Shown here: positions 1 to 64,000 of the stretch, piece by piece
How the letters are laid out: the number at the start of each line of letters is the position of its first letter
Position numbering within the stretch: the stretch's first letter is position 1
Origin: a virus
Length of the DNA stretch: 64,000 nt
Virus record (IMG/VR): IMGVR_UViG_3300047311_000323
Coordinates: 96,001 to 160,000 of that record
Reading direction: 5' to 3' (one strand)
Program-made: the position numbers and the translations under genes
The notes under the pieces: model-generated
The model's database searches: none
What the model saw: only the letters and a program-made list of their open reading frames with translations
Told to the model about the DNA's origin: nothing

Positions 1-458
1 TCCAAAGTAGTGCCAACTGACTTCATAGCCTTTTCAGCCACTGGTTGGGAGTATAGCTTGAGCGGAGCGTGCTTATCGAAAACGCTCTCCAAAGCATTGG
101 CCAAAACCTGGTCACCTACATGATAGGCGTTGGCTTTGACGGCTTCGTCACGTTGATAAGTGGTAATTTCTGGCTCGACTGCTTCGCCAAGCTCATCTGA
201 TAACAACTCAGCAACCTTGGTGCCATGTTGATACAGCTTTCCGTAAAGAGACTTCAACTCTGCTTTACGAATGAAATTTGTGTTGTTGTCAACCATCTTA
301 TCGATAATTCTGGACATAGATCCAAGAGTTTTATCTTGAGGATAGACTTCAACGTATCGTGCTAGCTTAGCAGCTAAAATCGGAGTTGGGATTCTCTGAT
401 TTTCGTCCACTGCTTTTGCTAAGGAACCTACTAGTTGATGTATTTTATCAAAGCTCAT
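1..458 (-). CDS. hypothetical protein, 3'-truncated by window edge (MSFDKIHQLVGSLAKAVDENQRIP...)
   Basis: Hand-translated open frame from ATG at 458 to the window start with no stop; not in the ORF track. Confidence 0.75.
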   Translation of the reverse strand, partial: MSFDKIHQLVGSLAKAVDENQRIPTPILAAKLARYVEVYPQDKTLGSMSRIIDKMVDNNTNFIRKAELKSLYGKLYQHGTKVAELLSDELGEAVEPEITTYQRDEAVKANAYHVGDQVLANALESVFDKHAPLKLYSQPVAEKAMKSVGTTL

Positions 459-473
459 TGAATACCTATTCCG

Positions 474-944
474 TTAAACCAGTTCCGGGTATCGTCTAGA
501 TACCTCTAGTCTAGCTGTCTCACTTAGTTCACTCAATAAAGCCTTGACGAGCTTCTTGTTAGTGGCTAGTTTTTCTGGTAGGTACTGCTCGGCCTTGTGC
601 AACTCTGTACTTGGAATACCGAGTTTAGAAGATGCCAATCTTACAAGGGGGTCACCCTTGTAAGAAATTTGCAAGTCATGACCGTTCTTGGTCACGAATA
701 CTCCCCAGGGATTAGAAGAGGCGGTCTTTTCGACTTCAGCCTCATTATCATCATATAGAGCAACGATGTAATCACCATCATCTGCGCTTTGAATTTGCCA
801 CAGATCGGCACCCTTGTCGCCATCCTTGAATCTAACTACATCAAAAGCAACAGTTTCTAACTGATCTTTAACGTCAGCAAGACGATATGCCTTTTTTTGA
901 ATTTGGGCTAAACCTGAGTAATCGATACTAAATTTTGGCATCAT
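474..944 (-). CDS. hypothetical protein
   Basis: ORF 474-1019; ATG at 944 preferred because GGGAG SD precedes it. Confidence 0.7.
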   Translation of the reverse strand: MMPKFSIDYSGLAQIQKKAYRLADVKDQLETVAFDVVRFKDGDKGADLWQIQSADDGDYIVALYDDNEAEVEKTASSNPWGVFVTKNGHDLQISYKGDPLVRLASSKLGIPSTELHKAEQYLPEKLATNKKLVKALLSELSETARLEVSRRYPELV

Positions 945-1043
945 GTCTCCCGTTGTACAGAACGTACCCTTCTTAAATAGAGTAATATTGATACTAATTC
1001 TGCACTTTATTGGTAGCAAACCTACTACGTAGATTTCAGATTA

Positions 1044-1484
1044 TTACCACTTTTCATCGCGGGCATCACTCATTTTCTTGAGAATATCCTTGATCTTCTC
1101 ATCATTTTCGATGATCTTACGGATTTTCTTTCTGGCTCCACCATAAATCTTCTTACCATTCTTGTAATCAACGTTTCCATTGAGAGACTTGGTAATGGAG
1201 CTTTGGTTGACATTCAGCATCTTAGCTATCTCCATTTGAGTATAGCCGTCAGCGTAAAGTCTAATTACTTCTCTTTGTCTTGGGGTCAGTAGTGTGTCTA
1301 CGACTCTCCAAAACTCTTTCTTGAGCTGTTCCTCCAGCTCGATTAAGTCTTCATTATACTCGAAAGGATTCAATCTTGCAGAGATACTATCTTCGTTGCA
1401 AAATGCCTCCATCATGTCATTTGAACAAACTGTTTCGAGTAGCACCCACTGATATTTATCTGATCTGTTTTTTCTACGTTCCAT
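1044..1484 (-). CDS. sigma-70 region 4-like HTH protein (putative phage sigma/transcription factor)
   Basis: LTPRQREVIRLYADGYTQMEIAKMLNVNQSSI matches the sigma r4/LuxR-type HTH. Confidence 0.75.
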   Translation of the reverse strand: MERRKNRSDKYQWVLLETVCSNDMMEAFCNEDSISARLNPFEYNEDLIELEEQLKKEFWRVVDTLLTPRQREVIRLYADGYTQMEIAKMLNVNQSSITKSLNGNVDYKNGKKIYGGARKKIRKIIENDEKIKDILKKMSDARDEKW

Positions 1485-1518
1485 CTTTGACCCCTCTATA
1501 GATAACAACACAAACACA

Positions 1519-1526
1519 ATATATCA
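1519..1526 (-). promoter_or_regulatory. TGATATAT recurrent upstream motif (putative phage promoter)
   Basis: Copy of a motif recurring in intergenic gaps upstream of minus-strand genes. Confidence 0.4.
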
Positions 1527-1556
1527 ATAGAGGAAAGATGGAAATTTCAAGAAATT

Positions 1557-2333
1557 TCAATCCTTGACGCCAAAAGACAGCTCACCGTAATCACTAATTC
1601 CTCCCTTAGTGATGTATTCATCTATGTCTTTGAAGTCGTCTGATAAGTAAAAATTGCGAATATTGGCCATATGGCCAAACTTACTGATAATCCGTTTCCT
1701 CCCTTTTTGTCCCGAAAAATCATTATCCAATAACAAAAACATGTTATTCGAGTATCTGCTAATGACAGAAAATTGATAGGGAGTCATAGAAGAAGTGCCT
1801 AAAGCGACAATATTTCTAAACCCTATCTCCATTGCCTTTATAACATCGAACTGGCCTTCTACGATATAGACGCAACCTCGATCTAATATATGTTGCTTAT
1901 TTTCGTAAAGTCCAAATACTAGATTACCCTTTCGGAAATCTAAAGAGTCTTTAGTATTCTTATACTTGGAGATTTTCTTTTCTTGCTGTTCCTTATCGGA
2001 AAGCAGGGTACGCCCAACCAGACCCACCGGCTGTCCGTAGGGGTTACGGAAGGGCATTACCAGAGGATAGTCCTCAAAGTAGCAGGTGGGTATCTTTCGA
2101 GGGAAAAGAGAGTCCTCGATTTCTCTATTGTAGAACAACCCTTCTTTTTGCAGGGCTTCCTCTCCAACCAAATCAACCAAAGCAGACAAATCTTGAACGC
2201 CTGGGAAATACCCAAACCGGAACAAATCTTGGCTGGTTTCATTAAGTCTGGAATCGAGATAGGACTTACTTGCTTGCGCTCCTGGATAATTATTCAACAG
2301 GAAGCGACATGATTCAACTATCTTGTCTAGCAT
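1557..2333 (-). CDS. dnaG: DNA primase DnaG catalytic core (Toprim_N + TOPRIM), lacking the zinc-binding domain
   Basis: PFRN..G..VG..GR, KYKNT, YIVEGQFDVI, ALGT and LLLDNDFSGQKG motifs; no N-terminal CHC2 finger. Confidence 0.9.
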   Translation of the reverse strand: MLDKIVESCRFLLNNYPGAQASKSYLDSRLNETSQDLFRFGYFPGVQDLSALVDLVGEEALQKEGLFYNREIEDSLFPRKIPTCYFEDYPLVMPFRNPYGQPVGLVGRTLLSDKEQQEKKISKYKNTKDSLDFRKGNLVFGLYENKQHILDRGCVYIVEGQFDVIKAMEIGFRNIVALGTSSMTPYQFSVISRYSNNMFLLLDNDFSGQKGRKRIISKFGHMANIRNFYLSDDFKDIDEYITKGGISDYGELSFGVKD

Positions 2334-2681
2334 TTATACGTCTTTGTTAGCGGTTCGTAGTTTGTCCTTCAGCATCATTTTGAAGGGCTCGCTGAGGTGG
2401 TCGTGCACTTTATTGCACCCCGGACAGACTATATCATCGTTGACGACCTTCGGCTGAGCCTCTTTTCCACACTTTGTGCACTTGACCCCGAAAGCGACCG
2501 CTTGTTTTTGCCTAAATTGTTTGAGCGCCTTCATCTGAACTTTGACGAAGTGCGTGACGTTAGGCATCTCCTGATCGCACAAGCTACAGTAGACTTTATC
2601 GGTTTTTGGATCCAAATAGGGCTCCATTTGGTTTCCGGTTCCCTTACAACCTTTGTGTTGGCAAAACATTGCGAATGGCAT
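2334..2681 (-). CDS. zinc-ribbon protein
   Basis: Three Cys pairs (CSLC, CTKC, CPGC) plus CQHKGC. Confidence 0.65.
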   Translation of the reverse strand: MPFAMFCQHKGCKGTGNQMEPYLDPKTDKVYCSLCDQEMPNVTHFVKVQMKALKQFRQKQAVAFGVKCTKCGKEAQPKVVNDDIVCPGCNKVHDHLSEPFKMMLKDKLRTANKDV

Positions 2682-3613
2682 TATACTACCTCATCTAGAA
2701 GAACGCCAATCAATTTATCAGTGTTCTTTGGATATTCAACGTCTAGAATCACCCTATGGTCTCCAGCGCCGCTTACTCCGCAATGAGGTATAATTACCTC
2801 ATCACAGTTTCTAGACTGCGGTTTTACTAGAATTTCCTTGTCACCATTAATAGTCTTCACCGTATGCTTACAGCCACGTAAAGCATCCAATAGAGGAATG
2901 GTTATATGGCTGACAACACTTGTACCCTCAATATTCAATCCCGGCTCTTGAGTTACGTGTATATGACAGAACGCATCGGTATGTTGATCGGCTAGCCCCA
3001 TAAAGGAGCCGGCGTAATTTCCCATGCCCTGAAGGCGCAAAGTATTGTTATCAAGAATGCCCGCAGGCACAGACACGTGCACAGACACGTCTGCCTGTAA
3101 GGTTCCACCACCATGGCAAACGTCACATTCGGCCATATTGGCCTGCCCATAACATTCGTTACAGGTCGTCACCATAACCATATTACCCTGTCGATTGATA
3201 ACCTGGCCACGGCCGCCACACTTCTTACAACCGTTGTTGAGCTTGACATTGCCAGCTCCTCCACAGTTTTGGCACTTGCTTTGTCGAGAATACTTGATTT
3301 CTTTCTTGCAACCTAGGACAGATTCCTTGAAAGAGATGGTTAGATTCACTTCAACGTTTTCTAGTTGAATGACTTGTTGTCGATGGAATCCACCTTGATG
3401 ATAGGCAGACCGTCTGTCTTGTGGGTCAGTACTCTTACCAGTTTGTATGACCTGATTGGCTTCATTAATTTTCTTGAATCTATCCTCAGCGCCCGCTTCT
3501 TTATTTATGTCGGGGTGGTACTTTTTAGTAAGTTCGCGGTACTTCTTCTTGGCGTCCTCCGGGCTGGTGCCCTGAGGTATTTCCAGAGTTGCGTAGGCTT
3601 CCTTAAGATTCAT
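2681..3613 (-). CDS. dnaJ: DnaJ chaperone (J domain, Zn finger, C-terminal domain)
   Basis: YHPD J-domain motif; four CxxCxGxG-type repeats; no G/F-rich linker. Confidence 0.92.
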   Translation of the reverse strand: MNLKEAYATLEIPQGTSPEDAKKKYRELTKKYHPDINKEAGAEDRFKKINEANQVIQTGKSTDPQDRRSAYHQGGFHRQQVIQLENVEVNLTISFKESVLGCKKEIKYSRQSKCQNCGGAGNVKLNNGCKKCGGRGQVINRQGNMVMVTTCNECYGQANMAECDVCHGGGTLQADVSVHVSVPAGILDNNTLRLQGMGNYAGSFMGLADQHTDAFCHIHVTQEPGLNIEGTSVVSHITIPLLDALRGCKHTVKTINGDKEILVKPQSRNCDEVIIPHCGVSGAGDHRVILDVEYPKNTDKLIGVLLDEVV

Positions 3614-4170
3614 TTTTTCTTACCCTTGGGCTTCACTAAGCCCGCTAATGTACGAGCGTGATAAAGGGCGACTGCCACACCGTCGGCTTTGTCGTAACTT
3701 TCCACTTTTATTCCGCCCTTCTTATTGTACTCGTAGGGGAACGTAATTCCTAAATGTTGGGCGACAAGGGCCGGCATTTCTTCTTTTTTTGGTAAATCCT
3801 TGCCGGTCTTTAGGCCATGACGAATAGTCATTACACTATAAAGAGTTGGGGATTTGCCCAAATAGTCATAAGCAGTCAGACAAATCATTCTGTTAAATGT
3901 AGTTAACATAATGACGGTTTTGGCTGTGCTCTTACCCTTCATAAATTGAATGATCTCTTCAATTGCAATATAGTCGGGTTTGGCATCCACAATAACCTTT
4001 TGGACTTGATTTCTGGTACTTACTATTCTCTCAATAATAGTACCCTTCTTGGCCGGCTTAAGATATCCAGCTTTGACGAATGAGATGTCGTTAGTTGTTT
4101 CGTCCCAACTTAATATGCAATAGCCAATCGTAGTAGAAGAGGCATCGAAGCCAAGTATAGTTTTTACCAT
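3610..4170 (-). CDS. ruvC: RuvC-like Holliday junction resolvase
   Basis: ILGFDASSTTIGY, IAIEE and DKADGVAVA acidic catalytic motifs; ATG at 4170 preferred. Confidence 0.8.
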   Translation of the reverse strand: MVKTILGFDASSTTIGYCILSWDETTNDISFVKAGYLKPAKKGTIIERIVSTRNQVQKVIVDAKPDYIAIEEIIQFMKGKSTAKTVIMLTTFNRMICLTAYDYLGKSPTLYSVMTIRHGLKTGKDLPKKEEMPALVAQHLGITFPYEYNKKGGIKVESYDKADGVAVALYHARTLAGLVKPKGKKK

Positions 4171-4189
4171 ACTTGGTAATATAACAAAC

Positions 4190-4228
4190 AAAAAAGAAAA
4201 GCCCACAACGGGGGAGTTGTGAGCTTTT
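4190..4228 (-). terminator. Rho-independent terminator downstream of the SSB gene
   Basis: AAAAGCTCACAAC-TCCCCC-GTTGTGGGCTTTT hairpin followed by a T-tract on the minus strand. Confidence 0.7.
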
Positions 4229-4253
4229 CAGTACTATCTAGGGAGTGATAGAC

Positions 4254-4985
4254 TTAGGACTGAGGTGCTTGTCCGTCTTCATAAGAAGGGAACGAGTTCT
4301 CTAGCTCTTCATCATCAGTCATGCTGACGGCTGGAGCGGCAGCCTTGGTGCTCTTCTTTGCAGCGGCAGCAGGAGCTGGTACTGTGGCAGGTGTTGCACC
4401 GGTGGTCGTTACACCATTAATCTTGTCCAATCTAGCCTGTACTTTCTCAGGGGTTGGTGGAGTGACTCTGCGCTTCAGGTCATCAAAATCAATGCTGTCC
4501 TTAATTACTTGATCAGCAGCCGATAGTGGCTCTTTTGGTAGGGCTTGGACACTGTAGTATCCGGTAGCTCCGCCGTTCTTATCAACTTCAACGTTGATGT
4601 CATACTTGGTAGGATCACCAAATCTTGCGTTCTTGTTGTACTTTCTAATCTGTGAGAACACAGCGAAAGAGATGTCAAGAATCTTGTAAGTGTTGGTCTT
4701 ACGGGAAATTACTCCGAGCAACCAACGTGGCTTGGCTTTGTCGCCAGTGGCGCAGAGTGGGCAGCTTCCGTGAATTGCGGAACACTGAACCTTCTGTCCG
4801 AAACCCGTGTCGCCGTCTTTCTTGTACTTATGAACCAAGTACTGGTGTGGCTGGGTCAAGAGCCTGATCTCATTTGGACCCTCATCTAAACGAAGAAAGA
4901 GGTCTTTGCTGTTTGTTTGTTTCTTGTTATCACCTGGAAAAACGTCTGAATTCCAGTCTACTTCACCGAATGTATTCGTTGTCAT
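4254..4985 (-). CDS. single-stranded DNA-binding protein (gp32-like)
   Basis: FLRLDEG.NEIRLL, HKY, CSAIHGSCPLC, aromatic OB-fold residues, Ala-rich linker and acidic tail; sits between ruvC and recA. Confidence 0.7.
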   Translation of the reverse strand: MTTNTFGEVDWNSDVFPGDNKKQTNSKDLFLRLDEGPNEIRLLTQPHQYLVHKYKKDGDTGFGQKVQCSAIHGSCPLCATGDKAKPRWLLGVISRKTNTYKILDISFAVFSQIRKYNKNARFGDPTKYDINVEVDKNGGATGYYSVQALPKEPLSAADQVIKDSIDFDDLKRRVTPPTPEKVQARLDKINGVTTTGATPATVPAPAAAAKKSTKAAAPAVSMTDDEELENSFPSYEDGQAPQS

Positions 4986-5067
4986 ATTGATCTCCTACTG
5001 TTATCTCTTTTGTACATTACTAGTACGTTATCTACTTAACAAAACCATCGATCGTATATCTATCACA

Positions 5068-5367
5068 TTAGTGTGTAAATCGTACGTAACGAGTGCGGGC
5101 GTGGTCAGTGGTGCGGTTGAATCTTACTCCGATACCCCTGCTTCGTAGTCTATTGGCTACTCTGTTAATTACCACTCTGAGAGCACCTGGGGAGCCGGGT
5201 AGAATTCCTCTTTGACGCCTGCTAGAAACTCTGTTCAAAGCAGTCATCAAATTTGTCATCGTTCCGATCCACTTGCTGCCAGATTGGTTGCTTACTATCG
5301 TATTTACTTTCGTGAACACTAAATCGTTCACATTGATTTCTCCTGTCATCTCATTACTCACTTTCAT
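5068..5367 (-). CDS. hypothetical basic protein
   Basis: ORF in operon-like run; Arg-rich. Confidence 0.6.
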   Translation of the reverse strand: MKVSNEMTGEINVNDLVFTKVNTIVSNQSGSKWIGTMTNLMTALNRVSSRRQRGILPGSPGALRVVINRVANRLRSRGIGVRFNRTTDHARTRYVRFTH

Positions 5368-5379
5368 ATTCGTAATATC

Positions 5380-5730
5380 TTACTTGGTTTCTTTACCTGG
5401 GTTATTCACAGTCTTTACTGCATTGAAGACTAAACTTCTAATGCTATAAACTCTGTGCAGTGGGAACAACATCTCTAATATAAGTTCTTTAGAGGTGCTT
5501 GTCAAGATATCGGAAAAACCTTTGATAATTTCATCATCGTCCTTATCACAGAAAATTCCTTTAACTTGGATAAAACCATTTTCTGATAGAGGCTTATCCA
5601 AAGAAATAAATCTCTGAAAATTACGAGTCTTCCCCGTAACACCATCATCTAATGTAACTAGGAATGGTGGCTTTTTAAGGGATGGCGCAATGGCCATTGT
5701 CAGACTGTTTGGGCCCAAATCAATTGGCAT
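5380..5730 (-). CDS. hypothetical protein
   Basis: ORF abutting recA. Confidence 0.6.
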   Translation of the reverse strand: MPIDLGPNSLTMAIAPSLKKPPFLVTLDDGVTGKTRNFQRFISLDKPLSENGFIQVKGIFCDKDDDEIIKGFSDILTSTSKELILEMLFPLHRVYSIRSLVFNAVKTVNNPGKETK

Positions 5731-5733
5731 GGT

Positions 5734-6957
5734 TTACTTACCTTTCTTCCGTTTCTTTACTTCTGTTGTATCATCGCCAGCATCGTCTACTATTGGAGCC
5801 AGAACAGCGGCTTTCTTTGCCTCTTGTTCTCTTCTAGCAGAATCTCTCTTGGCATCACGAGCCTCACCAATCTTTACGGTGAGTTCGGCAGCCAAGGCTG
5901 GGTCATCTTTGAGAGCTTCACAGAACTTTGGAAATCCAACCCACTTCTTGTCACCATATTCATGGGACACTGTGGAGGTCTTGACGACCACGTTGTAGTC
6001 CAAAGCTAATTGTGCAACTTCTTCGTGCTTGTCTATAACACCGATACCGAAGTTTACTTTGAATTCGCACTTACGTGGGTAAGGGCCGAACTTCGACTTT
6101 TCAATGGTTGCTCGCATCGTATGACCGATCTTTTGCTCTTTTTCATCCAAGATTTGTGCATCAGCACGAGCCACCGCTTCAAAGTAAACGTTGGCACTCA
6201 AGAAGTGAGCGTAAGTATTTCCACCGGAGAACGAGTGATCAACCCCATAAGGATCCATATTAGCTTTCTTGTGGTTGATGAAAATGAAGGGCACTTGCGC
6301 TCTGTTTGCATCAAGAGAAAGCTTACGGAAAGTAGTAGTTAAGAATCTGGCTAACAAAGCCATGTTCATCTTTCCAACAGCCGAAACATCTTCGCCTGGT
6401 GGAATAATGGCGCCTAGTGAATCCAATACAACCATGTTGATATTGAAGTCGCCAGCCATAATCATATCAAGTAATCCTTGCTTAGTCTTACCGACTAGCA
6501 AATGAGTCTTCTTGTCTTCCTTGGGAACACCAAGAATCATTTCGAAACAGCTACGACCAATAACGGCCGTCTCACCATCAACGACAATGATACGGGAAAC
6601 ATCCAAGCCCAAAATCTCTGCCCACTTAGCATCGAAGGTTCCTTCGGCATCAATGAACATCTGTTGGGTGCCAGGCTCAGCTTGCTGAGCTTCTTTGATA
6701 GCCAACATGGCCATGAGCGTCTTGCCGCTACCAGGAGCGCCGTAGAACTGAATCAATCTGCCTTTAGGTAGTCCTCCAGATGATAAAGCATCATCGAGAA
6801 CTAAAGAGCCAGATGGAGTTACCGGCAGCTTCTCTCCCATGGTTTCATGGGCAAGTCTGAAATCTAATTGTTCGTCGGCCTTAGCAAAACTTTGGAAAAA
6901 TGCGGTTAGCTTATCTGACTTCTTTTTCTTATCATCTGACATTTTATCTCCTATCAA
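5734..6957 (-). CDS. recA: RecA/UvsX recombinase
   Basis: GGLPKGR, Walker A GAPGSGKT, FIDAE, VVLDSLGA, FINH and IEKSKFGP. Confidence 0.95.
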   Translation of the reverse strand: MIGDKMSDDKKKKSDKLTAFFQSFAKADEQLDFRLAHETMGEKLPVTPSGSLVLDDALSSGGLPKGRLIQFYGAPGSGKTLMAMLAIKEAQQAEPGTQQMFIDAEGTFDAKWAEILGLDVSRIIVVDGETAVIGRSCFEMILGVPKEDKKTHLLVGKTKQGLLDMIMAGDFNINMVVLDSLGAIIPPGEDVSAVGKMNMALLARFLTTTFRKLSLDANRAQVPFIFINHKKANMDPYGVDHSFSGGNTYAHFLSANVYFEAVARADAQILDEKEQKIGHTMRATIEKSKFGPYPRKCEFKVNFGIGVIDKHEEVAQLALDYNVVVKTSTVSHEYGDKKWVGFPKFCEALKDDPALAAELTVKIGEARDAKRDSARREQEAKKAAVLAPIVDDAGDDTTEVKKRKKGK

Positions 6958-7460
6958 TCGTAGCCTTCGCCCGCATTGCTGGTCCCTGAACTATAACCGA
7001 GGATCGTCTTTCGCAGGCCCGCCGCAATGTCTTTAAAATGGTGGTGGGACTTGACTAAAATCTCGTATTTTCGTTCGAGGACGATCTTTGCGCCCTTGGC
7101 TTCCGCTAATTTGATTTGTACTTTTTCGACTTCAGGCGATGACTCTCCCGCCCATTTTTTCATGTCCACTGTCGTTCGAGCCCCATCGGGTGCTGCATAT
7201 TCTAAGGACACTTTATTCTTCGTACTGTTTACTTGCGATTCTAGATAACCTACTGTCTTTACAATCTTTGAAAGGTAACCGACTATAATGTCCGCACCTC
7301 TTAGAGATTGTTGCTGCAATAATTCAGCATGAGCCAAATCAATTGCGTCTATATCTCGTAGCTGTTCTAATACTTCCTGTATTTCGGTGAGGTCGAAATC
7401 TTTGAAATCTTCCTCTAAATTAGAACCTAAAACATCGCCTAGTCTTACTGTTTGGCTCAT
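6954..7460 (-). CDS. coiled-coil protein, possibly a UvsY-like recombination mediator
   Basis: Helical/coiled-coil sequence overlapping the recA start; function inferred only from context. Confidence 0.4.
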   Translation of the reverse strand: MSQTVRLGDVLGSNLEEDFKDFDLTEIQEVLEQLRDIDAIDLAHAELLQQQSLRGADIIVGYLSKIVKTVGYLESQVNSTKNKVSLEYAAPDGARTTVDMKKWAGESSPEVEKVQIKLAEAKGAKIVLERKYEILVKSHHHFKDIAAGLRKTILGYSSGTSNAGEGYD

Positions 7461-7513
7461 GTTTGTCTTTCTCCTGTAATATTGAATTAAACGAACTTTT
7501 TCTCGACAAATGG

Positions 7514-7816
7514 TTATTTGGAAGCCTTATTATTTTTCTTTAGTTCGGCCACCACTTCATCTATCTGTTGATGCATTAATCGCAGGTGTTGGTGCTGCAT
7601 TACTGCCATTAGAAATAGGAATACTTCCAAGCTGGTCCTTCGTTTAGAAGGTGGCTTTAGGAAGATAATAATACCGTCATCATTGGCCTCAAAAAGGTCT
7701 ATGAATAGGTCTTCGCCTTTACCCGTCATGTCGGTGTATGACTTGACGATTTTATTGTACATATCGTACTCGTCATCCGTCATTTCCACTTTCTTATTGT
7801 CAATGACTCTAATCAT
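7514..7816 (-). CDS. hypothetical protein
   Basis: ORF in operon-like run. Confidence 0.65.
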   Translation of the reverse strand: MIRVIDNKKVEMTDDEYDMYNKIVKSYTDMTGKGEDLFIDLFEANDDGIIIFLKPPSKRRTSLEVFLFLMAVMQHQHLRLMHQQIDEVVAELKKNNKASK

Positions 7817-7819
7817 GGC

Positions 7820-8665
7820 TTACCCTCTTGAGAAACTGCCTTTACCTGAGCCCAATCTCTTGGATGCTCCTTGAGCTTTTGCTTGCATGTTGACAAGCGC
7901 TCTCATATCCTTCTCATTAGCTCCGGCCGGGCCGTTACCCTTTTTCATGTTGGCCATGGCCAGAACAGCAGGCGGAATTTCGTCATCGTCACCATCGGCC
8001 ATAGAAGAAACTGGCAATCCCGAAGCAACTATATCACCGCTACCAATGACGGACTGGAATTCGGCAACAGCTTCAGGATCGGCTTCTGCCATTGATTCTT
8101 TGCTCATCATAGATGCCACACCACCTTCTTTGTTGGACATGGCTGCCGCGACTTCTCTTTTGACTTTTTCTGCAACTGCCCTAAGATCTTTAGTTTTGTC
8201 GGCGACACTTTTAGGGTCACCGTCCACGGCTTTCTCTTGCTTTAGCATATTGTTCGCACGATCATGGAACGTTTGGGTCCTATCATCAGTTGCCATCTTT
8301 TCAACAACAACATCCTGCTCAACTACCTTACCATCTTCATCAAGAGTCTTAATCCTCATAACGGACTTCTTCTTTTCTTGGAACTCTTCATCATCAAGAA
8401 CTTTGCGCATCTCTTTGATGGCTTCCTTAGGAAGATAGGCTTTGAGATCTGGAGAATCTGTTTTGATGTAGTTGTGGTTAGATAGCAGCCAGTCATCGAG
8501 TTGTTCTTGGTATTTCTGCATATCACCCATAGCAACAGCTAAATTGGCGAGGCAATTCTTAAGATGCTCTTCCATAATCTGTTTACCACAGAAGGGACAC
8601 ACATTAATTTCTATGGCGTGGGTCCATTTTGGATTGATTTCTGTTTCACAAGATACGCATTTCAT
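7820..8665 (-). CDS. hypothetical protein with N-terminal Zn ribbon
   Basis: MKCVSC...CPFC followed by a low-complexity tail. Confidence 0.65.
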   Translation of the reverse strand: MKCVSCETEINPKWTHAIEINVCPFCGKQIMEEHLKNCLANLAVAMGDMQKYQEQLDDWLLSNHNYIKTDSPDLKAYLPKEAIKEMRKVLDDEEFQEKKKSVMRIKTLDEDGKVVEQDVVVEKMATDDRTQTFHDRANNMLKQEKAVDGDPKSVADKTKDLRAVAEKVKREVAAAMSNKEGGVASMMSKESMAEADPEAVAEFQSVIGSGDIVASGLPVSSMADGDDDEIPPAVLAMANMKKGNGPAGANEKDMRALVNMQAKAQGASKRLGSGKGSFSRG

Positions 8666-8667
8666 GT

Positions 8668-9123
8668 TTAGATCACCCTTCTAAAACTTCTCAAGGATCT
8701 GGTTTGAATAGATCCGTCCGCACCTGCCGTCTTGACAAGATCACTTTCTTGAGTGATAACGGATTGGGCACGTGCTTGCTTATATCTAGCCCATTTGACC
8801 TCTTGCGGTAAAGAAGATTCATCTACAGCAATACAGCCTTCAATTTCTTTGGCTGTCTCCTGAATCTTTTCTGCCAATTCCTCGCTAAGAGCTTTCACAT
8901 ATTCTCTGTGTCTGTAGACGGAGACGGGGTTATTAGCTTCCCCATTGAGAGGAATTAGCCCCAATGAATTGATTAGTGCTTCATCTCTGGTAACCAATGC
9001 ATGCTCATACAATCCCTTCAAACGAAGTTCGAGGGGCGTAGGAGGATACTTTTCGTCATCCCCATTGGCTAGGTCACGAATACTTCCTCTATCTGATTGC
9101 TGCTGAACACGTCTAATTGGCAT
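8668..9123 (-). CDS. hypothetical protein
   Basis: ORF in operon-like run. Confidence 0.65.
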   Translation of the reverse strand: MPIRRVQQQSDRGSIRDLANGDDEKYPPTPLELRLKGLYEHALVTRDEALINSLGLIPLNGEANNPVSVYRHREYVKALSEELAEKIQETAKEIEGCIAVDESSLPQEVKWARYKQARAQSVITQESDLVKTAGADGSIQTRSLRSFRRVI

Positions 9124-9130
9124 TTATACC

Positions 9131-10198
9131 TTATTTCTTAGTTCTTCTAAAAGAGCCCTTGAATTTGTTTTCTGCAATTGCGTCTTTAGTAGGAGCATAT
9201 CTATTGATTACTCTTTCAAGAGCATCAAAATTATTATCATGCCAATTTAGCATTTGACTGATTTGTTCTTCACGAGCCTTATCATTTGCTTCGCAAAAGC
9301 CCTTATCTATCATCAATTGAGTTAGTTTGGTGGCGCGCTCAGTCTTGAGCTTTAGTTCTGCCTGAAATTCAGGAGTAGCTTCTTTGGCCGCCTTGGCTTG
9401 AGCCTTCTTTGTAGAGGCAAGGTCATGCAAACTACGACCAGGTGGACGGTTTGTTGGGGCACGCTCTTTACGATCGGATTCAACCTTCAAAGTGGATGGG
9501 CCTTCTTTTACTGGCTCCGTGTTAGCCACTCTATGAACTCTTGGACCAGGGCCTCTTACTGTCTTACCTTTGTTTAGCTTCCTCTTACCGGTTTTGATTC
9601 CAGCAGGCTTGACATCACCGAGTTTCTTACTGAGGTCTGTCATAAACTCTCTTAGCTCTTGAATAGCATCGCCTGGTTCAAACTTGGTTGGCTTATCGTC
9701 AATCATGCGAATCTCACGCTTTTCAGCCTCAGGAGCAATTTGATCTACCTTCTGAGCAATATGATCAATTGGTTCTTCGGTAAAATCTTCGACTCTTCCT
9801 AGATTAGGAATTCTAGACAAATCGGTAAGCTCCATGAACTTATCCTTAGTCAGTTGCAAATCTTTGAGAGTTCCTCTAGTCTTGTTGAACTTTTGTTGAA
9901 CCCAAGATAGGTCGTAATCTTCATCGAAATCTTTTTCATGTTTATCATCAAAGAAGGCTTCTAATCCTTTTAGGAATTCAGCTTTGTCTTTGGCACCTGG
10001 CACTGCTTCAGGATCTAATCCTTGAACAACAAGTAGGTGTCTCATTATAGAATTGATTGGGGCTAGGACTGTGCTAACTGCTGTGATACCACCGTCAACA
10101 TACTTCTTAAGTAGATCAGGATTTTCACTCAGAAAAGACTTAAGTAGTCTATCGGTTTCTTTTTGGAACAAGCTAGAAAGGCGATTGTGTAGTTGCAT
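9131..10198 (-). CDS. hypothetical protein
   Basis: 355-aa ORF, Lys-rich. Confidence 0.7.
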   Translation of the reverse strand: MQLHNRLSSLFQKETDRLLKSFLSENPDLLKKYVDGGITAVSTVLAPINSIMRHLLVVQGLDPEAVPGAKDKAEFLKGLEAFFDDKHEKDFDEDYDLSWVQQKFNKTRGTLKDLQLTKDKFMELTDLSRIPNLGRVEDFTEEPIDHIAQKVDQIAPEAEKREIRMIDDKPTKFEPGDAIQELREFMTDLSKKLGDVKPAGIKTGKRKLNKGKTVRGPGPRVHRVANTEPVKEGPSTLKVESDRKERAPTNRPPGRSLHDLASTKKAQAKAAKEATPEFQAELKLKTERATKLTQLMIDKGFCEANDKAREEQISQMLNWHDNNFDALERVINRYAPTKDAIAENKFKGSFRRTKK

Positions 10199-10200
10199 GG

Positions 10201-11088
10201 TTATCTCTTCTTAGATGGTTTTCTGCCACGCTTACGTGGGAGGTCGTCAGTTTCGGCAGTCTCTATAACTTGAGTTGCTGACTGTATTTCTTTTTGAGTT
10301 GGCTGGAATGCTACGGGAACTGAGAATCCGCCGGCTGGAGATGCGACGAATACTGCATTCAAGCTTGCTCCGCCAAATGGCGCACCACCCACTAGTTGGC
10401 TACTATTTACGGCAGCACCTTCCACAAGGGAAGAGCTGTTACTGAAGGTCTGGCTTGTAGAGCCGGTATAGTTGATCTGTTGTGGAGTTGTGTCAAAATC
10501 AACACTTCGTGATACCAGACCTTCAGTAACATTCCCGTACATACGCACGTCTGTTGCATCAGGAGATGCTAAGAAAACTTTAAGAGCTTGCTCATCGATA
10601 GCCAGAGAAGCAGATGAAGTGGCCGCTGTAGGAGGCGCGGCTTCAGCGGGCACAACATCACCAGCTTGCTTACCTTCCTTGAGCAAAGTCTTAACGGCTT
10701 TTAGGTGCTCAACGGATTCCTTATCTGGTAAGAATTGCTGGAAGTGTTTTTGCACTTCATCTGCTTCTGGCTTTCGACGAGAGTATCTTGGACTATCGGG
10801 GGAGGATAGTAATCGTAATTGGCAATTAGAGATAACGAAAGCGGCAAAGTCTTCTACAGTAGAGTCGTTTTTACTAAACTCAACTGTCTTCTTTAAGAAA
10901 AGAGACATTGCATCGCCTGTATGGGAATTGGCTGCCATGGACTGCTCCGGAGAATCATCCTCCACAAGGATGGTTCCTGAGTCTAGCTGGACCGCACCTG
11001 GGATCATACCTGCATGAAAATGTCTATTTGCAGTGAGGTATGACAGGTCGTGTCTATCTGCCCATTCCTTGAGTTTGATTTTGGTCAT
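10201..11088 (-). CDS. protein with N-terminal IS607-TnpA/MerR-like HTH, low-complexity middle and C-terminal AT-hook-like RKRGRKP
   Basis: IKLKEWADRHDLSYLTANRHFHAGMIPGAVQLDSGTILVE resembles the IS607 TnpA N-terminus; no serine recombinase motif; ATG at 11088 chosen (track start is 11148). Confidence 0.6.
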   Translation of the reverse strand: MTKIKLKEWADRHDLSYLTANRHFHAGMIPGAVQLDSGTILVEDDSPEQSMAANSHTGDAMSLFLKKTVEFSKNDSTVEDFAAFVISNCQLRLLSSPDSPRYSRRKPEADEVQKHFQQFLPDKESVEHLKAVKTLLKEGKQAGDVVPAEAAPPTAATSSASLAIDEQALKVFLASPDATDVRMYGNVTEGLVSRSVDFDTTPQQINYTGSTSQTFSNSSSLVEGAAVNSSQLVGGAPFGGASLNAVFVASPAGGFSVPVAFQPTQKEIQSATQVIETAETDDLPRKRGRKPSKKR

Positions 11089-11175
11089 GACTTCATTCCT
11101 TATTATGCATATACAATCGATATCATCTGTATCATTTTTCGACGACACCGTCGATTTTGTTATTATTCCATATCG

Positions 11176-11184
11176 TATATATCA
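11176..11184 (-). promoter_or_regulatory. TGATATATA recurrent motif
   Basis: Exact motif copy overlapping the dnaE stop, upstream of the next gene. Confidence 0.45.
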
Positions 11185-14100
11185 ATCATCCTCGGATTCG
11201 TCATCCAAATCAATCAACCCTTCGTCATACAAAGTATCCTCGATTTGATCGAGTATCTCTTGAGGACTCTTAGGTTTTTCGTCTTCTTCCTTAATTCCAA
11301 ACATTTTGGCCTTAGCCTCTTTGAGATTGATTTTCTTGGCTTTCAAGTCATCAGGCAAAGAGGGAGGTAAGGCAATATGGTATAATTGATCCAATATGAC
11401 GCCCATGTCATCTTCATAAGAATTGGTGTTCCCCGAGAAGAACAAGGCTATACCTGTATCGAATTTGGCCTTCTTGTTAATTTCTTGTATTCTCTCCTGC
11501 ACCGTCTTCCATCGATCCGGGAAGATGGTCAAAGTACACTGATCGCCGTTCTTATCCTCGAATACGGCCTTTACCATGGGCTGGCCATAATACTTGCCTT
11601 CCTTCTTTACGCGGAACTCGAAGAAGTCTCGGATGATGCCTTTGACAGACGACACGTTGGTTTTGTCTTTGGAACGCTTGATATCCTGGACCGTTACATG
11701 ATCCCCATCGAAGAACTTGCCATAAGCCAACGACGGTTTACAAGTAAACGACTCTCCCAGATAGTATTGCTCCAAAGCATACACCTCCGGCATAGTCCAT
11801 TCATTCTCAGCAGGCCATGGGTAAACAAACTGTTCCTGAGTCGGATCATGCTTCTTCAACCAGACCTGTAGCTTCTTACGATAATCGGATACATACAGAT
11901 AAATCAGCTTGCGAGGAATCTTGAAAGAATCCAACGCTCCGCATGCGGCAAGAGCCTGAATGCTATTAGCTCGCACTGCTTTAGAACTAATTCTAGTCAT
12001 AAAGTCAAAGAAGTTTGCAAATGGCCTCTTCGAAATAATATCGTTGATAGCATCCACCCCTACAAACTTAATTGCATCCAAACCAGTAATCAATCTGTTG
12101 CCATCTTCAATAGTGTACACCAATTGAGACTTATTGATATCTGGCGGAACAATCTTAACTCTACGCTTACGAATTTCCTTCTTGATCTTCTCAATGTTTC
12201 CCTTAGAGTCTGGGGCATTAGATTTAACTTCAGCCATTAAGTTAGCCATCAAGAACTCAACCGGATAATGAGCTTTCAGATATGCCGTCTTGTAACTTGT
12301 CATAGAATACAAGATTGAGTGGGACATATTGAAACCGTAACCCTGGAACTTGTCAACAACTTCGTCCCAGATACGCTTAGCAATAGCTTCATTGACGTTG
12401 TTCTCAACAGCGCCTTTAATGAAATCGTTTCTCCACTCCTGAGCCTTCTTAGGATTCTTACCTTTTTCCTTGGTTAGTTTCCTAAGACGGTCTGCTTCGT
12501 GCAAACTCCATCCAGCTACATCCTGAGCTAGATACATAAGACTTTCTTCATACAAACCGAACCCGAAGGTGTTATTGAATGCTCGACCCAATGTCGGATG
12601 CAATAATGAGAATGGCTTCTTGCCATCCTTGGTTTTGATGAAATCGTCACGCATATCACGAGCTGACGGACGAGCTAGAGAGTTGATGTAGCTGATGTCG
12701 TTGACAGACTGGGGCTTGATACGACGGCACAGATCAATCGTGCCGCCAGATGTTCCAAGCTGGAATACACAGAAGGTATCACCACTAGAAATGGTATCGT
12801 ACGTTTCCTTGTCGTACTCATCATAACTGATGACCTCTGGCAAATACTTGCCCGAAGCCTTGATGAGCTGAACGGCTTGACCAATAATATCCAGAGTCGA
12901 GAGACCCAAAGTATCCATCTTGACCAGACCATTTTCTTCGGCCTTGTCCTTATCATACTCAATTGCTAGTGCGCCATCTTTATCCTTTCTCAAAGGAACA
13001 AGTCCAGTGAGGGGACGAGCGGAGATGATAATACCACCAGCGTGAGTCGACCAAGCGCGGTACTTTCCACAGATCGCCTTGTACTGTTCGAACTGCGGAT
13101 ATTTCTTGGCGTACTCTGCAAAGAGTGGAACTTTGGCAAGCGCATCGTCAATGGAATGGATTTCTGCTGGGATGCAGTTGGCCACTTCATTACCGATTCT
13201 TACGGCGTCTTCTTTGGAACCACCAAGCTCGCAAACGCGGGCAATGTCTTTCACATACACCTTGGGTGTAATAGTGTTGACGTTGCTGACGTGAGCTACA
13301 TGGTCCGCACCATATTTCTGTCGGAGATAATTCTGAACTTTCTCACGACCTGACGGAGCAAAGTCCGTATCAATATCAGGGAAGCTCGACTTTTCCTTGT
13401 TGTGGAAACGAGCAAAGATTAGATTATACTTGATTGGGTCTGCCTGGTGAATTCCCAGCAGATAAGCAATCAGCGAGCCGCCCACTGACCCACGACCCTC
13501 ACCAACAGCAATTTCATGCCTTCTAGCCCACTCTATAAAATCGGCCACGATGAGCATGTAGCTGGAGAAGCCATGGAACTCCAGAACGTCTAGTTCTTCG
13601 TCTATGCGCTCCATATATTGCTTGTGCTGCTCTGGCGTCAGATTCTTGACACGAGAATCAAAACGAATGACGCAACGATAGCGTAAAAACAGTTTGTCCT
13701 CATCCAGCTTCTGAACGTCTTCCGGCTGCGTAGCAACCCAAGTACGAAACTCAGCATAGTCTAACTCATCCTTGACGGGGAACTGTGGCAATTCCTTACC
13801 CGTTGGATTAGAGTACTTAGGATCAATCCACTCTGGCTTCTCGCACAGATTGGAGAAATAGATGCTGTTGTCAACAAACGTCTGTGCATCTTCCTTGTAA
13901 ATTCTGGTAAAAAACTCTTTGACTTCATCACCAGTCTTGAGATAAAACTCAGGCACAGGATAACGAAGACGGAATCCAGAATGAATTGGCTGATGCGAAC
14001 CGATGGCCAAGAAAGCATCGTGAGTGCCCGACTCTTCTTTGGTCAGGTAGTGAGCGTTACAGGCAGCGACTACACGAACGTTGTGCTTCTTACCTAGCTT

Positions 14101-14697
14101 CACTAGTTGCCTGTTCAAAAAGTCTTGATCGATTTCATCGTTGAAGATGTTTGAACCGCGCTTCATATTGTTGGGCTGAATCTCAATGCCCAAGTTATCA
14201 CCGAACAAATCTTTGAGGCGTAGAAGCGTTTGTTCAGCTTCATCAAACTTGCCCTTCATGATGGGCTGGCTGATGATACCATTACCACAAGCAGTGAGAC
14301 AAATGAGACCTTCGGTATGCTCGGCCAGTAGCTTCCAGTCGAGAACGGAATAAACTCGCTTGCCAACGAAAGAACTCTGGTCAAATCCCTTTTTGTTCAA
14401 CGTCAACAGATTGCGATAGCCAGTAGCATTCTTGGCTATCAAAACAATGTGACGGAATTTCTCATTGACATTGGAGGCGTCATCTTGAAAATAACACTCG
14501 CACCCAATGATGAGTTTGACTCCAGTTTCTTTGGATGCTTTCCATGCATCCCAAGCACCAGCTAATGTGCCGTGGTCTGTGACTGCAACGGCTGTCTGCC
14601 CAAGTTCTTTGGCCCTTTTGAAAAGACCTTTAGGCGTGATAAGCGAATCGAGAATAGAAAACTCAGTCTGATTATGCAATGAAACAAAGTCGGTCAT
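11182..14697 (-). CDS. dnaE: DNA polymerase III alpha subunit (family C)
   Basis: PHP domain SLHNQTEFSILD/TDHG, GRGSVGGSL, PDIDTDF, STHAGG, KMDTLGL, FQL, GYGFNMSH and OB domain; GGAGG SD before ATG 14697; no intein. Confidence 0.97.
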   Translation of the reverse strand: MTDFVSLHNQTEFSILDSLITPKGLFKRAKELGQTAVAVTDHGTLAGAWDAWKASKETGVKLIIGCECYFQDDASNVNEKFRHIVLIAKNATGYRNLLTLNKKGFDQSSFVGKRVYSVLDWKLLAEHTEGLICLTACGNGIISQPIMKGKFDEAEQTLLRLKDLFGDNLGIEIQPNNMKRGSNIFNDEIDQDFLNRQLVKLGKKHNVRVVAACNAHYLTKEESGTHDAFLAIGSHQPIHSGFRLRYPVPEFYLKTGDEVKEFFTRIYKEDAQTFVDNSIYFSNLCEKPEWIDPKYSNPTGKELPQFPVKDELDYAEFRTWVATQPEDVQKLDEDKLFLRYRCVIRFDSRVKNLTPEQHKQYMERIDEELDVLEFHGFSSYMLIVADFIEWARRHEIAVGEGRGSVGGSLIAYLLGIHQADPIKYNLIFARFHNKEKSSFPDIDTDFAPSGREKVQNYLRQKYGADHVAHVSNVNTITPKVYVKDIARVCELGGSKEDAVRIGNEVANCIPAEIHSIDDALAKVPLFAEYAKKYPQFEQYKAICGKYRAWSTHAGGIIISARPLTGLVPLRKDKDGALAIEYDKDKAEENGLVKMDTLGLSTLDIIGQAVQLIKASGKYLPEVISYDEYDKETYDTISSGDTFCVFQLGTSGGTIDLCRRIKPQSVNDISYINSLARPSARDMRDDFIKTKDGKKPFSLLHPTLGRAFNNTFGFGLYEESLMYLAQDVAGWSLHEADRLRKLTKEKGKNPKKAQEWRNDFIKGAVENNVNEAIAKRIWDEVVDKFQGYGFNMSHSILYSMTSYKTAYLKAHYPVEFLMANLMAEVKSNAPDSKGNIEKIKKEIRKRRVKIVPPDINKSQLVYTIEDGNRLITGLDAIKFVGVDAINDIISKRPFANFFDFMTRISSKAVRANSIQALAACGALDSFKIPRKLIYLYVSDYRKKLQVWLKKHDPTQEQFVYPWPAENEWTMPEVYALEQYYLGESFTCKPSLAYGKFFDGDHVTVQDIKRSKDKTNVSSVKGIIRDFFEFRVKKEGKYYGQPMVKAVFEDKNGDQCTLTIFPDRWKTVQERIQEINKKAKFDTGIALFFSGNTNSYEDDMGVILDQLYHIALPPSLPDDLKAKKINLKEAKAKMFGIKEEDEKPKSPQEILDQIEDTLYDEGLIDLDDESEDD

Positions 14698-14816
14698 ACG
14701 ACCTCCTGATGGGTTGTGTATTGTAACACGTGCGTACATCTTACCCACTCTAGGGATTTTTCAGTCTAAGGGTAGACTGCGTGTACTGTGCCAGGGAATA
14801 CGGTGTGAAACTTACG

Positions 14817-15488
14817 TTACCTTGACAAGATAATCTTTAAATCTTTTTCGTCAAGGCTTTGGCTATTGTCGTAAAAATAGTTGATCTTCTTGAATTGATC
14901 TTTCCAAAACTTTTTATTATGAGTCTTTTTGGTAAGTAATTCTTGTAAATCATTGAATGATAATCTGCGATGACGGAACAGGGCGTGTGAAACCACCATG
15001 ACCGCATCCCAATGAGCATGAAGCTCTTGTTGAACTTCTCTCATTAGCTTTTGTTTATAAAGCGTTCTTTTAGGCCCTGGAGGTGCCAGGTTGTACTTTT
15101 TAATCACCTCTCGGGCTGATTTGTTGTCATCACTGGAGCCATCACTAATAAACGTTGGAGTTTGTCTAGATCCCGAAATACTTCTAAACAAAGAGGTTTC
15201 CGCAATCAAACCAGCGTAACTAATGCCAACTTCGGCTCTAACTAAGGTATTTAATAGGTCAGAATCTTGAATCTCATCAAAATCACTGGGATAATCGTAA
15301 TATGTAATTCCGTGAATTCTTTTTAATTTCTTATTTTCAAATACTGCAACTGAACTAACCTTCATTAGATGCAATAGCGCGTAAACTGTATGTCCAGCTT
15401 CATGATATGAAGTAGATATAAATTCGTGGGTTTTGGTAACTTTCTTTCTGATTTCAGCGATAGAACCTGTCCCATTTGCCATTATCAC
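14817..15488 (-). CDS. stand-alone M41 (FtsH-like) zinc metallopeptidase domain protein
   Basis: SYHEAGH zinc motif, SYAGLIAE and downstream SSDD. Confidence 0.65.
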   Translation of the reverse strand: MIMANGTGSIAEIRKKVTKTHEFISTSYHEAGHTVYALLHLMKVSSVAVFENKKLKRIHGITYYDYPSDFDEIQDSDLLNTLVRAEVGISYAGLIAETSLFRSISGSRQTPTFISDGSSDDNKSAREVIKKYNLAPPGPKRTLYKQKLMREVQQELHAHWDAVMVVSHALFRHRRLSFNDLQELLTKKTHNKKFWKDQFKKINYFYDNSQSLDEKDLKIILSR

Positions 15489-15763
15489 CCCATTCTGACA
15501 AGTAACGCCTCAAAATCATTGAGGGATTGGGTACAGTCTGCTTTTTTGCACTTTGCATTGAGCTTGTCCCCACCAAACGGACCTGTTACTATTAAGTCCG
15601 AATTATCGGCATACACCATGCCGGCTTTGGTAAAGTGGGGAGCCTCTGTAAACCCGTTACTTTTCAGAATGTCAAGCAAGGCTTGGTCCACAGGTCTGTC
15701 TAATTTGAAGACGATCTGTGTCTTGTTGCAACATGCTTGTATGAGGAACCTTTCAACCTTCAT
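15485..15763 (-). CDS. hypothetical protein
   Basis: ORF overlapping both neighbours. Confidence 0.65.
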   Translation of the reverse strand: MKVERFLIQACCNKTQIVFKLDRPVDQALLDILKSNGFTEAPHFTKAGMVYADNSDLIVTGPFGGDKLNAKCKKADCTQSLNDFEALLVRMG

Positions 15764-16083
15764 TAGGTTCCTTTGTTATCTAGATCCACGCCTTTGCTCT
15801 CTAAGCACAGTAGAGCATACTGAATCTTAGCTTGCTGATGCTTCTTAGCATCACGATGTGGAGCAGATAGTTCTTTGGACGTTTCTCTTGCAGCAGCAAG
15901 AGCCAAGTCGGCCTCTTCCTCTTTACTGAGAGTGTAAAGGTTACCCTCACACTCAACAATAATCTTCTTTAGCTCATCAACACCAGCCGCATCGGCCGTG
16001 TCTTTGAACTCTGGCATCTTCTTAATGAGATCGTCCCACTTCTTAGGTAAACTAGTCAATGGGGTATTGATAACTTTTGCCAT
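15763..16083 (-). CDS. hypothetical protein
   Basis: ORF in operon-like run. Confidence 0.65.
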   Translation of the reverse strand: MAKVINTPLTSLPKKWDDLIKKMPEFKDTADAAGVDELKKIIVECEGNLYTLSKEEEADLALAAARETSKELSAPHRDAKKHQQAKIQYALLCLESKGVDLDNKGT

Positions 16084-16098
16084 TTATACTTTCTCCTC

Positions 16099-17346
16099 TT
16101 AATCAATCAATTTTACTGTCTTAACTACATAGTCCATAGTATTCTCGTCTCTAATACGAGAGAATAGAATCTGTAGGTAACCTGTCTTATTCATTTGCTG
16201 AATAACTTCATCTAGACTTTGGGTAACCTTAGTTTGAGCTAGGTTCTGTTTGATAATCTCAAATACTTCTTGATCAGTCAACTGAGCATCGGGCTCAGCT
16301 TCTCTAATCTTATCCAAGACCAAAGATAGCTTCACATTCTGTGCAGCCATTTCAATCATTCTTTCTTTATCAGAGTCTGGCAATACATTCCAGTCTAGCT
16401 GGGACTGTTGCGTCAAATACTGAGCTTCTGATAGAGACATCCAATTTGGAACCTGGACTTCTGTTTCAGCAACTAGCTTCTTAGCGACAGCTTCATGAAT
16501 AGCCATCTTGTTCATGGATGCAGAGCGAGCAAATGCGGCTTGAGCCACAGTCTCCTGCAATTCGGCAAAGTTGGTTTTACCAATCTTCTTAGCCATCTCA
16601 TCATCCAATGCACATGGCACAGTCTTAGAACCCATCATCAAAGTAACTTTGAAGTGGATGCTCTTGCCTGACAAAGATGGTAAACCGCCTTCAGGGGACA
16701 CGAAATCAAATTCTCGCGTCTCGCCCATAGTCATGCCCAAAAGGTTGTTGTCAAAAGCTACTAGTGGACTGCTACCAATGGTAACCATTTCACCTTCAGC
16801 AATTAGACTATCAACCTTCTCACCATCTACAGTGCCGACGTAATCAATGATAACATTGTCTCCGGCCTGCACGAAATCCGTCTCGCCATATGGAGAGGTG
16901 TCGCCAAGTCGTACACGCAAGTCCTGCATCATCTTTTCGCCTAGCGAAGTGGCATCGGCTTGTTCATGAGGCTTTGGAATCTCAATGTCTTTCCAAGCTG
17001 GTAGTTCGAAATTTGGTTTCGTCAAAATCTCAAACTCACAAGTAAACTTGCCGCCATCAAGCAACAAGTTATTGAAACGAGGTGCTCCGTGTGGTCTAAG
17101 CTTCTTTTCGAAGAGAGTATTGTGGAAAGCATCTTCAGCTAGCGCGCGCTTGAGAGCGTCATCAATCTGCTGACGATAATGGATTCGGATATGTTCGGGA
17201 CCGGCCTTGCCTTCTCGAAATCCTGGCACTGGTGCCTTTTTGAAATGGGTTTCTACTTCCGCTCTCTTGTCAGAGATTTCTAGGAAGTTAGCCTCATAGT
17301 GAACGGCCAATCTGCATTGTTCAATTTCAGTTACATCAATTTTCAT
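16099..17346 (-). CDS. tig: trigger factor
   Basis: Ribosome-binding signature PGFREGK, FKBP domain (GDNVIIDYVG..DG; GM..GETREF) and SurA-like C-domain. Confidence 0.9.
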   Translation of the reverse strand: MKIDVTEIEQCRLAVHYEANFLEISDKRAEVETHFKKAPVPGFREGKAGPEHIRIHYRQQIDDALKRALAEDAFHNTLFEKKLRPHGAPRFNNLLLDGGKFTCEFEILTKPNFELPAWKDIEIPKPHEQADATSLGEKMMQDLRVRLGDTSPYGETDFVQAGDNVIIDYVGTVDGEKVDSLIAEGEMVTIGSSPLVAFDNNLLGMTMGETREFDFVSPEGGLPSLSGKSIHFKVTLMMGSKTVPCALDDEMAKKIGKTNFAELQETVAQAAFARSASMNKMAIHEAVAKKLVAETEVQVPNWMSLSEAQYLTQQSQLDWNVLPDSDKERMIEMAAQNVKLSLVLDKIREAEPDAQLTDQEVFEIIKQNLAQTKVTQSLDEVIQQMNKTGYLQILFSRIRDENTMDYVVKTVKLID

Positions 17347-17355
17347 CGGTTCCTC

Positions 17356-18141
17356 TTACCAGTTAACTTCACCGTAAACTTGTTGATCAAAAGCTTTACT
17401 CTTGCCGGCTGGGCACTGTTGTAGATAATCGCAATAGTTACAGAGATTGGTTGGGGTTGGCGGAAACTCTTTTTCCGCTCTCATTTGTGCAGCATACTCT
17501 TCGAACTTATCTTTCACCGATAGTATCTCGGCCAAAGAGAACTCCGTTGTAATATACTCAAAATCATGCCTCAACAACACATAAGAGCCCCTTACTTTCG
17601 TAATAGTGGGATCATCGTGAAGTAGCACGTAAGCATATGTCAAGAGTTGGAACCAATCATTCTTCAGATATTTTTTATGTTTGGTCGTTTTGTAGTCGGC
17701 CACGTGGATGACATTATCAGCATCCAACTGAATCCTGTCAATTGCTCCGTTTAAAACAATATTTTCAGTGATCGGAAAGTCGAATCTTTTTTCTGCCGCA
17801 ATTACGTTGGCTGGCATGCCGCTTTGTTTTTCTTTTGAAGCAAGCGCCAAATATCCGTTGAGAATTTCCCAGCATTCCTTTTTCATCTCTGGAGTCATTC
17901 TGTCTTTGAATTCCGCCCAAGCATGTTTGAATGCATCACCCATTGTAACATTGTATGGCAGCAAGCAACCATCAATATACTGCTTATGAAAATACTCTAA
18001 AGCTGAGTGGCAGAATTTACCAAAAGTGTGAAACTCCCATTCTTTGCGTGGCAATTTCTCAACATAACAAAACTTAAACTTAGCTTTGCAATCCAAAAAG
18101 GTTTTGGTCTTGCTAACCGATAGGCGCAATTCATCTGTCAT
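17356..18141 (-). CDS. PD-(D/E)XK nuclease (RecB/AddB-like)
   Basis: LSVSK..TFLDC..KF, GKFCH, GAIDRI, DYKT, QLLTY and C-terminal CxxC..C. Confidence 0.85.
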   Translation of the reverse strand: MTDELRLSVSKTKTFLDCKAKFKFCYVEKLPRKEWEFHTFGKFCHSALEYFHKQYIDGCLLPYNVTMGDAFKHAWAEFKDRMTPEMKKECWEILNGYLALASKEKQSGMPANVIAAEKRFDFPITENIVLNGAIDRIQLDADNVIHVADYKTTKHKKYLKNDWFQLLTYAYVLLHDDPTITKVRGSYVLLRHDFEYITTEFSLAEILSVKDKFEEYAAQMRAEKEFPPTPTNLCNYCDYLQQCPAGKSKAFDQQVYGEVNW

Positions 18142-18171
18142 TCGTAATTCTTCCGTTTAATGTGTAATACT

Positions 18172-18180
18172 TATATATCA
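18172..18180 (-). promoter_or_regulatory. TGATATATA recurrent motif
   Basis: Exact copy 30 nt upstream of ATG 18141. Confidence 0.45.
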
Positions 18181-18185
18181 AGTAT

Positions 18186-19109
18186 TCAGGGCAATTGTTT
18201 CCTGTCAAAATTAGGATCATCATAGTCTAGGATCTTAGATCCAAAAGCCCTAACTACTTTAGGCGCGCTCATTGAACTTTGATTGTACCCATACTTGGTA
18301 ACAAAATCTGTATTGTGGAACTGGAATTTTGGTTCCTTTGAGTTTGTAATATCTGCCTTCCAAGAGCCCATAGGACTTATAGGGTCTTTACCGGCGTGAT
18401 GGACTTTATGCATCAACATATACTGGCCTTGCCCTTTAAGTAGGATAAAATCCTGAGCCAGAACATTGTATATGTTTTGAGGGGCGGGAGGTGGGGTCGG
18501 AGTAGTTGGCGTCGAAACAGGACTATTGGGGCTAGGTGTCTTAACGGGCACTTTTGCGTTAACTGCCGTAAATGGTGCTTGAAACTTCTTCAAAGAAGAT
18601 TTGATCTCTTCAAGAAGTTTAACATACTGATCAGCGATCTGATGAATGGCCTTATCCTGTGAAGTACTTAGCTGATCATACGCCCCATTAAGCGTAGTTA
18701 GATCTTGCCCTTTGGACTGAAGAATTCTCACCAACTCTTCATACTTCTTAGTTGTCTCCTCGTAAGAAAGAATGAACTCCTTCTTCGTATCAAAAGACCT
18801 TTCATCGCCTTTGAAATATTCATACAAAATGTATTGCTCTAACGGTTCAATAAAACACTTATCAGGACCATTGATAATAACATCATCCGTTATTCTAGCC
18901 TCATAAGTGCTGCCCCCATCTTGAGCAGATCCCATCAAACTGTGCTTGGGGTTTGCATTTAGCACCTTGAGAAAATCGCCTTTTGTATTTCTCTTGCTGG
19001 CATCTTCGGCAATACCGGGCTTATATGCATAAGTCCTAAAGTCATCATTGCTGTTAACCTTTTTGGCTTTGCACTTTCTTGAGTACAAATCAATCATTTT
19101 ATCTTTCAT
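18186..19109 (-). CDS. hypothetical protein with Pro/Thr-rich linker
   Basis: 307-aa ORF. Confidence 0.65.
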   Translation of the reverse strand: MKDKMIDLYSRKCKAKKVNSNDDFRTYAYKPGIAEDASKRNTKGDFLKVLNANPKHSLMGSAQDGGSTYEARITDDVIINGPDKCFIEPLEQYILYEYFKGDERSFDTKKEFILSYEETTKKYEELVRILQSKGQDLTTLNGAYDQLSTSQDKAIHQIADQYVKLLEEIKSSLKKFQAPFTAVNAKVPVKTPSPNSPVSTPTTPTPPPAPQNIYNVLAQDFILLKGQGQYMLMHKVHHAGKDPISPMGSWKADITNSKEPKFQFHNTDFVTKYGYNQSSMSAPKVVRAFGSKILDYDDPNFDRKQLP

Positions 19110-19133
19110 TTTAGCTTTATCCTTGCAATGTCA

Positions 19134-19166
19134 AATATAAATAACCGGCGGGGAGCCGCTTGTCAA
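19134..19166 (-). promoter_or_regulatory. possible sigma70-like promoter
   Basis: TTGACA at 19161-19166 with a TA-rich hexamer about 17-21 nt downstream. Confidence 0.35.
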
Positions 19167-19207
19167 CGCCCAAATACTTTTTGGATTTACGGCACTATTG
19201 AGGAAAA

Positions 19208-20242
19208 TTAGAATAGAACGCGCCTGGTAAATGGCAGCCACTCGAAAACTACGCCAGCTCCGCTCTTGGTTCCCATAGCTGTTGCTGCCATGTTTCCGTC
19301 AAACGTTCCGTTGGGTTGGTAAGGTGCTGTGGAGATAATCCATTTGTTAGACCAGGAGTCTCTGTAATAATGTGTAATTGTATTGGTACGTGGGTTGTAG
19401 TGCGCTCTTACAAAAGAACCGCTTATTGGGGCTGAGGCATCTAGTCCAGTATTGAAATAGAAAGTGCCGTCCCTGGCTCTCTCAGGATTCTCTAGTGTGA
19501 AAAACTGTCTGTTAATCTGTGGAGGATCGTTTGGGTCCTCTTTGCTAAAGTCTTGGAAGATAACCATAGCCCTAGGGTCAAACAAATTGGTAAATTGCTG
19601 AGTCTCCTCTGGGCCCTGTCCTGAAGTCTGTCCCCTATCTATCTGAACGTCACTTGGGTACGGCAAAGTGGTTTTGCCTGGCATGTTACCAATATTGCCA
19701 CCTTGATTACCGCTAGCGTCTCTATCTGTGTAAGTGATTTGATAGTTGGTAGAATTGTATGGTTTGTTGGTGAATCCAGTAGGATTTCCCTTCCCATCAT
19801 ATCCGTTTGGAATAGCTGGCTTTGAAGGATCATAAACTGCGCCATCATATGGTCCCGCATTGGCCGGGTTAGTGTATCCCTGTTGCGGCTGGAATGGAGG
19901 AGTTCCAAATGGATAGGCGTCTGGAATAACGCTACCGGCTTCAGCGGTAGTTCCAGAGTGTGGCAAACGGGCATTGCCGTCTACAATGTTAGTCATATAC
20001 TGATCAACAACAATCGGAGATGAATCTACACCGTTAGTGGCTAGCGCTTTTAGTGTAACCAATAGCTGGTCAAATGGCAAAAAGATTGGACCTGTGTACA
20101 TGCTAGAGAACAAAGTTGGGTCAGTGCCATCTAGGGTATAGAAAATGGTAGCTGGAATATTGGTGGTAATAGAGACCGTCTTAGGTATTCCTGAGACTAC
20201 CTGTTCTGACGATTGTGTAATTGTAACGCTAATGACTGCCAT
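19208..20242 (-). CDS. Fn3-associated/chitobiase C-terminal-like domain protein (possible virion protein)
   Basis: TIFYTLDGTDPT motif; Gly/Pro/Asn-rich. Confidence 0.55.
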   Translation of the reverse strand: MAVISVTITQSSEQVVSGIPKTVSITTNIPATIFYTLDGTDPTLFSSMYTGPIFLPFDQLLVTLKALATNGVDSSPIVVDQYMTNIVDGNARLPHSGTTAEAGSVIPDAYPFGTPPFQPQQGYTNPANAGPYDGAVYDPSKPAIPNGYDGKGNPTGFTNKPYNSTNYQITYTDRDASGNQGGNIGNMPGKTTLPYPSDVQIDRGQTSGQGPEETQQFTNLFDPRAMVIFQDFSKEDPNDPPQINRQFFTLENPERARDGTFYFNTGLDASAPISGSFVRAHYNPRTNTITHYYRDSWSNKWIISTAPYQPNGTFDGNMAATAMGTKSGAGVVFEWLPFTRRVLF

Positions 20243-20243
20243 A

Positions 20244-20558
20244 TTATACCAAATTGAGGAATTTTGCGTTTCTTTCGGTCATCTGTTTCTTCAACATGAC
20301 ACGGTAGACTTTATGACCGGCTCGGCGAAAGACTCGGGCTAAATCTAAATAAACTTCCTCACCTTCTCTCCTATACAGAATTATGAACTGGTCATAATAA
20401 TCTAAAAACTCCAACTCAGGTGATTGACCTTTGAAGGAGCCTTTTTCAATATAGATTAGTTTATTTAAAGCGTAAAGAAGCAAGAAGCGATAGAATTTCT
20501 GTTCTCCTGTCGCCAGGTACTTGGGTACAAAGTTCCTTTTAAGGGCCTCAACGCTCAT
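20244..20558 (-). CDS. hypothetical protein
   Basis: ORF in operon-like run. Confidence 0.65.
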   Translation of the reverse strand: MSVEALKRNFVPKYLATGEQKFYRFLLLYALNKLIYIEKGSFKGQSPELEFLDYYDQFIILYRREGEEVYLDLARVFRRAGHKVYRVMLKKQMTERNAKFLNLV

Positions 20559-20586
20559 TATAAGGATATGTCACATTATACTTAGT

Positions 20587-21222
20587 TTATCGCTGTAAGC
20601 GTGGAACTATATTGTTTTTAACCTCTTCCTTCAAATCTTCTAGGGATTTGTTGTTGAATAATACATAGTCGAATTCTTCGTCTTTGATAGAGCTTTGACC
20701 AGTCTCACTAATGTGTTCAATAGGGGCCATACCCGTATCTCGATACAAACGAATTTGGAAAAAGCCCTTCTTCTTGAGGTGGTCAAACTCATTTCGGAAT
20801 CTGACATCGGTTACTACCAATATATTGGGAGGCGTCTTCTTCAAAAGAACCTGGTCATAACGGTGGTCAAAATTCTCTAACCAAACCTTATCATTGTAGT
20901 TACGGCCGACCTCAGTACCGATATCAATCAACGCCTGCCTGTATGTCAAGGGTTTGTCTCCTTTGAATGCACCAGGAATTGGTTCAGTGCGTAGGTGTGA
21001 TGGGCCGTATAGACATTCTTTATTGGCTCTTGGGAACATAACCATCACTATCTCTTTGATAGGATCGGCAAAGGCCATAAACTTACCTTGATAAGCCTGA
21101 AGATTGATAGCGTGTTTTGCCATGAACTCAGCGCTGTCTCGTTCATAGGCTTCCTGGTATAGAAGATTGGCTAACGTGTTCTTGCCAGTATTAGCTCTAC
21201 CAGTTATTGCAATTTTGTACAT
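20587..21222 (-). CDS. deoxynucleoside monophosphate kinase
   Basis: GRANTGKNT P-loop, FADPIKE, RQALIDIGTE.GR, VTDVRF.NE and HISE motifs. Confidence 0.88.
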   Translation of the reverse strand: MYKIAITGRANTGKNTLANLLYQEAYERDSAEFMAKHAINLQAYQGKFMAFADPIKEIVMVMFPRANKECLYGPSHLRTEPIPGAFKGDKPLTYRQALIDIGTEVGRNYNDKVWLENFDHRYDQVLLKKTPPNILVVTDVRFRNEFDHLKKKGFFQIRLYRDTGMAPIEHISETGQSSIKDEEFDYVLFNNKSLEDLKEEVKNNIVPRLQR

Positions 21223-21231
21223 CTGACCCCC

Positions 21232-23457
21232 TTACCACGAGGAAACTACTCGGGCACGTGATATCATGTTTATATCTTGTTCTACTAGAACGGCATGAGA
21301 AAACTTATCCTTCAAACGATCATTGTGCGTAATAACCAAAATGGAATAATCCTTCTGGAAAAACTTTACAATGTCCGCAAAGAAATCTACACTGGCCTTA
21401 TCCAAAGATTGGTCAATCTCATCCAATAGTAGGAATTTGACATCTACTCCACTCAATTTTTGGAGTAGAAATGAAAGTCCTAATTTCAGACTGAAGTTAA
21501 CGGCTAACTGCATGGCGCCAGAAATGTTCTCATAATAGCGCTTCTTGCCATTAATTGAATATTGAATATCCAATGTATCAGCTTGATCGCCAGTCTTTTC
21601 TACCGTCTTCTCAATAGAGAATGACAATTGAAGACCTGGCTTTAGTTGAGTTAGCAGGGCATTAGCCTCTATCTGCAAATCATCTAACACATTTTGAATA
21701 ATTAGATTTGGGATACCAGTGCTAGAGAAAGCTTGAACAACGGCTGGATACATACCCAACTTATCTTCAAGTTCTTTTTGTAGCTTGATATACTCAATCT
21801 TCTTGCGCTTCTCATCAGCTCGTTGATTCATTTCATGCTGTAAAACAGCTTTGTTACTATTGAAATGAGTTAGCTCTTTGTTGTTGAGAAGATTTTGATT
21901 CTCAATAACTTTAGCTTTCTGCTTGGCCTCGTGAATTTCCTTCTCCAGAACCTTAGCTTCTGTGATAGAGGAGTTCTGTAGATCTTTAGCGACTACATCC
22001 ATCTCCTTAATCTTATCTTCTAGTTCTTGGTTGAACTTATCCAAAAGAGCTTTGTATTCATCATGGATGGTGCGCCTATCAATCATCTCCTTCTTCTTGG
22101 AAGAAATCTTGCTATTGATACTCTCTAAATGTTGTTTGGAAAGCGTCAGATGATTGATGGTCTGCTGATGCACGGTGTTCTGCGTATTGAGGGCAGCAAT
22201 ATCCTTCTTGCAATTTTGCATATTGATTTGCTTCTCGCCTCGCTCCTCGTTCAGCTTCTCCTGACAGATTTTCCTGTGTTCTGCTGTGATGGGCTGGCGG
22301 CATTCCTCGCACTCACCATCATGCGGGATTGGCTTCCTCAACTTCTCCATCCTTGCCATATCATTTTGAATGGTAAGGTTTAATTGAGCAGACTTCTCTT
22401 TATTAGAGATAATCTGTTCTGACAGAATATCTATCTGATGGAAATCTAGTGCTGCCAGCTTAACCTGAGTTTCTTCAAGCTCTTTTAGCTCAACAATTGA
22501 CTCCTTAGCTAGCTTTACTATATTGGATTTCTTAGTGGTATACTCTTTGATAGATGTTTCTATTCTAGTCTTTTCGTTATTGAGAGTTTGCTCCCTAACA
22601 ACCAAAGCCGAAAACTTCCCCTCTAGGTTAGCATGGAGATTGACAAGCTGATTGATCTTTTCGTTAGCTAGAGTAATCTGAGCTTCGAAATCGCCTACTT
22701 TGGTTTGGCGGTCATCAATTTCCCTATCTACTGCTGCCAGTTTGCCAGCAATCTCTGCCAAGGCATGATCTGGGTCGCCAATGCTATCGATAAGCGTACG
22801 GAACCTATCTGCCTCTTTAGAAAGAGCAGAAGACTTGTCTTTAGCAATCTTTTCCAGCTTGGAATAGATGATTAGGTTTAAAGCATCTTTGAGAATCTTT
22901 TTACGAGTCTCGGGCGTGGCAGTCGTTAGTCCGCCGAAATCATGCTGCATGAAATGCACGAAAATCCTGAAGGACTTTAGATTTACCTTGACTAGCTTGC
23001 CAATTTCCTTTTCTGTATCAGGGGTGCGGCGGCCAGAAATGTCTTTCCAGTACTTTTCCTCATCATCCGCAACGGGAACATATCGGTCCCCACTAATACT
23101 ATGAAGGGCGTCGGTTTCCTCGCCCTCTAAACCGGTACGCTTGTAGAGCGTCAAATCACTTGTACCCTTGCGTGTACGTGTGCGTGTGGCTCTGTATTCT
23201 TCATCACCTACCATAAAATCAAAGGTGATACTGCACTTATCTGCGTCATCTCGAACGATGTTCTCCAAATTAACATCAGAGTGATTGAACAATACGTATT
23301 CAATAGCTCGGAAGATGGTTGTCTTTCCTACGCCGTTTGACACGTCATTGTTATTCTCGGTCTTGCCAACAATGAGAGCCGAACTGAATTCAGAGAAGTC
23401 AATATAGGCGTCATCATAGCACATGAAGTCCTTGATGTACAATCTGGATGGCTTCAT
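21232..23457 (-). CDS. sbcC: SbcC/Rad50-like SMC ATPase (gp46-like)
   Basis: Walker A NGVGKTT, coiled coil with CEEC zinc hook, ISGA signature, LLLDE Walker B, VITH. Confidence 0.92.
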   Translation of the reverse strand: MKPSRLYIKDFMCYDDAYIDFSEFSSALIVGKTENNNDVSNGVGKTTIFRAIEYVLFNHSDVNLENIVRDDADKCSITFDFMVGDEEYRATRTRTRKGTSDLTLYKRTGLEGEETDALHSISGDRYVPVADDEEKYWKDISGRRTPDTEKEIGKLVKVNLKSFRIFVHFMQHDFGGLTTATPETRKKILKDALNLIIYSKLEKIAKDKSSALSKEADRFRTLIDSIGDPDHALAEIAGKLAAVDREIDDRQTKVGDFEAQITLANEKINQLVNLHANLEGKFSALVVREQTLNNEKTRIETSIKEYTTKKSNIVKLAKESIVELKELEETQVKLAALDFHQIDILSEQIISNKEKSAQLNLTIQNDMARMEKLRKPIPHDGECEECRQPITAEHRKICQEKLNEERGEKQINMQNCKKDIAALNTQNTVHQQTINHLTLSKQHLESINSKISSKKKEMIDRRTIHDEYKALLDKFNQELEDKIKEMDVVAKDLQNSSITEAKVLEKEIHEAKQKAKVIENQNLLNNKELTHFNSNKAVLQHEMNQRADEKRKKIEYIKLQKELEDKLGMYPAVVQAFSSTGIPNLIIQNVLDDLQIEANALLTQLKPGLQLSFSIEKTVEKTGDQADTLDIQYSINGKKRYYENISGAMQLAVNFSLKLGLSFLLQKLSGVDVKFLLLDEIDQSLDKASVDFFADIVKFFQKDYSILVITHNDRLKDKFSHAVLVEQDINMISRARVVSSW

Positions 23458-24650
23458 TCTTTACCCTCAGTTTTATAGATGTTGTAGATTTCCATAGACA
23501 GCTCGATAAAGCCGGGTCTTGCAGCATCTTCTATATAGGTCTGCGCATAGGTTTTGATAGCCGCAGACACATCCATCTTCGAATCAATAGTGTTGGTATT
23601 ATCTTTCTTGATCAGATTAACCTTTTTAGATTCAGAAATGGCATTGACATTGAAGGCACCATTGCCAGTCAAATACTTTTCGATTATAGACTTGTTGATG
23701 GACTTGAGATCAGGAGAAGTTAGCGAAACTTCAACACGTACGATTGCTTGGTTCTGGACGCCAGCCTTCTTTACCTGCTCCAAAACATAGGCCGTAGTAT
23801 CTTCAGTATCCTTAGGAACACTGATAGTAATCTTTTGCAAAGGTCTAGTTGGCAGATATTCTTGGCTCCAGCCATTCTCCTCATCACAATTGAAAATGAC
23901 GATATGTTTCTTATGGTCGGTTTCACCGAAGTTAGAAATGTCCATACTTCCAATATGGGCGATGTAAGGATCCTTCTTCTTCATTACCTGCGGCTTATGA
24001 ACGTGTCCCATCCACACATAGTCGTATCCTTGGAACATATCCAAAGGACAAAACAACTCGTTAGTGAGGTCATCAATTTCATCACCAACTGGGATAGAGC
24101 CCTCGATGGCCAAATGTCCAATCACAACTTTGTGATAAGTGTCTGGGATACTGGCAAGCTCGTAGACAAGACTATCTCGAACCAGCGAAATTGCTTCCGC
24201 ATTCGATCCTACACTGAATGATTTTCTATCACGAAAGGGCACCATTGTAAAAGCGGTAGTGCCAATTATGATCGTGTTAATGTCCTTGTAGACACTAATC
24301 CCGTCTAGTTCGACCTCACTAATGATATCAAGCGGGGAAGTAGACACAAGTCCGCTACGTAAGATATCGTGATTGCCCACAATGATGTGGACTTGGACAT
24401 CATGCACTTGACATTTCTTGAGCCAAGCGATAAATAGTGTAATCAGAGCGGGATGGGGCTTTGGGTCTTCAAACACATCTCCTGTGAGGATGATATGATC
24501 AGCATGGTGCTCAATAGCACGATCCAACGTCCAATCCAAAAGATTAAGTTGATCAACGATGCGACTATTCAGTGTGGAACCGATACCACCTTTACCGATG
24601 TTCGTTCCTTTACCCAAGTGCACATCGCCAAGAATTATGGCATTTGTCAT
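23454..24650 (-). CDS. sbcD: SbcD/Mre11-like metallophosphoesterase nuclease (gp47-like)
   Basis: GDVH, TGDVF, VGNHD, GH and GHVH motifs; adjacent to sbcC. Confidence 0.92.
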   Translation of the reverse strand: MTNAIILGDVHLGKGTNIGKGGIGSTLNSRIVDQLNLLDWTLDRAIEHHADHIILTGDVFEDPKPHPALITLFIAWLKKCQVHDVQVHIIVGNHDILRSGLVSTSPLDIISEVELDGISVYKDINTIIIGTTAFTMVPFRDRKSFSVGSNAEAISLVRDSLVYELASIPDTYHKVVIGHLAIEGSIPVGDEIDDLTNELFCPLDMFQGYDYVWMGHVHKPQVMKKKDPYIAHIGSMDISNFGETDHKKHIVIFNCDEENGWSQEYLPTRPLQKITISVPKDTEDTTAYVLEQVKKAGVQNQAIVRVEVSLTSPDLKSINKSIIEKYLTGNGAFNVNAISESKKVNLIKKDNTNTIDSKMDVSAAIKTYAQTYIEDAARPGFIELSMEIYNIYKTEGKE

Positions 24651-25273
24651 GGTTTATATAGGGTTATGTATTCCTTGAAAAGCCCAACAACACGCTGTAA
24701 TGCCTCATTGTTAAGCTTCTTTCTCAGATTCAGCGTGTCGAATTTCTTGCACGCTGCCTCAACATATACCCCTGCTTCCTCGGTCGGATAAGTCAGATAA
24801 AACTCGCGAACGGTGTTTGAAAAGTCCATCATTAATTTGAGGCGCTCTTCAAAATCTTCGGGGTCATAGATGTTATCCTCATCTACATCGGAAGCATACT
24901 GTTGAAGTATTTTATAGGCTGCTTGTACTTTAGTGATACCATCCATAGCTGCCATGAATTCACAGCCATGTGCGTATTGACCACCAATCTTGCAACCGAA
25001 ACAATAGAAACTGTTTGTCTCAGGATAATAGTAGAAAGAGCCAGATCGTTCGCGGCCACCTTTATGTGACTTGAACGGGCACGTCGATTTCTTATTATGT
25101 GAGTCTAAATGAATATTGTAATGCTTGAAGAGCTTGACAATAGGGACCGTATTGGCCTTACTAATCAGCTCTTGGTAATAATCTTTTCCTGCAAAAGCTG
25201 CTGAAGGACTTCCAGTTTCCCCTGGTGTCTCGCCATCGCTATCGGATCTGGAGGTATTTGGTAGAGGGCACAT
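24647..25273 (-). CDS. stand-alone primase zinc-binding (zf-CHC2) domain protein
   Basis: CPFKSH..GRERSGSF.YY.ETNSFYCFGC...G; no TOPRIM domain. Confidence 0.8.
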   Translation of the reverse strand: MCPLPNTSRSDSDGETPGETGSPSAAFAGKDYYQELISKANTVPIVKLFKHYNIHLDSHNKKSTCPFKSHKGGRERSGSFYYYPETNSFYCFGCKIGGQYAHGCEFMAAMDGITKVQAAYKILQQYASDVDEDNIYDPEDFEERLKLMMDFSNTVREFYLTYPTEEAGVYVEAACKKFDTLNLRKKLNNEALQRVVGLFKEYITLYKP

Positions 25274-25351
25274 AATTGGGAATATTGCCCGAAGCGCTCT
25301 TTTTCTTCGGAAATTAAAGATAAAAGTAGCTCCTTGGGTGTCATGGTCAAG

Positions 25352-25897
25352 TTATTCACTACCTTTTTTCTTGTCAAGCGCTTTAGTAATTTCTTTGTTT
25401 ATGAAATCGGCCATTGCAACAGGATCTAGCTTCTTATTGAGTACAGATAGATGATACTCTAACTCATTCATCTTGTCTCTCTGATTGAAACAAGTTTTGA
25501 GAAGGAGGACAATCCAAGTTAGGGAGCCTTCACTTTCTCTTTCATTTGGGTCGCTATTAATCTCTGCTGCAAGCACAATCATATTCTGCAGCAGTTCTTT
25601 TTCAGATTCCGCATTGAATACGTTACGATTTTGAGGAAGAGTTTTATCAGCCATCGACTTTTGAAATTGCACGAACAGTTCGGCCGCGCGCTTCTTATAC
25701 CCAGACTGAACATCTTGAACTTGTTGAACTTGATGTTGGAATTCTTGCTGGGAAGGCTTTTTGCGCTTGCCATCAAACATGGATTGGCCCTGTGACTTTA
25801 CACCGCCTCTTGGCGTATACTCGTCTGGCCCTTGTAAAGACTGCTGTCCCTGATTTGGATGTCCTTGATTTGGTGGCGGTCCATTTCTATTCGTCAT
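25352..25897 (-). CDS. hypothetical protein
   Basis: ORF with GAGG SD. Confidence 0.7.
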   Translation of the reverse strand: MTNRNGPPPNQGHPNQGQQSLQGPDEYTPRGGVKSQGQSMFDGKRKKPSQQEFQHQVQQVQDVQSGYKKRAAELFVQFQKSMADKTLPQNRNVFNAESEKELLQNMIVLAAEINSDPNERESEGSLTWIVLLLKTCFNQRDKMNELEYHLSVLNKKLDPVAMADFINKEITKALDKKKGSE

Positions 25898-25907
25898 ACA
25901 ACCTCAA

Positions 25908-26294
25908 TTATCTCTTCTTGGAAGGAATGAGTGGCTTAGGGACACGTTTGATAATCACAAACTTGTCAGCCAACTCAACTGTGAAATCTGGAGACACGGC
26001 AGCTTCCAAAGAAGGAAGAGTTGCGCTAGAACGAATAGTTACATACAAGGCGCTTGGCTCTATCCCAACAAATGTGGCATGTTGAAAAACATACTGATCT
26101 GGTAGGCCGAACATGAGGATTGGGCGATTTTGAATCTCGGCCCAAATCTTGTCCGCTTCTGATTTGACAGGAGGCGCTGGAGGCGCAACAACTACTGGAG
26201 CTACAACCGGAGCTTCAACTTTCTTTACCTTTTTAACAGGCTTCTTGGTTGTTTTGGCGGCAGTAACTTTCTTGTTTTTCTTAGTCTTTGGCAT
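25908..26294 (-). CDS. hypothetical protein with Lys/Val/Pro-rich N-terminus
   Basis: ATG at 26294 with GGAG SD. Confidence 0.65.
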   Translation of the reverse strand: MPKTKKNKKVTAAKTTKKPVKKVKKVEAPVVAPVVVAPPAPPVKSEADKIWAEIQNRPILMFGLPDQYVFQHATFVGIEPSALYVTIRSSATLPSLEAAVSPDFTVELADKFVIIKRVPKPLIPSKKR

Positions 26295-26315
26295 AGTTTT
26301 CTCCACTTACAGTAT

Positions 26316-26624
26316 TCAAGAGTTACATATATCAGCAAAAGTGCTTCTAAAAGCGCTGGTTAAAACCAGCCCACTGATTCGCTTAACCTCTTTCCCGTCC
26401 TTCAGAACTAATACTTCGGGGACAGAATTGACTGCAAACCTCTTACATTGATTAGGAAAAGCGTCAACATCTACCGCAAAAAAGGAGATATCCTTATGTT
26501 TTTCTTCAATTTTGCTTATCATAGTAAGAAACTTATTATGGTACGGCATCCAGGAAGCATAAAAATATAAAGCCTGCAATGGCAGGTCAATTTGTAATTC
26601 CTCTTCTTGCGTGATGAATTGCAT
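26316..26624 (-). CDS. thioredoxin-fold protein lacking CxxC
   Basis: LYFYASW, FFAVDVD, FAVNSVP and KDGKEVKRISG; active site reads WMPYH. Confidence 0.75.
   Translation of the reverse strand: MQFITQEEELQIDLPLQALYFYASWMPYHNKFLTMISKIEEKHKDISFFAVDVDAFPNQCKRFAVNSVPEVLVLKDGKEVKRISGLVLTSAFRSTFADICNS
26326..26334 (-). promoter_or_regulatory. TGATATATG recurrent motif
   Basis: Near-exact copy upstream of ATG 26294. Confidence 0.4.
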
Positions 26625-26881
26625 TAGTTCTTGAGGTCTTTCTTTTCTTTATCAGAAGCTTCCAAATCCGCAATGAACTCTTCTATGTTCTTAGAGGCTT
26701 GGGCCCTCTCAATAACCACTTTAGCTACTCTTTTAGCAATTTCCTCAGTAGAAGAAGTTAATTCTTCTTGAGTGAAAACGCCCTTTTCAATTAGAAGCTT
26801 TTCAATAGCAGTTACGCGCAGCATAATATCTGCCATCATAATATCATTAGTTAGTTCTTGCTTATCTTTTTTGTCAGTCAT
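26624..26881 (-). CDS. hypothetical protein
   Basis: ORF; LLIEKGVFTQEEL helix. Confidence 0.65.
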   Translation of the reverse strand: MTDKKDKQELTNDIMMADIMLRVTAIEKLLIEKGVFTQEELTSSTEEIAKRVAKVVIERAQASKNIEEFIADLEASDKEKKDLKN

Positions 26882-26919
26882 TAGAATCTCCTGTATCTTC
26901 TATAACAGGAAGAATGGTC

Positions 26920-27447
26920 TTAGCGACCACAACACTTCTTATATTTCTTGCCAGAACCACAGATACAAGGTTCGTTGGGGCCAACTTTAGCTTTCTTGAT
27001 CACTGGCACCGGTTTAGGAATACTACGATCCATAAACAGCGTGGAATTCAAATGGTCCAGCTCGTGCTGACAAACGACCGCCACGAACCCACTAGCTACA
27101 AAGCTATGAGGCTCAGTCAGATTATTGACGATGTACACCTCCTGAAATCGTGTGGTATTCTCCGAACGACCAGGGAAAGACAAACATCCTTCATCTGTAA
27201 AAGTGGCAGGGTCGAACCCTTGGACTAACTTAGCGTTCACTAAGTTGAAACTTATCTTTGGCAAACGCACAATAGCAATATCTTTAGCGATACCTATTTG
27301 GGGCGCGGCTAAGCCGATGCCATTTTTTCCTAGACGATTAGCGTGCTCCAGCTCTTTTTCAAGAAGCTCTACTAACGAACCAACCTCGTCCATGGTCACA
27401 GGTTCGCAAAATACACGCAGCGCAGCTTCATTATTTGTGATTATCAT
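26920..27447 (-). CDS. def: peptide deformylase with C-terminal SEC-C motif
   Basis: [15 protein letters not shown] and QHELDH motifs; C-terminal [19 protein letters not shown]. Confidence 0.92.
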
Positions 27448-27477
27448 GTCTTACCTATATACCCCGAAGGATCGTAA

Positions 27478-27675
27478 TCACTTTTTACCACAGTTGCAAC
27501 CGCCGGACTTTGGTTGCAAGGGCGTAAGTTTTTTCAAACACACCGAGCAAATCTTATCAGTTGTGGAGCAAAGTTCACAGATTACGGCCACATTGACAAC
27601 GACCGTACCTTGACATCGCATGCACTGCTTCTTAGTGTATAGAAAGGCTAGCTTGGAACAGTTGGAACACATCAT
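27478..27675 (-). CDS. small Cys-rich zinc-finger protein
   Basis: Four CxxC pairs plus CNC in 65 aa. Confidence 0.6.
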   Translation of the reverse strand: MMCSNCSKLAFLYTKKQCMRCQGTVVVNVAVICELCSTTDKICSVCLKKLTPLQPKSGGCNCGKK

Positions 27676-27715
27676 GTTATCAATATTCCATCATAATACT
27701 AGACCGGAGGCCGCG

Positions 27716-27871
27716 ATGGATACGTTCTTTCCTTTTATCCACAAGATCGAAAAGAAAAAGAAAGAAGAGCTGCAACCTCTTTATATCGAACTCGAACCAC
27801 CACCTCTTGAGCGCAAGCAAAAGAGTGAAGAAGATGAAGAGACTCCACGAGTCATCATCATTGAGTTATGA
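27716..27871 (+). CDS. small hypothetical protein
   Basis: GGAGG SD before ATG 27716; MDTFFPFIHKIEKKKKEELQPLYIELEPP...RVIIIEL. Confidence 0.6.
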   Translation: MDTFFPFIHKIEKKKKEELQPLYIELEPPPLERKQKSEEDEETPRVIIIEL

Positions 27872-28126
27872 ATTCTTTTTAGCGTTGAAATCGTCCAAAA
27901 TACTGGAGGCTTCTTTGAATAGACCTCTAGCTTCAGCGAACCAAAGATAAGAGCTAATGATCTCACGAGCTTGACGATAATCCTCAGCAGGATCACACTG
28001 GTCAAGACAATTCTGGCAAATCTTAAAACGAGTTACATTGATTTTAGATAGAGCTACGCTCTGGAGTTCTTCAGAATCGAACTCCTGAGCACAAACAATG
28101 CAGTTACAAGATGTTACCGGGGTCAT
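27866..28126 (-). CDS. small zinc-finger protein
   Basis: CIVC and CQNC pairs. Confidence 0.6.
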   Translation of the reverse strand: MTPVTSCNCIVCAQEFDSEELQSVALSKINVTRFKICQNCLDQCDPAEDYRQAREIISSYLWFAEARGLFKEASSILDDFNAKKNS

Positions 28127-28135
28127 GGTGCTTCC

Positions 28136-28144
28136 TATATATCA
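28136..28144 (-). promoter_or_regulatory. TGATATATA recurrent motif
   Basis: Exact copy 9 nt before ATG 28126. Confidence 0.45.
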
Positions 28145-28180
28145 TGGGAAAGTATATAGGTATTCCATATTATTGACCGG

Positions 28181-28212
28181 AAAAACGGGGATAATGTTTA
28201 CATTATCCCCGT
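28181..28212 (-). terminator. Rho-independent terminator
   Basis: Perfect 12-bp stem ACGGGGATAATG/CATTATCCCCGT with a 4-nt loop, followed by a T-run on the minus strand. Confidence 0.8.
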
Positions 28213-28226
28213 CCAGCGACCCAGTT

Positions 28227-28736
28227 TTAGCCCTGTAGGAAGTCGTCCCAATCCTTATGCCAGTATTCCTGGGGATCCGCCACATAGTAATGGGCAGAAA
28301 AAGATGGGTGAGTTGGCTTCTTTAGGAGCTTCATATTGGCCTGTTCAGGCGTCTTGTCAGCTTTTTGGTTATTACATACCTGACACGAGACTACACAGTT
28401 CACGAAGGACGTAATACCCCCTTGTGCTCTTGGTAGAACGTGGTCGATAGTAATCTGAGAAGCGGTTAGCTTCCTACCACAATACTGACAGGTGCTTCTA
28501 TCTCTTTTCACCAAAGCCTTGCGGCTGAAGTTTGAGTTGAAGTAATTGCGTTTGACGTGAGTCTTCAATCTCAAGATAGAAGGGTGCTTAACCTTTCCAG
28601 AACCCCAGGTGATGAACTCGTCCCAAGAAGAGACAACTTCAACCTTGTCCTTGAAAAGCAACTTGAATACTTTTCTTTCTGGAATGAAAGAAAGCACCTC
28701 ATACGATGCATTTAGCAACAGCGTTTTCTTTGACAT
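28227..28736 (-). CDS. HNH endonuclease
   Basis: LLLNASYE, RDRSTCQYCG, TIDHVLPRAQGG, N.V..C..CN..K. Confidence 0.9.
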   Translation of the reverse strand: MSKKTLLLNASYEVLSFIPERKVFKLLFKDKVEVVSSWDEFITWGSGKVKHPSILRLKTHVKRNYFNSNFSRKALVKRDRSTCQYCGRKLTASQITIDHVLPRAQGGITSFVNCVVSCQVCNNQKADKTPEQANMKLLKKPTHPSFSAHYYVADPQEYWHKDWDDFLQG

Positions 28737-28754
28737 GATGTTTTATATCTCCGT

Positions 28755-29453
28755 TTACAATTCGGCAAGGGCATCGTATATGTCCTTACCATCAATCTCG
28801 TTACCTAGACAAGTCCAACCCGGTCGGAGTCTCCTGGCGAACAATTCTAGTTTACGAGCTAATGGAAACATGGTTTCCATTGATTCCTGCAAGTCATCCG
28901 GCTTGGCCGAATGTTTTAGGTTCTCAGCAAAGCTAACTGAGCGTTGTGATTTGTTAGCTAACTGCTTGAGAATCTTACCACGAGTTCCAATCAAACAAAT
29001 CTCGTGAGTCTGTCTAAACAATCGACCCATAAAGAAAGCTAGTTCCTCTGCTAAGTCTATTCTTAGTAGATTTTCCATAATCGACTTGACTGCTCGGTCA
29101 TAGGCGAATTTGTCATAAGCTACCTGTTGATGTTTCAATATGCTTTTCTTAATCCACTTAATGAAACGTTGGAATCTGTGCTTTTTGATTTTGACCCATA
29201 CATAGGTCTGCTTGTGGTCGAAGCCCCAAGCTTTCATGGTGTTCAGCCCATCTTGCAGCAATGAGCCTGGCACCCATAAACATAAGACTGCACCATCGGG
29301 ATCGCAAGCCTCTTCTACGGGCATCTCGCGAATTTGTTGCATTGTCATGGTGTCGTAGTTGGCCTTGGCCCCACGCTTGACATCCGACATTTTAAGAGAA
29401 TCCTTGAATGGCCAGGGAGGATCAGCCACAATTACCGAATACTTTTTACCCAT
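28755..29453 (-). CDS. MT-A70 family adenine methyltransferase
   Basis: VIVADPPW, LCLWV, AWGF, YVWVK, R..HE.CLIG.RG, HSAKP and LELFARR. Confidence 0.88.
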   Translation of the reverse strand: MGKKYSVIVADPPWPFKDSLKMSDVKRGAKANYDTMTMQQIREMPVEEACDPDGAVLCLWVPGSLLQDGLNTMKAWGFDHKQTYVWVKIKKHRFQRFIKWIKKSILKHQQVAYDKFAYDRAVKSIMENLLRIDLAEELAFFMGRLFRQTHEICLIGTRGKILKQLANKSQRSVSFAENLKHSAKPDDLQESMETMFPLARKLELFARRLRPGWTCLGNEIDGKDIYDALAEL

Positions 29454-29466
29454 AGGGGCCTCACAA

Positions 29467-30351
29467 TTACTTGATGATCATCATTGGTAATTCGAGAGGT
29501 GATTGGGCGCCATCCACTTGAATATCTTGTACCGCTTCAAGCTTCTCTTTGTTCATAGAAGCTTGCTTGGTGATCGTCACTCGATATGCTCCTATACCAA
29601 GGGAAGCCATCCATTTACCGGTTCCATTTGTTCTTGTTTTGAAAACTGGCTGTCCAGTTGACAGGTCCACAATCTCAACGGGTGCCAAGAAGAGAGACTT
29701 GCCATTTTTGTCAACACAGCGCTGCATGACAGGAATCTGTCCTTGCCCAGATGACATTGGGGTATCGCCCTCTGCCATAGGAACTTGCTCAGCATGCGAA
29801 AATGGTGATCCACCTGGATTAGGTGGCGCCAAGACATTACCCCTTCTACTTGAAGGCACATTGGTGCCTCCTGGGACCACTACAGTGGAGTCGGTTGCAT
29901 TGCGCCCTGGAGGAGGCTGCATTGGCTGCTGACGGCCTGGAGGCATCTTAGGAAGCTGCATTGGCATCTTCACTTCTTGCTCTGGACGTGGCAAAACAGC
30001 ATTGTCGCCTGCATAGGTTTCTGGTCGAGAACTACGACGGAACCCATGTGGCGTATTGTCTTGTGGAAGCTTGGATTCGGCTGTTACAGGAATGTTTCTC
30101 TCAGGTTCCCCGGCCGGAATTTGGTCAAACGTGGGTGGCACAATATTTGCCCTGGGCGGGGCAGTATTAACCGCTTCTACCATAACTCTGGGGGCAGAAG
30201 CTTGTTGTTTATCCAGCTTTCCAATTACATCATTTAGCTTATTGGACAATACCTTAATAACTAAGTCTTGTGATCTTACTATATCTAATAGTGTATTTAC
30301 CTTGGATTCCACATCCAATAGCACATCTGTGGCTTTTCTTGGTTCAGTCAT
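29467..30351 (-). CDS. hypothetical Pro-rich protein with C-terminal beta domain
   Basis: ORF; C-terminal RTNGTGKW..SL..G.YRVTI resembles a carboxypeptidase-regulatory-like beta sandwich. Confidence 0.6.
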   Translation of the reverse strand: MTEPRKATDVLLDVESKVNTLLDIVRSQDLVIKVLSNKLNDVIGKLDKQQASAPRVMVEAVNTAPPRANIVPPTFDQIPAGEPERNIPVTAESKLPQDNTPHGFRRSSRPETYAGDNAVLPRPEQEVKMPMQLPKMPPGRQQPMQPPPGRNATDSTVVVPGGTNVPSSRRGNVLAPPNPGGSPFSHAEQVPMAEGDTPMSSGQGQIPVMQRCVDKNGKSLFLAPVEIVDLSTGQPVFKTRTNGTGKWMASLGIGAYRVTITKQASMNKEKLEAVQDIQVDGAQSPLELPMMIIK

Positions 30352-30358
30352 AATACCC

Positions 30359-31081
30359 TTATTCTAAGAACAGGCCAACTTTTACCTTGACTCTCTTAAG
30401 AATAACTATATCATCAACTGGGACAGGATTACCATCACACATCTCATGTTCACCAAAGACTAAAGCTCTTGCCTGATCTTCGATTTCCTCTTTAGGGCCA
30501 GAACAGAGTGGCACACCTGCTACAATTAGTAGGAGGGAGTCATCATCCAGGCTCATCAAAACCGGTAATAGGTCTTCTGGATCGGCTGGGTGATGAGTCG
30601 CTTCAACCTCTTGTTCAATGGCTGAAGGAGGATAAACATCATAATGTGGGCGAATATCGGCAGCAGTTGGACCATTTTGGAATCCAAAAGCAGTGTCGCT
30701 CACATAGTCATTATTGTCAACCATTTGCTGATTAGGATCAAATTCCTCGCCAGTCAAATCATCAACGATTTCGCCATCTACGCTTGACCACGTATGTTCC
30801 ATATTGTTGCCCACATTAGGAACGGGCCCTCTTCCTCTACCAACAGGAGAAGTAGTTACCTCAGCATAGGGCTGACGTACTGGAGACCTTCTCGCTCTCG
30901 GGTTATCGAGAGGTAGTTGAGTGGGCCTGGTAGTTTTCGTACCAGGCACCACTGCGCCACCTTGATACTCTTGGGGTTCTTTACCATGAACCTGATACTG
31001 CGGGACATACGGTTTGTATGACGCAGGTTTGCTTCTCTCAGGATTCTTGATAAGTTTTATTTTTCCATCGGTATCAGACAT
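30359..31081 (-). CDS. hypothetical protein
   Basis: 240-aa ORF. Confidence 0.65.
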   Translation of the reverse strand: MSDTDGKIKLIKNPERSKPASYKPYVPQYQVHGKEPQEYQGGAVVPGTKTTRPTQLPLDNPRARRSPVRQPYAEVTTSPVGRGRGPVPNVGNNMEHTWSSVDGEIVDDLTGEEFDPNQQMVDNNDYVSDTAFGFQNGPTAADIRPHYDVYPPSAIEQEVEATHHPADPEDLLPVLMSLDDDSLLLIVAGVPLCSGPKEEIEDQARALVFGEHEMCDGNPVPVDDIVILKRVKVKVGLFLE

Positions 31082-31093
31082 GTTGTTCCCAGA

Positions 31094-31465
31094 TTATTCT
31101 GAGGAGTTACGCTTGTTCTTTCTCTCTTTGCGGTTTTTGGCGTGTTCTGTATGTCTACAGTCACCCTTGCTACAGAGTTCAAGTTGCTTCCTTACGGATT
31201 CGTTGCGCTTTCTCCTACGTTTATCAGATGGTTTCTCGTACGACTGCTTTTCCTTATATGACGAAAGAACTCTTTCTTTCTGCACTAAGGCTCGAAAAGC
31301 TCTTAGAGCTTTATCGAAATTGTTCCCATACACTTTAACTTCGAGGGGTTGGGCTTGCACTGCTTCAATGTGCGAATATTTGTCGTTGACGACGACTGGC
31401 TGCGATTCACCTCCCCTCGGTGCCTTTTTGTAATTCCTCTTACTTCTTCTATTCTGGTCTTTCAT
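31094..31465 (-). CDS. rpsU: ribosomal protein bS21 homolog with N-terminal extension
   Basis: LEVKVYGNNFDKALRAFR..VQKE.VL..YKEKQSYEKPSDKRRRKR. Confidence 0.85.
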   Translation of the reverse strand: MKDQNRRSKRNYKKAPRGGESQPVVVNDKYSHIEAVQAQPLEVKVYGNNFDKALRAFRALVQKERVLSSYKEKQSYEKPSDKRRRKRNESVRKQLELCSKGDCRHTEHAKNRKERKNKRNSSE

Positions 31466-31487
31466 TTAGAAAACACTATTAACCTTT

Positions 31488-32804
31488 TCACTTAAAGTAT
31501 TTATCGATATTAACGGAACCGCCATTCAATAGATTTTTGTCTTTGACTAGTCGGTTAAGGGCATTCTGTACATCTTTATTGGTTGGCTTTTTGCGATTAT
31601 GTGCTAAAGCTTCAAACATAGCAGAGATATACAATTCTTTTAAGTAAGCATAAGAAAACTCGTACTTGGCTGCGTATTTGGATAATTCCCTACACTGTTG
31701 AGCAGTGATGAGAGTTCCAAACCATCTCTTTAGATATATATAAGCCATTTCAGCATTTGGTAGAGGAATCTCGAATTTTCTGTCAAATCGTGAAGGTCTA
31801 TCAGTAATGTTAGTCTTCAGTTTTTTGACTTCGTTCGCAGTTGCAATAACCAGCAAACCGTTTTTCGCTGAGATGCCGTCCATCAAATTAAGGAAGGAAG
31901 AGATGTCTACGCTCTTCTCAAGTAACGAGTCTAAGTCTTCAAAGTAAAGCAGCGAAGGACTTTGTTCCTCCGCATAAGAGAAAGCTTCGCGCACTGCTTC
32001 ATCATTAGCTCCCGCTACGATGGTGACAGGTTTGAAATTGTATTGGGAGATGATGGTCCTGATGATAGAGGTCTTACCGTTACCCGGCTTACCATACAAC
32101 AAGATACCACGCTTCCAGGGGATTCGATTTTCTAGATAGAAATCCTTAGAGGCCAAGAAGTTCTCAACCAAGCCCCGGACTTCGTTCTTAATCGTCTCCG
32201 GCAAGAATAAATCTTCCCAAGAATGATCTTTGGTATAAGGAATGTCATCGCCCTCAATTACACGGATGTGTAGATTGCTGCGATCTCGTTCCTGAACCCA
32301 GTCGTCAAACTGATTACGGAACTTGACATAAGCCTCATAGTTCTTCTGAGAGACAAGTACGAAGAAACTGATTTCATCTTCCTGCTGATTGCCCTTGTGG
32401 AACAAAGCGCAGTGTAAGAATTCCAGTCCCTTGTACTTGATGAGGAAAACACCTTGCACGAAGAACTTTTCAAAATCATGCTCAGTGGTCCAAGAGATGT
32501 TTGAGTCTTTATACAAAGCCTCTACGGTTACACCGTTCTCTTCAGCAAATTGAAGAAACTGACCATCAATGATAATTCGATTGTGAATGAACTTCTCTAA
32601 ACGGTCCCTACTCTTCAAGAATAGAGAAAATTGCTTTACTGCCCAATCCATCAGATCAATGAAATTTGCTGGTGGCCTTGGATATTTCTCGTTTAGAACA
32701 AACTTGCCAGATGGCTCTAATTTAGCCAATCTCTCTGGTGAGAGGTGTTCCTGCTGCTCCGAGATTTCCGGAGTCAAGTAAGACTCTTCTTTATGAGTTG
32801 TCAT
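31488..32804 (-). CDS. AAA+ ATPase (BCS1-like)
   Basis: PWKRGILLYGKPGNGKTS, LYFEDLD, FLNLMDG and RPSRFDRK. Confidence 0.88.
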   Translation of the reverse strand: MTTHKEESYLTPEISEQQEHLSPERLAKLEPSGKFVLNEKYPRPPANFIDLMDWAVKQFSLFLKSRDRLEKFIHNRIIIDGQFLQFAEENGVTVEALYKDSNISWTTEHDFEKFFVQGVFLIKYKGLEFLHCALFHKGNQQEDEISFFVLVSQKNYEAYVKFRNQFDDWVQERDRSNLHIRVIEGDDIPYTKDHSWEDLFLPETIKNEVRGLVENFLASKDFYLENRIPWKRGILLYGKPGNGKTSIIRTIISQYNFKPVTIVAGANDEAVREAFSYAEEQSPSLLYFEDLDSLLEKSVDISSFLNLMDGISAKNGLLVIATANEVKKLKTNITDRPSRFDRKFEIPLPNAEMAYIYLKRWFGTLITAQQCRELSKYAAKYEFSYAYLKELYISAMFEALAHNRKKPTNKDVQNALNRLVKDKNLLNGGSVNIDKYFK

Positions 32805-32828
32805 GTATCAATTGTACTCGTTCTTTCA

Positions 32829-34622
32829 TTAAGCAACATTTGCAGTCGTTGGAGAGGCAATATTCACAGTGTGTTTACACTTTGGATATCCAGAGCATCC
32901 CCAGAACTTACCAGTCTTCGTAGTACGCACTGACATGGGGCTGCCACACTTCGGGCACATATTCGCACCATGTCCAAGATATGCCTTATCCAATTCTTTC
33001 TTGAATTCTGGATAAAACTTTTTCAACATATCGATATGATTAACTTTACCGCTTTCAATTTCATCAAGCTGCTGCTCCATCTTGGCAGTGTAATCATAGT
33101 CCATGAAGGTAAAGAATTGCTGCAACTCGTCGGTAATCTTCTTACCCAAATCAGTTGCATGGAACACACTACCCTTCTTCTCCACATAGTTACGATTCGT
33201 AATCTTGCTGAGAAGGTCAGCGTAAGTAGCCGGGCGACCAATGTTCTTGCTAACTAGCTCTTTGATGAGTTTGTCTTCAGAATAGCGCGCAGGCGGCTGA
33301 GTAGATTTCTTTTCCATTCTAACAGGGATTTTTCCTGACAGGTTAAGATCATCTCCAACAGCGAGAGATGGAATTTCAATTTTGCTATCGTCAGAGATTT
33401 CCAGGACTTCCAAGAATCCCTTTTCTTTAAGAGCTTTACCTGCCGCTTTAACTTCAGCAGCTTTATTGCCTTTGACATGAGCAGTCACTTTCAGTGTATT
33501 GTACAATGCCGGCATCATCTGGCTGGCGATGAACTGCTTCCAGATAACTTCATAGACCAACTTCTCGTCAGGATCTATCATAGCATAGTTATTGTTTGGT
33601 TCTAACGTCAAGTCAGATGGACGAATACACTCGTGAGCATCCTGAGACGCATCTTTGTTCTTGTAAGCATAAGCCTTCTTTGGAACAATGTACTTCTTAT
33701 CCTTAATCCAGGTGCGGACTTCTTCCAGAGCTTCATCACCAACTCTTACCGAGTCGGTCCTGATGTAGGTGCAGTAACCATTCTCGTAAAGAGACTGGGC
33801 AGCCTTCATGGTGCGGTCAGCACTGAATCCATGCTCTTTAGACATGATTCGCTGAAGTGTAGAAGTTACCAGGGGCGGCTGAGGGTACTTAGCCTCTTCC
33901 TGGGCTACAACCTCGGAGACAACGTATGAATTTACGTTCAACATGCTCTTGGCGGCTTGGGCATCTTTGTCATTGGTTGGGCGGCCTGAGAACTTGGTAG
34001 CAAACTCAGTCTTACCATCTTTGGACAACATAACCTGGATAGTCCAGAATTCCTCTGGAACGAAAACCTCAATCTCTCGCTCGCGGTCAATAACCATACG
34101 AGTTACTACGGACTGCACTCGACCAGCCGACAACTTGGGGCCAATGCAGTTCATTAGGAATGGAGACGCCATGAATCCTACCAAACGGTCTAGGATACGG
34201 CGGGCTTCCTGAGAATGAAAGAGGTCGATATCTACATCTCTAGGGGAGGCGACCGCTTTCTTAATCTTATCCTTCTTGATTTCGTTGAAGACAACCCTCT
34301 TGATTGGGAGGCCGGTATCCTTGAGGCGCTCTTGGAGATGCCAAGCAATGGCTTCACCCTCACGATCAGGGTCGCTTGCGATTAGAATGTTATCGCACTT
34401 CTTGGTAGCTTTGAGCAGCATATCAAGGGTATCTACCTTGTCTTCCTGTAAAACATAGTGCGGCCGGAAGTCTTTCTCAACATCCACTCCCAAACCAAAT
34501 CGTCCGCCCTTAGCCAAGTCAGTAATGTGGCCTTTGCTTGCCAGCACCACATAGTCTTTGCCGAGGTACTCTTGAATTTTCTCAGCCTTAGCTGGAGATT
34601 CTACGATAACTAATGTCTTCAT
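32829..34622 (-). CDS. topA: DNA topoisomerase IA
   Basis: LVIVESPAKA, ASDPDREGE, SAGRVQS, catalytic TYIRTDS, IGRPATYA and one C-terminal Zn ribbon. Confidence 0.96.
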   Translation of the reverse strand: MKTLVIVESPAKAEKIQEYLGKDYVVLASKGHITDLAKGGRFGLGVDVEKDFRPHYVLQEDKVDTLDMLLKATKKCDNILIASDPDREGEAIAWHLQERLKDTGLPIKRVVFNEIKKDKIKKAVASPRDVDIDLFHSQEARRILDRLVGFMASPFLMNCIGPKLSAGRVQSVVTRMVIDREREIEVFVPEEFWTIQVMLSKDGKTEFATKFSGRPTNDKDAQAAKSMLNVNSYVVSEVVAQEEAKYPQPPLVTSTLQRIMSKEHGFSADRTMKAAQSLYENGYCTYIRTDSVRVGDEALEEVRTWIKDKKYIVPKKAYAYKNKDASQDAHECIRPSDLTLEPNNNYAMIDPDEKLVYEVIWKQFIASQMMPALYNTLKVTAHVKGNKAAEVKAAGKALKEKGFLEVLEISDDSKIEIPSLAVGDDLNLSGKIPVRMEKKSTQPPARYSEDKLIKELVSKNIGRPATYADLLSKITNRNYVEKKGSVFHATDLGKKITDELQQFFTFMDYDYTAKMEQQLDEIESGKVNHIDMLKKFYPEFKKELDKAYLGHGANMCPKCGSPMSVRTTKTGKFWGCSGYPKCKHTVNIASPTTANVA

Positions 34623-34657
34623 TTTTACCAAGTCTTTCAATATTCTCGTATCATCCT

Positions 34658-35104
34658 ATGGATGTCTTTCACAAGAACATTACTAGTTTTTTCGATGAAC
34701 TATTAAACGATCTTCGTTGCCAACGAGATACGAAAGCCTACATCGTTAGCATTTACGGAAAATACAAGACCGCCGAGTTCGATCTATCACAAGATAGTGT
34801 CACTCTCCGGTTTGCGCAAGCCCGCAATAAACAAGATTTTTTGACCTACCAAAATTTGGGAGATTGGATTTTTTTCGCTAATACTTTGGCGCCTAATCAC
34901 CTTCATCATGCCAGTAAAGAATATTACGACACAGTCGCTAGACTTTCCTATTATTCATGCTACAAGCTAATCAATCGTCAATGGAAATTGTTTGAAGAAT
35001 TGGCAGACGACTTCCATACCTTAGAGGAACAGGTTCGCCAGCGCCTTCCTAAACTTAATAAACAAACTTCTGAGGGTATTTATATCGGCCCTTTCGATTC
35101 GTAA
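34658..35104 (+). CDS. hypothetical protein
   Basis: Isolated plus-strand ORF filling the gap between topA and the next gene; ATG 34658. Confidence 0.65.
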   Translation: MDVFHKNITSFFDELLNDLRCQRDTKAYIVSIYGKYKTAEFDLSQDSVTLRFAQARNKQDFLTYQNLGDWIFFANTLAPNHLHHASKEYYDTVARLSYYSCYKLINRQWKLFEELADDFHTLEEQVRQRLPKLNKQTSEGIYIGPFDS

Positions 35105-35546
35105 TTTCAGGACGTTTCTTTACCGATTTATCATTGAAAGCCCAGACCGTTGCGCCACATTCGCAACCAACGTATTCTACTACGTTATCGCGGTCCATAG
35201 CTTCTATGCCATGTGATTTATGTAGGGCTGGACTATACGACTTAGCTTCGATGGCAAAGGAAAGGTCCCCCAAATTATGGAAGTATCTGGGCTGAAACTC
35301 CTGGTACCAGTTTGATACCATTCTCTTTACCCACTTTTTAGCAAACTTGGAGTAAATCAAGAAGTGCTTAATCTCTTTCCACTTGAAAGGCTGCATACTA
35401 GCATAGTAGTAATCTGGGCCCTTTCCGCATTCTTTACAGATAGCACGTGGTAAAAAGGTGGATGAGATATTGATTCTCACTACTTCTTGTTTAGAATTCA
35501 TGATTAAAGCCATTGCGCGATTAAGTTCTTTAGTCCTACTGTCCAT
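35055..35546 (-). CDS. hypothetical protein with Cys pairs
   Basis: CKEC and CECG. Confidence 0.6.
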   Translation of the reverse strand: MDSRTKELNRAMALIMNSKQEVVRINISSTFLPRAICKECGKGPDYYYASMQPFKWKEIKHFLIYSKFAKKWVKRMVSNWYQEFQPRYFHNLGDLSFAIEAKSYSPALHKSHGIEAMDRDNVVEYVGCECGATVWAFNDKSVKKRPEITNRKGRYKYPQKFVY

Positions 35547-36906
35547 TAATCAGTTGCCTCGCCCTTTCCACAATCTTCTTACGAATCCTATTAACATAGG
35601 CCATACCACCCATTTGATAGTGGGGAGGTACTCGAAGATGTGTTACAGTAACCGTTGTGCCCGGTCTTACGTCCTGCATATAAATCTTGGAAAATGTATA
35701 CTCTTTAACTTTAGATAGAAGAGAGTTCTTTGTATCTTGCTCAATTACATTAAGCAGCTTCCCAATGTAATATGGTTTGGCGTAAGTTCCCTTCCTACCA
35801 CCAATGTAGAAATCTTCAGTCCCATTTTTAACAACTAGCTTTTCATTCACCATGCCGTCAAAAATTGATATCTCATCAAAAATGCCAAGGTTAGCATCCA
35901 TCAATGTATCTATCTTCACTGGCTTTCTATTCTTGATCACAACAAACGGCAAAGACGCCTCTAACAAGGAAACATACTCTTGAAATACCTTGTGTTGAAA
36001 CCCCATATGACTATCAGTAGTATTTAGCAGATAGGCGACCATCTCCTCTGGGGATCTCTCCAAAAGATTGCCAAAAGCCAAGTAAACACATTGTTTATGT
36101 CTTACTGTCGCATTAGAGCTGCTGTACGCCGCATTGTTGCTTTGGGTTTCGATAATCTCTTTGATCTTCTCTACTTTGTCTTGTAAATCTTCAGCAATCT
36201 CTAGTTGGGTGTGGATATCAACGTCACGTGATTGAATGTTGTCTTTCAACGAAAAACCATCATGTGACGCATCCAGAATCAACTTCTCTGGGTTAGACTT
36301 AGAGGTGGGATGATGCATTTTACTCATCTCACTAACGGAACCAGAAAAGAAACAATCGAAATACGGACAAGAAACCGTATATGAATTATCTATCGGATGC
36401 GGGATGAATCTCTCACAATCCAGACATCGATATCCATTTTTATTATGACGATAGAATGCTCTAAAGAAATACGCACGCTTTGGATCGTTTATGTTGTTCT
36501 TTAGCTCTAGCTCACACTCATCACAATATAGTACTTTGTTGAAAAACAAAACCGAATATTCTTTGCCCAAGAAAACACATCCTGGGCAGATATACTCGGC
36601 TTTATGTTTGAGGTTCGGGGCAGCTAGCTTTTTACAAAAAGCGTTGACTATATAGAAGAGGTAATCATTGATCTCATCAATTGGGGAGCCATTGTTGATG
36701 AACGTAACAGAGCCAGTTCTCAACTCATCTTTCAGCTCTTCGATTAGAGCGCGCAAAGATAGTTGATTACCACTCTTGAAATGAATACGATGTAGGGTGG
36801 CAATTCCTTGTTCGCGTTCTCTTAGGAAATCTTCCACCAGAGAATCAACGTCCATTAAATTGAGCGAGCTTACAACAGCTTCCATTAGACTCCGAAAACT
36901 TGACAC
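35536..36906 (-). CDS. hypothetical multi-zinc-ribbon protein (TAG stop, backup TAA at 35530-35532)
   Basis: 456-aa ORF with CPGC, CDEC, CLDC and CPYFDC. Confidence 0.75.
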   Translation of the reverse strand: MSSFRSLMEAVVSSLNLMDVDSLVEDFLREREQGIATLHRIHFKSGNQLSLRALIEELKDELRTGSVTFINNGSPIDEINDYLFYIVNAFCKKLAAPNLKHKAEYICPGCVFLGKEYSVLFFNKVLYCDECELELKNNINDPKRAYFFRAFYRHNKNGYRCLDCERFIPHPIDNSYTVSCPYFDCFFSGSVSEMSKMHHPTSKSNPEKLILDASHDGFSLKDNIQSRDVDIHTQLEIAEDLQDKVEKIKEIIETQSNNAAYSSSNATVRHKQCVYLAFGNLLERSPEEMVAYLLNTTDSHMGFQHKVFQEYVSLLEASLPFVVIKNRKPVKIDTLMDANLGIFDEISIFDGMVNEKLVVKNGTEDFYIGGRKGTYAKPYYIGKLLNVIEQDTKNSLLSKVKEYTFSKIYMQDVRPGTTVTVTHLRVPPHYQMGGMAYVNRIRKKIVERARQLINGQ

Positions 36907-37868
36907 ACTTCAGTTGCGTTTGTATATGCCACCTGGAAACGCTCCATATTGCGTAAGTTATCGCGCAACAGGGCATCGCCCCTTCCTAACAAATTCTCAG
37001 CGCCTACACTATCCAGAATTACCTTGGAATCAACATGACTTGCAACTTTGCAAGCAATCCGAGCTGGGAAATTCGCTTTGATAGCCCCATTGACAACATT
37101 TACGGAGGGACGCTGCGTAGATAGTAGAATGCTCATGCGAGCGGCTCGACACTTCTGTGCCAAACGGCAAAGGCGTTCAAAAAACATATCACCCTTGTCT
37201 TGCATGATTAGGTCGGCAAACTCATCAATGATAATTAGAATTGGTTTTAGACTTTGAGGACTCCAACCAGCCCGGAGCTTTTCATACCTGTCCTCCATGA
37301 TTTCGTTCATGTTAGCAAGAAGCTCAATCACATCATCATAGTTATGATAGACTTGAGTATTACGAACTCCTTGATACTGACCAAACTCAATGCGCTTAGG
37401 GTCAATTAAGTACAGGTCTGCATCATTGTAGTTAAACACGTTGGCAATGATATTGTGCAACAATGTACTCTTACCAGAACCGGTAGTTCCAGCAACCAAA
37501 CAATGTGGATTGTCGAGCAAGTCAGTCCAAATCTTGGACCCGTCAACCGTCTGCCCTAGCAAGCAAACAAGGCCCCCAGAGGGAACATCATCATTCGTAA
37601 AGATATCAAACAGCTTGAGAGGCTTCTCACGAGGTGAGGCAAATTCCACACGAACAACACCTTGCTCGTGGAGAACTTTGATGCTCGGCTTGCTCTTCTT
37701 TAGGGCAAGCGAAATTTCATCACCATACTTCTGAATCTCCCGCACCTTAGCACGAGGGTGTAGTTTGAGATCGTAATACACATAGTTATCAACCTGATGC
37801 ATACTCAGACAAGTAGCCTTGATGTTGAAACTGCTTAGAATATGATTGAATTCTTGAACGGTGTCCAT
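36885..37868 (-). CDS. FtsK/SpoIIIE-family ATPase lacking a membrane domain
   Basis: PHCLVAGTTGSGKS, LIDPKRIEF, IIIDEFADL, AQKCRAA, TQRPS, RIA.KV and AENLLGRGD. Confidence 0.88.
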   Translation of the reverse strand: MDTVQEFNHILSSFNIKATCLSMHQVDNYVYYDLKLHPRAKVREIQKYGDEISLALKKSKPSIKVLHEQGVVRVEFASPREKPLKLFDIFTNDDVPSGGLVCLLGQTVDGSKIWTDLLDNPHCLVAGTTGSGKSTLLHNIIANVFNYNDADLYLIDPKRIEFGQYQGVRNTQVYHNYDDVIELLANMNEIMEDRYEKLRAGWSPQSLKPILIIIDEFADLIMQDKGDMFFERLCRLAQKCRAARMSILLSTQRPSVNVVNGAIKANFPARIACKVASHVDSKVILDSVGAENLLGRGDALLRDNLRNMERFQVAYTNATEVCQVFGV

Positions 37869-37914
37869 GTTCTACCCGTCAATATAATCCTACAAATAAA
37901 GAATGCAAGGGGTA

Positions 37915-38319
37915 TTAGAATTTTACAAATAGCCCGGTTTTTTCAGCAATAATTTTGCGAAGGTCATTTAGTGTAGGTTTTACTAATCCTACCGACTGCC
38001 CGACCTTCAACTCCATGGAGTCTACTGTTCCATGGGGAAGCTCAACGACCAAATCACTTACTTGAGTTCCGACGACCTGAGTAGAGTGAGGTTCGCCGTA
38101 ACAAATCTCAGCGACTTTACCCTTGTGACAAAACACAATGTCGAGTGGGCTCGGCGTGTTCTTCATCCAAAATCTATTAACGCTTGGGTAAGCATAGATG
38201 AACGACATCACGGGGGGTGGCCACTCTTGATGCATAAGTCCCTTCTGCTGCTCTTCAGACGAAATGGCTAGCAAGGTTGGGAAGACGTTATTGTGGATGT
38301 AGATGTAACCCTGTTCCAT
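37915..38319 (-). CDS. DUF192 family protein
   Basis: QQKGLM, FWMKNTPSPLDIVF and VVELPHG. Confidence 0.85.
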   Translation of the reverse strand: MEQGYIYIHNNVFPTLLAISSEEQQKGLMHQEWPPPVMSFIYAYPSVNRFWMKNTPSPLDIVFCHKGKVAEICYGEPHSTQVVGTQVSDLVVELPHGTVDSMELKVGQSVGLVKPTLNDLRKIIAEKTGLFVKF

Positions 38320-38325
38320 ATGTCC

Positions 38326-39711
38326 TTAGAAGAATGAATTCGAGGCCATCTCTGGCTTCTCGGAAAAGTACAGGGCCCTAGTCATCGTGCGCAATGCGGA
38401 CATTTGACGATTAACTTTAGAGATAGCTTCTGATAGTTTCTCTTGATCAAAACCCGCTTCCAAAAGATCCATCACTGCATCTAAATCTTGTCTTAGAGTT
38501 TCGATTAGATTGTAAACTTCTAGTCTAGCACCGGAGGTAGCTCCAGGAATTAGCTGATGTCTAGTCTTACCAAATGACTGAGCTTGTTTTTGTGGAAGGC
38601 TTTTGTGCTGCTGTACAATGTCTTTGAAAGACTGCCCGCTGGTACCTAACTCTTGGTTGGTTGCACCTACGGCTGAATTGTAAGACATCTGTAGAGCGTC
38701 AAGTTCTTTAGAGGTTGGCTTCCTACTTTTGGGACGAGCTTTCAATTGCTCCATTGCGGAAACAAAAGCTCCGAACTGAGGATTCTTAGAAATGGCACCA
38801 ATATAGTTTGCATTGGCCTGGTAGTCTTGAACTATGTTTGCAGCATCGGAAGCAGTGGGCATTTCTCCTGGTGGAGCGCCTACTTCTTCTGGATCGCGGC
38901 CTTCATCGATAGCTCTTTGTCTTCTTGACTCTGGGTCTTCAATTACGCCACCAGGTTCTTTTACCTCTCCTGGCCTGAGAGCCTTGTAAGAACTAAAAAG
39001 TCTGTTGACAATGTTCCAATAATTCCAAACTGAGGTCATCATCTTATGAGAGCTTTCAATACTGCTGCCAGATGACTTCACAATTTCTTTGTGTAGGGCC
39101 TTGAGAGTCTTGTAAGCCTTTGCGCAGTTATCTAACATCGTCATGCGTAAACGACGCATACGGGCAGCTTCTCCAAATCCATATTTAGGATTGAATAGTC
39201 TGGTAACAAAACGGGTAACTGGATTAGAGGCTTGTGACTCCAAAGAGTATTTTTCCTCCATCTCAATAGCTAGCTTAATCAGCTCAGATTTTTTGATTGA
39301 AGCCTCTAGTCCCAGAGATAATTGCTTGGACAAATCTTGTTGTGGTTTTGGTGCCTCTGCGGCTGGAGGAGCTTTGCCAGGCTCTGGAAGTGGTAAATTC
39401 AATTGCTTAGGTTGTCTCTGACGACGATTCTTAGCGTACTCTAGCTGCTCTTGAATAACAGAATTGCCCTTGTTGACCAACTCTTGGAAATCACCCGACA
39501 AAGAACCAATGATAGTTGCAGGATCGGCTGGAATAGGCGTAGTAATACGAGAACGTTCCTTGAAAAACTTAGAAGGCCAACCATTCATTGTCTTTTTGAA
39601 GTGAATCAAATCGTTAATGAAAGTCGACACTTCTTTGTTCCAAGAAGCCTTGTTTTGTCGTAATCTCTCCTGAACTGGGTCAGTGGATGGTCTGCGCGCA
39701 GTCTTTTCCAT
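38326..39711 (-). CDS. hypothetical protein
   Basis: 461-aa ORF. Confidence 0.75.
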   Translation of the reverse strand: MEKTARRPSTDPVQERLRQNKASWNKEVSTFINDLIHFKKTMNGWPSKFFKERSRITTPIPADPATIIGSLSGDFQELVNKGNSVIQEQLEYAKNRRQRQPKQLNLPLPEPGKAPPAAEAPKPQQDLSKQLSLGLEASIKKSELIKLAIEMEEKYSLESQASNPVTRFVTRLFNPKYGFGEAARMRRLRMTMLDNCAKAYKTLKALHKEIVKSSGSSIESSHKMMTSVWNYWNIVNRLFSSYKALRPGEVKEPGGVIEDPESRRQRAIDEGRDPEEVGAPPGEMPTASDAANIVQDYQANANYIGAISKNPQFGAFVSAMEQLKARPKSRKPTSKELDALQMSYNSAVGATNQELGTSGQSFKDIVQQHKSLPQKQAQSFGKTRHQLIPGATSGARLEVYNLIETLRQDLDAVMDLLEAGFDQEKLSEAISKVNRQMSALRTMTRALYFSEKPEMASNSFF

Positions 39712-39731
39712 GAAAAGATATGTAATTATTG

Positions 39732-40178
39732 CTATTTGATGATTTGAACCGTCTTTTTCTTAAGGGTTCCTAGCCTAAGATTTCTTTTTGCTTTTCGTTC
39801 CTCTGACAGCTTCTTTTCCAGTTTCTGGTTAAAACTGACGATTGCTTGCCAAGAAAACCCTAATCTGTTGTCTAAATCACCTTCGTGAAGCCCAATGATA
39901 AATCCAGTATTATCAATACTGTAAGAATCAATAGAAATTCGTTGGTACCCCTGATCTTCTAACAAGGATACCAACGACTCCACAACATCACTCCAACAAA
40001 TCCGACCTCCGCTTTTAGGGGAGGATCTTTTAAGAGTAGCTTTGTAACCTGCTTGTGGTAACAAACTATCACAAAGCTTCTTAAAGTCTTCTAATGTAGT
40101 ACCTTCGGGACCACTAAAGAAATAGTGCTCCTGCCAGTCGTAGTCAGAATATACTAGGTCAAAAACGTTGTCGCTCAT
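39732..40178 (-). CDS. hypothetical protein (TAG stop, backup TAA at 39726-39728)
   Basis: ORF overlapping the upstream gene's stop. Confidence 0.65.
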   Translation of the reverse strand: MSDNVFDLVYSDYDWQEHYFFSGPEGTTLEDFKKLCDSLLPQAGYKATLKRSSPKSGGRICWSDVVESLVSLLEDQGYQRISIDSYSIDNTGFIIGLHEGDLDNRLGFSWQAIVSFNQKLEKKLSEERKAKRNLRLGTLKKKTVQIIK

Positions 40179-40888
40179 CTCTTTAAGTTATCTATCACCT
40201 GCTGACATTTTTCCAAAGAAAACACATTACCAGTGCGCACTCCAGATTCCATATCAATATAGTATCGCTTATTATTCGTATTGTTGCTTTCAATCAAATC
40301 AACAATCTTAGCTACATTCTCTGGCTTAATTCCGCCAGCATAACCAGTGAAATGCGTTTCATCAGGTGCAACTATCTCTGTAATCTCTCTGCCAAAACCA
40401 CCGGACCCATCATGCAAAATGTTGATAGGAAAGATGTTCCCTTTGAGAAATACTTCCATGAACTTAGCTTTAGTCTTGTTTTGCTGCAAGATAATCGAAT
40501 GACCATATTGCTTTAGTACCGACCAAAGACGTTCCGACAGTTTAAGATGATCTGGGTAATCCTTGATATTCAGATTCAGTTGAATGCGCTGAGCTTTTTC
40601 ACAAAGCTCCATAACGTCTTTCTCTTTTTCCAAATACCTTTCAATCACCGAGCCGCAAAGATGAAGAGAGCTGTGTACGTAAGTAGTGGCAGCGCTCTTC
40701 TCTAAGAACTCTTTACAGAATTTGTAAGAGGGGTATCTGTCGTAGTTACCAACTGATTTAGAATCGCTAAACAGAACACTCCACTCTACGAATCCTAGCC
40801 CCGCATAAGCGTTACTAATTCGTTCAAGCTCGGCAAAGTTGGTCTTTTCATCTACGCCAACAAATGATACCAGAGATAGATTTTTCAT
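40175..40888 (-). CDS. TIM-barrel protein, phosphoribosylanthranilate isomerase-like
   Basis: FVGVD, EWSVL, SLHLCG, IQLN, LHDGSGGFG, GYAGGI.PENV and IDMESGVR. Confidence 0.6.
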   Translation of the reverse strand: MKNLSLVSFVGVDEKTNFAELERISNAYAGLGFVEWSVLFSDSKSVGNYDRYPSYKFCKEFLEKSAATTYVHSSLHLCGSVIERYLEKEKDVMELCEKAQRIQLNLNIKDYPDHLKLSERLWSVLKQYGHSIILQQNKTKAKFMEVFLKGNIFPINILHDGSGGFGREITEIVAPDETHFTGYAGGIKPENVAKIVDLIESNNTNNKRYYIDMESGVRTGNVFSLEKCQQVIDNLKR

Positions 40889-41484
40889 ATGATATGATCG
40901 ATGATCCCGTATTCTTTGGCCGCCTTAGCGTCCATCCAAGTTTCGGTTTGACAGTCTGCCTTCACTTTTTCAAAAGTTTGGCCGGTATGCTTCGCCATAA
41001 CTTTTATCATTGCATCGTTTTCTGAGTCCACAAATTCCAAATAATTCTTGCTGTTAGTAAAGTCAAACCCTGGAATTGGGAATGTAAACTGCGAGCCGTG
41101 AATCATAACCTTGGAACTACGGAGAGCGTAACGCTTTCCCTTACTACCAGCCGCTAAAATCCATGCTCCAGCAGAATAAGCTTTGCCAATCAAAATGGTT
41201 TTGACTGGTGAGCGTACCATTTGCATAACATCATAGATGTTAGCCATACCAGTATTGGCTCCGCCATTGGTATGAATGTAGATACTGATTTCTGACTCGG
41301 GGTCTTGGTTATCGTAGTACAGCATCATAGCTGATAGCTCGGCTCCCAATCTATCCGTCACGCCTTCAGAAATGAAAATGGTTCGGCTCTTAGCTAGCTT
41401 GACATAACTTTCACCATAACCCATTGGCATTTGCATGCGGAAATGCTCGTGCTCATGATTATCTTGTTGGTCTTTCTTATTCAT
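40885..41484 (-). CDS. clpP: ClpP protease subunit (catalytic Ser and His retained)
   Basis: RTIFISEGV, IYIHTNGG, GKAYSAG (Ser), MIHG (His) and AKEYGIIDHI. Confidence 0.88.
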   Translation of the reverse strand: MNKKDQQDNHEHEHFRMQMPMGYGESYVKLAKSRTIFISEGVTDRLGAELSAMMLYYDNQDPESEISIYIHTNGGANTGMANIYDVMQMVRSPVKTILIGKAYSAGAWILAAGSKGKRYALRSSKVMIHGSQFTFPIPGFDFTNSKNYLEFVDSENDAMIKVMAKHTGQTFEKVKADCQTETWMDAKAAKEYGIIDHII

Positions 41485-41495
41485 GATAGCTTACC

Positions 41496-42086
41496 TTACT
41501 TATTAAACGAAATGATCTTATCAATGAAACCATACTTCATAGCATTCTTGGCATTTAAGAAAACTCGACGATCAAAATCCTTCTTGATTTGAGCAACTGT
41601 TTTCTTGGTAGTCTTTGCTAGAATTTCCATTAAGCGTTGATTGTCCAACTTCTCTTGCTCGAAAACGGCATGAGCGCCCGGCAAATCCGTATGCATATGG
41701 AAACTATGAACTAATTGAGTGGCAGAAATTACAGCGTGTGGAGTGGCGAATCTCATGCCAGGCGTTCCACCGGCCAATAAGATTACAGCCTCATCCATTG
41801 CTGCACCAATACATACTGTTTCAATTGGCGCATGAATCATATCCATAACATCGTAAATCATAAGAGAGTTACGAATATCGCCACCGTGAGTATTGATGAA
41901 TAGCGTAATTTTGCTTTCTGAATCTTCGTGATCTTTCAATAGTAAAGTGGCCACAATATCTGAAGCCAAATTATCATCGAGGTAGTCTGTCAAAAACAGA
42001 ATACGATCGCTTGATAGTTTTTGGTACACATCAACCGGCACTTCGCCATGTTCAGTCTGTTCAAGTACTAATGTATTCAAAATCAA
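41496..42086 (-). CDS. ClpP-like subunit lacking catalytic residues (ClpR-like)
   Basis: DVYQKLSSDRILFL, FINTHGG and YGFIDKI; nucleophile motif reads GAAMDEA and the MIHQ position reads ISATQ. Confidence 0.82.
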   Translation of the reverse strand: MILNTLVLEQTEHGEVPVDVYQKLSSDRILFLTDYLDDNLASDIVATLLLKDHEDSESKITLFINTHGGDIRNSLMIYDVMDMIHAPIETVCIGAAMDEAVILLAGGTPGMRFATPHAVISATQLVHSFHMHTDLPGAHAVFEQEKLDNQRLMEILAKTTKKTVAQIKKDFDRRVFLNAKNAMKYGFIDKIISFNK

Positions 42087-42436
42087 AACCTCTTTCTTTG
42101 CTTCTCTTCTGCTTCTCGTTCTTCAACGCAAGAAACACAACTTTGAAAATGTGGATTGCTTAATAGTCTTTTCTCGTGGATTGGTTCGCCGCAATCTTGG
42201 CAGAGTCCATAAGTTTTATCTTCGATACGTCTGAGAGCCGTCTCAATTTGAGATAACTTAGCAGAGTTGCGTGTATTGAACTGATTAGCTAAATCCATAA
42301 GTATATGGGCCTGAATCTCGTCCGTCTCATCGCCTTCAGTATCTACTTCGGTCTCTCGGTCAGATGCTTGTTTTAGCAATTCCTTTTGCTGTGCTAAAAG
42401 CAAGTCTTTTATCTTTTTCAAAAACGATTTATTCAT
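42083..42436 (-). CDS. dksA: DksA/TraR C4-type zinc finger protein
   Basis: Coiled coil with GDETDE; ALRRIEDKTYGLCQDCGEPI..KRL...P....CVSC. Confidence 0.88.
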   Translation of the reverse strand: MNKSFLKKIKDLLLAQQKELLKQASDRETEVDTEGDETDEIQAHILMDLANQFNTRNSAKLSQIETALRRIEDKTYGLCQDCGEPIHEKRLLSNPHFQSCVSCVEEREAEEKQRKRF

Positions 42437-42822
42437 TATAGGATCCTCAAATCGGAAACAGGTACTACAATAGTTCCCTGTGGTTTGGGCTGCTTTTGAT
42501 CATCCACCCTTTTATGGAAGATCAGATAAGCATGGTTTTCCGGCTCCTTCAACCAGAAAGCGGTAACTTCCCAGTCGTTATAAATCGCTTTTTTAGACTG
42601 GTCTGCAAACCTTAGATTGCGCGTGTTTTCCATCACCTGCGCTCTTTTGGGCCTGTATGGCCCATGGATATTCTTAGCTTTGAATTTCATCAGTTCAAGA
42701 AACAAAGAAGCCGCTTCATTGTGGGAAGCAGCCTTAATTTCCTTTGAGACTGGATCGTTTGGCTTATTTGGATCTATCCCAACGCAAACGTACACTACCG
42801 GTCGAGGACCTCTTTTACCCAT
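42436..42822 (-). CDS. hypothetical protein
   Basis: ORF in operon-like run. Confidence 0.65.
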   Translation of the reverse strand: MGKRGPRPVVYVCVGIDPNKPNDPVSKEIKAASHNEAASLFLELMKFKAKNIHGPYRPKRAQVMENTRNLRFADQSKKAIYNDWEVTAFWLKEPENHAYLIFHKRVDDQKQPKPQGTIVVPVSDLRIL

Positions 42823-42823
42823 C

Positions 42824-43150
42824 TTAATCCCCCTTCAGTTTCTTGTCAAGGTCCAGGGACTCGCACAATTTTTTGCGAATAGGCTTGGCCAAAAATAATC
42901 TCATCACTCGGTGTCCCGGAGATTCCATTACACGATGGAATCGTACATCATGATATTTGCGTGGTGGTGTATCCTTCAACATCAATCTTCCAAAATTGCC
43001 AATCTTAATCTCTTTGCCAGCTTTCAAATCTTTAGTCATCTCATCAAATAGAATGCTAATTACGCTAAATACATGATAATGATGAATCAACCTCTTGATT
43101 TTACGATTCACATAATGCCAGAGGTCACGCTTACTTATACTTAGCGACAT
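42824..43150 (-). CDS. HU/IHF-like DNA-binding protein
   Basis: LKAGKEIKIGNFGRL and arm region followed by F.....I. Confidence 0.7.
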   Translation of the reverse strand: MSLSISKRDLWHYVNRKIKRLIHHYHVFSVISILFDEMTKDLKAGKEIKIGNFGRLMLKDTPPRKYHDVRFHRVMESPGHRVMRLFLAKPIRKKLCESLDLDKKLKGD

Positions 43151-43527
43151 TACTTCCTCGTCAATTTTCTTTGATACTTAATTAGCTTATCCCAATGTCT
43201 GGCCTCTAAGTCCCAGTATTCAATATCTGGGCGCGCATTGCCAATAGAAGGAAAAGTATACTTCATCCGCATCTTCTCATTCAATGAAGAGTGAGTCATG
43301 CGAATATCCTGATTCAGATCGTCACCATACATAGTCTCATAGTCTTCATAACAGGTGCGACATATATTGTGTATAGCATTGTCTAATGCTAAAGTAATTA
43401 GCGTTAGGGAGTTCATGACATCTTTCTTGAAATAGATTTGTCCACAAATAGTAAACTTGTTACCACTGGACGGAGTATAGTCTACTAAATGTAGTTTACT
43501 CTTTCTATCTTGAACTAAAAGAATCAT
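43150..43527 (-). CDS. hypothetical protein
   Basis: ORF; H...CG...C..C. Confidence 0.6.
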   Translation of the reverse strand: MILLVQDRKSKLHLVDYTPSSGNKFTICGQIYFKKDVMNSLTLITLALDNAIHNICRTCYEDYETMYGDDLNQDIRMTHSSLNEKMRMKYTFPSIGNARPDIEYWDLEARHWDKLIKYQRKLTRK

Positions 43528-43997
43528 TTACCCTCACGCAATACGAATGTCATGTACTCATCGAAACGCTCACCACGACTTACTTGATTGCTGGCTCTGC
43601 TAAGAACTTTGCACTCCAATAACTGTTTGATAGAGAATCTCATCGTTGGGTCATTTTCTCCAGAACCTAGGGCTTGCATTTTCTCGCCAATTTCTATCGG
43701 TTGCTTCTTGACAAGATCACAGATGAATTTACACATCCTAGGATACTCTAGCTTGAAAAATGGTAATAGGCTAGCGTTTTCAGATGTGGTTTTGGTTTGC
43801 TTTTCGAATGTCAGAATAACATCCAGTAGTTTGGATCTTAGAATCTTCTTGGCTTCAATCGCCCTAATCTCTTGATCTATTTGTTCAATTTTCTTTTTCG
43901 CATCCCGGATTATTTCATCTGGAGTTTCAATGCCATGTTGAACACACTCGGAAATGAATTCGGCAACAAATGTTTGATCACTCTTCTTGCCCCTCAT
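43524..43997 (-). CDS. hypothetical protein
   Basis: ORF in operon-like run. Confidence 0.65.
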   Translation of the reverse strand: MRGKKSDQTFVAEFISECVQHGIETPDEIIRDAKKKIEQIDQEIRAIEAKKILRSKLLDVILTFEKQTKTTSENASLLPFFKLEYPRMCKFICDLVKKQPIEIGEKMQALGSGENDPTMRFSIKQLLECKVLSRASNQVSRGERFDEYMTFVLREGK

Positions 43998-44535
43998 CGT
44001 CCTCCCAATAGATATTTTGATGGAATTTGATAAATGATAATAGCTGTTTGTGCTGTTCGGAATAATTGGCAGCCTTAGTCCAGCCGAAACCTAAATCTCT
44101 GATTTGCTCCATGCCTGCTAAAAACGTGGCCTGCAAGTAAATGCTACACGGCATCCAATTGTCTTTATCGGTACTAACCGCAATCATCACTTCTGGATCA
44201 ACCTTCTCTTCAGCTTTCTTGGAGTAAACCATGTACACTCCGAAAGCGGGAGAATCTTTCAATTGAACTAGCAATGCGTATTCTGGGAAATCTTTTTCCT
44301 GAGTACAATCGGCCAACATCAAACGAAGCTCTTTAGAATCTGCTACCATAACTTGGCAGCCATATATGTTGTTTCGAATAACTTTGTTATCGATTTCGAA
44401 AGAAACTTTCTCTGGCAACATATGAGAATTGTCAATAAGCGATTTCGTTATATCTTGATTAACAAAATCGGATGGTAGTACACCAAGATTGGCTAGAATG
44501 TGAAAAACTATTTGTTCAGTTAGTTTTGAATTCAT
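43978..44535 (-). CDS. hypothetical protein
   Basis: ORF in operon-like run. Confidence 0.65.
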   Translation of the reverse strand: MNSKLTEQIVFHILANLGVLPSDFVNQDITKSLIDNSHMLPEKVSFEIDNKVIRNNIYGCQVMVADSKELRLMLADCTQEKDFPEYALLVQLKDSPAFGVYMVYSKKAEEKVDPEVMIAVSTDKDNWMPCSIYLQATFLAGMEQIRDLGFGWTKAANYSEQHKQLLSFIKFHQNIYWEDDEGQEE

Positions 44536-44876
44536 CTGCCATCAATCTTTTTGCTAATAGCCTGATTCATAACAGTACGAATGTCGGGGGTGGCACTAAG
44601 GTCCAATACTGGTAACTCTTTAGTAACTTTCTCGATATGAGCTTCGAAATTGAAGAAGTTGCCCGCTAGCCTGCGTTTAGCTAACTCTTCCATGCAAATA
44701 GTGGAAATCTTCTTCTCAAATCCAAAATAACGATCACAGACGATCATTTCACAGAGCTTCTCATTACTGTATTGAGGTAGGTTGGCCTTTATCTGATCGA
44801 TATCTAGCTTGACCTCCTCTGTATCTTCTCCGGAGTTCTCCTCCATCAAAAATTCTTCTAATTCTTTATTTGACAT
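44532..44876 (-). CDS. hypothetical protein
   Basis: ORF in operon-like run. Confidence 0.65.
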   Translation of the reverse strand: MSNKELEEFLMEENSGEDTEEVKLDIDQIKANLPQYSNEKLCEMIVCDRYFGFEKKISTICMEELAKRRLAGNFFNFEAHIEKVTKELPVLDLSATPDIRTVMNQAISKKIDGR

Positions 44877-45216
44877 TTTTCCTCAGCTTGGGTGGCGTGG
44901 ACATGCGAACTTTCAAGGAAGGTAATATACGACCGTCTCGATGATGATCAAAGAAATGCAATTTGGTATCGAAAAATAAACTATTGAAATTCAGAATCTT
45001 TCCGAGCACTAACAGGTCGCGGAAACTTCCAAAAACTGCTTTGATGATGATCCCCACCTCTGACTTGTCTAAGACTGGGTACCTGGCGTACACTCTGTTA
45101 ACCAGATCCTCATTATGCTTTAGACTAATAGGATGGTTCTCATTGAGATAATCTACCATCTGTTGATGAGTCATATCCTTGAAGTAAAAGGGAACGATTG
45201 TCTTCTGTTTTTTCAT
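44866..45216 (-). CDS. divergent HU/IHF-like protein
   Basis: LDKSEVGIIIKAVFGSFRDLLVLGKILNF pattern resembles the HU helix plus beta strands. Confidence 0.45.
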   Translation of the reverse strand: MKKQKTIVPFYFKDMTHQQMVDYLNENHPISLKHNEDLVNRVYARYPVLDKSEVGIIIKAVFGSFRDLLVLGKILNFNSLFFDTKLHFFDHHRDGRILPSLKVRMSTPPKLRKNVK

Positions 45217-45234
45217 CTGAAATTCCTACGATCG

Positions 45235-45243
45235 TATATATCA
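45235..45243 (-). promoter_or_regulatory. TGATATATA recurrent motif
   Basis: Exact copy 18 nt before ATG 45216, at the head of a long minus-strand run. Confidence 0.45.
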
Positions 45244-45401
45244 TAACTCCCCCTATAGATCCCCCATCGCGTTGTCGAGATCAAGTTCGAAATTGATATT
45301 CTTTGGGGAATTGCCTTAAAAATACTATTTCAAGAAAAGCTACCAATAAAAACATATCTTTGTGCGGTTTATGGCTATTCCGTTACCTCTAGGATCTACT
45401 A

Positions 45402-45854
45402 ATGGATAAATGTAGTAAAGTCGGGGCTTTGTACGTTGCTACTCTCAAGGCATTGTCCCTAATTCACCAACACAATCACTGGACTACCAAGGGCGCATCA
45501 TTCTATGGTGAGCATTTGCTTTTCGAAAGATTGTACAAATCCACTCTAGAAAACCTAGATTTGGCTGCCGAGAAATTCATCGGAGTCTTTGGTGATCAAT
45601 GTCTTGGCTACGATTTGCAGGCATCGCTATTGAACAAGGTTCTACTAAAATATAGGAATCTAGAAGGCTCCCCCGCTCAGATGTCGCTTGAAGCCGAGAA
45701 GGATTTTCTTAAGTTCTCCAAGGACGCTTACAATTGCTTTGAGGAAGAGGGTAAGCTGACGTTGGGATTAGACGATATGGTTATGGCAATTGCTAGCGCT
45801 CGTGAAGAAGCAGTCTATTTGTTGCAACAAAGTTTGGATGGAAAGCATGAATGA
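45402..45854 (+). CDS. Dps/ferritin-like protein
   Basis: HW..KG..FYGEHLLFE.LY.......D..AE ferroxidase residues. Confidence 0.8.
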   Translation: MDKCSKVGALYVATLKALSLIHQHNHWTTKGASFYGEHLLFERLYKSTLENLDLAAEKFIGVFGDQCLGYDLQASLLNKVLLKYRNLEGSPAQMSLEAEKDFLKFSKDAYNCFEEEGKLTLGLDDMVMAIASAREEAVYLLQQSLDGKHE

Positions 45855-46233
45855 TAAAGAAAAACTCATCCTTGGCAGACTTTTGAAGATTGCCAGCAGT
45901 CAGCAGAAGATTCTAGAGCGTCTTGCTCAAGTTGACCCAGCCGGAGATGCCGATAAAGCACTAAGTGATTTCATCAAATACCAGCTCGTTAGCTGGGGTA
46001 TGCCAAACGAAGTGGCTGCCAGTGAACATCACCATGCCGAGAGAGCTAGTAATTCAAAAAGTTATAATGTGACTGTAACTTTGAACTTACAAGATAAGAC
46101 CAAGAAGTCTATAGCCGAAGACCCAGCACGTGGGTTCGCGGCTTTTTTGACGAAGAAGTTCGCTGAAGTGTCGGCCAATCCACAATCGCCACTAAACGGA
46201 ACTACTGCCACTTTTACTGTTACCGCAGACTAA
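45847..46233 (+). CDS. hypothetical protein with LLKIA..QQKI...LAQ leader
   Basis: ATG 45847 overlapping the dps stop. Confidence 0.65.
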   Translation: MNDKEKLILGRLLKIASSQQKILERLAQVDPAGDADKALSDFIKYQLVSWGMPNEVAASEHHHAERASNSKSYNVTVTLNLQDKTKKSIAEDPARGFAAFLTKKFAEVSANPQSPLNGTTATFTVTAD

Positions 46234-46266
46234 TAATACAGTATTTAAGCTATACGAGGAGCTGTT

Positions 46267-46686
46267 ATGGATTCCAAAAAGGTTCTACAAAAATTACTAA
46301 AAATTGCTGAAAATCAGCAGAAAATCATCATGAAATTGGCTCAGGCGCAACAAGGATTGCCACCTGATTCGCTTCCTAACAGTCAGGTATCTGTTACCGA
46401 CAATTCGAAGCCGGCGCCATCTACTGATACACCACCAGCAGGTAGCAAGCCAAATGAGCCTAGCCGCACTCCAAGCAAGGCATTGTTTGATGCCGTGAAT
46501 GCCACCCCAGCTCTAAGAGGCGTACTAAGGCACGTCAACCCACCAAGTGGTAACGAGTTAAAGCTTATCTTTAGCCCAGGCAAACTAAACCAGGCCAACT
46601 TTGATGCAATCACTAAGATTTATCAAGGGCTTCTAAACAGCAATACGATTTTTACTAACTACAAGCTCACTTACGGCCAAGGTTAA
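46267..46686 (+). CDS. hypothetical protein with LLKIA..QQKI...LAQ leader
   Basis: GGAG SD; leader shared with the upstream gene. Confidence 0.7.
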   Translation: MDSKKVLQKLLKIAENQQKIIMKLAQAQQGLPPDSLPNSQVSVTDNSKPAPSTDTPPAGSKPNEPSRTPSKALFDAVNATPALRGVLRHVNPPSGNELKLIFSPGKLNQANFDAITKIYQGLLNSNTIFTNYKLTYGQG

Positions 46687-46994
46687 TCCTTACTAGGATC
46701 CCTTCGGACATAAAAGTCCAAGCTTCTGTATTGTAAAGCCATATTCAATGACTCGTATACGTTGATATTGTCTTTTAGAGATAGCGCAGTTAACGTCAAT
46801 AAAATCTCGCCTAACGTGCGAGATTTTACTTTTTGGCGATCTTCTTCTGGTATTTCTGTCTTGGCATCAATAACTTTGTAAAGACTAATCTTCATCATCA
46901 ATTCTTCGATGATCTGCTGAACGCTAGCATTAGCGCTTCCGTCTTTTTGAAATTCCTCAGATTGTTCCCAGAGTTTCTCGAAGTGAACAGACAT
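46683..46994 (-). CDS. hypothetical protein, possibly MazG-like helical fold
   Basis: IIEELM...LGEILLTL..L.....I...E.L pattern. Confidence 0.45.
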   Translation of the reverse strand: MSVHFEKLWEQSEEFQKDGSANASVQQIIEELMMKISLYKVIDAKTEIPEEDRQKVKSRTLGEILLTLTALSLKDNINVYESLNMALQYRSLDFYVRRDPSKD

Positions 46995-46995
46995 C

Positions 46996-47190
46996 TTAAT
47001 CTTCCAATTCTTTGTTATCCATTAATGCAATCTGAAGTTGCTCATCACCCTTATCAGAGATAAAGACAAGAAACACCGCGCCCATAGAGCAGTCAATCAA
47101 AACCGGAGCTTTGATCTTGCCAACATAAAAAACCTGGCCATCAATATCTTTTCTAGCCTTCAAGTCAATCGTAACGTTCTTGTTAGACAT
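46996..47190 (-). CDS. small hypothetical protein
   Basis: GGAG SD before ATG 47190. Confidence 0.65.
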   Translation of the reverse strand: MSNKNVTIDLKARKDIDGQVFYVGKIKAPVLIDCSMGAVFLVFISDKGDEQLQIALMDNKELED

Positions 47191-48031
47191 TGTTTCTCCG
47201 CATATCTTTGACATATTCAGCCATAGTTCGTTCGAGCGCCTCTTCGGTGTCACTCATCTTGAATCCAGCAGCCCTAAGCTTATCCGTATTAAGGATACAG
47301 TTAGAGCGCTTAGCTACTGTCATTTGGTCCAGTTGGCCCTCAGTGATAATTTCAAACTGATGCTCTGGTACATATTTCTGGTATTCTTGCATAATACGTG
47401 CCGCAGTCAATGGCTGCGGATTAGCAACATGAAAAATACCGCCAGGTCTATTAGTCGCGACCCAATCAATACAGCGGGTTAGATCGCTCATAAGAGTCAT
47501 GGAGTTAGGGATATCAATTACTTGTTTGTATCCCCTAAGTTTATTAATCAGATTGCGAGGAACGTCCTTGTCAGAGACAGGCATTCTAATGCGCAATGTA
47601 GTGACGTGAGGCATAGGGGCCAACATTAGGTCACAAGAGTACTTAGTTTTAGAGTAGAATGATGCTGGGTTAGCAAAATCCGTTTCTTTCCATCCTGGGT
47701 CCACAGCATATGATGTGTGACCTTTGTATGGCGAAGGGCCAAAATAGATACATCCAGATCCAACCTGAATCATGTGGATACCTAAATCGGCACACGCTTC
47801 TGCTATGAGAAGTGGGAGCGTTACGTTACCAGAGACCGTCTCAATCTTATGAGACTCGCACCAATCTACGTTTGGTCTACCAGTTTTACCCAAGCAGTTT
47901 ACCACAACGTCTGGCTTGTAATTCTCCAGGACTGAAATGATATAGCCTTTGCTTAAGCTAAAACGCTCAGTAGTTTTCTGATACGGTAGATGGTCGGCCA
48001 CAAAGCCAGAGCCAAGTGTCAATACTTTCAT
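47183..48031 (-). CDS. NDP-4-keto-6-deoxyglucose 3,5-epimerase/4-reductase (NRS/ER type; RmlD substrate-binding family)
   Basis: GSGFVA, KPDVVVNCLGKTGRPNVDWCESHK, SGCIY, SFYSKTK, LRIRMP and RSNCIL. Confidence 0.85.
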   Translation of the reverse strand: MKVLTLGSGFVADHLPYQKTTERFSLSKGYIISVLENYKPDVVVNCLGKTGRPNVDWCESHKIETVSGNVTLPLLIAEACADLGIHMIQVGSGCIYFGPSPYKGHTSYAVDPGWKETDFANPASFYSKTKYSCDLMLAPMPHVTTLRIRMPVSDKDVPRNLINKLRGYKQVIDIPNSMTLMSDLTRCIDWVATNRPGGIFHVANPQPLTAARIMQEYQKYVPEHQFEIITEGQLDQMTVAKRSNCILNTDKLRAAGFKMSDTEEALERTMAEYVKDMRRNNV

Positions 48032-48072
48032 TCTTCCTCAAATCGTTAATACAGTAATCGTGTGTTACTATA

Positions 48073-48810
48073 TCATTGATTTTGAGTCTTCGTGTAGAAG
48101 TAATTGTTTACAAAGGCAATGGACTCATGAGTTCCCGCATCAGACCATAGGCCACCAATTTTTGAATAAGACAAGTTGCCATCTGCTAGATAGTGGCGGA
48201 TGATGTCAGTAATCTCATACTCACCACGGGCGCTTGGCTTCAACCTTTCGAAGTATTCGAAATACTGTGGCGTAAATAGATAACAGCCAGAGATAGCCAG
48301 ATTCTTGTAGTTAGGATCCAGTTCTTTAGGTTTTTCCTCAATTTTTGCAATAGAGCCGTCCTCGTCAATAGAACAAACACCAAAACGCTTTAGTTCTCGG
48401 TGGTGGGATAATAGAATTTGCGCTCTTGGATTAGTCTTCCAATCTGGATTAGACCAGTGTGGCGTATTCTCAAAGATATTATCCCCAAGGATTACCGAGA
48501 AATCGGAGTCGTCATAGACGAATCTTTTGCACAAACTGATAGCGTGGGCGATGCCTTTAGGCTCGCTCTGATACACGTAGTTGAGATTCAGCCCATATCG
48601 GCTGCCATCTCCGAGATAACCCGCGACTTGAGCATAATGGTTGCCGCCCAAAATGACAGTTACGTCCTGGCAGCCCATATTCTTCAATGATTCGATAGGG
48701 TAATCGATGATGAATTTTCCGTTGACACCCAGCAAATGCTTATTTACAACATGCGTTAGTGGCAACAATCGTGAGCCGGTTCCCCCGGCCAGGATGATTC
48801 CGTTCTTCAT
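48073..48810 (-). CDS. rmlA: glucose-1-phosphate thymidylyltransferase
   Basis: GIILAGGTGSRLLPLT..VNKHLL, Q.EPKGIAHA, ILGDNIF, EEKP, PSARGEYEITD and WSDAGT. Confidence 0.92.
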   Translation of the reverse strand: MKNGIILAGGTGSRLLPLTHVVNKHLLGVNGKFIIDYPIESLKNMGCQDVTVILGGNHYAQVAGYLGDGSRYGLNLNYVYQSEPKGIAHAISLCKRFVYDDSDFSVILGDNIFENTPHWSNPDWKTNPRAQILLSHHRELKRFGVCSIDEDGSIAKIEEKPKELDPNYKNLAISGCYLFTPQYFEYFERLKPSARGEYEITDIIRHYLADGNLSYSKIGGLWSDAGTHESIAFVNNYFYTKTQNQ

Positions 48811-48832
48811 AACAGATCATATAACACTTTAA

Positions 48833-48907
48833 TGGTATCCCCGGTTGGACTCGAACCAACATAAGCCGCCTTAGGAGTGCGGTGCCCATCCCTTGGACCA
48901 CGGGGAC
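48833..48907 (-). tRNA. tRNA-Arg(CCT)
   Basis: Cloverleaf GTCCCCG...CGGGGAT-A-CCA; anticodon loop CTCCTAA; T-loop TTCGAGT. Confidence 0.9.
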
Positions 48908-48916
48908 ATCTCCCTA

Positions 48917-49453
48917 TTATGTCTTTTTAGTAGGAGAAACGATCATGCTCATAATCTTACCCTCAAGGGAAACTTGGGGATTTGGAGCTACTTGACCATC
49001 TAACCGCTTGAGAATCCACTCAAGCTTCTCTCTTCCAATATTCGCATGGACAATTTCACGACCACGGAAACGCACAGCAAACTTAACTCGATCACCATCA
49101 GCCAAAAACTCTTTAGCTTGAGCTACTTTGTGATTCAAATCATTTTCATCAGTGTTGGGACGGAAGGTTAGTTCCTTGAGTTCTTGCACTTGCTGACTCT
49201 TTTTGTTAGCTTGTGCTTTCTTCTTTTCCTCATACTTAAACTTACCATAATCCATAATCTTACAGACTGGTGGTAGGGCCTTTGGATTGATCTCTACTAG
49301 ATCAAGACCTTGATCTTGAGCCATCTTTTGGGCTTCAAAAGTATTCATGACACCAGCATTAGTGCCATCGGAAAGGACCACTCGAATCTGTGGGACTCGA
49401 ATGAATTTATTGATACGAACTCGATATTCACGCTGCTGATTATTTGTTTGCAT
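48917..49453 (-). CDS. infC: translation initiation factor IF-3
   Basis: RINKFIRVPQIRVV, GLDLVEI.PKA.PPVCKIMDYGKFKYE.KKK, KELTFRP.TD.ND and RFRGRE; ATG 49453. Confidence 0.95.
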   Translation of the reverse strand: MQTNNQQREYRVRINKFIRVPQIRVVLSDGTNAGVMNTFEAQKMAQDQGLDLVEINPKALPPVCKIMDYGKFKYEEKKKAQANKKSQQVQELKELTFRPNTDENDLNHKVAQAKEFLADGDRVKFAVRFRGREIVHANIGREKLEWILKRLDGQVAPNPQVSLEGKIMSMIVSPTKKT

Positions 49454-49862
49454 TCTCTTTTGTTTTCTCCTGTAATACTTCTTTTGCTGCTTCCAGCAAA
49501 TCTTCCAGTCTGTTATTTGTGTAAAACTCGCCTGGAATCCCACGAGTATTGTAAACTTTGTACCCCATGCCTGTCAAGGTCTCGAAAACTTTTTCATGGG
49601 TTGGGTTAATCATTGTTTTATCCAAGCCAACGCCGATGGCTAAAGCACAAAAATTCCCGTTCTCGTAATTGTAGCTATCTAGAACCATCTCGCCAGGATA
49701 ATCAATTACCCTTTGGATTTGTTCGGCAGTCAATTGTCGTAGACCATTCTTAAGACCAACTTTACGTGGGTCATCAAAATACTCTGAATGCTTAGCCACT
49801 CTATCTTTCTCTGGCTTAGCTAAGTACTCGAATATCTTAGGATCAATTCTACTAGAACTCAT
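49440..49862 (-). CDS. hypothetical protein
   Basis: ORF in operon-like run. Confidence 0.65.
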   Translation of the reverse strand: MSSSRIDPKIFEYLAKPEKDRVAKHSEYFDDPRKVGLKNGLRQLTAEQIQRVIDYPGEMVLDSYNYENGNFCALAIGVGLDKTMINPTHEKVFETLTGMGYKVYNTRGIPGEFYTNNRLEDLLEAAKEVLQEKTKENANK

Positions 49863-50341
49863 TTGGTTTCCGTAGGCTTCATGAATGGACCTTCTAATTT
49901 GGAAACGTCTATGCCGTACCGTTTAAGGCCCGACAAGTCTAGCTTCCAATCTATCTTGCTACGCTCCCGCCAAACTTTGAATGCTTCGGAAATTTTTGCT
50001 TGAGCTTCCTTCTTCTTGAAGCCATTAATCTTCATGAAGTGTTTGAGGGCTTGCTCTTCTTTGCCTTGTACTCTGGCAAATCCAAAATGTTTGACCATGT
50101 GGCAATCAGGGCACAACGCAATCATGCCAGCCAAATGTTGGATGGCAGTCCGCTCATTGTATTCCCAAATCTCATGACATTCTACTGGATGTGCTGGACC
50201 TTCCCCGCCACATATCTGGCAGACATTATAGGCCCGGTCTGCAACCATACCTCGTAAAGCATTCCATTGCTTTGCAGTTAGTACAGCTCGAACGTTATTC
50301 ATCCACGAGGTCCGAGGGACCAATTCAATAGTTAATTTCAT
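49859..50341 (-). CDS. HNH-like nuclease-fold protein
   Basis: CQICG, ECHEIW and LCPDCHMVKH. Confidence 0.7.
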   Translation of the reverse strand: MKLTIELVPRTSWMNNVRAVLTAKQWNALRGMVADRAYNVCQICGGEGPAHPVECHEIWEYNERTAIQHLAGMIALCPDCHMVKHFGFARVQGKEEQALKHFMKINGFKKKEAQAKISEAFKVWRERSKIDWKLDLSGLKRYGIDVSKLEGPFMKPTETK

Positions 50342-50604
50342 CGACGCCTGAATAGTAATTTCTCTGCTCTTTCTTCGCCTAGCTTTTCCTTTAGCACAAT
50401 TTCGGCTCGTTGTAGGAAAGCCTCTCTACGGGTTAGTTTATCTTTACCCCAGTAGGAAATAGATAGAGCACCAATAATGCTGGTAGGAGATAAAGCATCC
50501 AAATCAGCATGATCAAACCACAAATCTACAAATGCAAAATCACCATCACTAAGATGTTCTTCCAGAAGGGCTATTACACCTTCTACCTGCGCTTGGTCAT
50601 TCAT
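50338..50604 (-). CDS. hypothetical protein
   Basis: ORF overlapping both neighbours. Confidence 0.6.
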   Translation of the reverse strand: MNDQAQVEGVIALLEEHLSDGDFAFVDLWFDHADLDALSPTSIIGALSISYWGKDKLTRREAFLQRAEIVLKEKLGEERAEKLLFRRR

Positions 50605-50783
50605 TCAGATTTGCTCAATCGGTAAATAAGCGAAAACATTTCGTTTTGCAAGGATTCAGTAGAAACAGGGGTACCATCATCGTTAGCCAATTTGGTCATA
50701 CCGGTTTTGTGCCTGTTATCTAATTCTGCACGAATTTCTCGTACACGAGTCGTCATTTCTGTTCTAGTCATAAACTGGGTCAT
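50601..50783 (-). CDS. small hypothetical protein
   Basis: ORF directly downstream of a TGATATATA motif. Confidence 0.55.
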   Translation of the reverse strand: MTQFMTRTEMTTRVREIRAELDNRHKTGMTKLANDDGTPVSTESLQNEMFSLIYRLSKSE

Positions 50784-50789
50784 ACTGAC

Positions 50790-50798
50790 TATATATCA
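50790..50798 (-). promoter_or_regulatory. TGATATATA recurrent motif
   Basis: Exact copy 6 nt before ATG 50783. Confidence 0.45.
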
Positions 50799-50813
50799 TT
50801 TTAGTAGTTTTAG

Positions 50814-50887
50814 TGCGCCGTGTGGGATTTGAACCCACGACCGTTCGTTTTAGAGGCGACCGCTCTGCCAGGCTGAGCTAACGGCGC
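50814..50887 (-). tRNA. amber suppressor tRNA (anticodon CTA) no. 1
   Basis: Perfect 7-bp acceptor GCGCCGT/ACGGCGC, D-arm GCTC..GAGC, anticodon loop CT-CTA-AA, T-arm GTGGG-TTCAAAT-CCCAC; A73; CCA not encoded; anticodon stem has only 3 Watson-Crick pairs. Confidence 0.8.
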
Positions 50888-50897
50888 ATTGAGTGCA

Positions 50898-51047
50898 TTA
50901 CTGCTTATTTGCTGAGTCTACTTGTATTACAGCTTTAGTAGCAGTTTCGCGCCCGTTCTTTTCGCGCCATTCATCAAGAAGGCGCCAGCTCACTCCTAAG
51001 ATTGTACCACCCACCAACGACAATAACATAAATTCAACTAGCCACAT
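50898..51047 (-). CDS. small membrane protein (49 aa)
   Basis: Hand-translated MWLVEFMLLSLVGGTILGVSWRLLDEWREK...; hydrophobic N-terminus; below track cutoff. Confidence 0.5.
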   Translation of the reverse strand: MWLVEFMLLSLVGGTILGVSWRLLDEWREKNGRETATKAVIQVDSANKQ

Positions 51048-51054
51048 GATTACC

Positions 51055-52065
51055 TCAACTTAATGCCATCATCCTATCAATGGATATTCTGGCTTGGTTC
51101 ATTAATTCTTCTGACATATTGATCTGCGGTGTCAGGTCTCTCAAAGAGAGATATACCTTCTCCAAGGTATTCTTCTTCATGAACGGACACTCGTTGCACG
51201 CACAACTTGCTTCAGGCGGTGCAGGAATGAAAATCTTATCTGGAGCGGCCTTCTGCATTTGATGCAAAATACCTGCTTCTGTTGCTACAATGAATTCTTT
51301 GTTTGGACTGCTGACAGCATATTTGAGAATGCCAGTCGTCGATCCAATGAAGTCTGCCATCTTCAAGATAGGTTCTTCACATTCGGGGTGAGCCAAAACT
51401 AGTGCATTAGGATTACGAGTCTTGATACCAATCAGTTTGCGCTCACTGAATGTCTCATGAACGATGCAGGCTCCTTGCCACATGATCATAGGGATGCCAG
51501 TTTTCTTCATGATATAGTTGCCAAGATTTCTATCTGGAGCAAAGAGAATCTCCTTGCCAGACTTGGCAGCTTCACGAACAATCTTTTCTGCATTGGATGA
51601 CGTACAAATGTAATCTGACAATGCTTTGACTTCAGCCGAACAGTTGATGTAACTGACTACCACTGAATTGGGGTGCATGCTCTTCCAAGCGGCGAATTTA
51701 TCAGCAGGGCAACCATCTGCCAGAGAACAACCAGCTTCCAAGTCAGGAAGGACTACAGTTTTCTGAGGGGAGAGGATCTTGGCTGTCTCAGCCATAAAGT
51801 GCACGCCAGCAAAACAGATAACATCAGCATTAGTCTTTGCAGCTTCTTGGGAGAGTTGTAAGGAATCTCCGATGAAGTCAGCAACATCTTGAATTTCAGA
51901 ATCCTGATAGTAGTGGGCCAAGATAACGGCATTGCGTTCTTTTTTGAGGAAAGCAATTCTCTCTTCAATGTCGAAGATCGATAGTCCGTCATACGTGCCA
52001 TCAGCCTGGGCCTTACGTTTCGCTTCTTTGAATTCACTTGCTGAGAAAATAGGTAGTTTATTCAT
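51055..52065 (-). CDS. nadA: quinolinate synthase NadA
   Basis: [50 protein letters not shown] and C.CNECPFMK. Confidence 0.96.
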
Positions 52066-52231
52066 TGTACTTTTCCAAAAAGTGTTGCACAGCCAAACTC
52101 AAATCATCTTCTGATTTGTTGTAGTTTTCGTTGGATACATGTGCGCCATCACTCCAGGCAGCGTAAAGATACCCAGCATCATATGCCTGCTTAATGAGTT
52201 TCTCGAAATCTTCTTTAAAATCTTGTTTCAT
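52058..52231 (-). CDS. small hypothetical protein (57 aa)
   Basis: Hand-translated [23 protein letters not shown]...; overlaps the nadA start. Confidence 0.45.
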
Positions 52232-52305
52232 TGGCTCCCGCAGAGGGGCTCGAACCCCCTTCTTCCGTTTTAGAGACGGCGCTCTACCAGTTGAGCTATG
52301 CGAGA
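52232..52305 (-). tRNA. amber suppressor tRNA (anticodon CTA) no. 2
   Basis: Acceptor TCTCGCA/TGCGGGA, G73, encoded CCA; anticodon arm CCGT-CTCTAAA-ACGG; T-loop TTCGAGC. Confidence 0.88.
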
Positions 52306-52309
52306 ATAG

Positions 52310-52430
52310 GGCCCCAGGGTTGGATTCGCACCACCCTCCGTTCGGTTAAATACCGACTGCTCCTTCATAACCTTACTTTCTTTCCCACCACGTTCGTGGG
52401 CGCTTTCGGGTTTTACTGAGCTACCGGGGC
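52310..52430 (-). ncRNA. tRNA-like RNA with a roughly 45-50 nt structured insertion in the D-loop
   Basis: Acceptor GCCCCGG/CTGGGGC, D-stem GCTC/GAGC around a 55-nt loop, anticodon-like arm GTCGG-TATTTAA-CCGAA, T-like loop TGCGAAT. Confidence 0.6.
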
Positions 52431-52437
52431 ATATCTG

Positions 52438-52761
52438 TTATTCTAAGGTTGAAATAATGTCGGCAGGCCCTTTATATTTTGGATTCCATCGATATTTACC
52501 AACGGCTTCCTTATTATCATTTGGAGATTCGTACTCTAATGCTCCGATAGCAACCAAAGAGTTCAAAAGCGCAAACAATGTATCACCCAATGGATTTGGT
52601 TCTCGTATGGTGCTTTTGGCACCATGCCAAGTATCATGATCAAAAGGTGCGCCATACTCCGGCCAAAACCCCAAAGTTGCTCCTAGTTCATAGGCGGCTG
52701 CATCCCAATAGACCCAGCCAGCTAAGCGTTCTTGAAGTGATGCAATACTAGTCTTTTTCAT
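52438..52761 (-). CDS. hypothetical protein
   Basis: 107-aa ORF. Confidence 0.65.
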   Translation of the reverse strand: MKKTSIASLQERLAGWVYWDAAAYELGATLGFWPEYGAPFDHDTWHGAKSTIREPNPLGDTLFALLNSLVAIGALEYESPNDNKEAVGKYRWNPKYKGPADIISTLE

Positions 52762-52919
52762 AGGTCACACGCACATGATTTGTTACAATTTGCACACTCA
52801 GAAACGAAGCACTCTTCACAGAAGTCTTCCGACTCACAAGTGTGATCTGGGCAGAAAAGCGATGGTGAATCGCAGCATGCTCCAGAACATGGGCACAAAT
52901 CATTATCCTTCTTGCTCAT
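52758..52919 (-). CDS. small Cys-rich, metallothionein-like protein (53 aa, 12 Cys)
   Basis: Hand-translated MSKKDNDLCPCSGACCDSPSLFCPDHTCESEDFCEECFVSECANCNKSCACDL; its TGA overlaps the next ATG. Confidence 0.6.
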   Translation of the reverse strand: MSKKDNDLCPCSGACCDSPSLFCPDHTCESEDFCEECFVSECANCNKSCACDL

Positions 52920-53142
52920 CGTCGTCTTCCTCGGCCCCTCTTTTCATAAGGGCATTCAATTCTTCACGTGGAATATCGGGCCAATTATCAGGTCTTCCAT
53001 CTTTAGGAAGTGGGAAAATAGCTCCAGCCTCTTTATCATGGAAAATGCAAAGCAATCCTGCTTTACCTTCATGAACATAAACGCCAGTGGGCATACCACA
53101 AAAACATTCAGGCCCACGCTCTTTATCAATCCATTGACTCAT
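52903..53142 (-). CDS. hypothetical protein with CFC...CIFH metal-binding pattern
   Basis: 79-aa ORF overlapping both neighbours. Confidence 0.6.
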   Translation of the reverse strand: MSQWIDKERGPECFCGMPTGVYVHEGKAGLLCIFHDKEAGAIFPLPKDGRPDNWPDIPREELNALMKRGAEEDDDEQEG

Positions 53143-53489
53143 TTTCCACCTCTCAAAGCTAGGGGCAATCGGCTACAAAGCTTTTTAGACTTAGGACCGG
53201 GAGCCAAAGCAATCGCCGTAATCTGATTATCAATATCAGGCTCTCTGAATACAGAAAAACTAATATCATGGAACGTAGCCTGTTTCGCTAAGTCCATCAG
53301 TTCCTGCTCATCAGTCACTGACAACAATCCAAGGTAATTGGATTGCTCAAACCACAACTTATCAATCTCCGGATGATCTGCCGTAAACTGACGCAAAGCA
53401 TGCATGCTTTGAACTGCTTGATATCCTGGTTCCAAATCTGCACGAGTAATAACATAAAGCTTGTCGCCTTCTTTAACCTATAGACACAT
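53139..53489 (-). CDS. Pth2-like peptidyl-tRNA hydrolase with in-frame TAG at codon 4 (read-through required)
   Basis: GGAGA SD then ATG TGT CTA TAG GTT AAA GAA GGC GAC AAG...; KLYVITRADL.PG.QA.Q..HA, V.DE.EL and EPD...ITAIALAP...L..LPL Pth2-type motifs. Confidence 0.75.
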
Positions 53490-54069
53490 GATTATCTCCA
53501 AATAGTTTGCGGCAAATTGCTTTACCGCGCTTGTTAATTTGACTCCACTTAATCTTGAATGATTCAGATTCAATGCCGCCAAACATCTTTGCATTGCTAT
53601 GCACCTCAGCTAGCCCGGCCAACAACAATGTCGTTGCCTCTCGGTGCTGACAAAACTCATCTACGTCTACTGCCTTCATGGTATGAATCTTCATATCATG
53701 CAGAATGAGTTTAGCAATAGTCTTATTAGAACTAATCCTCAGCCATGTCTGATAAGACATCCAAGGATGGTTAGGGAAATGTCTACGACCCCGTTCATCA
53801 ACAGTTAGACAGTAGGGCTTGCCGCAATCATGAAAGACTGCGTAACCCGCAATAATATCGTCTGGAAGCAAGGAGGCTAACAACTGCTCTCGATACTCAC
53901 TCATCCAGTCGGGTAATCTCCAACCTTCGCCTATCTGGCCGGTTTTCAAAAATGAAATCAATTCAAAAATGTGCTCTTTAACAGAGACGCCGTGTTGGTA
54001 CACGGATTGGCTATCCGTTTGGGGACAGCTTTGCATATCAGAAATTAAACGATTCTATAGGTAACTCAT
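53473..54069 (-). CDS. HD-domain phosphohydrolase with in-frame TAG at codon 5 (read-through likely)
   Basis: ATG AGT TAC CTA TAG AAT CGT TTA ATT TCT GAT ATG...; H...HDCGKP....HFPNH, like the HD domains of tRNA nucleotidyltransferases; track start 54036 is the downstream alternative. Confidence 0.72.
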
Positions 54070-54076
54070 AGTGCTT

Positions 54077-54085
54077 TATATATCC
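54077..54085 (-). promoter_or_regulatory. GGATATATA recurrent motif
   Basis: Near-exact copy 7 nt before ATG 54069. Confidence 0.45.
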
Positions 54086-54087
54086 AG

Positions 54088-54579
54088 TTATTGATTGATT
54101 ATTTCTTCTAACAAAACTCTAGAATTCATTAACTCTAGTGGTTTGTGCGTATCTAGTTCCCAAGTTACATGGTGACGTGTGCCGCCCATATAACGCTCAA
54201 AATGTAGCATTGTCGTGCCATTACCCTTATCCTTTTTTAGAACAGGGACAACAGTAGCAATCAGCTCACCTTCTGTAACTTTATATCCCACTTTGATATG
54301 TGGCAGTGGTTTGATTTCACAATAACCAAGCACACAATGAGCGCCTTCAATTAGAATAGACCAAGTCTCTAACCACCATGGACTTGGAGGATTAGCATTG
54401 GGCCCAGTGAAGTTCTCAATATGAACTACCTCACCATCCTCAATAGCCTGAATCTCTTGGCCGAAGCCACAATAGATGTCTACGCCTGGGTGGTAGTAGA
54501 AGGAACGTTTGAAAGCAAAATCGCCCACTGCTCCCTCTTCGGGAATAGCGGGCGTTTTATCTCTAAGTGGCCATTTCAT
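54088..54579 (-). CDS. M23 family metallopeptidase (possible cell-wall hydrolase)
   Basis: HPGVDI, AIEDGEV, VKVGYKV..GE.IA.V and MLHFE. Confidence 0.8.
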   Translation of the reverse strand: MKWPLRDKTPAIPEEGAVGDFAFKRSFYYHPGVDIYCGFGQEIQAIEDGEVVHIENFTGPNANPPSPWWLETWSILIEGAHCVLGYCEIKPLPHIKVGYKVTEGELIATVVPVLKKDKGNGTTMLHFERYMGGTRHHVTWELDTHKPLELMNSRVLLEEIINQ

Positions 54580-55099
54580 GTTTTGCTACTGCTTTACAAA
54601 ATTCTATTAGTTGTATGTCAGAAAATGATTGACGAGCCAGGTTTGCCATTACAGATATGAAACGCACATTTCCCTGCATATAACCTTTTGAGTTATCGAT
54701 TCTGTCAATGCTCGCGTTGTACGGACTATACTCTTTCCAGCCATCTGAATCGTACGGAAGGATTAAGTCTAATCCGGTAAATGGACACTTGCCATTTTGT
54801 GATTCCCATAAAACCTTTAGATGTTCAATGGTCAAATCACATCCATAGTTTTTATTGCGATCTCTATACTCGGCACGCAACACGAACCATCTAAATGGTG
54901 TAAACTCATCTCTTCGATTATCAGAGCGAAGATTTTCAGGATTACCTTTTCTAGGATTATCCTCGTTGTTTTTAATCGCTGCACAAGTTCGGGTACAGAA
55001 AAATTCTGTCCTGTTGCGCTTGATTTGTCGATTATATTCTCGAAGGTCTTTGGCAAAAGAATTGCCACAGCTACCACACTTTATTTTAATCGTCTTCAT
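54563..55099 (-). CDS. putative His-Me finger (HNH-like) endonuclease with N-terminal Zn finger (TAG stop, backup TAA at 54557-54559)
   Basis: CGSCG, FCTRTC, CPFTG and ASIDRIDNSKGYMQGNVRFIS. Confidence 0.65.
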   Translation of the reverse strand: MKTIKIKCGSCGNSFAKDLREYNRQIKRNRTEFFCTRTCAAIKNNEDNPRKGNPENLRSDNRRDEFTPFRWFVLRAEYRDRNKNYGCDLTIEHLKVLWESQNGKCPFTGLDLILPYDSDGWKEYSPYNASIDRIDNSKGYMQGNVRFISVMANLARQSFSDIQLIEFCKAVAKHEMAT

Positions 55100-55142
55100 A
55101 CAATCACATATAACACGTAGTGTGGAGGTGTTCGGTAATTAT

Positions 55143-55494
55143 TGGTGGAGATGCAGGGTACTGCCCCCTGGTCCGCGATATGCCCTTATCAAAACTCATT
55201 CACAAACTTAGTTGATATTAGCGTCATCAACAACGCTGCAAGAATTTGCTCCGGCTGGCTATCTACTGTTAATCTTGTTGTTGAACATCGTAGCCCTGTT
55301 CATCAACCAGCTTTGTGGGTTGGCGTTCCTTTGATTACTCAAGCAGTCTTATCTGGGAACGAATGGTGCCGTTAGGCGGCCATTGCAAATGCATTATCGT
55401 TTGCATTTATACGTCAATTGCTTTTAGAGGGGCAATCATCCTCTGTTTGCGTCATTCTGATAACTCGTTACCACGTCGAATCTATGTCATCCCC
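55143..55494 (-). ncRNA. ssrA: tmRNA, one-piece; tag peptide (A)ANDNAFAMAA
   Basis: 5' GGGGATGAC...GATTCGAC; 3' CAGGG-GGCAGTA-CCCTG-CATCTCC-A-CCA with G3-U70; tag ORF 55372-55404 GCA AAC GAT AAT GCA TTT GCA ATG GCC GCC TAA. Confidence 0.95.
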
Positions 55495-55501
55495 ATAAAT
55501 G

Positions 55502-55524
55502 AAAAATCCCACGAGGTGTGGGAT
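55502..55524 (-). terminator. hairpin plus T-tract between the tRNA-Thr cluster and tmRNA
   Basis: ATCCCAC/GTGGGAT 7-bp stem followed by TTTT on the minus strand. Confidence 0.5.
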
Positions 55525-55597
55525 GGAGCTAATGATGAGAATCGAACTCATGTAGCTGCGTTACGAGTGCAGCGTAATACCACTATACTACATTAGC
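55524..55597 (-). tRNA. tRNA-Thr(CGT)
   Basis: GCTAATG...CATTAGC-T-CCA; loop CTCGTAA. Confidence 0.9.
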
Positions 55598-55600
55598 GTG

Positions 55601-55675
55601 TGGAGCTGATTGTGGGAATTGAACCCTCATTTCCGCGTTACTAGGGCGGAGTAATAGCCGTTATACTAAATCAGC
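55601..55675 (-). tRNA. tRNA-Thr(AGT)
   Basis: GCTGATT...AATCAGC-T-CCA; loop CTAGTAA. Confidence 0.88.
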
Positions 55676-55678
55676 TTA

Positions 55679-55753
55679 TGGAGCCCAAGTCGAGAGTCGA
55701 ACTCGATTTTCGTCTTTACCAAAGACGGGTAATAACCGTTATACTACGTGGGC
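55679..55753 (-). tRNA. tRNA-Thr(GGT)
   Basis: GCCCACG...CTTGGGC-T-CCA; arm CGTCT-TTGGTAA-AGACG. Confidence 0.9.
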
Positions 55754-55762
55754 TTATCGGTT

Positions 55763-55836
55763 TGGAGCTGATGCCGAGAATCGAACTCGGTTCTCCTCGT
55801 TACAAGGGAGGAATAATACCATTATACTAAATCAGC
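55763..55836 (-). tRNA. tRNA-Thr(TGT)
   Basis: GCTGATT...CATCAGC-T-CCA; loop CTTGTAA. Confidence 0.9.
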
Positions 55837-55848
55837 TTATCGTGGTAC

Positions 55849-55878
55849 ATAATATAACCACTTATTGATAGGTGTCAA
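55849..55878 (-). promoter_or_regulatory. sigma70-like promoter for the tRNA-Thr cluster
   Basis: TTGACA (55873-55878), then 16-18 nt, then TATATT/TATTAT, about 13 nt upstream of the first tRNA. Confidence 0.55.
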
Positions 55879-56036
55879 TCCTCATAATTTTTTAAATTTG
55901 AGGTAAGGTGCCATCCGTCGCACCCACTACAATGATAAGCACGGAGGTTCCGGTCGTCAATTAATAAGATAGCCGTGTCCGCATCTTTCTCAGTATTGTA
56001 TCGTTTCTTATTGGGAAACGTAAAACACTTCTTCAT
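55875..56036 (-). CDS. small zinc-finger-like protein (53 aa)
   Basis: Hand-translated MKKCFTFPNKKRYNTEKDA...RAYHCSGCDGWHLTS...; below track cutoff. Confidence 0.6.
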   Translation of the reverse strand: MKKCFTFPNKKRYNTEKDADTAILLIDDRNLRAYHCSGCDGWHLTSNLKNYED

Positions 56037-56041
56037 TGTAG

Positions 56042-56830
56042 TCACCGACCAAAGCTTTCTTGTCTAAAGATATCTGCACCATTCTTAAAGATGTTAGATA
56101 GGAAGGATTGATCTTTGGTAAAGATTGGTGGCTCCAAATTGAGATGCCACTTGTTCCTCATTGATTCTCCTGAGACAATAGGAACTTTGTAGGCAGCAGC
56201 CCCTCTCCTGAAAGAAACTGGATAGTCGTTGAAGTTGATATCCACTTCCTGATGGAGCAAATCAACCTTCTCATCCACACTCAACCCAGCCATCATCTCT
56301 TTGATATTGTTCTTATCGTATTTCTTGATAAGTTCATACAAGCAAGCAGACTGAATTGAAGTATGGAAGTTCTGCTGTTGTTTGTAAATAATGGTATTGA
56401 CCGCCTCACCAAGAGTTGGCACAGCGAATACTTGAGAGGTAAAGATTGGGGCGCCAGTTACATTAAGACCAATTTTATCTGCGACTTCATTGAAATGCAT
56501 GGTGGCAGTAGCCGAAGTAACTGAGCAAATCTTTTGCAGTTTGTTGTCATACCAAGGACTGGTATCATTGTTCTGGTCGTTACGAGCCACAATAACAATC
56601 TCGTCATTGTGCTGGTAGGCAAAGAGGGAGCCCTCTACCTCTTGGCAAAGTTTTAGAGTTGTGGAAAGAATGCACTCGGCAAATTTTGGACAATAGGGCT
56701 TGTCAAGCAACTGGGTAATTTTAGAGAAACCTCGCCCGTTGACGCAGATAATGATTGGTACTCGGTCGAGTAACCTGTAGTCGGTGACCGATTGGTATCG
56801 TTCAACGCGGTCTTTCAATTTGTTTGACAT
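56042..56830 (-). CDS. tRNA-His guanylyltransferase (Thg1/TLP) family protein with degenerate first metal-binding Asp
   Basis: RVPIIICVNGRGFSK.T..L.KPY, AYQHNDEI, W..NKLQKI.SV.SA and RRG. Confidence 0.82.
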   Translation of the reverse strand: MSNKLKDRVERYQSVTDYRLLDRVPIIICVNGRGFSKITQLLDKPYCPKFAECILSTTLKLCQEVEGSLFAYQHNDEIVIVARNDQNNDTSPWYDNKLQKICSVTSATATMHFNEVADKIGLNVTGAPIFTSQVFAVPTLGEAVNTIIYKQQQNFHTSIQSACLYELIKKYDKNNIKEMMAGLSVDEKVDLLHQEVDINFNDYPVSFRRGAAAYKVPIVSGESMRNKWHLNLEPPIFTKDQSFLSNIFKNGADIFRQESFGR

Positions 56831-56845
56831 AATAACGAATATAAC

Positions 56846-57472
56846 TTAACGTGGTTGTTGTGGCTGTACTGGATTGTATTGAGCCAATTGTCTTAACGTA
56901 TTGGAAATATTATCCTTTATGTTACCAGGCATTTTTTGTGCCACCGGACCAGTTGGGCTTAATTGGCTTAGATTTAGATAAGGTTGTGATTGAAGGGTAG
57001 CAGCATTCCATGCTGCAATCTGATTTCCAGTTACTTTTTGAGGGAATTGATTGCCGCCATTCAAATAGGATTGGTAAATCAATTTGGACAGATTAAGTAG
57101 GTTTTTAGCGTCTACTGAGGATTCTCCGCTAGGATCTACGTTAAAGTTATTGTTCTTGAGAGTTTGCCAGTTATGCTTGCCCTCACTAGAATAATGTAGG
57201 GCCGTATTGAGTAGCCTTGCCAGACTGTCTATAAAGCCGACGCTAGCCGAATTGTATACATTGCCCATCCATCCCCAGGCCCCAGAGGCAGTAAAGGCTG
57301 GCGGAGGCGGTATAACGGCCTGTGTGGTTGACGTAGGGGTGGTTGGAGTAGTTGGTGATGGTTGAGTAGTCGGGGAGGCAGGAGAAGCCGGAGAAGCTGG
57401 AGACGCAGGTGCGCCTGGAACAGCTTGTGCCAATTTAGCCAGATATCTCAAACGTAACTTCAAGGGTAACAT
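56846..57472 (-). CDS. hypothetical protein with PAS/PTT low-complexity repeat
   Basis: 208-aa ORF; start context ATG-TAG-ATG. Confidence 0.7.
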   Translation of the reverse strand: MLPLKLRLRYLAKLAQAVPGAPASPASPASPASPTTQPSPTTPTTPTSTTQAVIPPPPAFTASGAWGWMGNVYNSASVGFIDSLARLLNTALHYSSEGKHNWQTLKNNNFNVDPSGESSVDAKNLLNLSKLIYQSYLNGGNQFPQKVTGNQIAAWNAATLQSQPYLNLSQLSPTGPVAQKMPGNIKDNISNTLRQLAQYNPVQPQQPR

Positions 57473-57487
57473 CTACATAATACTATT

Positions 57488-57682
57488 TTAGTAGTCATCG
57501 TCCCTTACATACCGCAAGTCTTCCCGTTCACGTTTACGAGCCTCTTCCCGGCGCTCTTCTGCTTTACGGGTAGCCTCATCCATGGCATCCAAGGCTTCCT
57601 GATCGATTTCCATTTCTATGATTTCGTCAGTCTCAAGATCCCACACTGGTATCTTTACCGTTTTCTTCTCGTCTGGTTCCAT
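57488..57682 (-). CDS. small acidic hypothetical protein
   Basis: ATG 57682 (MEPDEKK...) preferred to the track start. Confidence 0.55.
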   Translation of the reverse strand: MEPDEKKTVKIPVWDLETDEIIEMEIDQEALDAMDEATRKAEERREEARKREREDLRYVRDDDY

Positions 57683-58067
57683 TGGCGGCCTTCTTTGCTC
57701 GATAGTCAGCAATCGCAGATTTGATTGCATCTTCCGCCAAGACTGAGCAGTGGATCTTGACAGGAGGTAGGTTTAGCTCTTCTACTATAGCAGAGTTTTT
57801 GAGAGCTTCGGCTTCATCAACAGTTTTGCCTTTGATCCATTCCGTAGCCAAAGATGATGCGGCAATAGCGGAACCACATCCAAACGTTTTGAACTTGGCA
57901 TCTATAATCATATCGGTGTTAGGATCAACTTTGATCTGGAGGCGCATCACGTCACCGCAAGCTGGCGCTCCAACTAGACCAGTTCCAACATTTGGATCAC
58001 TCTTATCTAATGTGCCCACGTTCCTGGGGTTTTCTGCGTGGTCGATTACTTTTTCGCTGTATGACAT
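57633..58067 (-). CDS. iscU: Fe-S cluster scaffold IscU
   Basis: YSEKVIDH.ENPRNVG, GAPACGDVM, KTFGCGSAIA and LPPVKIHCSVLAEDAIK. Confidence 0.96.
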   Translation of the reverse strand: MSYSEKVIDHAENPRNVGTLDKSDPNVGTGLVGAPACGDVMRLQIKVDPNTDMIIDAKFKTFGCGSAIAASSLATEWIKGKTVDEAEALKNSAIVEELNLPPVKIHCSVLAEDAIKSAIADYRAKKAANGTRREENGKDTSVGS

Positions 58068-58132
58068 GCTCGTATCCTTTTCTATATGCCGAAAATATGC
58101 ATCCGAACATCATCAAGTTATATGAGGATATC

Positions 58133-58885
58133 ATGACGACTTCTATTATGTTGGTGACCTATAACAGGCTCGAATTTACAAAACGTATGTTTGATAACTT
58201 CTTCAAAACTACTGATGGACCATATCGATTACTAATTGTAGATAATGGATCTACTGATGGAACAAAAGAGTGGTTAGAGAAGCTACCAGAACAATTATCA
58301 GTTGATTGCAAGATACATTTCAATCCTACAAATAAGGGAATTGCAATGGGGAGAAACCAAGGTCTTTTGATGGCTAAGAAATATGGGCCAGATGACGAGT
58401 TCCTTGCCACTATCGATAATGATGTTGAGTTCCCTGATAAGTGGCTCTCGCAATGTACAGACATTATCTCGGATAAAGATGGTTACAGGCTTACTATTGG
58501 TGTAAGTTTTGAAAATGATAACTATGAACTAGTTACAAGGAAAGATAAGACTTTTCAGCTTAAAAAGGCTGGTAATCTTGGAACTGCTTGTTCTGTTTTC
58601 CACCGAGAGCTACACAAGAAGATTGGTTACTTCACCACGGATTATGGAATCTATGGAGAGGAAGATGCCGATTTCTTCTTTAGAGCCAGGCTAGTTGGCT
58701 GGGAAGTAGGCTATCTAAAAGATAAGGGCCATCATTTTGATGAAACAGTAGTTGCTACTGAGGGGTATCGAGAATTCAAAGATGCCGCCCACAAGAACAA
58801 TTTAGTAAAATTCCAGAACAACTGTTACGCCTATACATACCGAATCAAACCAGTTTTTATTCCGTATCATGGCCCGTCAATGTGA
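58133..58885 (+). CDS. GT2 family glycosyltransferase
   Basis: IMLVTYNR, LIVDNGSTDGT, N.GIA.GRN, IDND and YGEEDADF; GAGGA SD before ATG 58133. Confidence 0.88.
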   Translation: MTTSIMLVTYNRLEFTKRMFDNFFKTTDGPYRLLIVDNGSTDGTKEWLEKLPEQLSVDCKIHFNPTNKGIAMGRNQGLLMAKKYGPDDEFLATIDNDVEFPDKWLSQCTDIISDKDGYRLTIGVSFENDNYELVTRKDKTFQLKKAGNLGTACSVFHRELHKKIGYFTTDYGIYGEEDADFFFRARLVGWEVGYLKDKGHHFDETVVATEGYREFKDAAHKNNLVKFQNNCYAYTYRIKPVFIPYHGPSM

Positions 58886-58917
58886 ATAAAATCTAATTAG
58901 ATCAAGATTGGAAGATA

Positions 58918-60708
58918 ATGTTTGACGGAAAATACTTCGATTGGAATCAGAAGCGTATCAAAGGCATCGTAGACCACTACAGTTACAAATTCTTCTACGG
59001 TAAGAAATTGGCTGACTTAGGCTGTGGTTATGGTGATTTGAGTGGCACTTTGTATCGTCTTGGCGCAGAAATAACTGCGGTAGATGTTCGACAGGACCAC
59101 CTCAAAGTTGTATCTAAGAAATTCCCAGGTGTCAAAGTAGTAAGGACCAACTTAGAGGGACCATGGCCTTTCTTTGGAACTAAGTTTGACATGATACTAG
59201 ATTTAGGTTTAATCTGTCATTTAGCTACTATTGATGAACATATCAAAGCTGTCTGCTCATCGACTACATATTTAGTTTTAGAAACAGCGGTTTGCGATTC
59301 TGATGATCCAAACAAAATCATTCAAGTGCCAGAAGCTAAAGAGATTTATGATTTATCATTCAATGGCACTGGCTCTCGTCCAAGCGCCGCTTATATCGAA
59401 AGGCTATTGACCGATTGTGGTATGACTTTCAGACGCATGGACAGCGGCAAATTGAATTCTGGTGACTACAAGTATGATTGGGTTGCTAAAAATGACAACA
59501 GCACCGACATTCATAAAAGAAGATTTTGGTTTTGTGTCAAAGGTGAAGCTGGATATATGATGCCCTTTGTCGGCGGACAGCCGGCAGTAGTTGTTCAACC
59601 TCCACCAGCGGGACCGAACTTTGCATTTGGTTTTAATCCACCACCTTCCACTTTTGCATCTGTAATACAGACTAGTGGAATACCAACTATTTTGACTTCA
59701 AATCCTAGGGCGCCAATGCATTCTCGCATGGTAGCAGAGGGATTGAGGAATCCAAGCGTGGGCACATCGTACCCGTCAGGCAACTATGTTGAACTTAAGG
59801 ACGACTCGCTCAGTTTTCAAGTCATGCGTAATAGTAAAGAATTCGCGCTCCTGACCCCCGAAAGTTATGCGCCCCCTGTTACTTATCAAAATTCAGGAGT
59901 CATTTTCCCGAATTCTCCAAGTTCAAGATACTGGTTCAAAAAGATTGCACCCTTCTTCCCCAATCTTGTAGTTTCTTCTAAGGCTCATACCATGATAGGC
60001 TTTAACAAGTCTACAGATATGCCAAACATAGTTATGTGTTCCTTAGATAATCTAACTATAAATGACAGAGTTTGGGTTGATGAATGGCTACAGGGTAGTT
60101 TGCAACAATCACATATAGACAAGCTAAGGTCTTGCAAAATTATTCTTACACCATCACTAACCAATATGCAAGAAATACTTCAGCACCTACCTGATGCTAG
60201 TGTGCGCCGAGTGGAAAGGCCCTGGCCGATGTTGGCTGCCGAAGCCTTCAAATTTGATTACTTCCTGTACTTTGAGAAGGATGAGAAGATAACACGCTTA
60301 CTTCTAGAGTCTTGGGAAGAACGATTTGGCCAATTGATTGTAGTGGGCTCTCGCGTTAAACTGCCAACATTTGCTGAGTTCGTTTCTGATACAGTCTCTT
60401 ATAGTAGTGTATCTGGTTTGCTAATGGGCGCCAAAGCTATAGTTGACGTATCATTCAATACATATTACACGTCTGGTATTCTAAAATTAGCTAGCGCCTT
60501 ATCACTACCTATTATTACAAACAACCAAGCCTATTTGAGTGCGCCTAGCTCTACTATAATTTCACAAGACAACTCTACCTATCCATCGCCTAAAGATATA
60601 CATAAAGCAGTGGCCGCATTTATGGATATGCCAAAAACACCGGCTAAATTTGATGCCGAGTATAATCAGGGACTAGTTGTTGCAGTACAGAAATTGGTGG
60701 GTGTTTAA
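58918..60708 (+). CDS. class I SAM methyltransferase fused to an unknown (possibly glycosyltransferase-like) domain
   Basis: LADLGCGYG and AVD in the N-terminal ~200 aa; Pro-rich linker; C-terminal domain unassigned. Confidence 0.7.
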   Translation: MFDGKYFDWNQKRIKGIVDHYSYKFFYGKKLADLGCGYGDLSGTLYRLGAEITAVDVRQDHLKVVSKKFPGVKVVRTNLEGPWPFFGTKFDMILDLGLICHLATIDEHIKAVCSSTTYLVLETAVCDSDDPNKIIQVPEAKEIYDLSFNGTGSRPSAAYIERLLTDCGMTFRRMDSGKLNSGDYKYDWVAKNDNSTDIHKRRFWFCVKGEAGYMMPFVGGQPAVVVQPPPAGPNFAFGFNPPPSTFASVIQTSGIPTILTSNPRAPMHSRMVAEGLRNPSVGTSYPSGNYVELKDDSLSFQVMRNSKEFALLTPESYAPPVTYQNSGVIFPNSPSSRYWFKKIAPFFPNLVVSSKAHTMIGFNKSTDMPNIVMCSLDNLTINDRVWVDEWLQGSLQQSHIDKLRSCKIILTPSLTNMQEILQHLPDASVRRVERPWPMLAAEAFKFDYFLYFEKDEKITRLLLESWEERFGQLIVVGSRVKLPTFAEFVSDTVSYSSVSGLLMGAKAIVDVSFNTYYTSGILKLASALSLPIITNNQAYLSAPSSTIISQDNSTYPSPKDIHKAVAAFMDMPKTPAKFDAEYNQGLVVAVQKLVGV

Positions 60709-61664
60709 TGTTGAAAGTACTTTACTTACCAATTGGCAGTCAAACGGGCATGGTCGAAGGTTTTAGAAATGCAGGAGCTGATCTAGAAGCGTTTGATTTC
60801 TGGGGATTATGGGAGCGCACGAAAAGCAAAGGAGCTGTAGAAAGTGAATTTTTGACAAAAGTTAGAAACTTTCAGCCAAATCTAATTCATATGCAGCTTC
60901 AATTCACTGGACTAATAGATGCGAGTGTAATTGCTGAAGCTAGAAAAATAGCACCCGGCGTAGTTATTACTAACTGGACGGGTGACGTACGAGCTGATGC
61001 TCAGAGATCATTTTGTGATGTGGCTCATCAAGTAGATTTTTCTTTAATATCTAGCACGGGCCAATTAGATATGTACAAACATGCTGGCTGTCATAATGTT
61101 AAATATTGGCAGATTGGATATAATCCTAAATCCAGTTATCCTATGAATCTTGATTCGCACAAATATGATGTTAGCTTTTTAGGTAATAATTACGGCCATA
61201 CGTTTCCGGATGGTGGCCTAAGGGTGGGCGCGACTGATACGCTAAGAAACATATTTGGCACACGATTTGGTTTATTTGGATCTGGTTATCATCCACACGC
61301 GCCTTCCGTAGAGCCTATGCAAGCTAATGAGATATACAATCAGAGTATTTGCGCATTAAGCATTAGTAATTTTAATAGTGTGTCTCATTACTTTTCTGAC
61401 AGATTATTATCCTGTATGGCATCAGGGCGCCCCACTATATCTTGGCATTTTCCCGGATTTGAAAGCTACTTCATTGAAGGTAAAGAAATATTCATTGCGC
61501 GCTCGGCAAAAGACATCGTTGATATCGTTAATTACTGTAAAGCTAATCCAACTATTGCAACGCAAGTTGGAATAAACGGATATCAAAGAGTTCTAAAAGA
61601 ACACACATTCACTTCAAGAGTTATGGAGCTGTTGCACATAACTAATTTAATCCATTTGGTGTAA
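60708..61664 (+). CDS. CgeB-like / GT1-fold glycosyltransferase
   Basis: KYDVSFLG, IYNQS...LSI, YFSDRL...MASG and F.EGKEI. Confidence 0.8.
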   Translation: MLKVLYLPIGSQTGMVEGFRNAGADLEAFDFWGLWERTKSKGAVESEFLTKVRNFQPNLIHMQLQFTGLIDASVIAEARKIAPGVVITNWTGDVRADAQRSFCDVAHQVDFSLISSTGQLDMYKHAGCHNVKYWQIGYNPKSSYPMNLDSHKYDVSFLGNNYGHTFPDGGLRVGATDTLRNIFGTRFGLFGSGYHPHAPSVEPMQANEIYNQSICALSISNFNSVSHYFSDRLLSCMASGRPTISWHFPGFESYFIEGKEIFIARSAKDIVDIVNYCKANPTIATQVGINGYQRVLKEHTFTSRVMELLHITNLIHLV

Positions 61665-61666
61665 TC

Positions 61667-62233
61667 ATGATAAGGCTCCTTTACAATTACTATGAAGATA
61701 AAAACCCTTTACGCAAGAGGGAGATTGACTATTGTTTGCAAAGAAATCTTGCTAATAAACTTATTACAACTGTGATTTTTGAGTCGGCCACCAAACCAAC
61801 TTACGAATTCTTTTTTCAACAAATCAATAAGGTAACTGGACCAGATGACATCAATATCATTTGCAACTCTGATATCTTTTTTGATGACACCATAGCGTTG
61901 ACACAGAACATTAAAAACAAACAGCTTTATGCCTTAAGTCGATGGGATTGGTTAGGTAATGATGCGCTCGTCAGATTTTTTGATAGACCGGATAGTCAGG
62001 ATACTTGGATTGTCAAGGGTAAAGTGGAGGGAGTTTTCGGTAATTTCACACTAGGAATCAGAGGGTGTGATAATAGAATTGCTTACGAATTCAATAAAGC
62101 TGGCTATGGAGTATCTAATCCTAGTAAATCAATCAAAACTTATCACGTTCACAATTCGGGTGTTCGTAACTATACTATGGTAGATGTAGTTCCGGAACCA
62201 TATCTAACCATACCAACTTCGAGTTTAACATGA
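61667..62233 (+). CDS. hypothetical glycosyltransferase-like protein
   Basis: ICNSDIFFD (DXD-like), ALSRWD, DSQDTW and GCDNRIA. Confidence 0.6.
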   Translation: MIRLLYNYYEDKNPLRKREIDYCLQRNLANKLITTVIFESATKPTYEFFFQQINKVTGPDDINIICNSDIFFDDTIALTQNIKNKQLYALSRWDWLGNDALVRFFDRPDSQDTWIVKGKVEGVFGNFTLGIRGCDNRIAYEFNKAGYGVSNPSKSIKTYHVHNSGVRNYTMVDVVPEPYLTIPTSSLT

Positions 62234-62955
62234 CTATAGAAACAAATACCCCCATTTTTACACTAACCTCATTATGCCCTCGTGAAAATCAATTTGCACT
62301 ACAAAAAGAAAGTATCACATCTTGGATTAAAGCTGGGTGTGAAGTTGTCGCGTTTCAATCATCTGAAGATATGAAACATCTTAAATCTAGTGAGTGGGAT
62401 GGCGTACGCTTTGTTGAAACAGAATCTTCAAAACAATTTCCAAATTACGTCCCAATTTCCAATATGATTGAATGGGCAGCCAAACAAGAAGGACATTCTT
62501 TGCTCATTAATGCTGATTGTAGATTAGGCGTTAGTCCACAGATAATGAAATCTTTAGCCGTAAAATCAAAAGATGGACTTGTTTATCTTGTGCGACATGA
62601 TGTTGATGAGAGTGGGCAAATACAAAAATATGATAGTGGTATTGATGGTTTTCTTTTACCAAATGAGTATGCATCGTTAATTCCACATTCAGATATATAT
62701 TGTATGGGGAAACCGTGGTGGGACTATCTTCTACCTATGTCAATATTGCGTAACAACAAAATAATTGCTTCACCATCATTCCAAGTACTATATCATACGA
62801 TACATCAAATACGATGGAGTCATGAAGAGTGGGAAATTTGTAGAGATGAAACATATCGTCTTTTTGATTGGAAATCTGGTCCAGCGGAAATGTTAATCAA
62901 CATCATCAAGAATACACAAACTATAAATTATGATCCATCTTGGGAGACTAAATGA
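62230..62955 (+). CDS. hypothetical glycosyltransferase-like protein
   Basis: LLINADC, GIDGF and MGKPWWDYLLP. Confidence 0.55.
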   Translation: MTIETNTPIFTLTSLCPRENQFALQKESITSWIKAGCEVVAFQSSEDMKHLKSSEWDGVRFVETESSKQFPNYVPISNMIEWAAKQEGHSLLINADCRLGVSPQIMKSLAVKSKDGLVYLVRHDVDESGQIQKYDSGIDGFLLPNEYASLIPHSDIYCMGKPWWDYLLPMSILRNNKIIASPSFQVLYHTIHQIRWSHEEWEICRDETYRLFDWKSGPAEMLINIIKNTQTINYDPSWETK

Positions 62956-63854
62956 GAGTAGTGTTCTTTAATCACTGGCACAATGGAGATATCCATGTTT
63001 CACGTGGATTTATTCGAAAAATAATGGAAAAATTACATTCGGTAGACCCTCAAATTACTTTTACATATAGTCATAAAAATGATCCTAGTCTACTAAAAGA
63101 TATACCCAATTTAGGATTTGACCCCAATGGGATATACCAAATTGGTACACATGATAGTGCGGCAAAAAAAGAAGATACTCTTTATATTAATACATGGTAT
63201 GCTCAGCAAAATTATAGGTACATGAATATTTATGGTATTTCTTTTGATACGTTGTATGCGGCTTTTGATGATACCTGTAAAAATGTTTGGGGATTTTCTT
63301 TGAGTGATATTTCACCAGACCCAAGTGTCTTCTTTCCATCAATTGATTACACGAAATTTGAAATCGAACATGCCAAAATTTGGTTAGATACTCATCCAGG
63401 TAAAAAGATTTTCGTTTGTAATAGTTATGCTCTATCTTCACAGTCTCATAATTTTTCTATCACACCATTAATAATGGGTTTGGCTAAAAAACATACTGAT
63501 AAGATTTTCATCTTATCCAACAAAGAGGGCGAAAATCTTTTGAGCAATGTTTTTTGGTCTAGTGACATAATTAAAAAACCAAGTTGTGATTTGAATGAAA
63601 ACTCATTTTTATCAGAACATTGTGATGCCATTATAGGAAGAGCAACTGGGGCTTTTGCTTTTTCACTTACTTCAAATAATGTAATGAAAAGGAATTGCAA
63701 ATTCTTATGCTTTACAAATATATTGCCACCATCCAATGGAAAATTCTGGCTGTCTAGTATACTGCAAGATAAAATCAACTATACTGCAGATATGATAATT
63801 ACAAACGAATCAAACACTGAAGTAATTAGAGATTTGATTGAGGCACAACTATGA
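62952..63854 (+). CDS. hypothetical glycosyltransferase-like protein
   Basis: FFNHWHNGDIH, INTWYAQ and CD.IIGR.TG. Confidence 0.55.
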   Translation: MRVVFFNHWHNGDIHVSRGFIRKIMEKLHSVDPQITFTYSHKNDPSLLKDIPNLGFDPNGIYQIGTHDSAAKKEDTLYINTWYAQQNYRYMNIYGISFDTLYAAFDDTCKNVWGFSLSDISPDPSVFFPSIDYTKFEIEHAKIWLDTHPGKKIFVCNSYALSSQSHNFSITPLIMGLAKKHTDKIFILSNKEGENLLSNVFWSSDIIKKPSCDLNENSFLSEHCDAIIGRATGAFAFSLTSNNVMKRNCKFLCFTNILPPSNGKFWLSSILQDKINYTADMIITNESNTEVIRDLIEAQL

Positions 63855-64000
63855 TATACAATACGGGACACAAGTTTACTAAAATTATTGAGCCCCCATC
63901 ACAAGAAGATGTTTACAACTGCCCTCATTATTTCGGAATGAGCTATGATCAAGTAAAAGAATCTGGTGCGCCAGAATTTCTCATTAAACTTTTAGACCAG
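63851..64000 (+). CDS. hypothetical protein, truncated by window edge
   Basis: ATG overlapping the upstream TGA; open for 50 codons to the end. Confidence 0.6.
   Translation, partial: MIYNTGHKFTKIIEPPSQEDVYNCPHYFGMSYDQVKESGAPEFLIKLLDQ

Follow-up and report, generated by a model that had tools for sequence, protein, structure and literature searches.

The window analyzed here is the whole 64,000-nucleotide stretch covering positions 96,001 to 160,000 of IMG/VR record IMGVR_UViG_3300047311_000323. It carries three genes that end in TAG, two genes with an in-frame TAG close to the start, two tRNA genes with a CUA anticodon, and a tmRNA gene (Table 1). The record is a 198-kb fragment, about 45% complete, of an uncultured huge phage with a full genome of 450 to 480 kb and a G+C content of 43%, and the members of its clade are phages of 250 to 480 kb. 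There was no nucleotide match to GenBank phages, and the DnaE-like polymerase of the phage reached only ~31% in its best protein match.

Table 1. Positions of the TAG-ended gene termini, genes with an in-frame TAG near the start, and RNA genes (window coordinates unless stated otherwise).
Feature	Position	Strand	Details
Site 1, TAG GAC TAA	35530..35538	-	TAG 35538-35536, TAA 35532-35530; end of 449-aa gene 35536-36885
Site 2, TAG CAA TAA	39726..39734	-	TAG 39734-39732, TAA 39728-39726; end of 148-aa gene 39732-40178
CUA tRNA type A	50813..50887	-	acceptor GCGCCGT, discriminator A73; ARAGORN; Rfam tRNA 59.7 bits
CUA tRNA type B	52232..52305	-	U1-A72, G73, encoded CCA; ARAGORN; Rfam tRNA 49.2 bits
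Pth2-like gene	53139..53489	-	starts ATG TGT CTA TAG, TAG at 53478-53480, then in frame
198-codon upstream neighbor of Pth2-like gene	53473..54069	-	starts ATG AGT TAC CTA TAG, TAG at 54055-54057
163-aa metallopeptidase-like gene	54088..54579	-	start overlaps site 3; weak PHROG endolysin and metallo-endopeptidase matches
Site 3, TAG AGA TAA	54557..54565	-	TAG 54565-54563, TAA 54559-54557; end of 178-aa gene 54563-55099
tmRNA gene	55143..55494	-	Rfam RF00023, 100.6 bits, full-length model; tag ANDNAFAMAA, then UAA
Fourth TAG-ended gene	genome 169847-171088, outside the window		reads TAG CAA TGC ...; next stop, UAA, nine codons on

The gene caller run here recovered 91 genes in the window, terminating in TAA (57), TGA (30), or TAG (4). 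One of the four TAG-ended reading frames (55142-55375, + strand) is spurious, being antisense to the tmRNA gene, which leaves three true TAG ends among ~90 genes; all three of these genes are real, and the recount upholds the 3 TAG stops among about 95 gene ends reported in a first-pass annotation of this sequence. Across the whole record, TAG terminates 4 of 208 solid genes (1.9%), and it constitutes 2 to 6% of the terminators in close relatives. Elsewhere, TAG makes up 24% of stop triplets off frame and 30% of those in frame downstream of stops; TAG is depleted 12- to 15-fold, at terminators only. Base composition does not account for this terminator-specific depletion, nor does the depletion result from a low G+C content, because the G+C content here is 43%.

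CUA tRNAs are present in all nine genomes examined. Orthologues of the type A tRNA occur in relatives G001, G003, and G005 at 76 to 92% identity, with more type A copies in G002 and G009; type B matches its counterpart in G001 at 99% identity, and the second CUA tRNA of G002, G003, and G005 has a body that differs from that of type B. The cloverleaf is retained, 9 of its 19 pairs having compensatory double changes. All eight tRNAs compared share the CTA anticodon, within a loop reading CTCTAAA in seven of them and CCCTAAA in G008. Type B has the U1-A72 pair, G73, and G10 in common with tRNA-Gln. The phage has whole isoacceptor sets as well, with four Thr and four Arg tRNAs, and its tmRNA gene lies 3 kb from the CUA tRNAs. 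Bacterial amber suppressors include supE tRNA-Gln, supF tRNA-Tyr, and the tRNA-Trp-derived su7, and tmRNA copes with the resulting read-through. Like these classical suppressors, the phage tRNAs are class I tRNAs with a CUCUAAA anticodon loop, and they have a tmRNA gene close by; unlike them, they are native conserved phage genes rather than mutants of sense tRNAs, and they show no clear parent tRNA, there being no paralogue above ~75% identity.

RF2 recognizes UAA and UGA as stops and does not read UAG. A phage RF2 with SPF and GGQ motifs occurs in three of four near-complete relatives (G001, G010, and G008), scoring above the TIGR00020 cutoff in G001 and G010, and RF2 is also found at 15 clade loci; none was found on the present fragment. 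G009, which is complete and without RF2, has a CUA tRNA, and TAG accounts for a near-neutral 15.8% of its stops.

Two genes of the window have an invariant in-frame TAG within codons 3 to 8, with no usable start after it. In the Pth2-like gene, the Pfam PTH2 domain spans residues 10 to 102 of the product obtained by reading through the TAG and begins 9 residues ahead of the earliest canonical start. An ATG followed by one to three codons and a TAG is invariant for this gene at 29 loci, 8 of them in the genomes compared and 21 elsewhere; of these 21, 19 have a CUA tRNA within 3 kb. The upstream neighbor, for which there was no Pfam match, keeps its in-frame TAG in six of six genomes, and conservation extends to the peptide encoded from that TAG up to the following ATG. 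The record has no general excess of an ATG, short leader, and TAG before genes (3/40, versus 9/103 for TAA and 12/63 for TGA), and conserved in-frame TAG is confined in this record to these two nonstructural genes, with no concentration in structural or lysis genes. Gene callers using translation table 11 will cut both TAG-gated genes short.

Proteome-wide recoding of TAG was considered and rejected: coding density was 0.924 versus 0.928, and treating TAG as sense yielded a gain of at most 2.3 points, with none in close relatives. Among 13 candidate TAG-containing reading frames, no Pfam or PHROG domain extended across a TAG, and internal TAGs coincide with gene boundaries. At 16 sites a mid-gene TAG was paired with a sense residue of a relative, yet this test was uninformative because the TGA and TAA controls gave far more matches (143 for TGA as sense). 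The conserved CUA tRNAs, the RF2 of relatives, and the in-frame TAG starts together make it very probable that an amino acid is inserted at UAG at some point during infection. That UAG is read during infection had already been proposed in the first-pass annotation, and these features, together with the depletion of TAG, lend the proposal strong support. The phage of this record uses the standard code, has an amber-decoding toolkit, and has purged TAG terminators.

The TAG-ended genes differ in their histories. The 449-amino-acid gene ending at site 1 has orthologues in 35 relatives, mostly with TGA or TAA stops, and in a gapless alignment with G001 its TAG lies opposite CAG and its TAA opposite the real TGA stop of G001. 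The polarity of this CAG/TAG difference is read from a single relative, G001. Site 3 terminates a 178-amino-acid HNH/endonuclease VII-like gene (PHROG endonuclease matches) that has no orthologue in close relatives, and it lies inside the initial 8 codons of the gene that follows, the 163-amino-acid metallopeptidase-like gene, whose N terminus MKWPLRDK is conserved in G001, G003, and G005. Relatives read CTT CGT GAT AAG at this position, where TAA is already present in GAT AAR; conserved codons for Asp and Lys in the overlapping gene thus fix the TAA, and the TAG arose by a synonymous Arg change in that gene (CGN to AGA). Comparison with relatives shows TAA as the older stop at both sites, with TAG a recent point change just upstream.

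At site 2, the 148-amino-acid gene has orthologues in four relatives, of which G003 reads TAG CAA TAA TAA, G004 reads TAG TAA TAA, and G001 and G002 have TAA at the position of the TAG. Here TAG occupies the ancestral stop position and is followed by a conserved TAA, which fits selection for a backup stop better; primary and backup stops are co-conserved at this site only, the TAA predating the TAG at the other two. The sequence around TAGCAATAATTACATAT showed no recurring regulatory motif that could account for site 2. The fourth TAG-ended gene keeps its TAG in G001, with no close backup, and shows an exchange between AAG-TAG-CAA and AAG-CAA-TAG (G000 versus G001). The initial observation that every TAG is followed by TAA two codons later consequently holds for the window (3/3) but is false genome-wide, because the next stop of the fourth gene is nine codons on.

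TAA occurs at the +2 codon in 3 of the 4 TAG-ended genes of the record and in 4 of 204 others (0.02), a difference that is significant (Fisher exact test, P = 9.3e-5) and remains so after Bonferroni correction for 10 offsets and 4 codon sets, or 40 tests (P = 0.0037). The excess exceeds chance within the record, though only four genes underlie it and relatives do not reproduce it; the first-pass annotation had given a rough figure of about 1e-5, assuming 0.03 per codon. Relatives contributed 278 TAG gene ends after deduplication. In these, compared with genes having other stops, TAA or TGA follows within +1 to +3 in 14.4% versus 17.5% (P = 0.92) and within +1 to +5 in 24.8% versus 26.8%, and TAA occurs at +2 in 4.7% versus 2.8% (P = 0.06). 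When only conserved genes of close relatives are considered, TAA is at +2 in 4 of 35 TAG-ended genes, one of them the site 2 orthologue, versus 1.9% (P = 0.005), with no cumulative excess of backup stops after TAG. Backup stops at +1 and +3 are not enriched after TAG in the record or in its relatives, and the +2 enrichment is limited to one offset in one genome. Tabulating stop codons and the distance to the next stop across the genome and its relatives, as the first-pass annotation had suggested, yields an excess at +2 after TAG in this record and no excess within +1 to +3 in relatives.

The reading that we favor, at a probability of roughly 0.55, is that only harmless terminal TAGs survive in a standard-code phage that decodes UAG, and that the backup TAAs were not recruited. 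The two phage CUA tRNAs would read UAG, and the RF2 of relatives would stop at UAA and UGA only; since UAG is decoded, TAG would be purged as a terminator. The TAGs left at gene ends would cost nothing whether read or not, three lying two codons and one nine codons before a UAA, and new TAGs would have been made upstream of an older UAA, by a CAG-to-TAG change at site 1 and by the synonymous Arg change at site 3. That the spacing is exactly +2 is probably an accident. Counting against this explanation, the record has just four TAG-ended genes, RF2 is absent from the fragment, and site 2 fits a fail-safe better. Relatives that share the tRNA pair also have many conserved TAG-ended genes in which read-through would add 8 to more than 30 codons, and a strict filter that lets only harmless TAGs survive is not visible in them because so many genes with long extensions are kept.

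It seems somewhat unlikely that chance and history suffice, such that TAG is just the rarest stop, the three TAG-NNN-TAA ends are coincidental, and nothing is selected downstream of TAG. The lack of any excess within +1 to +3 or +1 to +5 in relatives, the differing histories of the three sites, and the post hoc choice of offset and codon agree with such an account, as does the failure to find fail-safe selection in eubacteria (Ho and Hurst 2019, PMC6764699), but the corrected significance of the +2 excess, its weak echo in close relatives, and a terminator-specific depletion of TAG beyond base composition speak against it.

Selection for fail-safe termination, by which a leaky UAG would cause a +2 TAA to be positively selected and kept behind each remaining TAG end, is unproven and in our judgment improbable. 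Three of four TAG-ended genes have the +2 TAA, the site 2 backup is kept in G003 and G004, and UAG decoding is independently supported; against this, TAA is older than TAG at sites 1 and 3, the expected enrichment at +1 and +3 is absent, the 278 TAG ends of relatives show no cumulative excess, and the fourth gene, with its TAG also in G001, lacks a close backup. Such selection, put forward on first inspection of the window, is unsupported beyond this record, with no cumulative excess in relatives and TAA predating TAG at two sites. We regard as very improbable a role of the CUA tRNAs outside phage translation, as anticodon-nuclease decoys or agents of harm to host translation, with the rarity of TAG mirroring host or lineage stop usage. 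Whole Thr and Arg isoacceptor sets are compatible with replacement of host tRNAs, and G009 combines a CUA tRNA with its near-neutral share of TAG stops, but the invariant gene-start TAG is tied to a CUA tRNA in 19 of 21 loci, relatives encode a phage RF2, and an invariant CTA anticodon in a near-invariant loop persists across divergent tRNA bodies.

A further proposal, which we hold tentatively, is that UAG serves as a dedicated regulatory codon in this clade, read by phage CUA tRNAs and not by phage RF2, such that terminator TAGs would be purged, a TAG gate would control the Pth2-like gene and its neighbor, and the residual end TAGs would be the first neutral sense codons. Synthesis of the hydrolase and the neighboring product through the gate would signal suppressor activity or act back on it. 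The residual end TAGs may stand for Gln, as suggested by CAG/TAG at site 1 and by the exchange of CAA and TAG in the fourth gene. If true, this regulatory use of UAG would represent an intermediate step of codon reassignment that is stable and has lasted long, in a genome with 43% G+C.

Stop-codon recoding in phages is already known, with TAG read as Gln (code 15) in crAss-like, Lak, and Agate phages, and recoding is proposed to start with stop depletion, continue with a suppressor tRNA, and lead last to stops within reading frames (Borges et al., bioRxiv 10.1101/2021.08.26.457843; jumbo phage survey, PMC13037316). Phages of this kind are expected to have in-frame TAG in many genes, chiefly structural and lysis genes, and a clearly higher coding density with TAG as sense; RF2 is frequent among them without being universal. 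Like the code-15 phages, the present phage has its own CUA tRNAs, RF2 in its relatives, and strong depletion of terminator TAG; unlike them, it has no proteome-wide recoding, and in-frame TAG occurs only within codons 3 to 8 of two genes, where it is invariant in the clade. It corresponds to the stage that those authors describe as a standard-code relative with a suppressor tRNA. Additional (tandem) stops have been reported as a fail-safe against read-through in yeasts and ciliates. The three TAG-NNN-TAA ends resemble those systems in having an in-frame stop soon after a leaky primary stop, but differ from them in that there is no enrichment in 278 clade ends and that two of the three TAAs are original stops. 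For eubacteria, fail-safe additional stops have been tested and rejected (Ho and Hurst 2019, PMC6764699).

Whether fail-safe stops evolve under high read-through in bacterium-like systems is, on present evidence, answered in the negative, in agreement with Ho and Hurst (PMC6764699). The stage between standard and recoded genomes is mostly inferred from low-G+C relatives. A clade with CUA tRNAs, RF2, and purged TAG ends, in which in-frame TAG is restricted to the starts of one deeply conserved gene pair, makes it testable whether a suppressor tRNA reshapes terminator usage ahead of the spread of recoding.

TAG is rare as a terminator in this phage. All gene calls come from our own simple caller, built on interval scheduling with codon log-odds and a bonus for ribosome-binding sites. 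Among 91 genes that it called in the window, 57 end in TAA, 30 in TGA, and 4 in TAG. The first-pass annotation had reported three TAG-NNN-TAA gene ends there, and the sequence at all three is exactly as claimed: TAG GAC TAA (site 1, a 449-aa gene), TAG CAA TAA (site 2, a 148-aa gene), and TAG AGA TAA (site 3, a 178-aa HNH gene). A plus-strand TAG-ended open reading frame (ORF) at window positions 55142 to 55375 was rejected as a gene, being antisense to a full-length tmRNA. Across the whole record, TAG terminates 4 of 208 confidently called ("solid") genes, the fourth ending TAG CAA TGC GGT GAG GAT CTG TGC TAT TAA, such that read-through would add 9 residues. Of terminators, 1.9% are TAG. Its share of stop triplets is far higher outside terminators: 24% in the two other reading frames of genes and, counting in-frame triplets, 30% over the 30 codons past gene ends. 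The depletion is thus confined to terminators. The same holds in close relatives (2.2 to 5.7% at terminators versus 23 to 29% elsewhere), and TAG is near neutral in G009, a complete genome of a distant relative (15.8% versus 17 to 24%).

The record, of which the window is bases 96001 to 160000, is 198,396 bases long (45% complete by CheckV), has a G+C content of 43%, and is densely packed with genes, predominantly on the minus strand. Related records in IMG/VR belong to huge phages (250 to 480 kb); those with a completeness of about 60% or more carry 53 to 65 tRNA genes each. The nearest of them is G001, a complete 480-kb genome whose version of the 449-aa protein is 83% identical; no close match to the record was found among GenBank phages. 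The relatives, all metagenome assemblies, comprised eight genomes taken whole and about 100 further loci. An 11-kb IMG/VR contig (3300046747_000500) matches the polymerase of the record with 100% identity over the 132 C-terminal residues, indicating that a near-identical phage was sampled elsewhere; the TAG sites lie outside the reach of this contig. The record opens with 6.2 kb (1 to 6284) devoid of solid ORFs; the ORFs there span 30 to 63 codons, have weak coding scores, and in four cases end in TAG.

Features of the record and its relatives (window, positions in the window; genome, positions in the whole record)
Feature	Coordinates	Strand	Remarks
tRNA genes	window 55524-55836, 48833-48907	-	
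tRNA genes	genome 197341-198397		
IF3 homologue	window 48917-49543	-	both Pfam domains
CUA tRNA, type A	window 50813-50887	-	
NadA quinolinate synthase	window 51055-52065	-	between the two CUA tRNAs
Gene pair with in-frame TAG	window 53139-54069	-	Pth2-like gene and its upstream neighbor
HNH/endonuclease VII-like gene	window 54563-55099	-	lineage-specific
Phage tmRNA	window 55143-55494	-	Rfam RF00023, 100.6 bits, full length
Thg1-like tRNA-His guanylyltransferase	window 56042-56830	-	
Fourth TAG gene	genome 169847-171088 (outside window); G001 150820-152064		
TrpRS (TIGR00233) and TyrRS (TIGR00234), adjacent phage genes	genome 194828-196758 (outside window); G001 L042:4308-6899		
Phage RF2	G001 L056:6809-7900; G010 L116:11160-12305; G008 243715-244800; loci L238-L252		

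The first-pass annotation had read the TAA two codons beyond TAG as selection for fail-safe termination. Tabulating the next in-frame stop upholds the pattern within the record, where TAA occurs at the second downstream codon (+2) in 3 of 4 TAG-ended genes versus 4 of 204 others (Fisher exact test, P = 9.3e-5, or 0.0037 after Bonferroni correction for 40 offset-by-codon tests, with only four TAG genes), but not among relatives, where TAA or TGA at +1 to +3 is not in excess. In the four close relatives with two CUA tRNAs, such stops follow 12.3% of 57 solid TAG-ended genes versus 16.5% of others (P = 0.85), and the median read-through of TAG-ended genes is 17 codons versus 14 to 20. When the genes of these relatives are limited to those with orthologues, the frequency is 5 of 35 versus 16.8%; TAA exactly at +2 follows 4 of 35 TAG ends, the site 2 orthologue among them, versus 1.9% (P = 0.005). 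Pooling all relatives, with this record excluded and phylogenetic nonindependence handled only by removing near-duplicate gene ends (278 TAG ends and 4,548 others), TAA at +1, +2, and +3 follows 4.0, 4.7, and 4.7% of TAG ends versus 3.4, 2.8, and 3.7% of others (P = 0.06 at +2), and TAA or TGA within +1 to +3 follows 14.4% versus 17.5% (P = 0.92). Only this record stands out, and across the clade the outcome is the one that the first-pass annotation had said would refute its fail-safe reading. Ho and Hurst (PMC6764699) likewise found no fail-safe stops in eubacteria.

The histories of the individual sites differ. In a gapless alignment of site 1 with G001, TAG faces CAG, a Gln codon one transition away from it, GAC faces AAA, and TAA faces the real TGA stop of G001, so the +2 stop is the older, shared one. 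At site 2, TAG stands where the ancestral stop was, a position occupied by TAA in G001 and G002, and a tandem form is retained in G003 (TAG CAA TAA TAA) and G004 (TAG TAA TAA). No orthologue of the site 3 HNH gene was found in close relatives; its place ahead of the peptidase-like gene is taken, in G001, G003, and G005, by another small gene, which overlaps the peptidase-like gene by ATGA. The final codons of the HNH gene overlap the next gene at its conserved N terminus, MKWPLRDK, where relatives read CTT CGT GAT AAG; the TAA, from GAT AAR, therefore preexists in the HNH frame, and the TAG arises solely because the record uses AGA for the Arg codon. The fourth gene also ends in TAG in G001, though one codon further on (AAG TAG CAA in the record versus AAG CAA TAG in G001), and the promoter-like TGCTATAAT lies downstream of the TAG. 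If TAG were read as Gln, both ends would read Lys-Gln-Gln.

CUA tRNAs are present in all nine genomes. The type A tRNA is 76 to 92% identical among the record, G001, G003, and G005, and in an alignment of eight of the CUA tRNAs the cloverleaf is preserved, 9 of 19 pairs showing compensatory changes. All eight share the CTA anticodon, and seven the loop CTCTAAA (CCCTAAA in G008). In the type A tRNA, positions 31 and 39 are never paired (C.A, C.U, or A.A), leaving an anticodon stem of 3 to 4 pairs and a loop of effectively nine bases. Trp and Tyr codons are each one step from UAG, and no tRNA-Trp(CCA) was found by ARAGORN in the complete G001 genome; G008 carries a GlnRS/GluRS-type enzyme in place of TrpRS and TyrRS. 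Each of these three enzymes is a candidate for charging the CUA tRNAs. The phage release factors of G001 and G010 exceed the RF2 profile cutoff, and these two and that of G008 have the SPF and GGQ motifs and lack PxT. Phage RF2 is a single open frame without the programmed frameshift and occurs in 15 clade loci, including contigs sharing samples with G003 and G005; it was not found in the complete, TAG-neutral G009.

Translation genes are abundant around the IF3, NadA, and Thg1-like genes. The tmRNA gene, which ARAGORN did not report, lies between a cluster of four tRNA-Thr genes and the HNH gene, and its tag frame encodes ANDNAFAMAA followed by UAA. The tRNA set of the record includes all four Thr anticodons (CGT, AGT, GGT, and TGT), four Arg, and two Glu; AGT and GGT together are unusual.

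Two adjacent genes have an in-frame TAG near their starts. The Pth2-like gene begins ATG TGT CTA TAG GTT AAA GAA GGC GAC AAG CTT TAT..., and its TAG is present in all 8 genomes and all 21 further loci (L184 to L204), at identities down to 46%. The arrangement of ATG, 1 to 3 codons, and TAG is unchanged across these 29 loci, and the flanking codons vary, the 3' one being GTT, ATT, ATC, GTA, ACG, or, in one genome, ATG. The Pfam PTH2 match begins at read-through residue 10, nine residues ahead of the first canonical start, and in 19 of the 21 further loci a CUA tRNA is no more than 3 kb away. The upstream neighbor, of 198 codons and with no Pfam family found, has an in-frame TAG near its start in 6 of 6 genomes.

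The likeliest account of the TAG-NNN-TAA pattern is that the surviving TAGs do no harm, be it as stops or as sense codons; two or more of them are young changes beside stops of greater age. The comparisons do not demonstrate that the TAA was positively selected as a fail-safe, and no mechanism accounts for a spacing of exactly +2. The further suggestion that UAG is read during infection gains from the CUA tRNAs, RF2, and in-frame TAGs: the case for decoding by phage tRNAs is good, though short of proof, and general TAG recoding was not found. Purging of TAG terminators would be a natural consequence of such decoding, in line with the route that Borges et al. (bioRxiv 10.1101/2021.08.26.457843) put forward; in this phage it occurs at 43% G+C and alongside a conserved, possibly regulatory use of TAG. 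The Pth2-like hydrolase, which acts on tRNA-linked substrates, would itself be made only when UAG is decoded, an arrangement suggestive of a circuit for feedback or sensing.

Follow-up and report, generated by a model that had tools for sequence, protein, structure and literature searches.

An early in-frame UAG in two adjacent genes of large phages, conserved alongside matching suppressor tRNAs, looks like a translational lock

Autoregulation of prfB, the RF2 gene, involves an in-frame UGA near its 5′ end, and that of infC, the IF3 gene, an AUU start. The phage lambda bar minigenes (AUG AUA stop) cause peptidyl-tRNA drop-off and are toxic when peptidyl-tRNA hydrolase (Pth) is limiting; short ORFs of this kind release very short peptidyl-tRNAs, the substrates of that hydrolase. 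The HD domain of the Escherichia coli CCA-adding enzyme has 2′,3′-cyclic phosphodiesterase and phosphatase activity. Lak, crAss-like and Agate phages use code 15, in which TAG encodes Gln (10.1101/2021.08.26.457843; Peters et al. PMC9523058). According to the model of Borges et al. (10.1101/2021.08.26.457843), stop-codon depletion is followed by acquisition of a suppressor, after which in-frame stops emerge. Unexplained amber suppressor tRNAs are also carried by the jumbo phages XacN1 (PMC5852040) and RsoM2USA (PMC8504454); for XacN1, reading past the 18 annotated amber stops revealed no suppressor target to its authors (PMC5852040).

Here we describe a module that XacN1 and RsoM2USA have in common with a distant, uncultured soil relative. 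This relative, a giant phage, was analysed in a window of 64,000 nucleotides (the whole stretch of DNA under study) and differs from the two jumbo phages in having two suppressors, a tmRNA and, in its complete relatives, RF2. Two tRNA(CUA) genes, a Pth2-fold gene, an HD-domain gene and the tmRNA form one locus, at the coordinates given in the original prediction and all on the minus strand:

50813..50887, minus: tRNA, anticodon CUA, putative amber suppressor type 1 (ARAGORN; Rfam tRNA 59.7 bits)
52232..52305, minus: tRNA, anticodon CUA, putative amber suppressor type 2 (ARAGORN; Rfam 49.2 bits)
53139..53489, minus: Pth2-fold hydrolase gene, 116 codons plus stop (Pfam PTH2; phrog_1866; AF2 model; Foldseek)
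53478..53480, minus: in-frame UAG of the Pth2-like gene, codon 4, next base G (sequence; kept in L001-L013)
53496..53499, minus: Shine-Dalgarno (SD) GGAG, 6 nt 5′ of the Pth2-like leader ATG (read from the sequence)
53473..54069, minus: HD-domain protein gene, 198 codons plus stop (phrog_14850, 6.5e-61; AF2 model)
54055..54057, minus: in-frame UAG of the HD gene, codon 5, next base A (sequence; same alignment column in L001-L015)
54077..54084, minus: GATATATA promoter-like motif, 7 nt 5′ of the HD ATG (motif count; conservation)
55143..55494, minus: phage tmRNA, tag peptide read ANDNAFAMAA (Rfam RF00023, 100.6 bits, full length)
55524..55836, minus: four tRNA-Thr genes, CGU, AGU, GGU and UGU (ARAGORN)

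The HD gene runs from ATG (54069-54067) through AGT TAC CTA to TAG (54057-54055) and terminates with TAA (53475-53473); the Pth2-like gene runs from ATG (53489-53487) through TGT CTA to TAG (53480-53478) and terminates with TGA (53141-53139). The end of the former and the start of the latter overlap by 17 nt. In homologues an SD sequence lies 6-8 nt ahead of the leader ATG, and its GAG/GGAG geometry recurs. The coding strand has 10 copies of the motif GATATATA, seven of them with an ATG 2-10 nt downstream, and the opposite strand has two. The copy upstream of HD is conserved in L001-L005 and L007, and its position 7 nt before the HD ATG suggests that the HD mRNA leader is very short or absent. 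Both suppressor genes lie downstream of the HD and Pth2-like genes on the same strand and may share a transcript with them. Thus, the switching in time that had been envisaged for the gate is not evident from this arrangement. The tRNA-Thr array upstream of the tmRNA is part of the conserved synteny. The window tmRNA was detected by Rfam and missed by ARAGORN, which reads the same tag in the L001 orthologue.

In soil and rhizosphere contigs assembled from four runs, each of a different study, both TAGs are covered with zero differences. The Pth2-like TAG is present in four independent assemblies and the HD TAG in three to four, so that assembly error does not account for them. The assemblies include a variant strain which retains the TAGs despite 17 differences in 178 nt, and in one variant the leader codon TAC is changed to TAT while the TAG is unchanged. 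Among 606 crudely called genes from this genome and 18 related loci, the pattern ATG-(1-5 codons)-TAG recurs only in the HD and Pth2-like families and therefore exceeds chance. No other conserved in-frame TAG was found in G000 (the 198-kb contig to which the window belongs) or in the complete genome G001 (480 kb), which bears out the original prediction that the genome as a whole is not recoded. Read with code 11, 93-94% of the sequence is coding.

The predicted avoidance of TAG terminators was likewise confirmed: 4 of 169 genes (≥100 aa, main coding strand) end in TAG, and stops in these genomes are most often TAA. A TAA exactly one codon after the stop was found in three of the four TAG-ended genes versus eight of 165 genes ended by TAA or TGA. 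Backup of TAG stops thus holds for this genome but not as a general rule, as it is absent in the close relative G001. All three complete relatives encode an RF2 that has the SPF and GGQ motifs, which lends indirect support to the idea that RF1 is limiting or inhibited. A phage tRNA(CUA), depleted TAG stops, RF2 (here in the complete relatives), a host that presumably has the standard code, and the proposal that suppressor expression decides which genes are translatable are all features shared with code-15 phages. The latter, however, carry hundreds of in-frame TAGs in structural and lysis genes, and their coding density collapses under code 11, whereas here two adjacent translation-related genes, not lysis genes, have one TAG each at codon 3-6.

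For a survey of related phages we used 81 loci with an HD homologue (identity down to 37%), which form 66 clusters at 90% identity. In 53 of the 66 clusters the HD-containing ORF begins with an SD-led ATG and meets a stop 1-10 codons later, and the Pth2-like gene does so in 50 of the 58 clusters that have one; conservation of the early stop in related gene pairs is widespread. Three of the 13 exceptional HD clusters have a single internal TAG in place of the N-terminal stop. Homologues without the stop are those of L016, L088, L114, L117 and L018 for HD and that of L014 for Pth2. The HD TAG occupies an identical alignment column in L001-L015, the Pth2-like TAG is kept in L001-L013 and in most of the distant homologues, and retention extends from 91% to 37% identity and to phages of different bacterial phyla. 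Just five internal TAGs occur in the gene bodies compared (67 of HD and 59 of Pth2, all unique), so that TAGs are almost confined to the first 5% of the genes. The base following the stop is A in 71, G in 24, C in six and T in none of 101 unique contexts. An identical CTA-TAG in both genes, as originally reported, is present in the window but is not a conserved feature, since relatives have TTA, CCC, TGG, ACC or TCG before the TAG. The cultured phages RsoM2USA, XacN1, GAP32 and ME3 share the design. In RsoM2USA the HD leader reads M-K-S-TAG and the Pth2-like leader M-L-TAG; in XacN1, ATG AAG TAG precedes ORF364, an HD-Pth2 fusion, and this N-terminal location of the stop explains why the target was missed.

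The type of stop covaries with the anticodon of the suppressor. The leader stop is TAG everywhere except in three loci with TGA: L124, where both genes have TGA and two tRNA(UCA) genes lie within the locus, and L103 and L108, where the HD stop is TGA. The tRNAs recovered from these three records include tRNA(UCA) but no tRNA(CUA). Hence the proposed co-occurrence of stop and suppressor holds across lineages, with one mismatch: in L078 the HD stop is TAG, yet only tRNA(UCA) was detected nearby. For 29 of the 66 clusters a matching suppressor was not found inside the 12-kb locus, although default ARAGORN overlooks odd-shaped tRNA(CUA) genes; the XacN1 suppressors sit in the terminal repeats, which bears on the 12-kb scope of the search. 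Conversely, L016, L114, L126, L127, L018, L110 and L111 have a tRNA(CUA) within 4 kb of an HD gene that lacks the N-terminal stop. Both window tRNAs have the anticodon loop CUCUAAA (ARAGORN). Type 1 has discriminator A73, no encoded CCA and a C31.A39 mismatch, and compensatory changes preserve its stem in the L001-L003 orthologues; type 2 has U1-A72, G73 and an encoded CCA, and its L001 copy is 98% identical.

The Pth2-like protein matches Pfam PTH2 (7.7e-7, residues 10-102, score over the cut-off) and an archaeal/eukaryotic Pth2 profile (4.6e-8). Its AF2 model (pLDDT 92.9) places strand 1 at residues 10-16, and Foldseek gave TM 0.71-0.75 against archaeal and human Pth2. No ATG, GTG or TTG occurs from the TAG as far as TTG 53435, and a start there would lose this core strand β1; judged by the model, a whole Pth2-like protein certainly requires UAG read-through. 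For a whole HD protein the same is likely. Directly past the TAG, L8, I9 and M12 are conserved through synonymous codon changes, and helix 1 of the AF2 model (pLDDT 93.1; residues 3-14) spans the TAG position. The invariant Met 7 codons past the TAG might make the HD gate leaky, with some HD produced by re-initiation. This Met is also retained inside Pth2-HD fusions, where a start is impossible.

The rescue role originally assumed for these enzymes remains putative. The phage protein has the fold of archaeal/eukaryotic Pth2 (PF01981; PDB 2ZV3, 1WN2, 1XTY, 1Q7S), but the Lys of the G-K motif, described as catalytic, is Tyr in the phage and Ala or Ser in some relatives, and the Asp of the D-A-G motif, also described as catalytic, is Glu in the phage's invariant E-P-D. 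With both residues replaced, substrate and chemistry may differ from those of Pth2. The HD protein has no match to any Pfam HD model at E ≤ 0.1. In both sequence and fold its best match in the PDB is to the HD region of a class II tRNA nucleotidyltransferase (3WFO-3WFS), where F-H-D-x-G-K-P aligns, yet the match is weak (E 0.04 for sequence and 5e-3 for fold, TM 0.5-0.6), and the phage HD domain, of 198 aa, stands alone and lacks a nucleotidyltransferase head. Fusion of the two in some phages, as Pth2-HD (L076, L084, L091-L095, L112, L121) or HD-Pth2 (L109, L113, L115, L118, XacN1), suggests that they work together. A complex of both was weakly predicted, with a score of 0.55 (best control 0.00) against a mark that 58 of 80 solved complexes attained, as did two of 110 mismatched pairs, scores ≤0.60 comprising only seven of those 80 complexes but both passing mismatches; runs agreed in at least 10% of contacts, with partner pLDDT at least 85.

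Our preferred explanation, which we regard as probable from the sequence data, is that both enzymes are produced solely through suppressor-tRNA read-through, as a selected lock and key and not as recoding. Ribosomes would start at the SD-led ATG of the Pth2-like gene and at the promoter-proximal ATG of HD, translate 3-4 codons and meet UAG. They would continue in frame only when the phage tRNA(CUA) decodes UAG in competition with host RF1, as we infer that it does, and termination would cost only a tri- or tetrapeptide. Output of full-length Pth2-like and HD protein would be proportional to suppressor activity, that is, to tRNA which is processed, CCA-bearing and aminoacylated. The targets of the enzymes are probably tRNA 3′ ends, the Pth2 fold suggesting ester and the HD domain phosphoester hydrolysis. 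As in prfB and infC, a translation-related gene would have an early in-frame signal decoded according to the state of the translation apparatus; prfB relies on a +1 frameshift and responds directly to its own product, whereas here the frame is unchanged and a dedicated tRNA reads the signal. The leaders resemble bar minigenes in being SD-led ORFs of 2-4 sense codons and a stop. Those are free-standing and sequester tRNA, while the 'minigene' of this module leads straight into a Pth2-fold gene without a change of frame, and its stop is a codon read by the phage's own tRNA. We found no paper describing this arrangement and no RNA runs containing the locus.

The module might instead be an autoregulatory homeostat, a feedback loop and not a feed-forward switch, in which the substrates of the Pth2-like and HD enzymes would be the suppressor tRNA, aminoacyl- or short peptidyl-tRNA dropped from the leaders, or tRNA 3′ ends generally. 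Because charged tRNA(CUA) is needed at codon 4-5, enzyme synthesis would report and limit (or reinforce) its own activity, by a logic similar to that of RF2 and IF3, which control their own genes via the step each catalyses. The suppressor has no conserved clients beyond the two adjacent enzyme genes, which makes for a self-contained module; both folds suggest the tRNA 3′ end as target, the stop after 2-4 codons resembles the lambda bar minigenes, and seven loci keep tRNA(CUA) near an HD gene without the stop. The enzyme substrates and the sign of the loop, however, are not given by the sequences, and we consider this version unlikely, though the least unlikely of the alternatives. It draws on the same evidence and is a refinement of read-through control, not an exclusive rival. 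Far less probable is a separate leader mini-ORF ATG-x-x-TAG, with suppressors irrelevant and the proteins starting downstream, by re-initiation or independently, at ATG 54036 (HD) and at TTG 53435 or a near-cognate codon (Pth2-like). The invariant HD Met, a near-cognate start (ATT, ATC, ATA or GTT) directly after the stop in more than half of the contexts, and the L014 Pth2-like ATG at the position of its relatives' TAG would fit. But any stop or frame would then do, whereas the stop is always in frame and TAG although TAA is commonest, with TGA confined to phages that carry tRNA(UCA); many loci have AAC, AAT, CTT or AAA after the stop, the TTG start strips a core strand from the Pth2-like protein, and the HD Met persists in Pth2-HD fusions.

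Marginally less probable again is neutral tolerance at an early stage of code-15 recoding, where TAGs, harmless in the presence of suppressors and RF2, arose here by chance. Depleted TAG stops and RF2 in the relatives agree with it, as does the published sequence of depletion, suppressor and in-frame stop (10.1101/2021.08.26.457843). Drift would nevertheless spread TAGs, which are found in two families, nearly always one per gene and in the first few codons, are retained from 91% to 37% identity across phages of different bacterial phyla, and change to TGA in step with the tRNA anticodon. Artefact or decay, meaning sequencing or assembly errors or two pseudogenes, has a negligible chance. Annotators of cultured phages did split or truncate such genes (GAP32_398 to GAP32_399; XacN1 ORF364, annotated from a downstream start), but both TAGs occur in four independent assemblies and are maintained in more than 60 sequence clusters, and the frames past them are intact and conserved at the protein level and yield confidently predicted folds. 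As far as sequence data allow, this reading is refuted.

Selected read-through thus remains our preferred account, and its purpose would be a feed-forward coupling of tRNA-end or ribosome-rescue capacity to the UAG-suppressing state of the phage. With a design common to dozens of distant large phages, the module looks like a natural translational lock operated by a tRNA.

The window spans bases 96001-160000 of the contig (198,396 bp, G+C content 42.7%, 45% complete according to CheckV), which carries nearly all of its genes on the minus strand. Gene order and codons read off this strand gave the following layout, in minus-strand order except for the last line.

55836-55524, minus strand: four tRNA-Thr genes, first in order
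55494-55143, minus strand: tmRNA (Rfam RF00023, 100.6 bits against a cut-off of 47, model positions 1-374)
between tmRNA and HD gene, minus strand: a 178-aa gene without Pfam match, then an M23-peptidase gene
54069-53473, minus strand: HD-domain gene, reading ATG AGT TAC CTA TAG AAT
53489-53139, minus strand: Pth2-like gene, reading ATG TGT CTA TAG GTT
between Pth2-like gene and tRNA(CUA) number 2, minus strand: three small genes and a tRNA-like stretch
52305-52232, minus strand: tRNA(CUA) number 2
between the two tRNA(CUA) genes, minus strand: a small ORF, nadA and a second small ORF
50887-50813, minus strand: tRNA(CUA) number 1
48917-49543, minus strand: complete IF3 homologue (IF3_N and IF3_C), beyond tRNA(CUA) number 1
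beyond tRNA(CUA) number 1, listed with the IF3 homologue: tRNA-Arg(CCU)
56042-56830, minus strand: gene for a Thg1-like tRNA-His guanylyltransferase, flanking the module

The start of the Pth2-like gene lies 17 nt ahead of the end of the HD gene. Gene order, this overlap and the codons of both leaders (the ATG and the few codons before the in-frame stop) thus confirm the original prediction in its description of TAG-interrupted HD and Pth2-like genes accompanied by CUA tRNAs and tmRNA. Frameshifting is not needed for access to the gene bodies, as the downstream frame is that of the ATG. The module is flanked by two more translation genes, those for the IF3 homologue and the Thg1-like enzyme. 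The suppressor tRNAs are separated by a quinolinate synthase gene (nadA, 51055-52065, minus strand, Pfam 7e-122); at L002 and L003, two homologous loci, just ~10 nt separates these tRNAs, and nadA therefore looks like a recent insertion. A megablast search of the locus against phage records matched only tRNA-Thr in Enterococcus phages, indicating that there is no close cultured relative.

The Pth2 TAG is spanned by four public soil/rhizosphere assembly contigs (X1–X4) and the HD TAG by three of them (X2–X4), with zero differences at these positions. Since the four runs come from four studies and agree, the TAGs are real and not assembly errors. The TAG also persists in a variant strain that shows 17 differences over 178 nt, and one variant has a synonymous change (TAC to TAT) in a leader codon. 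A look-up of runs containing the locus listed no RNA run. Seven nucleotides ahead of the HD ATG is a promoter-like motif, GATATATA (54077-54084, minus strand), with further minus-strand sites in the window at 50790-50797, 28136-28143, 45235-45242, 18172-18179 and 11176-11183 and others in the genome. It occurs 10 times on the coding strand compared with twice on the other strand, and an ATG follows 2–10 nt downstream in 7 of the 10 cases. It looks like a phage promoter giving leaderless or near-leaderless mRNAs.

A comparative survey of IMG/VR, queried first by HD protein sequence and next by profile, yielded 81 loci, most of them on contigs of 100–570 kb, whose homologues go down to 37% identity. 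In 75 of these 81 loci the HD gene has a Pth2-like gene as neighbour or fusion partner. In line with the expectation that homologues share the interruption, a stop 1–10 codons after the ATG was found at the N-terminus of the HD-containing ORF in 53 of 66 clusters formed at 90% identity, although these clusters are not phylogenetically independent contrasts. Among the 53, 44 carry TAG, 7 a TAG heading a Pth2-HD fusion and 2 TGA; at 70% identity the gated HD clusters number 31 of 42. The Pth2-like gene has an early stop in 50 of the 58 clusters possessing it. Three of the HD exceptions hold one internal TAG instead, and internal TAGs amount to only 5 in 67 unique HD and 59 unique Pth2 bodies. 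Judged by sequence, the rule is a single stop per gene, within the first few codons. Fused pairs follow it as well: each fusion is headed by a single early TAG, and both orders occur in different lineages, Pth2-HD (L076, L084, L091–L095, L112 and L121) and HD-Pth2 (L109, L113, L115, L118 and L138).

Leader peptides differ in both length and sequence (M-S-Y-L, M-P, M-L, M-K-K-T, M-C-L, M-S and others), and the residues right after the stop show protein-level conservation with synonymous codon changes. At the homologous loci, the leader ATG is preceded by GAG or GGAG at a distance of 6–8 nt. In 101 unique contexts, the base after the stop was A 71 times, G 24 times, C 6 times and never T, a bias which is partly due to a conserved Ile, Val or Asn following the stop. 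In E. coli, suppression of UAG is favoured by a following purine.

The type of stop covaries with the suppressor anticodon, as was to be expected if stop and tRNA co-occur as a pair. TGA replaces TAG at three loci, L124, L103 and L108. At L124 both genes carry TGA and two tRNA(UCA) genes are located 2.9 kb away; the L103 and L108 records have two and one tRNA(UCA), respectively, and zero tRNA(CUA) among 40 and 15 tRNAs recovered. TAA is used more often than any other stop in these genomes, yet all other gated leaders end in TAG. Of 66 clusters, 35 have a tRNA(CUA) gene inside the 12-kb locus; as many records are fragments, a missing suppressor is uninformative. A pattern search of five records without local suppressor gave one real tRNA(CUA) candidate, in the L096 record, the pattern being too strict to establish absence. 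HD genes without N-terminal stop are also accompanied by tRNA(CUA). At L078 (97% complete record G004), the HD gene carries two TAGs, one at the N-terminus and one at codon +34. Among the 27 tRNAs of this locus no tRNA(CUA) was found, the sole suppressor being tRNA(UCA), and L078 is an unexplained exception to the match between stop and anticodon.

Both tRNA(CUA) genes fold into a cloverleaf with a 7-nt anticodon loop, C-U-CUA-A-A, containing U33 and A37, and their stems are preserved through compensatory changes among orthologues. The suppressor families vary between relatives, with the loop YUCUAAA common to all. No one-step parent that would reveal the amino-acid identity was found for either tRNA among the 52 tRNAs of G001, a complete 480-kb relative, and the D arm of the suppressors differs from that of the phage's own tRNA-Gln genes. 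Reading of the UAG by an initiator tRNA was rejected: the suppressors lack the C1xA72 mismatch and the three G-C pairs in the anticodon stem, and an in-frame ATG with a Shine–Dalgarno sequence is conserved. Relaxed ARAGORN settings gave 13 extra, odd-shaped tRNA(CUA) compared with at most 7 extra for any other anticodon. ARAGORN also called a tRNA with the ochre-type anticodon UUA in G001 (L031:2154-2230). Directly upstream of tRNA(CUA) number 2, a 125-nt stretch (52306-52432, minus strand) shows a tRNA-like fold with acceptor, anticodon-like and T arms and ~50 nt inserted in the D arm. It has no Rfam family (52280-52460 searched) and an ordinary fold energy (z-score -0.99), and may represent a tRNA that has decayed or contains an intron, or something else.

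The claim that the genome is not recoded as a whole holds, with only two gated families and code-11 ORFs covering 93.6% of the contig by simple ORF calling (all gene calls here are simple ORF calls made for this analysis). The contig has 142 TAA, 80 TGA and 11 TAG stops, and TAG ends 3 of 154 genes of at least 150 aa. On the coding strand no TAG lies between two coding-statistics segments, compared with 19 TAA/TGA between ordinary neighbouring genes. Thus, in-frame TAGs in many genes and denser coding with TAG as sense, as in code 15, were not found, while the phage-encoded tRNA(CUA) of code 15 is present with two genes. G001, whose HD protein is 91% identical, gives the same picture without recoding: in its first 400 kb TAG ends 6 of 345 plus-strand genes of at least 100 aa, with zero cases within 200–400 kb. 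Its HD gene is the sole called gene with a conserved N-terminal TAG; the Pth2-like gene, below the size cut-off of gene calling, also has one. Among 606 called genes of this genome and 18 related loci, ATG followed by 1–5 codons and TAG recurs in the HD and Pth2-like families only. Genome-wide, an ATG within 6 codons before the stop shows no overall enrichment (TAG 9.5% versus 7–8%). The N-terminal TAG effect is gene-specific, not genome-wide.

Other genes with a candidate N-terminal TAG, three in the contig (108675-108968, 180181-180612 and 152846-153472) and eight in G001, were not conserved with a coding extension. An all-against-all search for X (TAG) within alignments was dominated by out-of-frame hits between closely related stretches of DNA. 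Long extensions past TAG stops at 428–460 kb of G001 proved to be ordinary neighbouring genes sharing the frame in a region of higher G+C content. The region from 400 to 480 kb (L069–L072) has a G+C content of 48–50% compared with 41–44% elsewhere; TGA stops are numerous there and TAG stops normal. Although classed as "provirus", this final 80 kb includes the RF2 gene among ORFs without NCBIfam match and may be derived from the phage, from a host or from a chimeric assembly.

It had also been claimed that TAG stops are backed up. In this contig they are: a TAA exactly one codon later (TAG-NNN-TAA) follows 3 of 4 genuine TAG-ended coding-strand genes compared with 8 of 165 TAA/TGA-ended ones. 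In the close relative G001 the pattern is absent, and the claim does not extend to it. The three genes are:

35536-36906, minus strand: gene ending in TAG-NNN-TAA
39732-40178, minus strand: gene ending in TAG-NNN-TAA
54563-55099, minus strand: gene ending in TAG-NNN-TAA

No release factor or GlnRS gene was detected in this 45% complete contig. RF2 is encoded by each of the three complete relatives, G001, G010 and G011 (TIGR00020, 383–417 bits against a prfB cut-off of 370). The genes are full-length and uninterrupted, without the usual programmed frameshift:

L176:832-1926 (G001): RF2 with SPF and GGQ motifs
L177:1414-2562 (G011), minus strand: RF2 with SPF and GGQ motifs
L178:835-1914 (G010): RF2 with SPF and GGQ motifs

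RF2 decodes UAA and UGA, not UAG. Fully TAG-recoded Lak and Agate phages are known to combine suppressor and RF2 as these complete relatives do (Borges et al., 10.1101/2021.08.26.457843). Among the RF2 matches listed for cultured phages (30 of 83 records), all were Lak phages, short records or host-DNA-like records, and cultured carriers of the module were absent from those listed. G013, the complete TGA-type phage of L124, encodes a 184-aa RF1-like protein (L179:1330-1884) with PPT and GGQ motifs and without N-terminal domain. In this single case it is the only release-factor homologue of a phage whose gate consists of TGA and tRNA(UCA), and it may mirror the RF2 of TAG-type phages. The tmRNA tag reads ANDNAFAMAA; SmpB was not found in the contig or G001. 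Since ARAGORN overlooked the window tmRNA (55143-55494) despite its 100.6 bits with Rfam, ARAGORN counts are lower bounds, and a tmRNA lies beside the module in at least 14 of the 81 loci.

The Pth2-like protein matches Pfam PTH2 (PF01981) with 29.8 bits against a gathering cut-off of 23, residues 10-102 covering profile positions 2-104 of 115, and archaeal Pth2 in a profile comparison (4.6e-8). Its AF2 model (pLDDT 92.9) has the Pth2 alpha/beta fold, with Foldseek matches to 2ZV3, 1Q7S, 3ERJ, 1WN2 and 1XTY (E 3e-7, TM 0.71–0.75). Strand beta1 comprises residues 10-16 and would be deleted by an annotated-style TTG start at residue 19. In archaeal Pth2, catalysis is ascribed to the Lys of a G-K motif and the Asp of a D-A-G motif. 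In contrast to the G-K and D-A-G of 2ZV3, the phage protein has G-Y and E-P-D at these positions, and E83, P84, D85 and H30 are invariant in the phage family. As Lys is replaced by Tyr and Asp by the Glu of E-P-D, chemistry or substrate may differ from those of archaeal Pth2.

In 14 homologues of the HD protein, down to 38% identity, the H...HD...D metal-binding set of HD-domain phosphohydrolases (H80, D81, D125, H97, H101, H129 and H157) is invariant, and H26 is almost so. No Pfam family was matched at E <= 0.1 except for a spurious zinc-ribbon hit, and the only family match was phrog_14850, of unknown function. The confident model, whose first helix comprises residues 3-14, gave the HD region of class II tRNA nucleotidyltransferases as its top eleven Foldseek hits (E 4.7e-3, TMq 0.5–0.6). 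This region, matched weakly by hmmsearch as well (3WFO-3WFS, E 0.04), provides the only meaningful PDB matches. An invariant Met sits 7 codons past the stop, and the HD gate may leak through it. A complex of both proteins was predicted with a score of 0.55 (best control 0.00); 58 of 80 solved complexes reached that mark, as did 2 of 110 mismatched pairs, and the range up to 0.60 contained just 7 of those 80, plus both passing mismatches. Agreement between prediction runs extended to at least 10% of contacts, with a partner pLDDT of 85 or more. The prediction weakly supports the pairing. From the fold matches, the fusions in both orders and the complex prediction we infer that the proteins would form a two-enzyme unit acting on the tRNA 3′ end.

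A tblastn search located the HD family in 29 records from jumbo phages that are cultured or named, and lab-grown phages of Ralstonia, Xanthomonas, Cronobacter and Acinetobacter share the gate design. RsoM2USA has M-K-S-TAG in HD and M-L-TAG in the Pth2-like gene; ORF364 of XacN1, an HD-Pth2 fusion, has a Shine–Dalgarno sequence and ATG AAG TAG ahead of it. GAP32 has M-A-Q-TAG in the Pth2-like gene, an internal TAG near codon 47 of HD and an annotated Sup-tRNA at 2.3 kb. In ME3 the Pth2-like gene reads M-T-TAG, and a tRNA(CUA) lies 0.8 kb upstream of the HD start. For XacN1, read-through of 18 amber stops revealed nothing and targets of the suppressor were not identified (PMC5852040), and the RsoM2USA paper merely mentions its suppressor (PMC8504454). 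A full-text literature search found no description of an N-terminal stop in these genes, an absence that is not proof. Public records currently truncate or split the HD and Pth2-like genes, annotations that the gate reading corrects.

The anatomy of the module, its depth of conservation, the positional bias of the stop and its covariation with the anticodon are direct observations, from which we infer that suppression occurs, that it is regulatory and what it controls. Ribosomes would initiate at the leader ATG, and 3–4 codons on, RF1 and the phage tRNA(CUA) would compete at the UAG. The enzymes would arise only from suppression, while termination would waste a tri- or tetrapeptide. We favour a feed-forward coupling, in which the enzyme pair, beside tmRNA, would be made in step with a state of the phage that overrides UAG. 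This state may involve loss of RF1 function, as is suggested by the RF2 genes of the relatives.

An artefact, neutral incipient recoding and re-initiation after the leader mini-ORF are alternative accounts of the early stops; specific results contradict each of them. The self-contained module is just as compatible with feedback, where the enzymes would target the suppressor or peptidyl-tRNA derived from the leader; by sequence, feedback and feed-forward look alike. A bolder form, which we consider rather unlikely, is that suppressor tRNA and early-stop Pth2-like and HD genes make up a self-referential, portable sensor of the translation state, autoregulated by UAG/UGA read-through. Its enzymes would act on the suppressor or on short peptidyl-tRNAs of their own leaders, and the phage would thereby set its override of host stops. 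In this clade, RF2 and tmRNA join the triad. If true, such a sensor would be a natural gene-specific "orthogonal translation" circuit, and would account for the retention, in many jumbo phages with the standard code, of suppressor tRNAs without other visible client.

The gate design would supply synthetic biology with natural and compact suppressor-and-gate pairs in UAG and UGA versions, and the cultured carriers make it directly testable. Suppressor tRNAs of standard-code jumbo phages lacked a known target, and the early stop in two conserved, linked genes, whose enzymes probably work on tRNA ends, would supply one. Stop-codon reassignment may be local, with the full toolkit of suppressor tRNAs, RF2 and depleted TAG stops serving as a two-gene lock.

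What the first reader, a model, noticed from the sequence alone, without database searches (positions are those of the whole stretch)
53139..53489. Pth2-like gene whose only good start lies upstream of an in-frame TAG
Seen: GGAGA-TAATC-ATG TGT CTA TAG GTT AAA GAA GGC GAC AAG CTT TAT GTT ATT ACT CGT GCA GAT TTG... (TAG at 53478-53480). The ORF-track start (TTG 53435) has no SD and deletes the first conserved Pth2 strand (KLYVITRADL), so a complete fold needs read-through. A purine follows the UAG, a context known to favour amber suppression. Inference: without read-through this is a 3-codon minigene ending on a CUA codon. That resembles lambda bar minigenes, which cause peptidyl-tRNA drop-off, the very substrate of Pth, so the design could be a self-sensing feedback loop.
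Basis: partly seen in the sequence, partly recalled or inferred. Interest (0 to 1): 0.88.

Follow-up and report, generated by a model that had tools for sequence, protein, structure and literature searches.

The report
Amber-gated phage Pth2-like gene
A large soil phage keeps a UAG stop as the fourth codon of a small tRNA-hydrolase-like gene and carries two UAG-reading tRNAs just downstream; since 45 of 68 diverged phage relatives share the layout, the enzyme is probably made only when those tRNAs override the stop.

Summary
On the minus strand, GGAGA-N5-ATG TGT CTA TAG sits at 53499-53478, in frame with a Pth2-fold protein. That protein's first beta-strand (KLYVITR) lies before the only later start, TTG 53435.

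The TAG is conserved, not an error:
- 45 of 68 non-redundant homologous phage loci have ATG plus 0-3 codons plus TAG at this spot, and never TAA or TGA.
- Contigs from four soil or rhizosphere runs carry the same bases.
- 41 of those 45 loci encode a UAG-reading tRNA within 4 kb, against 4 of 23 loci without the TAG.

This window has two tRNA(CUA) genes, 0.8 and 2.3 kb downstream on the same strand. The overlapping upstream HD gene has the same CTA-TAG at codon 5. The 198-kb contig otherwise uses the standard code.

Best reading: translation of the Pth2-like and HD genes is gated by the phage's own amber suppressor tRNAs. Its bar-minigene feedback idea is not, because the last sense codon is not conserved and a dedicated suppressor explains the design. 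Nothing here is experimental.

I found no paper describing this. This scan has noted the same layout before on other genomes. It also offers a target for "orphan" suppressor tRNAs of cultured jumbo phages such as XacN1.

The parts
53139..53489 (-). Pth2-like gene read from ATG 53489 through TAG (codon 4) to TGA; 116 aa if the UAG is decoded
   Evidence: PF01981, 29.8 bits; pLDDT 96.3; best PDB matches are Pth2 structures 2zv3, 1q7s, 1wn2, 3erj, 1xty; TM 0.67-0.75.
53478..53480 (-). In-frame TAG, codon 4 of the Pth2-like gene
   Evidence: The same position is TAG in 45 of 68 non-redundant relatives. It is unchanged in contigs of four runs.
53495..53499 (-). GGAGA Shine-Dalgarno motif, 5 nt before ATG 53489
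   Evidence: 19 of 45 leader-TAG relatives have an SD-like 4-mer within 16 nt before the leader ATG.
53473..54069 (-). HD-domain-like gene overlapping the Pth2-like start by 17 nt; ATG 54069, AGT TAC CTA, TAG 54057-54055 (codon 5), internal ATG 54036
   Evidence: In 12 of 12 relatives that have this gene just upstream of Pth2, an M-x(1-4)-TAG leader is followed by a conserved N/L-x-L-I-x-D peptide before the internal Met. It matches phrog_14850 at E 4e-59.
52232..52305 (-). tRNA with anticodon CUA (loop CUCUAAA); U1-A72, G73, CCA encoded; 834 nt downstream of the Pth2-like stop
   Evidence: ARAGORN; Rfam tRNA model, 49.2 bits; 99% identical to a tRNA in L002.
50813..50887 (-). Second tRNA with anticodon CUA (loop CUCUAAA); two non-Watson-Crick pairs in the anticodon stem; no encoded CCA
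   Evidence: ARAGORN; Rfam tRNA model, 59.7 bits; 83-92% identical to tRNA(CUA) genes in L002, L003, L005 and L009.
55143..55494 (-). tmRNA gene upstream on the same strand
   Evidence: Rfam RF00023, 100.6 bits, E 6e-39. ARAGORN missed it. Relatives L002, L004, L008, L009, L012, L013 and L072 have a tmRNA at the same relative place.
55524..55836 (-). Array of four tRNA-Thr genes at the head of the cluster
55851..55878 (-). Sigma-70-like promoter match (TTGACA, 16 nt, TATATT; 11 of 12) just upstream of the tRNA-Thr array; a possible start of the transcription unit
   Evidence: This is a consensus match only; the number of such sites in the region does not exceed shuffles.
54557..54565 (-). TAG AGA TAA: tandem stop ending the HNH endonuclease gene
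   Evidence: 3 of the 4 TAG-ending ORFs of 120 aa or more in the contig have TAA exactly one codon later (background 6%; binomial p 8.5e-4).
39726..39734 (-). TAG CAA TAA tandem stop of a 152-aa gene
35530..35538 (-). TAG GAC TAA tandem stop of a 458-aa gene

Best explanation
The Pth2-like gene starts at ATG 53489 and is a natural amber-interrupted gene. Ribosomes load at the GGAGA site, read Met-Cys-Leu and meet UAG. If host RF1 wins, only a tripeptide is released and no enzyme is made. If one of the phage's own tRNA(CUA) molecules decodes the UAG, the full four-stranded Pth2-fold protein is made.

The overlapping upstream HD-like gene is built the same way, with CTA-TAG at codon 5. The two tRNA(CUA) genes lie downstream on the same strand. 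The pair of tRNA-end enzymes is therefore produced only when, and in proportion to how much, amber suppression is active in the infected cell. The rest of the 198-kb contig uses the standard code.

Shown: the anatomy, its conservation, the fold, and the co-occurrence with suppressor tRNAs.

Inferred: that the tRNAs are expressed and charged, which residue is inserted, and what the gate is for. My preferred purpose, held at low confidence, is feed-forward. Read-through of natural stops creates stalled ribosomes and stray peptidyl-tRNA, so the phage couples a tRNA-recycling or repair pair (next to its own tmRNA) to the level of suppression.
For: - Anatomy.
- Fold: strand 1 lies upstream of the only later start, and the fold is Pth2.
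- Family N-termini always include strand 1.
- 45 of 68 non-redundant loci have ATG plus 0-3 codons plus TAG, never TAA or TGA. 43 of 45 have no other start before strand 1.
- A UAG-reading tRNA lies within 4 kb in 41 of 45 leader-TAG loci against 4 of 23 without the TAG (Fisher 1.7e-9, not corrected for phylogeny). It is nearly always on the same strand and mostly 0.02-3.3 kb downstream.
- On the protein tree the TAG lies on both sides of the deepest (midpoint) split, with about 4 changes, across branch lengths above 1 change per site.
- TAG-less homologs have Met-Ala-Thr-Ile-Lys where others have Met-x-TAG-Ile-Lys, so the ATG is the homologous start.
- The Leu codon before the TAG varies synonymously among close relatives (CTA, CTT, TTA), although those changes are non-synonymous in the overlapping HD frame.
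- The HD gene has the same leader in 12 of 12 relatives.
- The contig is not recoded: ORF cover is 0.95 under code 11 and 0.96 with TAG as sense, and long genes have no internal TAG.
- TAG is a rare terminator, and 3 of 4 credible cases are TAG-NNN-TAA.
- Terminase genes of three relatives are open with no stops.
- Public gene calls of the 116-aa form exist only 'with_TAG=Q'.
Against: - Nothing is experimental. Expression, charging and amino-acid identity of the tRNAs are unknown, and they resemble only other suppressors.
- tRNA 50813-50887 has a weak anticodon stem and no encoded CCA.
- Four leader-TAG loci show no suppressor within 4 kb, and four TAG-less loci do have one.
- The co-occurrence test is not phylogenetically corrected.
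- The contig is about 45% of the genome by CheckV, so other TAG-bearing genes or code-change factors could lie in the unseen part.
- The protein lacks the Lys of the canonical Pth2 G-K motif (Tyr23 here, variable across the family). The catalytic Asp aligns with an invariant Glu. Peptidyl-tRNA hydrolase activity is therefore not assured.
- The HD gene has an ATG 7 codons after its TAG, so its gating may be only partial.
Confidence: 0.72

Rival explanations
1. Bar-type minigene feedback. ATG-TGT-CTA-TAG acts as a three-codon minigene whose peptidyl-tRNA drops off. Accumulating peptidyl-tRNA, the substrate of Pth, somehow raises read-through, giving a self-sensing loop.
For: - The leader has the form SD plus AUG plus 1-4 sense codons plus stop.
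- Very short nascent chains are the ones prone to drop-off (established knowledge of minigenes and Pth, recalled from memory).
- The downstream product has a Pth2 fold.
Against: - The last sense codon is not conserved: 17 kinds, with CTA in 9 of 45.
- The stop is TAG in 45 of 45, although any stop would serve a drop-off design.
- Dedicated tRNA(CUA) genes co-occur.
- The HD gene uses the same device.
- No step is known that would turn peptidyl-tRNA build-up into UAG read-through.
- The canonical catalytic Lys of Pth2 is absent.
Confidence: 0.06
2. The TAG is a true stop of a tiny upstream ORF. The enzyme is made without suppression, either by re-initiation at the next codon or from the downstream TTG.
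For: The codon after TAG is ATT, ATC, ATA or ATG in 34 of 45 relatives. ATT can serve as a rare bacterial start codon. A TTG exists at residue 19 here.
Against: - Here the next codon is GTT. In 10 of 45 relatives the next codon is not a known initiator (GTT, GTA, AAC, AGC, ACT, ACA, AAA).
- Ile/Val at this place is also conserved in TAG-less homologs.
- The stop would not need to be TAG every time.
- The TTG product lacks strand 1. 26 of 45 relatives have no canonical start at all up to that point.
- Linkage to tRNA(CUA) would be left unexplained.
Confidence: 0.08
3. Ordinary genome-wide TAG reassignment (code 15). The Pth2-like gene is just one of many TAG-containing genes.
For: - Suppressor tRNAs and TAG depletion are typical of recoded phages and their relatives (bioRxiv 10.1101/2021.08.26.457843).
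- Lak megaphage records hold homologs.
- Only about 45% of this genome is in hand.
Against: - Across 198 kb only the two adjacent genes carry an in-frame TAG.
- Long genes up to 1368 codons have no TAG downstream of their start ATG.
- ORF cover does not rise with TAG read as sense.
- Terminase genes of relatives have no stops.
- The TAG sits at one conserved place rather than being scattered.
Confidence: 0.06
4. A +1 frameshift at the end of the HD gene (GGT-TAA-A) fuses HD to the Pth2-like domain. The ATG...TAG would then be irrelevant.
For: - The two genes overlap by 17 nt, and the Pth2 frame is +1 relative to the HD frame.
- In Xanthomonas phage XacN1 the two domains are one ORF.
Against: - GGU slipping to GUU is not a workable re-pairing.
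- The Pth2-like gene has its own well-spaced SD and ATG.
- Distant relatives that have no HD gene upstream keep the ATG-x-TAG leader.
Confidence: 0.03
5. A nonsense mutation, pseudogene or assembly error.
For: A single in-frame stop is what such an error would look like.
Against: - The same TAG appears in 45 diverged loci and in contigs of four runs.
- The protein is strongly conserved and folds at pLDDT 96.
Confidence: 0.01

Closest known systems
Stop-codon-recoded phages with phage-encoded suppressor tRNAs (TAG read as Gln, 'code 15'; crAss-like, Lak and others; bioRxiv 10.1101/2021.08.26.457843, PMC9523058)
   Same: - A phage-encoded tRNA(CUA).
- TAG is depleted as a terminator.
- In-frame TAG holds back translation until suppression is on.
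- The host uses the standard code.
   Different: There, TAGs are scattered through many genes, mainly late and lysis genes, and coding density under code 11 is low. Here, 198 kb is standard code and only two adjacent small genes carry one TAG each. The TAG sits at a conserved place 1-4 codons after the start. The gated genes encode tRNA-end enzymes, not virion or lysis proteins. Neither paper mentions a peptidyl-tRNA hydrolase.
prfB (RF2) autoregulation through an early in-frame UGA (PMC12421855)
   Same: A conserved early in-frame stop in a translation-factor-type gene makes its synthesis report on how termination at that stop is going.
   Different: prfB needs a +1 frameshift, and its own product reads the stop. 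Here the frame does not change, the stop is read by a separate tRNA gene, and no feedback of the product on UAG decoding is shown.
Lambda bar minigenes (recalled from memory, not checked here)
   Same: SD plus AUG plus one to three sense codons plus stop, with a link to peptidyl-tRNA hydrolase biology.
   Different: Bar minigenes stand alone, and their effect depends on the tRNA of the last sense codon. Here the mini-ORF is in frame with a conserved domain, the last codon varies, and the stop is always TAG with a matching tRNA nearby.
Archaeal and eukaryotic Pth2 (PF01981; PDB 2zv3, 1xty, 1q7s)
   Same: Four-strand, four-helix fold, TM 0.67-0.75. The match is above the Pfam cut-off. The conserved Gln and His of helix 1 are kept.
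   Different: There is a two-residue deletion at the G-K-G-K loop, and the Lys is replaced by a variable residue. An invariant Glu aligns with the catalytic Asp. This is a separate, large, mostly viral subfamily: phrog_1866, with 1685 cluster representatives at E 1e-3 or better.
Synthetic suppressor-tRNA feed-forward loops in E. coli (PMC7969014)
   Same: A coherent feed-forward design built around a suppressor tRNA and amber codons, used to cut leaky expression.
   Different: That system is engineered. This would be a natural counterpart.

Membership tests
Pth2 peptidyl-tRNA hydrolase (PF01981) | Sequence match above the curated Pfam cut-off | tested here: met
   29.8 bits against a cut-off of 23, E 7.7e-7. 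A family profile hits PDB Pth2 2zv3 at E 2.4e-5.
Pth2 peptidyl-tRNA hydrolase (PF01981) | Four-stranded sheet with four helices, superposable on solved Pth2 structures | tested here: met
   Model pLDDT 96.3 with strands at 10-16, 52-58, 78-83 and 89-95. Foldseek top matches are all Pth2, TM 0.67-0.75, probability 1.00.
Pth2 peptidyl-tRNA hydrolase (PF01981) | Catalytic Lys of the G-K motif and catalytic Asp (residues recalled from work on the Sulfolobus enzyme; no paper was read here) | tested here: not met
   The Lys column aligns with Tyr23, which varies across the family. The Asp column aligns with an invariant Glu83. I therefore call the protein 'Pth2-like', not a proven Pth2.
Pth2 peptidyl-tRNA hydrolase (PF01981) | Hydrolysis of peptidyl-tRNA | not testable with these tools
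   This needs an enzyme assay or pth(ts) complementation.
Code-15 (TAG-recoded) phage | Phage-encoded tRNA with anticodon CUA | tested here: met
   Two genes, found by ARAGORN and by Rfam.
Code-15 (TAG-recoded) phage | Many genes with in-frame TAG; low coding density under code 11 | tested here: not met
   ORF cover is 0.95 under code 11 and 0.96 with TAG as sense. Internal TAGs occur only in the two adjacent genes within 198 kb. Caveat: the contig is about 45% of the genome.
Code-15 (TAG-recoded) phage | Release factor or aminoacyl-tRNA synthetase genes for code change | tested here: inconclusive
   No RF-1 domain or class Ic synthetase domain was found in the 198 kb, but the genome is incomplete.
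Lambda bar-type minigene | SD plus AUG plus 1-3 sense codons plus stop | tested here: met
   Relatives have 0-3 sense codons.
Lambda bar-type minigene | The effect rests on a particular last sense codon and its tRNA | tested here: not met
   17 different codons precede the TAG in 45 loci.
Lambda bar-type minigene | Toxicity when Pth is limiting | not testable with these tools
   This needs expression in a pth(ts) strain.
prfB-type autoregulation | A conserved early in-frame stop whose reading is affected by the gene's own product | tested here: inconclusive
   An early conserved stop is present (met). Any effect of the product on UAG decoding is unknown.

The most novel reading that the evidence does not exclude
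The suppressor tRNAs, the Pth2-like enzyme and the HD enzyme form a closed control circuit. The two enzymes are made only through UAG read-through and in turn act on the suppressor tRNA's 3' end or on its peptidyl or aminoacyl form. They would thereby set the level of amber suppression in the infected cell. This would be a tRNA-based natural counterpart of prfB autoregulation, and it would name the long-sought target of 'orphan' suppressor tRNAs in standard-code jumbo phages.
Probability: 0.2. Interest if true: 0.85.

Novelty: new variant of a known kind. Interest (0 to 1): 0.7.

Why it matters
Many large phages with the standard code carry suppressor tRNAs for which no target gene has been found. 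The authors of Xanthomonas phage XacN1 (PMC5852040) and Stenotrophomonas phage Summit (PMC9022506) say so explicitly. A conserved amber codion placed 1-4 codons into a Pth2-like gene, and into its HD neighbour, next to those tRNAs gives them a concrete and testable target.

It also shows stop-codon read-through used as a single-gene switch rather than as a genome-wide code change. Several cultured phages carry the module. In XacN1 the HD and Pth2-like domains are fused behind an ATG-AAA-TAG leader. In GAP32 the HD homolog has an internal TAG and a Sup-tRNA lies nearby. Proteomics, reporters and enzyme assays are therefore possible now.

For annotation, standard pipelines truncate these genes (88-104 aa calls on long contigs) or call them under code 15 (116 aa beginning MCLQ).

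Tried and rejected
- Near-identity DNA search of the phage collection found no match.
- A first AlphaFold2 run on 44 close homologs gave pLDDT 52 and was discarded. A 98-sequence alignment fixed it.
- One encoding-contig look-up returned no DNA because the sample's file was too large.
- I tried to assign the suppressor tRNAs to an isoacceptor by similarity to 273 tRNAs of the loci. The best non-suppressor matches were only 0.70-0.73 identical, which is background, so the inserted residue stays open. U1-A72 and G73 in tRNA 52232-52305 recall bacterial tRNA-Gln, from memory only.
- The crude per-locus test of recoding (ORF cover with TAG or TGA as sense) does not discriminate well on 8-kb loci.
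- XacN1 ORF295 is a canonical Pth2 with a normal start and is not part of this story.
- Mycobacteriophage homologs (Catera gp153, Myrna gp84) sit in tRNA arrays; Catera gp153 starts normally with no leader TAG, and Myrna gp84's start was not read.
- RNA evidence: no RNA holder was listed among the public runs.
- The promoter and terminator scan gave consensus matches no more numerous than in shuffles.
- Literature: no paper holds both 'suppressor tRNA' and 'PTH2'. The other searches found nothing on an amber-interrupted Pth gene.

Full report
**1. What is there**

On the minus strand the sequence reads GGAGA (53499-53495), five bases, ATG (53489-53487), TGT, CTA, TAG (53480-53478). It continues GTT AAA GAA GGC GAC AAG CTT TAT GTT ATT ACT CGT GCA GAT TTG and stays open to TGA at 53139. 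The first canonical start after the TAG is TTG 53435, which has no Shine-Dalgarno (SD) ribosome-binding motif.

**2. The protein**

- Read through the TAG, the 116-aa product matches Pfam PTH2 at 29.8 bits (cut-off 23), residues 10-102 to profile positions 2-104. The TTG product begins only at profile position 13.
- A family profile finds the archaeal Pth2 structure 2zv3 at E 2.4e-5 and aligns KLYVITR-DL with its first strand, KMVVVIRNDL.
- An AlphaFold2 model from 98 diverse relatives reaches pLDDT 96.3. It has strands at 10-16, 52-58, 78-83 and 89-95 and four helices.
- Its best PDB matches are all Pth2 (2zv3, 1q7s, 1wn2, 3erj, 1xty; TM 0.67-0.75).
- Strand 1 therefore lies between the TAG and the TTG, so the TTG product would lack one of four strands.
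- In 98 representatives of the family, strand 1 is always present, with 0-18 residues before it.
- The family is large: 1685 cluster representatives at E 1e-3 or better. It matches phrog_1866 better than the generic hydrolase PHROG, phrog_3668.
- It differs from canonical Pth2. The Lys of the G-K motif aligns with a variable residue (Tyr23 here). The catalytic Asp aligns with an invariant Glu83.
- I therefore call it Pth2-like. Its substrate is open.

**3. The TAG is conserved**

- Eighty IMG/VR loci encode relatives at 45-87% identity. 68 are non-redundant.
- In 45 of these the conserved N-terminus (I/V-K..KLY) is directly preceded by TAG. An ATG lies 0-3 sense codons further upstream, for example MCL#VK, MS#IK, MK#IH and MKET#IN, where # marks TAG.
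- None has TAA or TGA at that place.
- 43 of 45 have no ATG, GTG or TTG between the TAG and strand 1. 26 of 45 have none up to the position of this window's TTG.
- Where the lineage uses SD sites, the motif sits 5-9 nt before the leader ATG (19 loci).
- TAG-less relatives read M-A-T-I-K-M-G-D-K-L-Y, so the ATG is the homologous start and the TAG occupies an ordinary residue position.
- On a maximum-likelihood tree the TAG lies on both sides of the deepest (midpoint) split: 23 of 24 rows and 19 of 41 rows. The label changes about four times. In 500 shuffles the count was never that low.
- Public protein entries of 113-117 aa that begin MCLQ or MSLQ are this same TAG translated as Gln by gene callers. 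One such entry translates to its record only 'with_TAG=Q'.
- Logan contigs from four soil or rhizosphere runs carry ATG-TGT-CTA-TAG unchanged, among many strain differences elsewhere.

**4. The partner tRNAs**

- The window encodes two tRNAs with anticodon CUA on the same strand, at 52232-52305 and 50813-50887. These lie 834 and 2252 nt downstream of the gene. Both pass Rfam's tRNA model and both have the loop CUCUAAA.
- Across the 68 loci, 41 of 45 with the leader TAG have a UAG-reading tRNA within 4 kb. All are CUA except one UUA. Only 4 of 23 without the TAG have one (Fisher 1.7e-9; relatedness not corrected).
- These tRNAs are nearly always on the same strand and mostly 0.02-3.3 kb downstream.
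- They belong to several sequence lineages. They resemble each other more than any typed isoacceptor, so the inserted residue is unknown.

**5. The neighbour gene does the same**

I followed a first-stage note on this genome and tested the overlapping upstream gene.

- It reads ATG AGT TAC CTA TAG (TAG 54057-54055), then seven codons, then the ATG that ORF finders use.
- In 12 of 12 relatives that have this gene just upstream of Pth2, an M-x(1-4)-TAG leader is followed by a conserved N/L-x-L-I-x-D peptide. That stretch is therefore translated.
- The protein belongs to phrog_14850. Its nearest named atlas cluster carries an HD domain in 15% of members and is labelled as a polynucleotide adenylyltransferase. 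This is a lead only.
- In Xanthomonas phage XacN1 the HD and Pth2-like parts are a single ORF (ORF364). Just upstream of its annotated start lies ATG AAA TAG. The XacN1 authors reported two tRNA(CUA) genes and could not find their targets (PMC5852040).
- In Cronobacter phage GAP32 the HD homolog is annotated in three pieces around an internal TAG. A Sup-tRNA lies 2.3 kb downstream.

**6. The rest of the contig**

- The window is part of a 198,396-bp IMG/VR record that CheckV rates at 45% complete. The close relative behind L002 is 480,838 bp and rated 100% complete.
- ORF cover is 0.95 under code 11 and 0.96 with TAG as sense. Long genes have no TAG after their start ATG.
- A scan for start plus 0-5 codons plus TAG plus a long open frame finds only the Pth2-like and HD genes with both an ATG and an SD-like context.
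- TAG ends only four ORFs of 120 aa or more, and three of them read TAG-NNN-TAA. The background for a stop exactly one codon later is 6%, giving p = 8.5e-4. This agrees with a first-stage note and fits a genome that expects UAG read-through.
- Terminase genes of three relatives are open with no stops.
- I found no release-factor or class Ic synthetase domain in the 198 kb.
- A tmRNA gene lies at 55143-55494 on the same strand, as in seven relatives.
- A good sigma-70-like match lies just upstream of the tRNA-Thr array (weak evidence).

**7. Reading**

The simplest account is that synthesis of the Pth2-like protein, and at least part of the HD protein, depends on the phage's own amber suppressor tRNAs.

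- The early position of the TAG makes the abortive product a harmless tripeptide. It also puts the inserted residue in an unconstrained tail, which fits the variety of tRNA lineages.
- Why these two genes are gated is inference. Both look like enzymes of the tRNA 3' end. In XacN1 they are fused. They sit beside tRNA arrays and a tmRNA.
- A feed-forward link between the level of read-through and the clean-up of stalled or stray tRNA species is my preferred guess.
- A feedback loop on the suppressor itself is the bolder alternative. I put it at about 0.2.

**8.

The need for read-through is supported. The purine after UAG holds (44 of 45), but the conserved Ile/Val explains it as well. The bar-minigene feedback idea finds no support for four reasons:
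- the last sense codon varies (17 kinds);
- the stop is always TAG;
- a matching tRNA is next door;
- the HD gene uses the same device.

**9. Novelty**

- Papers on recoded phages do not mention a peptidyl-tRNA hydrolase.
- No paper in the library holds both 'suppressor tRNA' and 'PTH2'.
- Other searches found only a synthetic counterpart, PMC7969014.
- This scan has met the same layout before on other genomes, and those follow-ups reached the same reading. A later check there priced the bold closed-circuit claim at 20 in 100.

I class it as a new variant of a known kind: suppressor-tRNA-dependent translation in phages, here narrowed to a conserved two-gene switch in a standard-code genome.

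Noticed in passing
L022, L025, L028, L029, L030, L034, L036, L038, L045 (0.01-1.6 kb downstream of the Pth2-like gene): In the higher-G+C clade (0.45-0.64) whose Pth2-like genes have no leader TAG, the place of the CUA tRNAs is taken by tRNAs with irregular anticodon loops holding UUUCAA. ARAGORN calls these 2- or 4-base anticodons and cannot decide between Glu UUC and opal-reading UCA. They may be another kind of suppressor.
   Followed up: partly
L085:2420-3349 (Xanthomonas phage XacN1, AP018399 about 243.7-244.6 kb): ORF364 is a fusion of the HD-like and Pth2-like domains. ATG AAA TAG lies just upstream of its annotated start. This is a candidate target for the two tRNA(CUA) genes whose targets the XacN1 authors could not find.
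   Followed up: partly
L086:2477-3043 (Cronobacter phage GAP32, JN882285): The HD homolog is annotated as three fragments (GAP32_398, 398A, 399) around an internal in-frame TAG. An annotated Sup-tRNA lies 2.3 kb downstream.
   Followed up: partly
window 55143-55494 (-): A tmRNA gene is found by Rfam at 100.6 bits but was missed by ARAGORN on this window.
   Followed up: yes
window 51055-52065 (-): A full-length quinolinate synthase (nadA)-like ORF, judged by eye from its sequence, lies between the two suppressor tRNA genes. It would be an auxiliary NAD-pathway gene inside the tRNA cluster.
   Followed up: no
window 52758-52919 (-) and 52903-53142 (-): Two small Cys-rich ORFs (53 and 79 aa) follow the Pth2-like gene. 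The 79-aa ORF starts in an ATGA overlap with the Pth2-like stop. Neither matches Pfam or PHROGs.
   Followed up: partly
window 53478-53483 and 54055-54060 (-): Both gated genes use the same hexamer, CTATAG, which is its own reverse complement. Leu is the commonest residue before the TAG in this clade and is kept by synonymous changes (CTA, CTT, TTA).
   Followed up: partly
Short contigs give 113-117-aa products beginning MCLQ or MSLQ, where TAG is read as Gln. Long contigs give truncated products of 88-104 aa.
   Followed up: yes
L081, L082 (Mycobacterium phages Catera and Myrna): The same Pth2-like subfamily sits inside the tRNA arrays of cluster C mycobacteriophages; Catera gp153 has a normal GTG start and no leader TAG, Myrna gp84's start was not read. 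The link to phage tRNA genes is therefore wider than the amber gate.
   Followed up: partly
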